16,715 nucleotides of DNA from an uncultured Deinococcales bacterium (GTDB lineage Bacteria > Deinococcota > Deinococci > Deinococcales > JAAFIG01). The notes beneath the pieces were generated by a model that saw only the letters and a program-made list of their open reading frames with translations, was not told the DNA's origin and did no database searches. A program made the position numbers and the translations under genes. Positions within the stretch are counted from its first letter, which is position 1. Each line of letters opens with the position of its first letter. Location: positions 1 to 16,715 of the forward strand of contig CAXTTL010000099.1 in assembly GCA_964247135.1 (NCBI GenBank), read 5' to 3'. This document shows positions 1-16,715 of the stretch, piece by piece.

Positions 1-708
1 GAACTCGAAGGGTTTGAGTTCGCCCAGACCCGTTTTGTTCAGTCTCGCGCCAACAAACTCTACGGTCACGCTGGTAATGTTGCTGCGCGAGGTGTTCAGA
101 TCGAGCACAAACAACATTGTGTGCTTGAAGTTCGCCTCGTCGTGTTCCTCGAGTTTGGTGTCATGCTCGAGCTTGCCAAACCAAGTTTTGATCTCGTTCG
201 AGAGTGCTTCGGTTTTTGGTTGGTTGCCCGTGTTCAAACCACGTTGCACCAAATTTGCACTGATTAAATCTTGTGCTTTTGGGTTGTCCAAGGATGCTGG
301 AGCTTGTGTCTGTCTGTTTGGTTCTTGAACTTTTTTTGAGATTTGGGCTGTTAGGCTTCGCAACATCTCCTCGACACTCGCCATTTCCGAACCTTCAAGG
401 GGTTCAAAAGCCACCGCGTTGATAAATCCTTGACGGTCAAGAAGCTCGAGCAACACGGCGGCGCTGTGTTTGCATTCAACCTCAACTGGGCAGCTACATT
501 CATCGTCAATTGAAAACGCCCCGTTGTCTTCGTAAACGGCAATGTTTTGCTCGTACAATTCACCGTCTGAGCCACGGACTTTGCCCACGATCAAACCGTC
601 ATCGGTGATTTGAACGCTTTTGACTTTTTTATCGGCACGAATTTTTCGCGCCCTGGTCAAGACCGCGCCGGTGTAAAAATCGCCAATGTCTTTTTTGGTG
701 AACTCCAT
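1..708 (-). CDS. SWIM zinc-finger protein, N-terminal part (probably a SWIM-SNF2 family helicase); runs off the left window edge
   Basis: Hand translation from ATG at 708 (MEFTKKDIGDFYTGAVLTRARKI...) stays open for 236 codons to position 1. It contains GKVRGSDGELYEQNI followed by the SWIM signature CSCPVEVECKHSAAVLL (CxC-x5-CxH). The SNF2 domain is inferred from the common architecture and is not visible in the window. Confidence 0.85.
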   Translation of the reverse strand, partial: MEFTKKDIGDFYTGAVLTRARKIRADKKVKSVQITDDGLIVGKVRGSDGELYEQNIAVYEDNGAFSIDDECSCPVEVECKHSAAVLLELLDRQGFINAVAFEPLEGSEMASVEEMLRSLTAQISKKVQEPNRQTQAPASLDNPKAQDLISANLVQRGLNTGNQPKTEALSNEIKTWFGKLEHDTKLEEHDEANFKHTMLFVLDLNTSRSNITSVTVEFVGARLNKTGLGELKPFEF

Positions 709-758
709 ACAAACTCGAGTTTACCGTGCCTTGTGAAAACCACCAAAGGCAAAAAGGC

Positions 759-2246
759 TCAATTTGTTTTTTTCTGATCCAGTACCGCCCAAAATTGTTT
801 GTACGCCACCTGCCAAACACTCGCGTCTCGAGGTTGGAAGGTACGAAGCTCAAACGAATTTCGCACCACCTGACGCAATTCAGTCCACCCGAGATCACCC
901 GTTCCGACGGCTTGCAGCAAAATATTGCCCGTCAGGGTTGCATCGACCGGACCTGCGATCACCTCGAGTTGTGTGGCGTTCGCCGTGAACTGATTTAAGA
1001 GTTCGACTTGGCAACCGCCGCCGACCACATGAATTCTGGGGACTCGGGATTCGGTCACATGCTCGAGTTTTTCAATCACCGTTCGGTATTTTAGTGCCAA
1101 ACTCTCGAGGATGCAGCGCACGATTGCCGCACGGGTTTCGGGAATGCGCTGGGTTGTTTCATGGCAGTAGGCTTGCACCCGCGCTGGCATGTCCTCACCT
1201 GGAGCGAGAAAACGCGCATCGTCGGGGTCGATCAAGCAGAGAAACGCTGTAGTGTTTTTTGCCTCGAGGTATAAATCTGACCATTCAGGGTTGCCCCAAC
1301 TGCGGCGGCATTCCTGCAAAATCCACAAGCCCATGACGTTTTTCAGCAATCGATTCGTGCCGTTGACCCCAGCCTCGTTCGTCAAATTCGCCTCGAGTGC
1401 CGCGCTCGAGATCACCGGTTCTGGCGTCTCGAGACCAACCAGCGACCACGTGCCGCTGGAAATGTATGCAACGTTCGGTTCGGTCATCGGCACACTCACC
1501 ACCGCCGAAGCCGTGTCATGACTGCCTGGAGCGATCACAAGGATATTCTCGAGGTTGGTGTCAATCATTACGTCGGGCAGCAAATTTCCAATTACGCTGC
1601 CCGCCTCGACAATTTTGGGCAAGATCGCGCTCGGAATCCCAAATTTCTCGAGCACCTCAAACGCCCAGTCCCCAGTTCTTGGGTTGTAAAACTGCGTGGT
1701 GCTGGCATTGGTGCGCTCACAGGATTTCACGCCCGTCAACCAAAAATGCAATAAATCTGGAACGAGCAAAAAATGCGCTGCGGTCTCGAGGATTTTCGGC
1801 GCATCACGTTTGAGGGCAATCAACTGATACAAAGTGTTAAACGGTAGAAATTGCAAACCTGTCGCCTCGAACAAAGAAGCTCGAGAAACGATGTTGAAAG
1901 CCTCTTCCATCACGCCGTTCGTTCGCGCATCGCGGTAGCCATGAACGCCGTCGAGCATCAAACTGTACCCGTCCAGCAACGCGTAATCCACCGCCCACGA
2001 ATCCACGCCGACGCTCGAGATTTTCAGGTTTCGCTCCTGCGCTCGAGCGGACGCCAGTTTTAAACCCTGCAAAATTTCGCGCCACAACGCAAGTACATCC
2101 CAATACAACCCACCCTGAAGTGGTGTGACCCCATTCCAAAAGCGATGCACAATTTCAACCTCGAGTTTGTTGTGCTCGAGTTTCCCAAGCCCAACGCGAC
2201 CCCCAGAAGCTCCGAGGTCAATGGCGATGTGGGCTGTGTTGGACAT
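759..2246 (-). CDS. rhaB: Rhamnulokinase (FGGY sugar kinase family)
   Basis: 495 aa with motifs IAIDLGASGGR, DSWAVD, TGLQFLPFNTLYQL, GSHDTASAV, ISSGTWSLVG, KNVMGLWILQE and VVGGG. It lies downstream of the rhamnulose-phosphate aldolase/dehydrogenase and has an AAGGAAA RBS-like sequence before the ATG. Confidence 0.93.
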   Translation of the reverse strand: MSNTAHIAIDLGASGGRVGLGKLEHNKLEVEIVHRFWNGVTPLQGGLYWDVLALWREILQGLKLASARAQERNLKISSVGVDSWAVDYALLDGYSLMLDGVHGYRDARTNGVMEEAFNIVSRASLFEATGLQFLPFNTLYQLIALKRDAPKILETAAHFLLVPDLLHFWLTGVKSCERTNASTTQFYNPRTGDWAFEVLEKFGIPSAILPKIVEAGSVIGNLLPDVMIDTNLENILVIAPGSHDTASAVVSVPMTEPNVAYISSGTWSLVGLETPEPVISSAALEANLTNEAGVNGTNRLLKNVMGLWILQECRRSWGNPEWSDLYLEAKNTTAFLCLIDPDDARFLAPGEDMPARVQAYCHETTQRIPETRAAIVRCILESLALKYRTVIEKLEHVTESRVPRIHVVGGGCQVELLNQFTANATQLEVIAGPVDATLTGNILLQAVGTGDLGWTELRQVVRNSFELRTFQPRDASVWQVAYKQFWAVLDQKKTN

Positions 2247-2264
2247 GGGTTTCCTTTTATTCCA

Positions 2265-2305
2265 CCCTCATCCCCGACCCTTCTCCCGCTGGCGGGAGAA
2301 GGGAG
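2265..2305. repeat. BoxC/REP-like intergenic palindromic element
   Basis: CCCTCATCCCCGA is followed by the inverted repeat CCCTTCTCCCGC (2278-2289) TG GCGGGAGAAGGG (2292-2303). This pyrimidine tail plus purine/pyrimidine hairpin layout resembles E. coli BoxC-type dispersed repeats. Only one copy is present in the window. Confidence 0.65.
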
Positions 2306-2355
2306 TCTCGAGGTTTATGTTGTGTGGCTCGAGTGCTTTTGCTAATTGCTCTTCG

Positions 2356-4401
2356 CTATCTCACATACGCCGTCGGCACGCCACCGTCCACGGTCAACAC
2401 GCCGCCCGTGGTTTTGCTCGAGGCTGGACTGGCAAAAAAGAACACGGCTTGCGCAATGTCGTCTGGAAAAACGTTGACGCGCAAGGTGGTGCGTTTGCGG
2501 TAGAACTCGTCGAGTTCTTCGGGTTTGATGCCGTAAGCTTTGGCGCGTTCTTCTTTCCAACTCGAGTTCCAGATGGCGCTGCCCGAAAGCACGGCGTCTG
2601 GCAGCACGGAATTGACGCGAATGCCTGCCGCGCCGCCCTCTTCGGCGAGGCAACGCGCCAGGTGAAGTTCGGCGGCTTTGGCGGCGCTGTAGGCGGCTGC
2701 GTTTTTGCCTGCCGCAATCGAGTTTTTGCTGGCGATCATGATCAGATTGCCGCCCAGGTTTTGCGCTCGCCAGAGTTTAAATGCCTCTCGAGACACCAGA
2801 AAATAACCGGTCGAAAGGATACTCTGGTTTTTGTTCCACATTTCCAAACTGGTTTCTTCAATCGGGGCGCTCGAGGCGATGCCCGCGTTGTTGACCACGA
2901 TGTCGATGCCGCCGTACTTGAGGATGGCTTGGGCAAAGGCGGCTTGGACCTGGTTTTCATCGGTGACATTCATGCTGACGGCAAAAGCGCGTTTGAACCC
3001 TCGGGTTTTGATGATCTCATTGGCAACATTTTGTGCGCCTTCAAGGTTTAAATCCGCGATCACGACGTGTGCGCCCTCGGCTGCCAGACGGTGCGCGATG
3101 GCTTTGCCAATCCCGCTGGCTGCACCAGTGACCAAAGCAACTTTGCCCTCGAGCGCTTTGGGGGCGGGTTTGAGGCTGAGCTTGTACAACTCGAGTGGCC
3201 AGTATTCGATGGCATACGATTCGGCGGCACTCAAGGACACGAATTTCCCTTGGGCGTTTTGCATCACCAAAATGGCACGGTGGTACAACTGTTTTGATAC
3301 TTCCGCGCCCATCGCATCCGCGCCAGAGGTAATCATGCCGATGCCAGGAATCAGGGTCACTCGAGGGTTGGGCGTGAACATCGTGTCGCCCTCGCTTTTG
3401 TTGGCGTTAAAGTATTCCGTGTACTCTTGCACGAATTGCGCGGCACTGGTTTTGGTGCGCTCGAGCAACGCATCAACGCCATCTTGTGGTTTCCAGTCAA
3501 TAAACAATGGCACGCGTTTGGTGTGAACCAGATGGTCGGGACAGGCGGCGCCGACTTGCGAACGCTCGAGTGCGCCCTGTGACCCAACAAACTCGAGCAC
3601 GGCGTCTGAATCGTCGTACAAGAGCACACTGCCGCGATCATTGCCGAAAGCGCCGCGCAGTACGGGCATCAATTTTGCGACAATGGCGTCACGTTCTGTT
3701 TTGGGCAGTGCCGCGACCACCATTTCTGGTTTAACCTTGTGCTGCTCGAGGTAAACTTCTGCCTCGGCAATAATTTTAAGGGTGCTCCGATACGACTCGA
3801 GAGACGTATCCCCCCAAGTCACCAGCCCGTGCTTGCCCATGACCACGCACTCGAGTTTCGGGTTGTTGCGCACGGCAGCGCCGATTTGCTGCGAGAGCGT
3901 GAACCCAGGGCGGATGTACTCGACCCAGGCGGCGCGTTCGCCGTAAATCTGACGCATGATGTCTCGCCCGTTTTCGCTGCAAGCAATCGCTATAATTGCG
4001 TCTGGATGAGTATGATCGACGTGTTTGGCTGGGACAAAAGCGTGAAGCAAGGTTTCAATGCTTTGCCTCGGGCGACCCACCTCAAACGCCGTGCGATCCA
4101 GGTACGCGACCATTTCCTCGTCGCTCATGCTGGGGCGTTCAAACAAGGGCAGTACTTCCTCGAGTTTTAATCCCGCGAAACCTTTTTCAGTGATGTTGGC
4201 GATGTCAGAACCCGAACCCTTCACCCACAGCACCGTGACCTCACGTCCAACGTGGTCTTTCTCGAGCGATTTGGTGCTGGTGTTGCCACCGTAAATGTTC
4301 ACCAAACTGCGGTCTGTACCGAGCAACCTCGAGCGGTAGGCAAGGCTGATGAGTCCATCTGATGGGGGTGCGTCGTTGTCGTTCCATAAGTTTTTAGGCA
4401 T
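2356..4401 (-). CDS. rhaEW: Bifunctional rhamnulose-1-phosphate aldolase / short-chain dehydrogenase (RhaEW/YuxG type)
   Basis: N-terminal class II aldolase (GGNTSTK, KGSG, SIETLLH, HVDHTHPD, CPDH) fused to a C-terminal SDR (TGAASGIG, NNAG, YSAAK, VDGG). Start moved from 4446 to ATG 4401 (MPKNLW), which follows the RBS GAGGAG; 681 aa. Confidence 0.92.
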   Translation of the reverse strand: MPKNLWNDNDAPPSDGLISLAYRSRLLGTDRSLVNIYGGNTSTKSLEKDHVGREVTVLWVKGSGSDIANITEKGFAGLKLEEVLPLFERPSMSDEEMVAYLDRTAFEVGRPRQSIETLLHAFVPAKHVDHTHPDAIIAIACSENGRDIMRQIYGERAAWVEYIRPGFTLSQQIGAAVRNNPKLECVVMGKHGLVTWGDTSLESYRSTLKIIAEAEVYLEQHKVKPEMVVAALPKTERDAIVAKLMPVLRGAFGNDRGSVLLYDDSDAVLEFVGSQGALERSQVGAACPDHLVHTKRVPLFIDWKPQDGVDALLERTKTSAAQFVQEYTEYFNANKSEGDTMFTPNPRVTLIPGIGMITSGADAMGAEVSKQLYHRAILVMQNAQGKFVSLSAAESYAIEYWPLELYKLSLKPAPKALEGKVALVTGAASGIGKAIAHRLAAEGAHVVIADLNLEGAQNVANEIIKTRGFKRAFAVSMNVTDENQVQAAFAQAILKYGGIDIVVNNAGIASSAPIEETSLEMWNKNQSILSTGYFLVSREAFKLWRAQNLGGNLIMIASKNSIAAGKNAAAYSAAKAAELHLARCLAEEGGAAGIRVNSVLPDAVLSGSAIWNSSWKEERAKAYGIKPEELDEFYRKRTTLRVNVFPDDIAQAVFFFASPASSKTTGGVLTVDGGVPTAYVR

Positions 4402-4422
4402 GACTCGCTCCTCGACCTTGGT

Positions 4423-4520
4423 ATGTTTGATTTTGCCGATATTCAAACATTAAACCACATTTTCTTGTGCGTTTCAAACTTTGAGGTAACATCAATCAAA
4501 CAATCACCCAAAAATCAAAC
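4423..4520 (-). promoter_or_regulatory. Putative operator array upstream of the rhamnose genes
   Basis: Inverted repeat ATGTTTGA-N12-TCAAACAT (4423-4450) plus further WWTCAAAC copies at 4472-4479, 4494-4501 and 4513-4520 in an AT-rich intergenic region. Confidence 0.55.
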
Positions 4521-4551
4521 CCGTGTGACCGATAACATTGGTATTCGAGAT

Positions 4552-5310
4552 TTACTGGACAATGCCAATGATGCCAGCGTAATCGCCCACACTGTCAAAA
4601 CCCGAGTTTGGTACGAACAATCCCGAAATGTTGCCATCCAAATAAAGTGCGTTTGGGCAGTGCAACACGTCTTTAAAAAACGTGGCGAACTCGTAAAAAC
4701 TCACCCAACTCTGCGCGATGACCAAATGAACACTCGAACCTGTTTCAACGCCCACACCGTTGCGCACGAGCATGTTGCTCGAGGATTTTTGAAATTTAGG
4801 ATTGATGTTGTTGTTTTGCACCAGCAATGGACCCGATTGGGTTGCCTCGAGCGCTTTTGGTTGGCTGCGAATATATTCTTGGGTGTTTAAGATTTTTGCA
4901 CCGTTTGCACCCCAAAAAAACACGCCATTGGGCTGCATGTAAAAATTACCAAACGCTTTGGTGCGGCGGTTGATGTTGTGCAGTGTTTGTCCATGCTGAA
5001 CCTGCAAACCGAGCGGAGTGTACGTCTTGTCAAAAATCCCAGCGTTCATGGCTGCCAGCAGCTTGACGCCGTTTTTGGCAAGTTGTCGCTCGAGGTTTTG
5101 AAAGGTTTTAAAGGGTTGGTTTTTGGGATCCTTCCAGAACATTTTGAGCTTGACTTTTTTCAAATCGACGCTGACCACCGCGTACTTGTTGCCAGCAAAC
5201 TCGAGTTGACGAATTTCCACGCCGTTGTCAATAGCTTTGGGTGCGGCAAGGCTCAGGATTGGCACGATGGCAGCCAGCGCTAGAACAATCAAGCCTCGAG
5301 CGAGATTCAT
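4552..5310 (-). CDS. Exported phosphodiester glycosidase family protein (YigE/DUF2233, NAGPA-like)
   Basis: 252 aa with a signal peptide (MNLARGLIVLALAAIVPILSLA) and motifs AMNAGIF, PLGL, GNFYMQPNGVF, ATQSGPLLV, RNGVGV, FYEFATFFKD and ALYLDGNIS. Confidence 0.88.
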   Translation of the reverse strand: MNLARGLIVLALAAIVPILSLAAPKAIDNGVEIRQLEFAGNKYAVVSVDLKKVKLKMFWKDPKNQPFKTFQNLERQLAKNGVKLLAAMNAGIFDKTYTPLGLQVQHGQTLHNINRRTKAFGNFYMQPNGVFFWGANGAKILNTQEYIRSQPKALEATQSGPLLVQNNNINPKFQKSSSNMLVRNGVGVETGSSVHLVIAQSWVSFYEFATFFKDVLHCPNALYLDGNISGLFVPNSGFDSVGDYAGIIGIVQ

Positions 5311-5434
5311 TGTGGGAGTACCGCGCTAAGACTAAGCTCAGGAAAGTCGAATCGATTGTTGGGTGTAAAGGTTTGAGATTTGCGCATACAATTTCCCGAT
5401 TATCATATTCGGTTCGTGTCGCCCAAGATGTGCG

Positions 5435-5451
5435 GTATGCTGAGAACAGAA
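5435..5451 (+). promoter_or_regulatory. RDRM-like (DdrO-binding) operator overlapping the -10 box TATGCT (5436-5441) and the polB start
   Basis: GTATGCTGAGAACAGAA matches the 17-bp RDRM consensus as recalled, T(T/C)(A/C)(T/C)G(T/C)NN(T/A)N(A/G)(A/G)C(G/A)(T/G)A(A/G), at every position except the first. Confidence 0.65.
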
Positions 5452-7766
5452 TGAAACTCGAGGTTGAAACCACTCACCAAACCAAAGCCTGGGTGTTTGG
5501 TTGGGACACCACGCCAGGCATCGTCAGTTTGTGGACTGGCAGTGGCGGCGAGGTGCTGGTCTGGCGGCGCGAAAATGGAGCACTCAAACTCGAGCATGAC
5601 CGTTACCGCCCGTGGATTTTTGCCGAACACCTCAAACATTTGTCGCACCTTGGCAACGCGCTGCAACACGACTCGAGCGATGGCGAATTTGCATTCCAAA
5701 AACTGCGCGGAAACGGCGCGTACCAATATTTGATCACTGCCAGGGATTCCAGAATGCTGCGCGGCGCGATTCTCGAGGGGGCAAAACAGGCGGGTTTGAC
5801 TGCCAACAACATCAATGATCTTGAAGGCTATTACAGCGTTGGTGCAGCCGAACAATACCTGATGCAGACGGGACGAACGTTTTTCCGTGACCTCGAGTTT
5901 TCAGATTTGAAACGCCTGCAATTTGACCTCGAGACGACTTCGCTCGAGCCTGCCTTTGGGCGCATCATCATGATTGCGGTGCGTGACTCGAGCGGTTTTG
6001 AAACCCTGCTCGAAGCGCCCAACCCCGAAGATGAGGCTGGGGCAATTCGTAAACTGGTGCAGATCATTCAAGACCGCAACCCCGACGTGATCGAGAATCA
6101 CAACCTGGTCGGTTTTGACCTGCCCTACCTCGAGCACCGCGCCCGAGAACTCAGTGTCAGGCTCGAGCTTGGACGCGCTCCAGCCCCGACCTTATTGCGC
6201 CGTGAAAATGTCAATGACCGTTTCAGCATCAACGGTCGAGAACTGATCGACACCCTGGATGCCGTCTGGCGGCACGATTTTGTCACCCGAGAACTCCCAA
6301 GTCACCGCCTGAAGGACGTTGCCAAGCATTACAAGCTTGCCGCCCCAGACCGCGAATACATCACAGGCTCGGAAATTGCGCTCGAGTACACCCGCAACCC
6401 CGAGCGCGTGCGGCGTTATGCGCTCGAGGATGTGCGCGAGGTGGACAGGTTGAGCCAGCGGTTGATGCCCGCCTCGTTCGCGCTGTCCAAACTTGCGCCG
6501 CGCCGCTTTGAACGCGTGGCAAGTGCGGGAACAGCCACCGGCATTCTCGAGCCGATGCTGGTTCGGGCGTATTTGCACCAAGGCTATGCCCTGCCGCGTT
6601 CGACCCGTGTTTACCTCGAGAAACCGCACGAGGGCGGCGCGGTGATGTTGTACGCCAGCGGTGTCGCAAAAAACGTGGTCAAAGCCGACATTGCCAGCCT
6701 ATACCCCAGCATCATGCGGGCGTTCAAAATTGGACCCGAATGCGACGAACTCGGGGCAATGCTCGAGATTGTGGATTCACTCACCACCCAGCGCCTCGGG
6801 TTTAAGAAATTGGCGAAAGATGCCGCTCGAGAAACCCCCACTTTTGCCCACGCCGACGCCATGCAAGCCGCCATGAAATTGATTATCAACAGCGCCTACG
6901 GTTATTTGGGCGCGGGCAAGATGGCGCTTTTTGCCGACCGTCCCGCCGCCGATGCGATCACCTTGCACGGCAGGCAAATTCTCGAGCAGGTCACCGTTCA
7001 ACTCAAAAAAGCGGGCATGACGCTGCTCGAGGCGGACACCGACGGCGTGTTTTTTGCGCTGCCCGAAACTTGGAATGAAGCTGGAGCTAGGGCTTTGGTT
7101 TCTCAAATCAGCGACACCCTGCCCGACGGTATCAAACTCGAGTTCGATAACTTGTACAAAACCATGCTCTCGCACGAAATCAAAAATTACGCGCTGCTGA
7201 CCTTTGACGGCACCATGATTTTGCGCGGCGCGGGTTTTCGCTCGAGCCGCTTTGAACCCTTTGGCGCAAAATTCTTAGAGGATTCCGTGCGCTGCATCCT
7301 CGAGAATGACGTGATTGGCGCTCGGAATGCGTATCTCACCGTGATCGAAAAATTGCAAGCTCGAGCGTACACGGCTGCCGAGGTTGCGACCCGCACCAAA
7401 CTCAGCAAGGGTGCGGAAACCTATGCCGCCAGCCGTCATAAGCTGAAGGAAGCTGCTTACGAAGCCATGCTCGAGGCGGGCAAAACCTGGCGCCGCAACG
7501 AAAAAATTCGGTTTTACCGAACTTTAAACGGCAAAAGCAAGCTCTTGCCAATCGATGAAGAAATCAGCAACCCGCTCGAGCTTGCCAAAGATTACGACGT
7601 GCCCTATTACGTCGCTCTGTTTGAACGCACCTATGTCAAACGCTTTGAGAAGGCTTTTGAACCTGAAGTTTTCGCTCAAGTCTTCCGCTCGAGCGTCCAG
7701 CACAGTTTGTTCGACCCGCCAATAACGGGTTTAAGTGTCAAATGGGTTGAAAAGGAGAAACCATGA
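5451..7766 (+). CDS. polB: Family B DNA polymerase with 3'-5' exonuclease domain
   Basis: ExoI FDLET, ExoII NHNLVGFDLPYL, ExoIII YALEDV; polymerase motif A KADIASLYPSIM, motif B KLIINSAYGYLG, motif C EADTDGV; C-terminal QHSLF. Start set at ATG 5451 (771 aa) because the 5241 start overlaps the divergent gene. Confidence 0.92.
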   Translation: MKLEVETTHQTKAWVFGWDTTPGIVSLWTGSGGEVLVWRRENGALKLEHDRYRPWIFAEHLKHLSHLGNALQHDSSDGEFAFQKLRGNGAYQYLITARDSRMLRGAILEGAKQAGLTANNINDLEGYYSVGAAEQYLMQTGRTFFRDLEFSDLKRLQFDLETTSLEPAFGRIIMIAVRDSSGFETLLEAPNPEDEAGAIRKLVQIIQDRNPDVIENHNLVGFDLPYLEHRARELSVRLELGRAPAPTLLRRENVNDRFSINGRELIDTLDAVWRHDFVTRELPSHRLKDVAKHYKLAAPDREYITGSEIALEYTRNPERVRRYALEDVREVDRLSQRLMPASFALSKLAPRRFERVASAGTATGILEPMLVRAYLHQGYALPRSTRVYLEKPHEGGAVMLYASGVAKNVVKADIASLYPSIMRAFKIGPECDELGAMLEIVDSLTTQRLGFKKLAKDAARETPTFAHADAMQAAMKLIINSAYGYLGAGKMALFADRPAADAITLHGRQILEQVTVQLKKAGMTLLEADTDGVFFALPETWNEAGARALVSQISDTLPDGIKLEFDNLYKTMLSHEIKNYALLTFDGTMILRGAGFRSSRFEPFGAKFLEDSVRCILENDVIGARNAYLTVIEKLQARAYTAAEVATRTKLSKGAETYAASRHKLKEAAYEAMLEAGKTWRRNEKIRFYRTLNGKSKLLPIDEEISNPLELAKDYDVPYYVALFERTYVKRFEKAFEPEVFAQVFRSSVQHSLFDPPITGLSVKWVEKEKP

Positions 7767-8239
7767 ACCGTGAAGCTCGAGATTTCCTGCGCCACACCGT
7801 CGCCACGCTCGCGTACCGTTGCAGCAAAACCTTGCGGGATGCGCCAGAGCATTTTGCGGATTTTAAAACCGAACTCACTGCAAATACGCCCGTGTTTTTG
7901 CTCTCGCACATTGCCGATTTGCTCGAGTGGGCGCTGACCATGACCCGTAGCGAACCCAAATATCCTGCAACAGTCATTGGCGATTGGCAGCTCGAGAAAC
8001 ACCGCTTTTACACTGCACTCAAAGCGCTCGATGATTTTCTGGCGTCCGAGGTTGTGATTGACGCGCCGCTCGAGAAAATATTTCAAGGTCCGATTGCCGA
8101 TGCGCTCACGCACACGGGACAGCTTGCCATGTTGCGACGTATGGCGGGATCACCGATCAAAGGCGAAAATTATTTTAAGGCAGACATCACCACGGGAGTT
8201 GTGGGCGAAAGTCAACCAGCACCAAAGCTCGAGTTTTAA
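7763..8239 (+). CDS. DinB/YfiT-like four-helix-bundle putative metalloprotein
   Basis: 158 aa with LLSHIADLL and DALTHTGQLAMLRR, resembling the DinB H...H-x3-H-x-GQ signature. Its ATGA overlaps the polB stop and it has the RBS AAGGAG. Confidence 0.75.
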   Translation: MNREARDFLRHTVATLAYRCSKTLRDAPEHFADFKTELTANTPVFLLSHIADLLEWALTMTRSEPKYPATVIGDWQLEKHRFYTALKALDDFLASEVVIDAPLEKIFQGPIADALTHTGQLAMLRRMAGSPIKGENYFKADITTGVVGESQPAPKLEF

Positions 8240-8287
8240 AGATCGTGGCTCGAGTTTTGCGGTGTTGAGAACGTCAATCGAATCGTC

Positions 8288-8293
8288 TACACT
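8288..8293 (+). promoter_or_regulatory. -10 box (TACACT) of a probable leaderless transcript
   Basis: TACACT lies 5 nt before ATG 8299 and there is no Shine-Dalgarno sequence. Confidence 0.6.
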
Positions 8294-8298
8294 AAGCC

Positions 8299-8559
8299 AT
8301 GACCTGGCAAGAAATACGAAATCAATACCCCAACACCTGGTTGTTGCTCGAGGCGATCAAAGCGCATTCCGAAAACGATCACCGAATTTTGGAAGATTTG
8401 TCCGTTATCTCGAGGTTTGATGATTCTGCCAGCGCCTTGGACGCTTACGCTCAACTTCACGAAATCGCGCCAATCCGTGAATTGTTGGTTTTGCACACCA
8501 GCCAAGATAAACTCGAGATCAAAGAACGATTTTGGCTTGGCATTCGAGCCGCCGCGTGA
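8299..8559 (+). CDS. Small hypothetical protein (86 aa)
   Basis: Fills the gap between the DinB-like and GNAT genes and has its own -10 box. The sequence MTWQEIRNQYPNTWLLLEA...RELLVLHTS...FWLGIR has globular composition and resembles, from memory, small proteins encoded upstream of retropepsin-like proteases. Confidence 0.8.
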   Translation: MTWQEIRNQYPNTWLLLEAIKAHSENDHRILEDLSVISRFDDSASALDAYAQLHEIAPIRELLVLHTSQDKLEIKERFWLGIRAAA

Positions 8560-8568
8560 AAATCAAAA

Positions 8569-9372
8569 TCAATTCCAACGTGTGTACAACCAAAGCTCGC
8601 GGTCTTGCGGGATTTCACGAAAGCCAGCCTTTTCGTACAGGCGAATGGCTGCAATATTTTCGGTATTCACTTGCAAACTGATACGCTCGCAAACGCCAAC
8701 GGCTTGGTTTTTCAGCGTTTCCAATAACATTCGTGCAAATCCCCGACGTTGAAAGTCGGGATGTGTTGCCAAGCTCATCACTTCGAGTTTGTTGTCTCGA
8801 GGTTCGAGATGAACGGCAGCCACTGGTAGGTTTTCAAACTCAACGATTCTGAGCCAGCCTTGCTCGAGTAATGTTTGTATTTTGTCCAGTGAATAATCCA
8901 TGAGCACACCCAACACGGTTTGCACACCAAATAAATCTGTGGTTTTGGATGGTTGGAATTTCGCAGGTGAACCCGCAGCAATTGAGAGTTCAAAACGCGA
9001 AAAGTATTTTGTGGTTTCAATGCTTGCATGGCTACGAATCAGTGCCTCGAGGTTTGTATTTTCAGACTTTAAATCGAAACGCAGCAATTTTGAACCAAGA
9101 GCATGATGGGTTTTGAAGTGCTTGAGTAAAATCCTGATTGTGTTTTCATCAGGCGCAAACAGTTCAGCGATGTTCAAATTGTTGCCCGATGGAAAATAGC
9201 GCAAAAACCCAAGTGCTTTTCCGGCTTCTTCGAGCCAAAACCAATCCGTCGGCGCTGGTTCTGGAAAATACTCGAGTTCGTCAGCCAGCGTAAATTCGCT
9301 GCTGCCATAAGACGCCAGCAGCAAAGGCTCAAGTGTTTCCAGATCGGCTCGAGTGATCAAATGAACGCTCAT
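8569..9372 (-). CDS. GNAT family N-acetyltransferase (two-domain, with a recognisable C-terminal GNAT)
   Basis: Acetyl-CoA motif LATHPDFQRRGFARMLL and LQVNTENIAAIRLYEKAGF. Start reassigned to ATG 9372 (MSVHLI, 267 aa) after the RBS GAGGA, 16 nt downstream of the rqcH stop. Confidence 0.85.
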   Translation of the reverse strand: MSVHLITRADLETLEPLLLASYGSSEFTLADELEYFPEPAPTDWFWLEEAGKALGFLRYFPSGNNLNIAELFAPDENTIRILLKHFKTHHALGSKLLRFDLKSENTNLEALIRSHASIETTKYFSRFELSIAAGSPAKFQPSKTTDLFGVQTVLGVLMDYSLDKIQTLLEQGWLRIVEFENLPVAAVHLEPRDNKLEVMSLATHPDFQRRGFARMLLETLKNQAVGVCERISLQVNTENIAAIRLYEKAGFREIPQDRELWLYTRWN

Positions 9373-9388
9373 ATGATTTTCCTCAATT

Positions 9389-10951
9389 TCAAATTCTCCC
9401 AGGCAATCCAGGCTCAACAAACACCGTCTTCTGATGGCTAAAGTACACCGCTCCCGCTCGAGCACCTTTGGGACGCCAGACGCTTTTTGCCAGCGTGTAA
9501 TCGACTGGAACGTTGGTGCTGCCTTTGGCTTTGCTGAAATGCGCGGCAATGCTGGCAGCCTCGAGAATCTCACTAAATGGCACTTCACGGTTTTTGGCGC
9601 GAACGATCACATGCGAACCTGGGTAGCCTTGAACGTGCATCCAGACATCCATGCTCTTGGCAAGTTTATGGGTGAGCACATCGTTTTCTTTGTCGTTGCG
9701 TCCAACCAGCACTTCAAAACCGCCTTTGGTTTTAAAGCGCATTCCAACGGCGGGTGGTGCTTCGCGGTTGTCGTCGGCTTCGAGCAGTTTCTCGAGTTTG
9801 GATTCGGTTGCCGTCTCGAGGGTTGCCAGCAAGTCCAGAACCTCGCGCTGGGTTTGAAGCAGTGCAGGTTCGCGTTCCTCGAGTTTGGCAAAAACCTCTT
9901 CGCGGCGGCGTGCGCGAGCGTAAAGTTTGTTGGCATTCTGGGCGGCGTCCAGGGTTGGCTCGAGCGGAATCTGTACCTCGCCAGCGCCGTATAAATTGGG
10001 CAGTGTGACGCTCGAGACACCCGTCGGCACATCACGGACGAACGCCAATAACGTGTCCGCCCACTCTCGAGCCTGCCAACCCTCCAACAAGGCTTCTCTG
10101 GCGCGATTGACATCTTCCAGTTGCTTCTCGAGCAGTTTGGCGCGTTTCTCGAGCGGTTCGCGTAAGGCTTTGCGCAGGGCGATCAGGCGGTCTTCGGTGG
10201 CGCGACCTCGGGCTTGGTCGGACAAACTTTGCTCGCTCGAGAGGCTGGGGTTTTTCGTCAAGGCTCGCAGCGCAATCAAACCGCGTTCAAATTCTGTCCC
10301 CTCAAATTTGCCAGCGCGAAACTCGAGTTCTTGCGCCAAACTTGGACCCAAACCGTCCAATTGTTTCGCCCAACTCGAGATCGGTTTCCCCTCGAGTTTT
10401 TCGCGCAGTTCGGCGTCGCTGGCGATTCTGGGGTCAAGCTTTTCGTAGGGTGGCGGTGGGCTGTACTTGCCACCTGTGCGGATTTGCCTGAAGCGGTTGC
10501 GATCACCCGTGATCTCCCTCGCCGCCGCCAGAATTTTGCCTTCAAAACTGACTCCAGGCTCGAGCATCAGCATGTTGGTGTTGCGTCCGGTCAACTCGAA
10601 CAAGACCCGCACGGCTGGAAGTGCCACAAAACCTGGCGCATCCGCAAACTCGAGCATCACCACACGATCCAATTTGAGTTGCGATATTTGCTCGAGCGTT
10701 CCCTTGACCCGACCTTCAAGCGCCCGTCCGAAGGCATTGACCGCACTGCCCTCGAGCTTGTCACGGTTGAGGTACAAGGCTGGTGTCGGTGGACGGTAGG
10801 CAAAAACCAAATTGAAGGGCTTGGCATTTTTGGAGATTGGCTCGAGCAGCAAGGCGGCGGTGGTTTCGTTGGGAAAAACCCAACCCAAATTGCGGGCTGG
10901 CAATAGCCCTTGCAATTCCTCGAGAATTTTAGCGATGAACAAACCTTCCAT
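9389..10951 (-). CDS. rqcH: Ribosome quality control protein RqcH/Rqc2 (NFACT, 'fibronectin-binding protein A' family)
   Basis: 520 aa. NFACT-N motifs KLDRVV, FELTGRNTN and YSPPP; coiled coil with NANKLYARARR; NFACT-R motifs VGRNDKENDVLT, WMHVQGYPGSHV, AAHFSK, VDYT and RPKGARAGAV. RBS GAGGTG and -10 TATGAT at 10976-10981. Confidence 0.92.
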   Translation of the reverse strand: MEGLFIAKILEELQGLLPARNLGWVFPNETTAALLLEPISKNAKPFNLVFAYRPPTPALYLNRDKLEGSAVNAFGRALEGRVKGTLEQISQLKLDRVVMLEFADAPGFVALPAVRVLFELTGRNTNMLMLEPGVSFEGKILAAAREITGDRNRFRQIRTGGKYSPPPPYEKLDPRIASDAELREKLEGKPISSWAKQLDGLGPSLAQELEFRAGKFEGTEFERGLIALRALTKNPSLSSEQSLSDQARGRATEDRLIALRKALREPLEKRAKLLEKQLEDVNRAREALLEGWQAREWADTLLAFVRDVPTGVSSVTLPNLYGAGEVQIPLEPTLDAAQNANKLYARARRREEVFAKLEEREPALLQTQREVLDLLATLETATESKLEKLLEADDNREAPPAVGMRFKTKGGFEVLVGRNDKENDVLTHKLAKSMDVWMHVQGYPGSHVIVRAKNREVPFSEILEAASIAAHFSKAKGSTNVPVDYTLAKSVWRPKGARAGAVYFSHQKTVFVEPGLPGRI

Positions 10952-11010
10952 AAGAACTTCACCTCAAAGGTCAGGATCATACGACACATCAATTTCTGAG
11001 GCATCAACAC

Positions 11011-11042
11011 AAAAGCCTATCCAATGTGAGGGATAGGCTTTT
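11011..11042. terminator. Intrinsic terminator, probably bidirectional
   Basis: Perfect 12-bp inverted repeat AAAAGCCTATCC-N8-GGATAGGCTTTT with T runs on both strands, 80 nt downstream of the stop of the 11123 gene. Confidence 0.85.
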
Positions 11043-11122
11043 CAAATTCAAAACTGGTTGAACTGTTGATCTCGAGGATCACAACTGGCATTTGTCAATG
11101 TTGGTGTCGCGTGAAATCCAGA

Positions 11123-11725
11123 TTATTTGCGAGTCAAAGGTGCGATAAATATGTATTTTACATCCAGTGCGTTGGCAATCACTGTGCCATCGGTTAGTTT
11201 CGCCGCCAACAGTTTTTTGACCGCGCTGACCGATTGGGCGGGCAGCAATGCCGCGTAAGCTTTGCTGATCTGCGCATCTTTACTCGCATCTTTGGTGTAA
11301 GCCGGTTGGACGTGAATCACATTCCAGTACACGGTTTTTGCGTCGTTATCGGCTTGGCTTGGTAAACCATCCAAAACATGATCGTGGTAATCCCAAGCGT
11401 TTTCGCCGTCTCCAAAGTGATCGCAATAATTGCACAGTGGGCGTGCAAGCGTCTCCTGCCAACCTGTCGGGTATTCGGTTTCGTAAATCGTGTGAATCTG
11501 TTTTGCCGAAATACCTTTTGGGGCTGCGCCGAGGTTGGCGAATTGCACCAGACGGTTGTTCAAATAGGCTGGTTGAAACATCTCATGGGCTTGATCCACG
11601 GCATCGTGTTTCATGGTTTGCCGCATGTTGAGATTCGTGCTCGAGGGACGAGAATGGACTGAGGCGACTGCCACGGCGGCAATCAAAGCTGTGCCAACGA
11701 CCAACAACCAAACGGGACTTTTCAT
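11123..11725 (-). CDS. Secreted hypothetical protein with a Cys/His cluster (putative metal binding)
   Basis: Start reassigned to ATG 11725 after GGAGGA (200 aa). Signal peptide MKSPVWLLVVGTALIAAVAVA and motif PLCNYCDHFGDGENAWDYHDHVLD. It has its own predicted promoter and terminator. Confidence 0.8.
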   Translation of the reverse strand: MKSPVWLLVVGTALIAAVAVASVHSRPSSTNLNMRQTMKHDAVDQAHEMFQPAYLNNRLVQFANLGAAPKGISAKQIHTIYETEYPTGWQETLARPLCNYCDHFGDGENAWDYHDHVLDGLPSQADNDAKTVYWNVIHVQPAYTKDASKDAQISKAYAALLPAQSVSAVKKLLAAKLTDGTVIANALDVKYIFIAPLTRK

Positions 11726-11758
11726 AATTCCTCCAAAGTCATGCTTGTAACGAAGCCC

Positions 11759-11804
11759 ACGATAAAGCTCGCGTTTCAATGCTCGCATCGGGTGTTCACC
11801 CGAT
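11759..11804 (-). promoter_or_regulatory. Activator-type promoter: 18-bp palindrome plus -10 box
   Basis: ATCGGGTG-TT-CACCCGAT (11787-11804) has perfect 8-bp arms. On the minus strand TATCGT (11759-11764) lies 22 nt downstream, placing the palindrome centre at about -43.5. Confidence 0.7.
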
Positions 11805-11811
11805 CTTTTCT

Positions 11812-13308
11812 TCAGAGCAAATGGTTTTGCATGGCGTACAAGGTTGCCGCCGCTCGAGTGTTGAGATTCAACTTCTCGTAAATGTGTTGAACATGATGTC
11901 CCACGGTTTTGTAGGTGATGCCCAGTCGTTCGGCAATCAAGCGATTGGATTCTCCTCGAGCCAGCAAGCGTAGAACCTCGACCTCTCGAGGGCTGAGACC
12001 GCCAGGTGCCTGGATTCGGGTGGGTTTGATCCCATCTTGAATAATTCCCAAAGTGGTTTCAACCACCTGGGTATCGAATAAACCATCTTTGCAGCCCTCG
12101 AGCAACGCACTTTTGATCTCGAGTGGACTTCGTTTTGCGCGGTGAGGACGATCTTGTGACATGGCTTGGCTTACGTCGCTCACTGCCAAAATCCGCGCCG
12201 ATAAGTTGAGCATGGCGGCGGGCAAACCTTTATAGTACCCAGTCCCATTCAAGCGCTCGTGATGAGCGGCTGCCAAATAGACCAGTGGCTCGAGATAAAC
12301 GGCATTTTTCAAAACCCGTTCGGTATGATACGGGTGCAGGTAAAGCTGCTCGCGTTCTGATTCTGACAAACGAGCTGTTTTGTTCAACAACGCGGCGGAA
12401 AGCGCCACATGACCAACATCTTGAACCAGCGCCACGCGACGTACAAGACTGGCATCCGCGCCAAGCGTTTGCGCCACACGACCTGCGAGGCTTGCCACGG
12501 CGCGAGCGTGACCGCGCAACCAGGTGGATTTTAGCGCGGTGAAATCGGACAATGCCTCAAGAACTTTGTCCACACCACCCTCATTGACCATGATCTGCGG
12601 CGCTGGCTCGAGCTTGAGGATGGCTTCGCGCACCGATGGCAAGCCCTCGAGTTCTGCCATCAAACCCACAATCACAGCATCGAATGCCTCCACCAGGGCT
12701 GGGTTAAAGCTTTGACCTGCACGTTTTTGCAGCACTGTTCGGGTTGCTTGTGTCCCAAGAAAATGCGAGAGGCTGATGAAATCTCGAGCGATTTGTACCA
12801 CTTGAACGCCGATCAAAATTGCCTCGCCTCGCAAGCCAGAGGGCAGACCTGTTCCGTCCCAATGCTCAAACAATTGCCACAATCCCGTTTGCAGCTTGGC
12901 ACTTAAACCGCAAGACGCCGCCAGCCGAGCGGCAACATCGCAACTCGAACGGTTCATTTCGAGTGCCGTTTCTGGGTCCACCAAAGGCAAATGCTGGGGC
13001 AATTGTTGGTTAAAATCGTCGGGCACAATCCCCATATGGTGTACGATCAGGCTTTGCATGGCAGACCGATCATTGCCCATAAACGCCGCGAAACTGCTGG
13101 CACTTGTTGTACATCCCAAAAAGTGCAGCAATGCCAGGTAAAAAATATTGTTCTGCTCGAGCAACCCAAGTTTTAGGGTTTGGGCAAATCGTAGGGCAAG
13201 CCAGCAAGCCTTAAACGCGCTGCCGATGGGTTGACCCATGCCCAAGTCGGTTGCCGCCGCCGTTGCAACCAGCAGATCGGCAAGGCGAATCGTGTGGGCA
13301 GTTGACAT
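11812..13308 (-). CDS. Tandem HD/HD-GYP domain protein with C-terminal LuxR-type HTH (transcriptional regulator)
   Basis: HD-GYP motifs FEHWDGTGLPSGLRGEAI, HPYHTERVL, HHERLNGTGY and ARILAVSDVSQAMSQDRPHR; LuxR HTH LSPREVEVLRLLARGESNRLIAERLGITYKTVGHHVQHIYEKL. Start set at ATG 13308 (498 aa), 8 nt after the extended -10 TGATACGCT. Confidence 0.9.
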   Translation of the reverse strand: MSTAHTIRLADLLVATAAATDLGMGQPIGSAFKACWLALRFAQTLKLGLLEQNNIFYLALLHFLGCTTSASSFAAFMGNDRSAMQSLIVHHMGIVPDDFNQQLPQHLPLVDPETALEMNRSSCDVAARLAASCGLSAKLQTGLWQLFEHWDGTGLPSGLRGEAILIGVQVVQIARDFISLSHFLGTQATRTVLQKRAGQSFNPALVEAFDAVIVGLMAELEGLPSVREAILKLEPAPQIMVNEGGVDKVLEALSDFTALKSTWLRGHARAVASLAGRVAQTLGADASLVRRVALVQDVGHVALSAALLNKTARLSESEREQLYLHPYHTERVLKNAVYLEPLVYLAAAHHERLNGTGYYKGLPAAMLNLSARILAVSDVSQAMSQDRPHRAKRSPLEIKSALLEGCKDGLFDTQVVETTLGIIQDGIKPTRIQAPGGLSPREVEVLRLLARGESNRLIAERLGITYKTVGHHVQHIYEKLNLNTRAAATLYAMQNHLL

Positions 13309-13375
13309 TTCAAAGTAGCGTATCACGCCCTTGTTCTGGCGAGACGAGCAAACATCAAGTCCCAGTCTTTATCCC

Positions 13376-14185
13376 TCACTCAAAAACAGCTAATTCTTCC
13401 AGCAATTCCTCGAGTTGCTCCCGTCGGCTTGTCTCACAACGTTGCGCCGTGCCAATCACCAGCAAATGCGCGAGGCTGGACATCAAACCCGACGCGCCGT
13501 ATTGACTGATGGCTTGGGTTGGCACGCGCAAAATATGGCTTGCCAGTGGCAGCAGTGGCGACGCGCCGTTGTCCGTAACCAGCAAAATGCTTGCCCCTCG
13601 AGTTTTGAGGCTTGTTGCGATTTGGGTGCTTGATCTGGCGTAACGCCGCGTCGAAAAAACCAGCACGGTGTCCTCCAAGCTGGCATCGAGCAGAATTTCT
13701 GGGCTGAACATGGTGCTCGGCTCGAGCAACCTGACCTCCGTGCGGACGCTCGAGAGTAATTCTTGGGTCAAGATGGCATGACCTTTGTTGGAGCGTGATC
13801 CCAGAATCCAAACGCGTCTGGCACTGGCGAGCACCTCACAGATGCGCTCGAGCAGTTCGTCGGAGGTGCGGCTGAGTTCCTCGAGGTTTTGTTTTTCGCG
13901 TTGCCAGTACGCGGCGAACACGCCCTCGGTGGTTTCTGGCACGGATGGCGCTTGTTGTTCGCGCAGTTCGCGGCGCAGGGCGCGGCGCAAATCTGGATAG
14001 CCTTCAAAACCCAGACGCTGGGCAAAGCGCGTGATGCTCGAGGGGCTTGTCTCGAGTTGGGCGGCGAGTTCCGCGCCCGAAAGCAAAAGTGTCGCCTCGA
14101 GGTTTGATAAAAAGTGCGTGGCGATTTGGTGGTCGGACGGCGAGAAATCGGCGGTGTTGTGGTCGATGCGTTCGCGCAGGGTCAT
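13376..14185 (-). CDS. RpiR/MurR family transcriptional regulator (HTH + SIS)
   Basis: 269 aa with N-terminal FSPSDHQIA...ELAAQLETSPSSITRFAQRLGFEGYPDL and a SIS domain (RRVWILGSR, VFSTRRY, LLVTDNGASPL). Divergent from ABC binding-protein genes. Confidence 0.9.
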   Translation of the reverse strand: MTLRERIDHNTADFSPSDHQIATHFLSNLEATLLLSGAELAAQLETSPSSITRFAQRLGFEGYPDLRRALRRELREQQAPSVPETTEGVFAAYWQREKQNLEELSRTSDELLERICEVLASARRVWILGSRSNKGHAILTQELLSSVRTEVRLLEPSTMFSPEILLDASLEDTVLVFSTRRYARSSTQIATSLKTRGASILLVTDNGASPLLPLASHILRVPTQAISQYGASGLMSSLAHLLVIGTAQRCETSRREQLEELLEELAVFE

Positions 14186-14244
14186 GGGTTTTCCAATCTC
14201 GAGGGTTGAGGCTTTTATTTTACGGTTTTTCGCAAAACTCGAGT

Positions 14245-14294
14245 TTGCAAAATAAATTTCAAAATGGTATCTTAATCTAGCAAGAAAAATTGCA
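14245..14294 (+). promoter_or_regulatory. Sigma70-type promoter of the ABC binding protein with two candidate operator boxes
   Basis: -35 TTGCAA (14245-14250), 17-bp spacer, extended -10 TGgTATCTT (14265-14273). Boxes TGCAA-N6-TTTCA (14246-14261) and AGCAA-N6-TTGCA (14279-14294). Confidence 0.65.
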
Positions 14295-14370
14295 AAAGGG
14301 CAAGTGCGCTTGAAGGGACAGACTGCGATTCAAACGTGCATTGCTTGCAATTGCACCATAAGGAGAACCT

Positions 14371-15948
14371 ATGAACAAGCGTTTGGGTGCAGTGGCAGCA
14401 TTGCTCGGCATTGGACTCTTGACCGTCGGCGTGACGGCTCAAAACTCCCGCTCGAGCACCCTGATTTACGGCGGAGACTGGTCTGGACTCATCACCGTTG
14501 ACCCTGGTCAAAGTTACGAATTCGCGGGCAGTCTGGTCACTGACAACTTGTACGAGACGCTGGTGAAGTTTGAAGGCACGGACTTGTCCACGCTCAAAGC
14601 GGGTATTGCCACCAAATGGACGACCAAAGACGCGGGTGACTCCTGGAAGGTCACGTTCAAACTGCGCAATGAAAAATTCTCGAGCGGCAATCCTGTGACC
14701 GCCGATGACGTGGTTTACAGCTTCGACCGTGCGATTGCCCTTAAAGGACCTGGGTCATTCTTGTTCACCAGCGTCGCCAACATGAAAGTCGGCAGCACCA
14801 AAGCCATCAACTCGAGCACCGTCGAATGCACCCTGCCCAAAACCGCCAGCCCAGCGGCGTTCCTCAATTTACTGACCTTTAACATTGGCGGCATTGTGGA
14901 CAGCATTGTGGTCAAAAGCCACGTGGTGGACAACGACTACGGCACGAATTGGCTCAAACGCAATTCGGCTGGCTCAGGACCATTCGTGCTCAACCGCTGG
15001 GATCAAAGCCAGCAAGTCGTGCTCGATGCCAACCCCAAATCGCGCTTGCAATCGAGTCTCAGCCGCGTGATCTTGCGCGAGATGAAAGAAGCCAACACCC
15101 AAAAAATCGCGCTCGAGACTGGCGAAATTGACATTGCCGATAATCTCACGCCGGACATGGTGAAAGCCAAAGCCACCGAGGGTAAATTCAACGTTTACAA
15201 AGCCGATTCGCTTAATCTTCAATACTTGGGCATGAACGTCGGCGATGCCAGCCCATTCAAGGATGCTCGAGTTCGTCAGGCGGTGCGTTACGCGCTTGAC
15301 CAGGACGGGATCATCTCGAGTTTGGCTGGCGGCAACGGACGTAAAGTCCAGACCATCATTCCTGCGGGCTTGTTCGGTTTTAACCCAGCCACGCCGTACA
15401 ATTTAAATCCAGAGAAAGCCAAAGAATTGCTGAAGGCGGCAGGCAAAGAGGGCGGCTTCGAGTTTGACATGCTGACGCCGCAAGGCGCTTGCTTGGCGGG
15501 CATTCCGTGCGCCGATCTGGCAGCCAAAATTCAGTCTGACCTTGCCAAAATTGGTTTGAAAGCCAACATCAAGCAACTCGTCGATTCCGAACTCTACCCG
15601 CTCTACCGCGCCCAAAAAGCCACGATGGTCTTGGTGGACTGGTCACCGGATTTTCCCGATCCGGACGGCAACGCCACCCCAATGAGCGACTTCGGTGCAA
15701 AAAGCCTGGCGTGGCGCAACGTTTGGAACAACCCGAGCGCGGGTGCGTTGGCGCAAAAAGCGGCACTCGAGCCGAATCCGACCAAACGTGCAGCCTTGTA
15801 CAAGCAACTGACCGAACTGCAACTCGAGGATGGTCCATTTGCGATTTTGTTCCAACCGACCGTTTCGGTGACGCTCAATAAAGCCGTCAAGGGGTATGTG
15901 CGCAACGCGCAAAACCAGATTCGCTTTGAAAAAATCTCCAAGCAATAA
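14371..15948 (+). CDS. ABC transporter substrate-binding protein, family 5 (dipeptide/oligopeptide, DppA/DdpA-like)
   Basis: 525 aa with a signal peptide and motifs LITVDP, NLYETLV, FSSGNPVTADDVVYSFDR, AGSGPFVL, LETGEIDIA, PFKDARVRQAV and WSPDFPDPD. RBS AAGGAG. Confidence 0.93.
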   Translation: MNKRLGAVAALLGIGLLTVGVTAQNSRSSTLIYGGDWSGLITVDPGQSYEFAGSLVTDNLYETLVKFEGTDLSTLKAGIATKWTTKDAGDSWKVTFKLRNEKFSSGNPVTADDVVYSFDRAIALKGPGSFLFTSVANMKVGSTKAINSSTVECTLPKTASPAAFLNLLTFNIGGIVDSIVVKSHVVDNDYGTNWLKRNSAGSGPFVLNRWDQSQQVVLDANPKSRLQSSLSRVILREMKEANTQKIALETGEIDIADNLTPDMVKAKATEGKFNVYKADSLNLQYLGMNVGDASPFKDARVRQAVRYALDQDGIISSLAGGNGRKVQTIIPAGLFGFNPATPYNLNPEKAKELLKAAGKEGGFEFDMLTPQGACLAGIPCADLAAKIQSDLAKIGLKANIKQLVDSELYPLYRAQKATMVLVDWSPDFPDPDGNATPMSDFGAKSLAWRNVWNNPSAGALAQKAALEPNPTKRAALYKQLTELQLEDGPFAILFQPTVSVTLNKAVKGYVRNAQNQIRFEKISKQ

Positions 15949-15954
15949 TGTTTA

Positions 15955-15998
15955 AGAGTCTCGAGCTGAGCTTCTACGTTCAGCTCGAGATTTTATTT
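15955..15998 (+). terminator. Intrinsic terminator after the first binding-protein gene
   Basis: TCTCGAGCTGA (15959-15969) pairs with TCAGCTCGAGA (15980-15990), followed by TTTTATTT. Confidence 0.85.
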
Positions 15999-16118
15999 CG
16001 TGCCCTCTCAATCAATTCCTCGAGCCATTTGAACGCAGTCAAAAAGTCACGCCAGTGTCAAACTGCGCCCAGTGAAATAGCGTAGACTGAAAAAGCTATT
16101 CAAATTGAGGAGGGGTGT

Positions 16119-16715
16119 ATGCGAAAACGTATCGGCGCGGCAGTATTGGTGGGCATCGGTTTACTGGCGGTGGGGGTGGCTCAAAATTCACGCTCGAGTA
16201 CGCTGGTGTATGGTCTGGATTCGAGTGATCTGATCACGCTCGATCCAGGTCAAAGTTACGAGTTCTCGGGTGGTCTGATTGCCGACAATTTGTACGAAAC
16301 GTTGGTGAAGTTTGAAGGCGAGGACTTGTCGACCCTGAAGCCCAGCATCGCCACCAAGTGGAGCACCAAAGATGCAGGCGATTCTTGGAAGGTCACGTTC
16401 AAGCTTCGCAACGAGAAATTTTCATCAGGCAATCCTGTGACCGCCGACGATGTGGTTTACACTTTTGACCGTGCGATTGCGCTCAAAGGCAACGGTTCGT
16501 TCTTGTTTACCGACGTGGCAAACATCAAGGTGGGCAGCACCAAAGCCATCGACAAATCCACGGTCGAAGTCAGCCTGCCCAAAACCGCCAGTCCAGCCGC
16601 TTTCCTCAACTTGCTGACCTTTAACATTGGTGGCATTGTGGACAGCGTGGTGGTCAAATCGCACGTGGTCAACAACGATTACGGTTCGGCTTGGCACAAG
16701 AACAACTCGGCGGGT
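16119..16715 (+). CDS. Second family 5 ABC substrate-binding protein, tandem paralog; runs off the right window edge
   Basis: Hand translation from ATG 16119 (RBS GAGGAGG, -10-like TAGACT at 16083-16088) gives MRKRIGAAVLVGIGLLAVGVAQNSRSSTLVYGLDSSDLITLDPGQSYEF..., open for 199 codons. About 152/179 residues from AQNSRSS onward are identical to the upstream gene by manual alignment. Confidence 0.92.
   Translation, partial: MRKRIGAAVLVGIGLLAVGVAQNSRSSTLVYGLDSSDLITLDPGQSYEFSGGLIADNLYETLVKFEGEDLSTLKPSIATKWSTKDAGDSWKVTFKLRNEKFSSGNPVTADDVVYTFDRAIALKGNGSFLFTDVANIKVGSTKAIDKSTVEVSLPKTASPAAFLNLLTFNIGGIVDSVVVKSHVVNNDYGSAWHKNNSAG

Follow-up and report, generated by a model that had tools for sequence, protein, structure and literature searches.

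Why does the palindrome CTCGAG recur so often in this DNA? An earlier note on the window, by which we mean the whole stretch of 16,715 nt analyzed here, had proposed a highly iterated palindrome (HIP) outside cyanobacteria, comparable to cyanobacterial HIP1 (GCGATCGC), and had suggested among other origins a process coupled to methyltransferases.

CTCGAG is hyperabundant in the window and throughout the genome

An exact recount returned 137 CTCGAG sites in the window (8.2 per kb), the first at 148 and the last at 16193-16198, in agreement with the manual estimate of the earlier note. In 200 dinucleotide-preserving shuffles of the window the mean was 3.00 sites (sd 1.69, largest 9), and none of the 200 reached 137. 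The excess was ~46-fold relative to the shuffles and ~25-33-fold relative to base composition; the earlier note's expectation of 4-5 sites was slightly high. The 18 one-mismatch variants were indeed much rarer, at 0-10 copies each and 74 for all of them together. The array and the sites discussed below are as follows.

148-16198, no strand: array of 137 CTCGAG sites, in all 13 ORFs and the spacers (positions and shuffles)
714-719, no strand: intergenic site between the ORF at 1-708 (minus strand) and the FGGY kinase gene at 759-2246 (minus strand) (positions)
2307-2333, no strand: two intergenic sites (2307, 2328) immediately 3' of a dispersed hairpin repeat (repeat matches, sequence)
7776-7781, plus strand: example site in frame NCT CGA GNN (Ala-Arg-Asp), in a 158-aa ORF at 7763-8239 (frame check, translation)
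11071-11076, no strand: intergenic site, flanked by the NFACT gene and the ORF at 11123-11788 (positions)
11123-11788, minus strand: 221-aa ORF with the window's lowest density, a single site (1.5 per kb) (count per gene)
14198-14243, no strand: spacer of the divergent RpiR regulator (minus strand) and SBP_bac_5 (plus strand) genes, with two intergenic sites (positions)
14451-14456, plus strand: example of frame NNC TCG AGN, within the gene at 14371-15948 for the solute-binding protein (frame check)
15960-16024, no strand: sites at 15960, 15984 and 16019, in the intergenic DNA that follows the SBP_bac_5 gene (positions)

With our own set of 13 ORFs as reference, 83 sites were read as CTC GAG, 18 as NCT CGA GNN and 23 as NNC TCG AGN, while 13 were intergenic. 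Each of the 13 ORFs contained at least one site, as the earlier note had claimed for every gene and for all three frames. Its ten intergenic positions (714, 2307, 2328, 8249, 11071, 14198, 14238, 15960, 15984 and 16019) were all correct, and further non-genic sites lie at 8347, 8409 and 8512, where no gene is convincing. Its example at 14451 has the frame described; the one placed at 7777 does encode Ala-Arg-Asp, but the site starts at 7776.

CTCGAG ranked first among all hexamers in the 5.09-Mb metagenome-assembled genome (MAG; 84% complete), with 33,925 copies, or 6.7 per kb (~1 per 150 bp). This count exceeded order-0, order-1 and order-2 Markov expectations by 24.7-, 35- and 14-fold, and compares with 96-2,216 copies for each of the one-mismatch variants. 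Within the MAG, 62% of TCGA copies lay inside CTCGAG; in 78 loci from other phyla (1.34 Mb) this share peaked at 14.6%. CTCGAG density is even over the 386 contigs (longest 115.6 kb), every one of which had at least 2.56 sites per kb. The excess is therefore not limited to one contig, and it extends clade-wide (see below).

Codon and protein content do not explain the excess

Coding DNA held 79% of the genome's sites, 26,681 in all (16,332, 4,168 and 6,181 in the three frames, in the order given above). Synonymous shuffling yielded only ~2,900, 310 and 540 (~3,800 in total), and shuffling of codon order ~1,100, 160 and 280. The observed-to-expected ratio, one check proposed in the earlier note, thus remained high under the Markov models and, split by frame, under the codon-shuffled ones, and control for codon and dipeptide usage did not abolish the excess. 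Short intergenic regions carried 7.6-9.7 sites per kb, compared with 6.5 in coding DNA. Leu-Glu pairs were encoded as CTCGAG in 77% of cases; Leu-Glu, with an observed-to-expected ratio of 2.38, ranked first of 400 dipeptides, and Glu-Leu stood at 1.01. The force acting on CTCGAG can dictate codon choice and lift the frequency of the Leu-Glu dipeptide 2.4-fold.

Extra conservation is confined to the hexamer

Our main comparison was with a genome of the same genus, G210 (240,907 aligned columns, 84.9% identity). Sites were kept in 722 of 877, 168 of 239 and 283 of 355 cases in the three frames and in 197 of 244 non-coding cases (0.70-0.82), compared with 0.44 for other hexamers, equal in every class. 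In a second comparison, at 72% identity, 56 of 135 sites were kept (0.415) versus 0.179 of other hexamers. CTCGAG conservation was 1.6-1.9 times that of other hexamers. Identity was 0.92-0.95 across the six site positions; in the flanks, from -1/+6 out to 40 bp, observed/expected identity was 0.97-0.98, equal to random control positions. The extra conservation is confined to exactly six bases.

The flanks were weakly symmetric, with A at -3 and G at -1 in coding and non-coding DNA alike, and no base exceeded 0.42 at any flanking position. Among 609 non-shared sites in gap-free alignment with G210, the partner was one base off in 346. Near-random flanks and this high proportion of one-base partners indicate that new CTCGAG sites arise by base substitution and not through an inserted element. 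A REP/MITE-type repeat was rejected on the same flank frequencies and on the 79% of sites in coding DNA. Site changes were spread over the half-site positions (101, 95 and 75) with no CpG excess, and CTTGAG (1,442 copies genome-wide) and CTCAAG (1,436) were at or above expectation.

A directional force cuts the rate of site loss ~3.6-fold. The rate of gain must also be raised, because the ratio of sites to one-off neighbors was 1.47, whereas neutral equilibrium predicts 1/18. This selection-like force favors the exact hexamer at the DNA level, on all six positions and on these only. It could be per-site natural selection or biased gene conversion, which sequence data alone do not separate.

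CTCGAG preference saturates locally, and site-free islands look recently acquired

The fraction of Leu-Glu pairs written as CTCGAG rose with distance to the nearest other site, from 0.42 at 7-12 bp and 0.62 at 13-20 bp to 0.85 at 71-150 bp. Gaps of 20 bp or less made up 0.044 of all gaps, compared with 0.126 under a geometric distribution. The preference for CTCGAG therefore shows local saturation, dropping when another site lies within ~30 bp. The ten longest site-free gaps spanned 1.9-2.6 kb; seven had 27-40% GC, against 52.7% for the genome, and the contents of such gaps included an RT-peptidase fusion, STAND-like NTPases, an O-antigen ligase and orphans. These low-GC islands look recently acquired, and the force has yet to act on them.

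Most Deinococcota have the motif at lower amplitude

All 19 genomes of the window's Deinococcales family matched the window, and the nine in which density was measured had about 4.5-9.7 CTCGAG per kb. Density in f1 genomes was 5.2-6.7 per kb. Many other Deinococcota genera had 2-3.6 per kb, and there too the excess was present in every frame and outside coding DNA. Thermus-like genomes had only about 0.8 per kb, and in a genus that we infer to be Deinococcus the word was depleted. Within the phylum, the lowest density was about 0.01 and the highest 6.7 sites per kb, and the flanks came in three variants: CTCGAG in the window's family, GCTCGAGC in the f5 genera, and CCTCGAGG in G178 as well as in Thermus-like genomes. 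Most Deinococcota have the motif, but less strongly and with 8-mers and flanks that differ between lineages. The trait was present in independent assemblies and in isolate records; the CTCGAG richness that the earlier note ascribed to other Deinococcota holds for named Allomeiothermus and Oceanithermus records and for many further genera.

No profiled methyltransferase is conserved across the window's family

A search of five Pfam families plus TaqI_C found 12 methyltransferases in the MAG (G000), of which eight were profiled. None of these eight was conserved over the five genera of the window's family; each query had ortholog-level matches in 0-2 of 5 genomes, or in 2-4 where 23-39 genomes were searched. 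G210, G188 and G216 each have a single C5 enzyme, and these three were not mutual orthologs. The TaqI_C search found no protein in G000 or G188, and there was no match to Vsr (PF03852). The XhoI-family endonuclease (PF04555) occurred in 4 of 201 genomes and was not found in G000, G188 or G193. We therefore rejected an active XhoI-type restriction target, given also that the site is hyperabundant, and a Vsr-driven bias, given also that CTTGAG and CTCAAG are not depleted. For the window's family, the methyltransferase or Vsr origin put forward in the earlier note was not supported by the enzyme families searched in this 84%-complete MAG; to these searches are added flanks without extra conservation and losses that are not focused at one deamination-prone position. 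The other origin raised there, a factor for DNA binding, uptake or chromosome organization, would be compatible with the observations.

Proteins of ~560-630 aa with a weak TaqI_C match occurred mainly in trait-positive genera (g5, g8, g16, g25, g28 and g40), mostly without an XhoI-family endonuclease; only one was present among 83 g3 genomes. In G086 the gene for such a protein has a broken gene for an XhoI-family endonuclease ~260 bp away, a neighborhood that suggests CTCGAG specificity.

A proposed mark of resident DNA and its alternatives

We are confident that CTCGAG is a genuine motif of the HIP type, maintained by a selection-like force on the exact hexamer: a genome-wide 'watermark' and not a gene, repeat element or codon effect. 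How it is read is a matter for a more tentative proposal, to which we commit by analogy while giving it less than an even chance: a protein-read mark of resident or kin DNA that acts in DNA exchange or recombination. A symmetric protein, acting as a dimer and covering ~20-30 bp, would bind the hexamer. Motif-bearing DNA would be favored in DNA exchange and homologous recombination, through biased uptake, protection or integration, and the motif would spread by a molecular drive of the kind put forward for uptake sequences and, of late, for HIP1. In the window's family, the reading seems independent of any conserved methyltransferase. The competence genes ComEC and DprA were each present in 18 of 19 family genomes, although this presence is weak, permissive support, because the same searches also match non-competent control genomes. 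Thermus, a carrier of CCTCGAGG, is known to take up DNA without sequence preference, so an uptake receptor is disfavored and a post-uptake step preferred. Against the proposed mark of kin DNA, a 6-bp palindrome every 150 bp is unlike known uptake sequences; the effect of HIP1 on cyanobacterial transformation depends on methylation, and no conserved methyltransferase was found here; and selection on sites for a nucleoid protein would leave identical sequence signatures.

We consider it doubtful, though worth weighing, that a solitary CTCGAG methyltransferase marks the sites and that methyl-directed mismatch repair, or another methyl-reading function, acts as a ratchet creating and keeping them, as was proposed for HIP1 and alternate HIPs (Elhai 2015). 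According to PMC4390886, each cyanobacterial HIP is paired with a cognate methyltransferase, and CTCGAG-specific m5C methylation is described in Halorubrum (PMC8112702). The weak-TaqI_C proteins, with their bias to trait-positive genera and the G086 neighborhood, fit this reading, and the search covered five methyltransferase families plus TaqI_C in an 84%-complete MAG. The results for the profiled enzymes, the C5 enzymes, TaqI_C and Vsr, however, run against it; the TaqI_C protein is carried by the highest-density g5 genomes and by none of four g7 genomes. Moreover, conservation stops at the hexamer edge with no gradient of better repair around sites, and changes are spread over all three half-site positions without CpG excess. 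Binding by an abundant nucleoid-associated or chromosome-organizing protein, with weak per-site selection on density as Xu et al. proposed for HIP1, we also judge unlikely. Hexamer-exact conservation, weak symmetric flanks and even density agree with it, saturation within ~30 bp fits a footprint, and lineage-specific flanks are expected of a protein co-evolving with its site. However, a candidate protein was not found, and two well-studied genera manage without the motif (inferred Deinococcus) or with ~0.8 per kb (Thermus-like). Binding alone does not explain the site-free acquired islands, which any slow process predicts.

The remaining alternatives are far weaker. CTCGAG might be the sole protected TCGA-containing or palindromic word, the others having been purged by the lineage's many restriction systems. 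Most G+C-containing 6-bp palindromes are in fact near-eliminated in G000 (GAGCTC 0, GGGCCC 1, CGGCCG 3), and Thermus-like genomes with TaqI restriction-modification retain TCGA almost only within CCTCGAGG. Protection, however, gives tolerance, not a 25-fold excess or above-background conservation; other NTCGAN words in G000 are jointly near expectation (20,681 versus ~18,400), and synonymous shuffles reveal active enrichment in each frame. As a sole cause this by-product is contradicted by the shuffles, by site conservation and by its hexamer-sharp edge, and we regard it as very improbable. Hardly credible is neutral context-dependent mutation bias or an artefact of codons and dipeptides, dispersed repeats or assembly, even though CTC GAG is the largest frame class and one intergenic site pair adjoins a dispersed repeat. 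Controls preserving protein and codon usage remove little of the excess, non-coding density is at least that of coding DNA, and near-random flanks exclude a repeat element. The 1.6-1.9-fold site conservation is unattainable by mutation input alone, local saturation is not expected from site-autonomous mutation bias, and the trait recurs in independent assemblies and isolate records; these explanations are already contradicted.

The proposed mark of kin DNA has a broader form that we offer as speculation and think improbable: CTCGAG-core palindromes would be a phylum-wide, methylation-independent kin-DNA code, read by a symmetric protein that binds DNA and belongs to the machinery of recombination or competence, and spread by biased gene conversion. 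If so, HIPs would have arisen convergently and be general among naturally transformable lineages such as Cyanobacteria and Deinococcota, and no cyanobacterial oddity. Both groups are known as polyploid.

Implications

To our knowledge, no function of HIP1 has been agreed upon in the three decades since it became known, and the motif has been regarded as a cyanobacterial peculiarity. No earlier description of CTCGAG hyperabundance in Deinococcota was found in the literature searched. CTCGAG looks like a second, independent and even denser HIP case, which would make the phenomenon general and, in the window's family, separate it from a conserved cognate methyltransferase. The contrasts in density and flanks within one phylum suit phylogenetic profiling for the motif reader. 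Cultured, transformable carriers exist: Meiothermus and Allomeiothermus have the trait and Thermus has CCTCGAGG, which would open the 30-year-old HIP question to the genetic model Thermus thermophilus. CTCGAG is also a strong compositional marker for binning and foreign-DNA detection in related MAGs, and XhoI digestion would give ~150-bp pieces unless the DNA is modified.

Comparison with known systems

XhoI/PaeR7I systems share the word CTCGAG, and a few Deinococcota have XhoI-family endonucleases with probable cognate methyltransferases; restriction targets, however, are normally avoided, whereas CTCGAG is 25-fold enriched. The Dcm/Vsr system of E. coli, with its CCWGG excess, is alike in that repair raises the frequency of a methylase's target word, but its effect is small, and it requires Vsr and predicts depletion of T:G-derived neighbors. 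The uptake sequences of Pasteurellaceae (USS) and Neisseriaceae (DUS) resemble CTCGAG in genome-wide excess, in occurrence in coding and non-coding DNA under constraint by protein function, in conservation between relatives, in scarcity in recently acquired DNA, in possible molecular drive and in the presence of competence genes. They are, however, non-palindromic words of 9-12 bp at about 1 per kb, with an uptake bias shown experimentally, whereas CTCGAG is palindromic, 6 bp long and present 6.7 times per kb.

HIP1 is the closest parallel, and our method recovered it at 73-fold in a cyanobacterial locus. It differs in phylum and word, 8 bp long against 6 bp in the window's family, and in density, 0.3-2.7 per kb in Table 2 of Elhai 2015 against 6.7. 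The one-off variants of CTCGAG are not biased to outer positions as those of HIP1 are. HIP1 is accompanied by DmtA/DmtC-type enzymes, whereas a conserved cognate, usually solitary, methyltransferase was not found for the CTCGAG family among the 8 of 12 G000 enzymes profiled in the 84%-complete MAG. Xu et al. 2018 describe kilobase-scale periodic spacing for HIP1 and, for its sites, the conservation pattern seen here (PMC5861425), and HIP1 has recently been proposed to serve in DNA uptake or kin recognition (GBE 2026, PMC13756078). A palindrome excess of at least about 15-fold marks a HIP; the values here are 24.7-, 35- and 14-fold, and 46-fold in the window. Like HIP1 and the alternate HIPs, CTCGAG is a short G+C-rich palindrome, over-represented tens-fold, in all frames and in non-coding DNA; like HIP1, it has common one-off variants as a mutational 'shadow', spreads by substitution, is conserved above background and is clade-wide, with lineage-specific extensions and variants. 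In all these respects it behaves, as first proposed for the window, as a highly iterated palindrome outside cyanobacteria.

CTCGAG abundance in the window and its genome

The window holds exactly 137 copies of CTCGAG, the figure that the earlier note had reached by manual count. The excess over chance that the note described also stood, although its expectation of 4-5 copies was slightly too high: dinucleotide-preserving shuffles of the window averaged 3.00 +/- 1.69 copies, and none of 200 such shuffles matched the observed count. The metagenome-assembled genome (MAG) to which the window belongs as contig C99, G000, comprises 5,091,702 bases in 386 contigs (84.08% complete, 1.79% contamination, 52.7% G+C; no 16S rRNA gene found). 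It carries 33,925 copies, one per 150 bp, which places CTCGAG at the top of all 4,096 hexamers. Nor is the excess confined to the window's contig, as no contig falls below 2.56 copies per kb (median 6.8, 5th-95th percentile 4.5-8.9). Relative to Markov models, the genome-wide excess was 24.7-fold at order 0, 35.2-fold at order 1, 14.4-fold at order 2 and 3.4-fold at order 3; at order 4 it was only 1.2-fold because the pentamers are themselves dominated by CTCGAG.

The impression by eye that one-mismatch variants are much rarer held across the MAG, where each of the 18 has 96-2,216 copies. A degenerate unit CYCGRG was ruled out, with 2,134 copies of CCCGAG, 2,216 of CTCGGG and 124 of CCCGGG versus 33,925 of CTCGAG. 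The motif contains 62% (33,925/54,606) of the TCGA tetramers in the MAG, compared with a median of 2.6% and a maximum of 14.6% among the 78 loci listed from other phyla (1.34 Mb). These background loci come from the matches listed for an IF-2 probe, which also include 2 Deinococcus loci. The next most over-represented hexamers of the MAG are A- and T-tract words (GGTTTT/AAAACC 5.4-fold, CAAAAA/TTTTTG 5.8-fold, TTTAAA 3.7-fold).

The excess spans reading frames and extends to protein sequence

A crude gene set of 3,738 ORFs of at least 150 aa covers 80% of the MAG. CTCGAG occurs at 6.55 per kb in these ORFs and at 7.16 per kb in the remainder; in inter-ORF spacers of 30-400 bp the density is 7.6 per kb between divergent ORFs, 8.9 between co-directional ones and 9.7 between convergent ones. 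The 26,681 coding copies are read as CTC GAG (16,332), NCT CGA GNN (4,168) and NNC TCG AGN (6,181). The earlier note had allowed that codon and dipeptide usage might explain the excess, which outlived this control. A within-gene synonymous shuffle, preserving protein sequence and codon usage, left ~2,900, 310 and 540 copies in the three frames, and a codon-order shuffle ~1,100, 160 and 280 (five replicates each). These controls are conservative, since the input codon usage is already inflated by CTCGAG; in the MAG, the motif accounts for 44% of all CTC and GAG codons, 31% of CGA codons and 29% of TCG codons.

Leu-Glu is spelled CTCGAG in 16,332 of 21,213 instances (77%); outside Leu-Glu, CTC accounts for 15% of Leu codons and GAG for 33% of Glu codons. 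The preference extends to the protein sequence itself. Leu-Glu has an observed/expected ratio (O/E) of 2.38 in the proteome, the highest of the 400 dipeptides, and Glu-Leu one of 1.01.

Spacing and flanks

Of all inter-site gaps in the MAG, a fraction of 0.044 are no longer than 20 bp, versus a geometric expectation of 0.126. Tandem copies (gap of 6) are absent from the MAG, because they would form GAGCTC, which has no copies there. With the protein sequence held fixed, the fraction of Leu-Glu pairs spelled CTCGAG varied with the distance to the nearest other site: 0.42 at 7-12 bp, 0.62 at 13-20 bp, 0.74 at 21-30 bp and 0.85 at 71-150 bp. A second site within ~30 bp therefore makes a site less beneficial. 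Such local saturation fits either the footprint of a protein or a function of the "one per neighbourhood" kind, and is not expected under a site-autonomous mutation bias. Coding and non-coding sites share a flank preference that is weak and symmetric: A at -3, G at -1.

CTCGAG sites are preferentially conserved

We aligned 368 kb of G210, a genome of the same genus (6.49 CTCGAG per kb), with the MAG (83 HSPs, 240,907 columns, 84.9% identity). By frame, 722 of 877, 168 of 239 and 283 of 355 CTCGAG sites were kept, as were 197 of 244 non-coding sites; other hexamers were kept at 0.44 in every class. In the comparison with other family genera (21,605 columns, 72% identity), 56 of 135 sites were kept, compared with 0.179 of other hexamers. 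CTCGAG is lost ~3.6 times more slowly than background, and its ratio to its one-off neighbours in the MAG is ~1.47, versus 1/18 under neutral reversible substitution. Together, the slow loss and this ratio imply that gain of the motif is favoured as well. We calculate that the combined effect on gain and loss is equivalent to a scaled advantage of ~3, irrespective of whether selection or biased conversion is the source.

At 346 of the 609 non-shared sites the partner differed by one base, mostly by a transition (CTCGAA/TTCGAG 101, CTCGGG/CCCGAG 95, CTTGAG/CTCAAG 75). Hypermutability of m5C in the central CpG was ruled out, as CTTGAG/CTCAAG partners are not in excess; the one-base partners carry no CpG-deamination signature, all three half-site positions being comparable. 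Identity was 0.92-0.95 at each of the six motif positions. From -1/+6 out to 40 bp, observed/expected identity of the flanks was 0.97-0.98, at the level of a random-position control (0.97-1.00), and the effect is thus not a regional fall in mutation rate.

Resident genes, repeats and site-poor DNA

The gene content of the window is ordinary, a mixture of housekeeping and accessory functions: an FGGY kinase, an aldolase/SDR fusion, a family-B DNA polymerase, an NFACT protein, an HD/LuxR regulator, an RpiR regulator and a solute-binding protein. No Rfam match was found in the window. Three of its features are as follows.

Window 5241-7766, + strand: family-B DNA polymerase, 841 aa, with exonuclease and RNase_H_2-like parts
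Overlapping 3' of the DNA polymerase gene: ORF of 158 aa with no Pfam match
Window 2261-2306: dispersed repeat of ~45 bp that contains a perfect 12-bp-stem hairpin, CCCTTCTCCCGC-TG-GCGGGAGAAGGG

The polymerase gene contains 25 CTCGAG and therefore looks resident. The hairpin repeat, which looks REP-like, recurs at many places in the MAG (contig positions C27:15690, C180:1825, C149:4149, C226:42 and C272:5932 among them) and in 5/5 same-genus genomes at 85-100% identity. A CTCGAG stands directly after it.

CTCGAG-free gaps of at least 1.5 kb number 18 in the MAG; of the ten longest, seven are low in G+C (27-40%). The low-G+C gaps encode an O-antigen ligase, family-less proteins, STAND-like AAA/TPR/BTAD proteins and a reverse transcriptase-trypsin-like peptidase fusion. 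They look like accessory, recently acquired DNA, and their reverse transcriptase-peptidase and STAND-like genes are probably recently arrived defence genes. The following islands carry the reverse transcriptase-trypsin-like peptidase fusion and STAND-like AAA_16/TPR/BTAD proteins (sampled loci in brackets).

C4:51606-53234 (L324): CTCGAG-free low-G+C island
C13:5540-9091 (L318): CTCGAG-free low-G+C island
C70:14265-16157 (L321): CTCGAG-free low-G+C island

CTCGAG is present in 8 of the 66 predicted tRNA genes of the MAG (e.g., C14:11589-11740 and C157:3282-3938), or 1.6 per kb. This density falls well short of the genome average, yet exceeds what chance would give, and the motif therefore enters even structural RNA genes.

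Distribution in the Deinococcota and beyond

The window's family (f1) comprises 19 genomes in five genera, all 19 of which contain matches to window DNA; one family genome, G216, consists of a single contig. CTCGAG density is 5.2-6.7 per kb in the whole genomes of three members (G000, G188 and G193), 6.5 in the 368 kb of G210, and 4.5-9.7 in 15 Deinococcales MAG loci of 44%-60% G+C. For the phylum survey, hexamers were counted in 201 whole Deinococcota genomes with GAGCTC as the reversed control, and TCGA fractions were measured in sampled loci, e.g., 20-kb pieces. A composite pattern, GCTCGAGC-N20-CTCGAG, was dropped as the phylum-wide measure in favour of plain hexamer counts because it was confounded by G+C content.

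Densities were 0.01-0.25 per kb in genus g3 (83 genomes, inferred to be Deinococcus) and ~0.6-1.6, the same as for GAGCTC, in g4 (30 Thermus-like genomes of ~2.2 Mb). Many genera (g5, g7, g8, g32, g9, g10, g24, g34, g38 and more) had 1.5-3.6 CTCGAG per kb, and GAGCTC was rarer in them by a factor of 5-100. Samples of 20 kb from these intermediate genomes, low-G+C members included, gave a CTCGAG O/E of 5-10 and had 25-58% of TCGA in CTCGAG. Relative to synonymous shuffles, the motif was in excess in every frame and also in non-coding DNA (168/25/31 versus 66/2/5 by frame for g5, g7 and g8 of family f3). The CTCGAG richness that the earlier note ascribed to other Deinococcota was borne out by the records pMESIL01 of Allomeiothermus silvanus (O/E 3.7) and pOCEPR01 of Oceanithermus profundus (7.8). 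Deinococcus radiodurans MP1 had an O/E of 0.5, and chromosomal loci of D. arenicola and D. piscis had 0 and 1 copies.

Among the matches listed, some IMG/VR contigs have 3.5-6 CTCGAG per kb, and L244, L252, L266, L217 and L205 have 3.5-5 per kb over 5-13 kb, above synonymous shuffles in every frame. The pattern that selected these contigs required clustered CTCGAG, so that they are no measure of prevalence. Should trait-bearing bacteria be their hosts, these phages would share the motif rather than avoid it. Other palindromes are over-represented in some genomes: GACGTC (60 copies, 9.4-fold) and CGACGTCG (30 copies, 35-fold) in a 20-kb sample of G122 (L077, 73.7% G+C), and CGAGCTCG (14 copies, 17-18-fold) in each of G043 (L051) and G086 (L075). 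These may be "alternate HIPs" (highly iterated palindromes) or codon-pair effects of very G+C-rich genomes.

Extensions of the motif differ between lineages. In the g4 genomes compared, 83-90% of CTCGAG lies within the 8-mer CCTCGAGG (1,768 of 1,966 in G003), which occurs at ~0.8 per kb, an estimated ~21 times the expectation from base composition and 4-9 times its reversed control GGAGCTCC. All 20 TCGA in a 20-kb sample of G003 (L059) fall inside CCTCGAGG; in pTT27 of T. thermophilus HB8 (L193:1-50000), CTCGAG contains 45 of 49 TCGA, 39 of them within CCTCGAGG. G178 has 6,198 copies of the 8-mer. The genera of family f5 favour GCTCGAGC, and in the MAG a C..G flank is disfavoured (641 of 33,925 CTCGAG).

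Methyltransferases, endonucleases and competence genes

The earlier note had suggested a methyltransferase-coupled process as one origin of the sites. Twelve proteins of the MAG match DNA-methyltransferase families, and none of the eight profiled is conserved across the family. The other four are two MmeI-like type IIL enzymes (as which the two Eco57I-family matches were identified), a 1,499-aa protein of C112 and a 133-aa fragment.

Methyltransferases of the MAG that were profiled, by contig, with genomes searched and matches found
C14, C5 enzyme: 39 genomes; 2 matches, 88% and 73% identity
C36, beta-class enzyme: 39 genomes; 4 matches at 43% or more
C178, methyltransferase: 5 genomes; 0 ortholog-level
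C189, methyltransferase: 5 genomes; 0 ortholog-level
C207, methyltransferase: 5 genomes; 1 match and a fragment
C320, D12 enzyme: 5 genomes; 2 matches
C169, HsdM-like: 23 genomes; best 48-50% identity, in 3
C4b, methyltransferase: 23 genomes; 2 matches, in-frame stops in both

The C5 enzymes of nine other family members formed three orthologous pairs only. The Vsr-like nuclease that the note had linked to such a process was likewise not found in the MAG. ComEC and DprA were each found in 18 of the 19 family genomes.

TaqI_C-domain methyltransferases occur in 60 of the 201 Deinococcota genomes, including 30/30 in g4, where an RE_TaqI endonuclease adjoins the gene in three of four loci examined. 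These enzymes were ruled out as the partner of CTCGAG: those of g4 belong to a TaqI restriction-modification (R-M) system, and elsewhere they do not track density. Given that system, the paucity of TCGA in Thermus is ordinary R-M avoidance. CCTCGAGG escapes this avoidance in the Thermus-like genomes, despite genus-wide TaqI-type R-M. A second TaqI_C size class (~560-630 aa) matches more weakly, is mostly solitary and occurs mainly in trait-positive genera. We infer that its members are XhoI/PaeR7I-like methyltransferases; many high-density genomes lack the class, G000 and G188 among them. No XhoI-family endonuclease was found in the MAG, and such enzymes occur in 4 of the 201 genomes, all in families f4 and f5, one of them broken.

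G086:C1:1095131-1096226: broken XhoI-family endonuclease gene (a frameshift or in-frame stops); a 597-aa weak-TaqI_C methyltransferase lies ~260 bp away

The locus resembles the remains of an XhoI-type R-M system, decayed to a solitary methyltransferase.

Most G+C-containing 6-bp palindromes are extremely strongly avoided in the MAG (5.09 Mb), where ~1,100-1,700 copies of each are expected: GAGCTC has 0, GGGCCC 1, CGGCCG 3, AGGCCT 4, CGTACG 5, GGATCC 7, CCGCGG 11, CAGCTG 15, GCATGC 17 and ACTAGT 18. GAGCTC, CTGCAG and CCCGGG are each absent from the window (16.7 kb), and relatives of the MAG also avoid GAGCTC (6-15 copies). This avoidance, together with few and patchy methyltransferases, suggests that restriction pressure is heavy and changing.

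Interpretation and comparison with known systems

Judged from its sequence signatures, CTCGAG is very probably a HIP-class motif under a hexamer-exact, selection-like force. The same evidence excludes plain mutation bias, repeat elements and artefacts of codon or dipeptide usage.

As to function, our tentative preference is for DNA exchange or recombination, in which a candidate protein would read CTCGAG symmetrically and biased conversion would spread the motif. We favour this role because the signatures are shared with uptake sequences and with HIP1, the cyanobacterial case, because competence machinery is present, and because HIP1 is itself now argued, in the available text of PMC13756078 and bioRxiv 10.1101/2024.09.10.611283, to act in DNA exchange. 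Maintenance that depends on methylation is a doubtful alternative: the sequence evidence lends no support to a conserved methyltransferase in the family, and Vsr-type repair and Elhai's model of proximity to a methyl mark are disfavoured, at least for the preservation of sites. A nucleoid-protein site under weak selection would account for the same data as the exchange role, and we consider it unlikely.

"CTCGAG" was not found in the main texts, as available, of Elhai 2015 (PMC4390886) and Xu 2018 (PMC5861425), and the 2026 GBE paper (PMC13756078) concerns, in its available text, cyanobacteria only. The literature searched, which lay outside subscription journals, REBASE and supplements, where an earlier mention is possible, held no description of CTCGAG/CCTCGAGG hyperabundance in Deinococcota. 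The lineage-specific extensions of CTCGAG parallel the extensions and variants of HIP1. In being conserved and saturating, in its absence from newly acquired DNA and in varying between lineages, CTCGAG resembles uptake sequences and HIP1.
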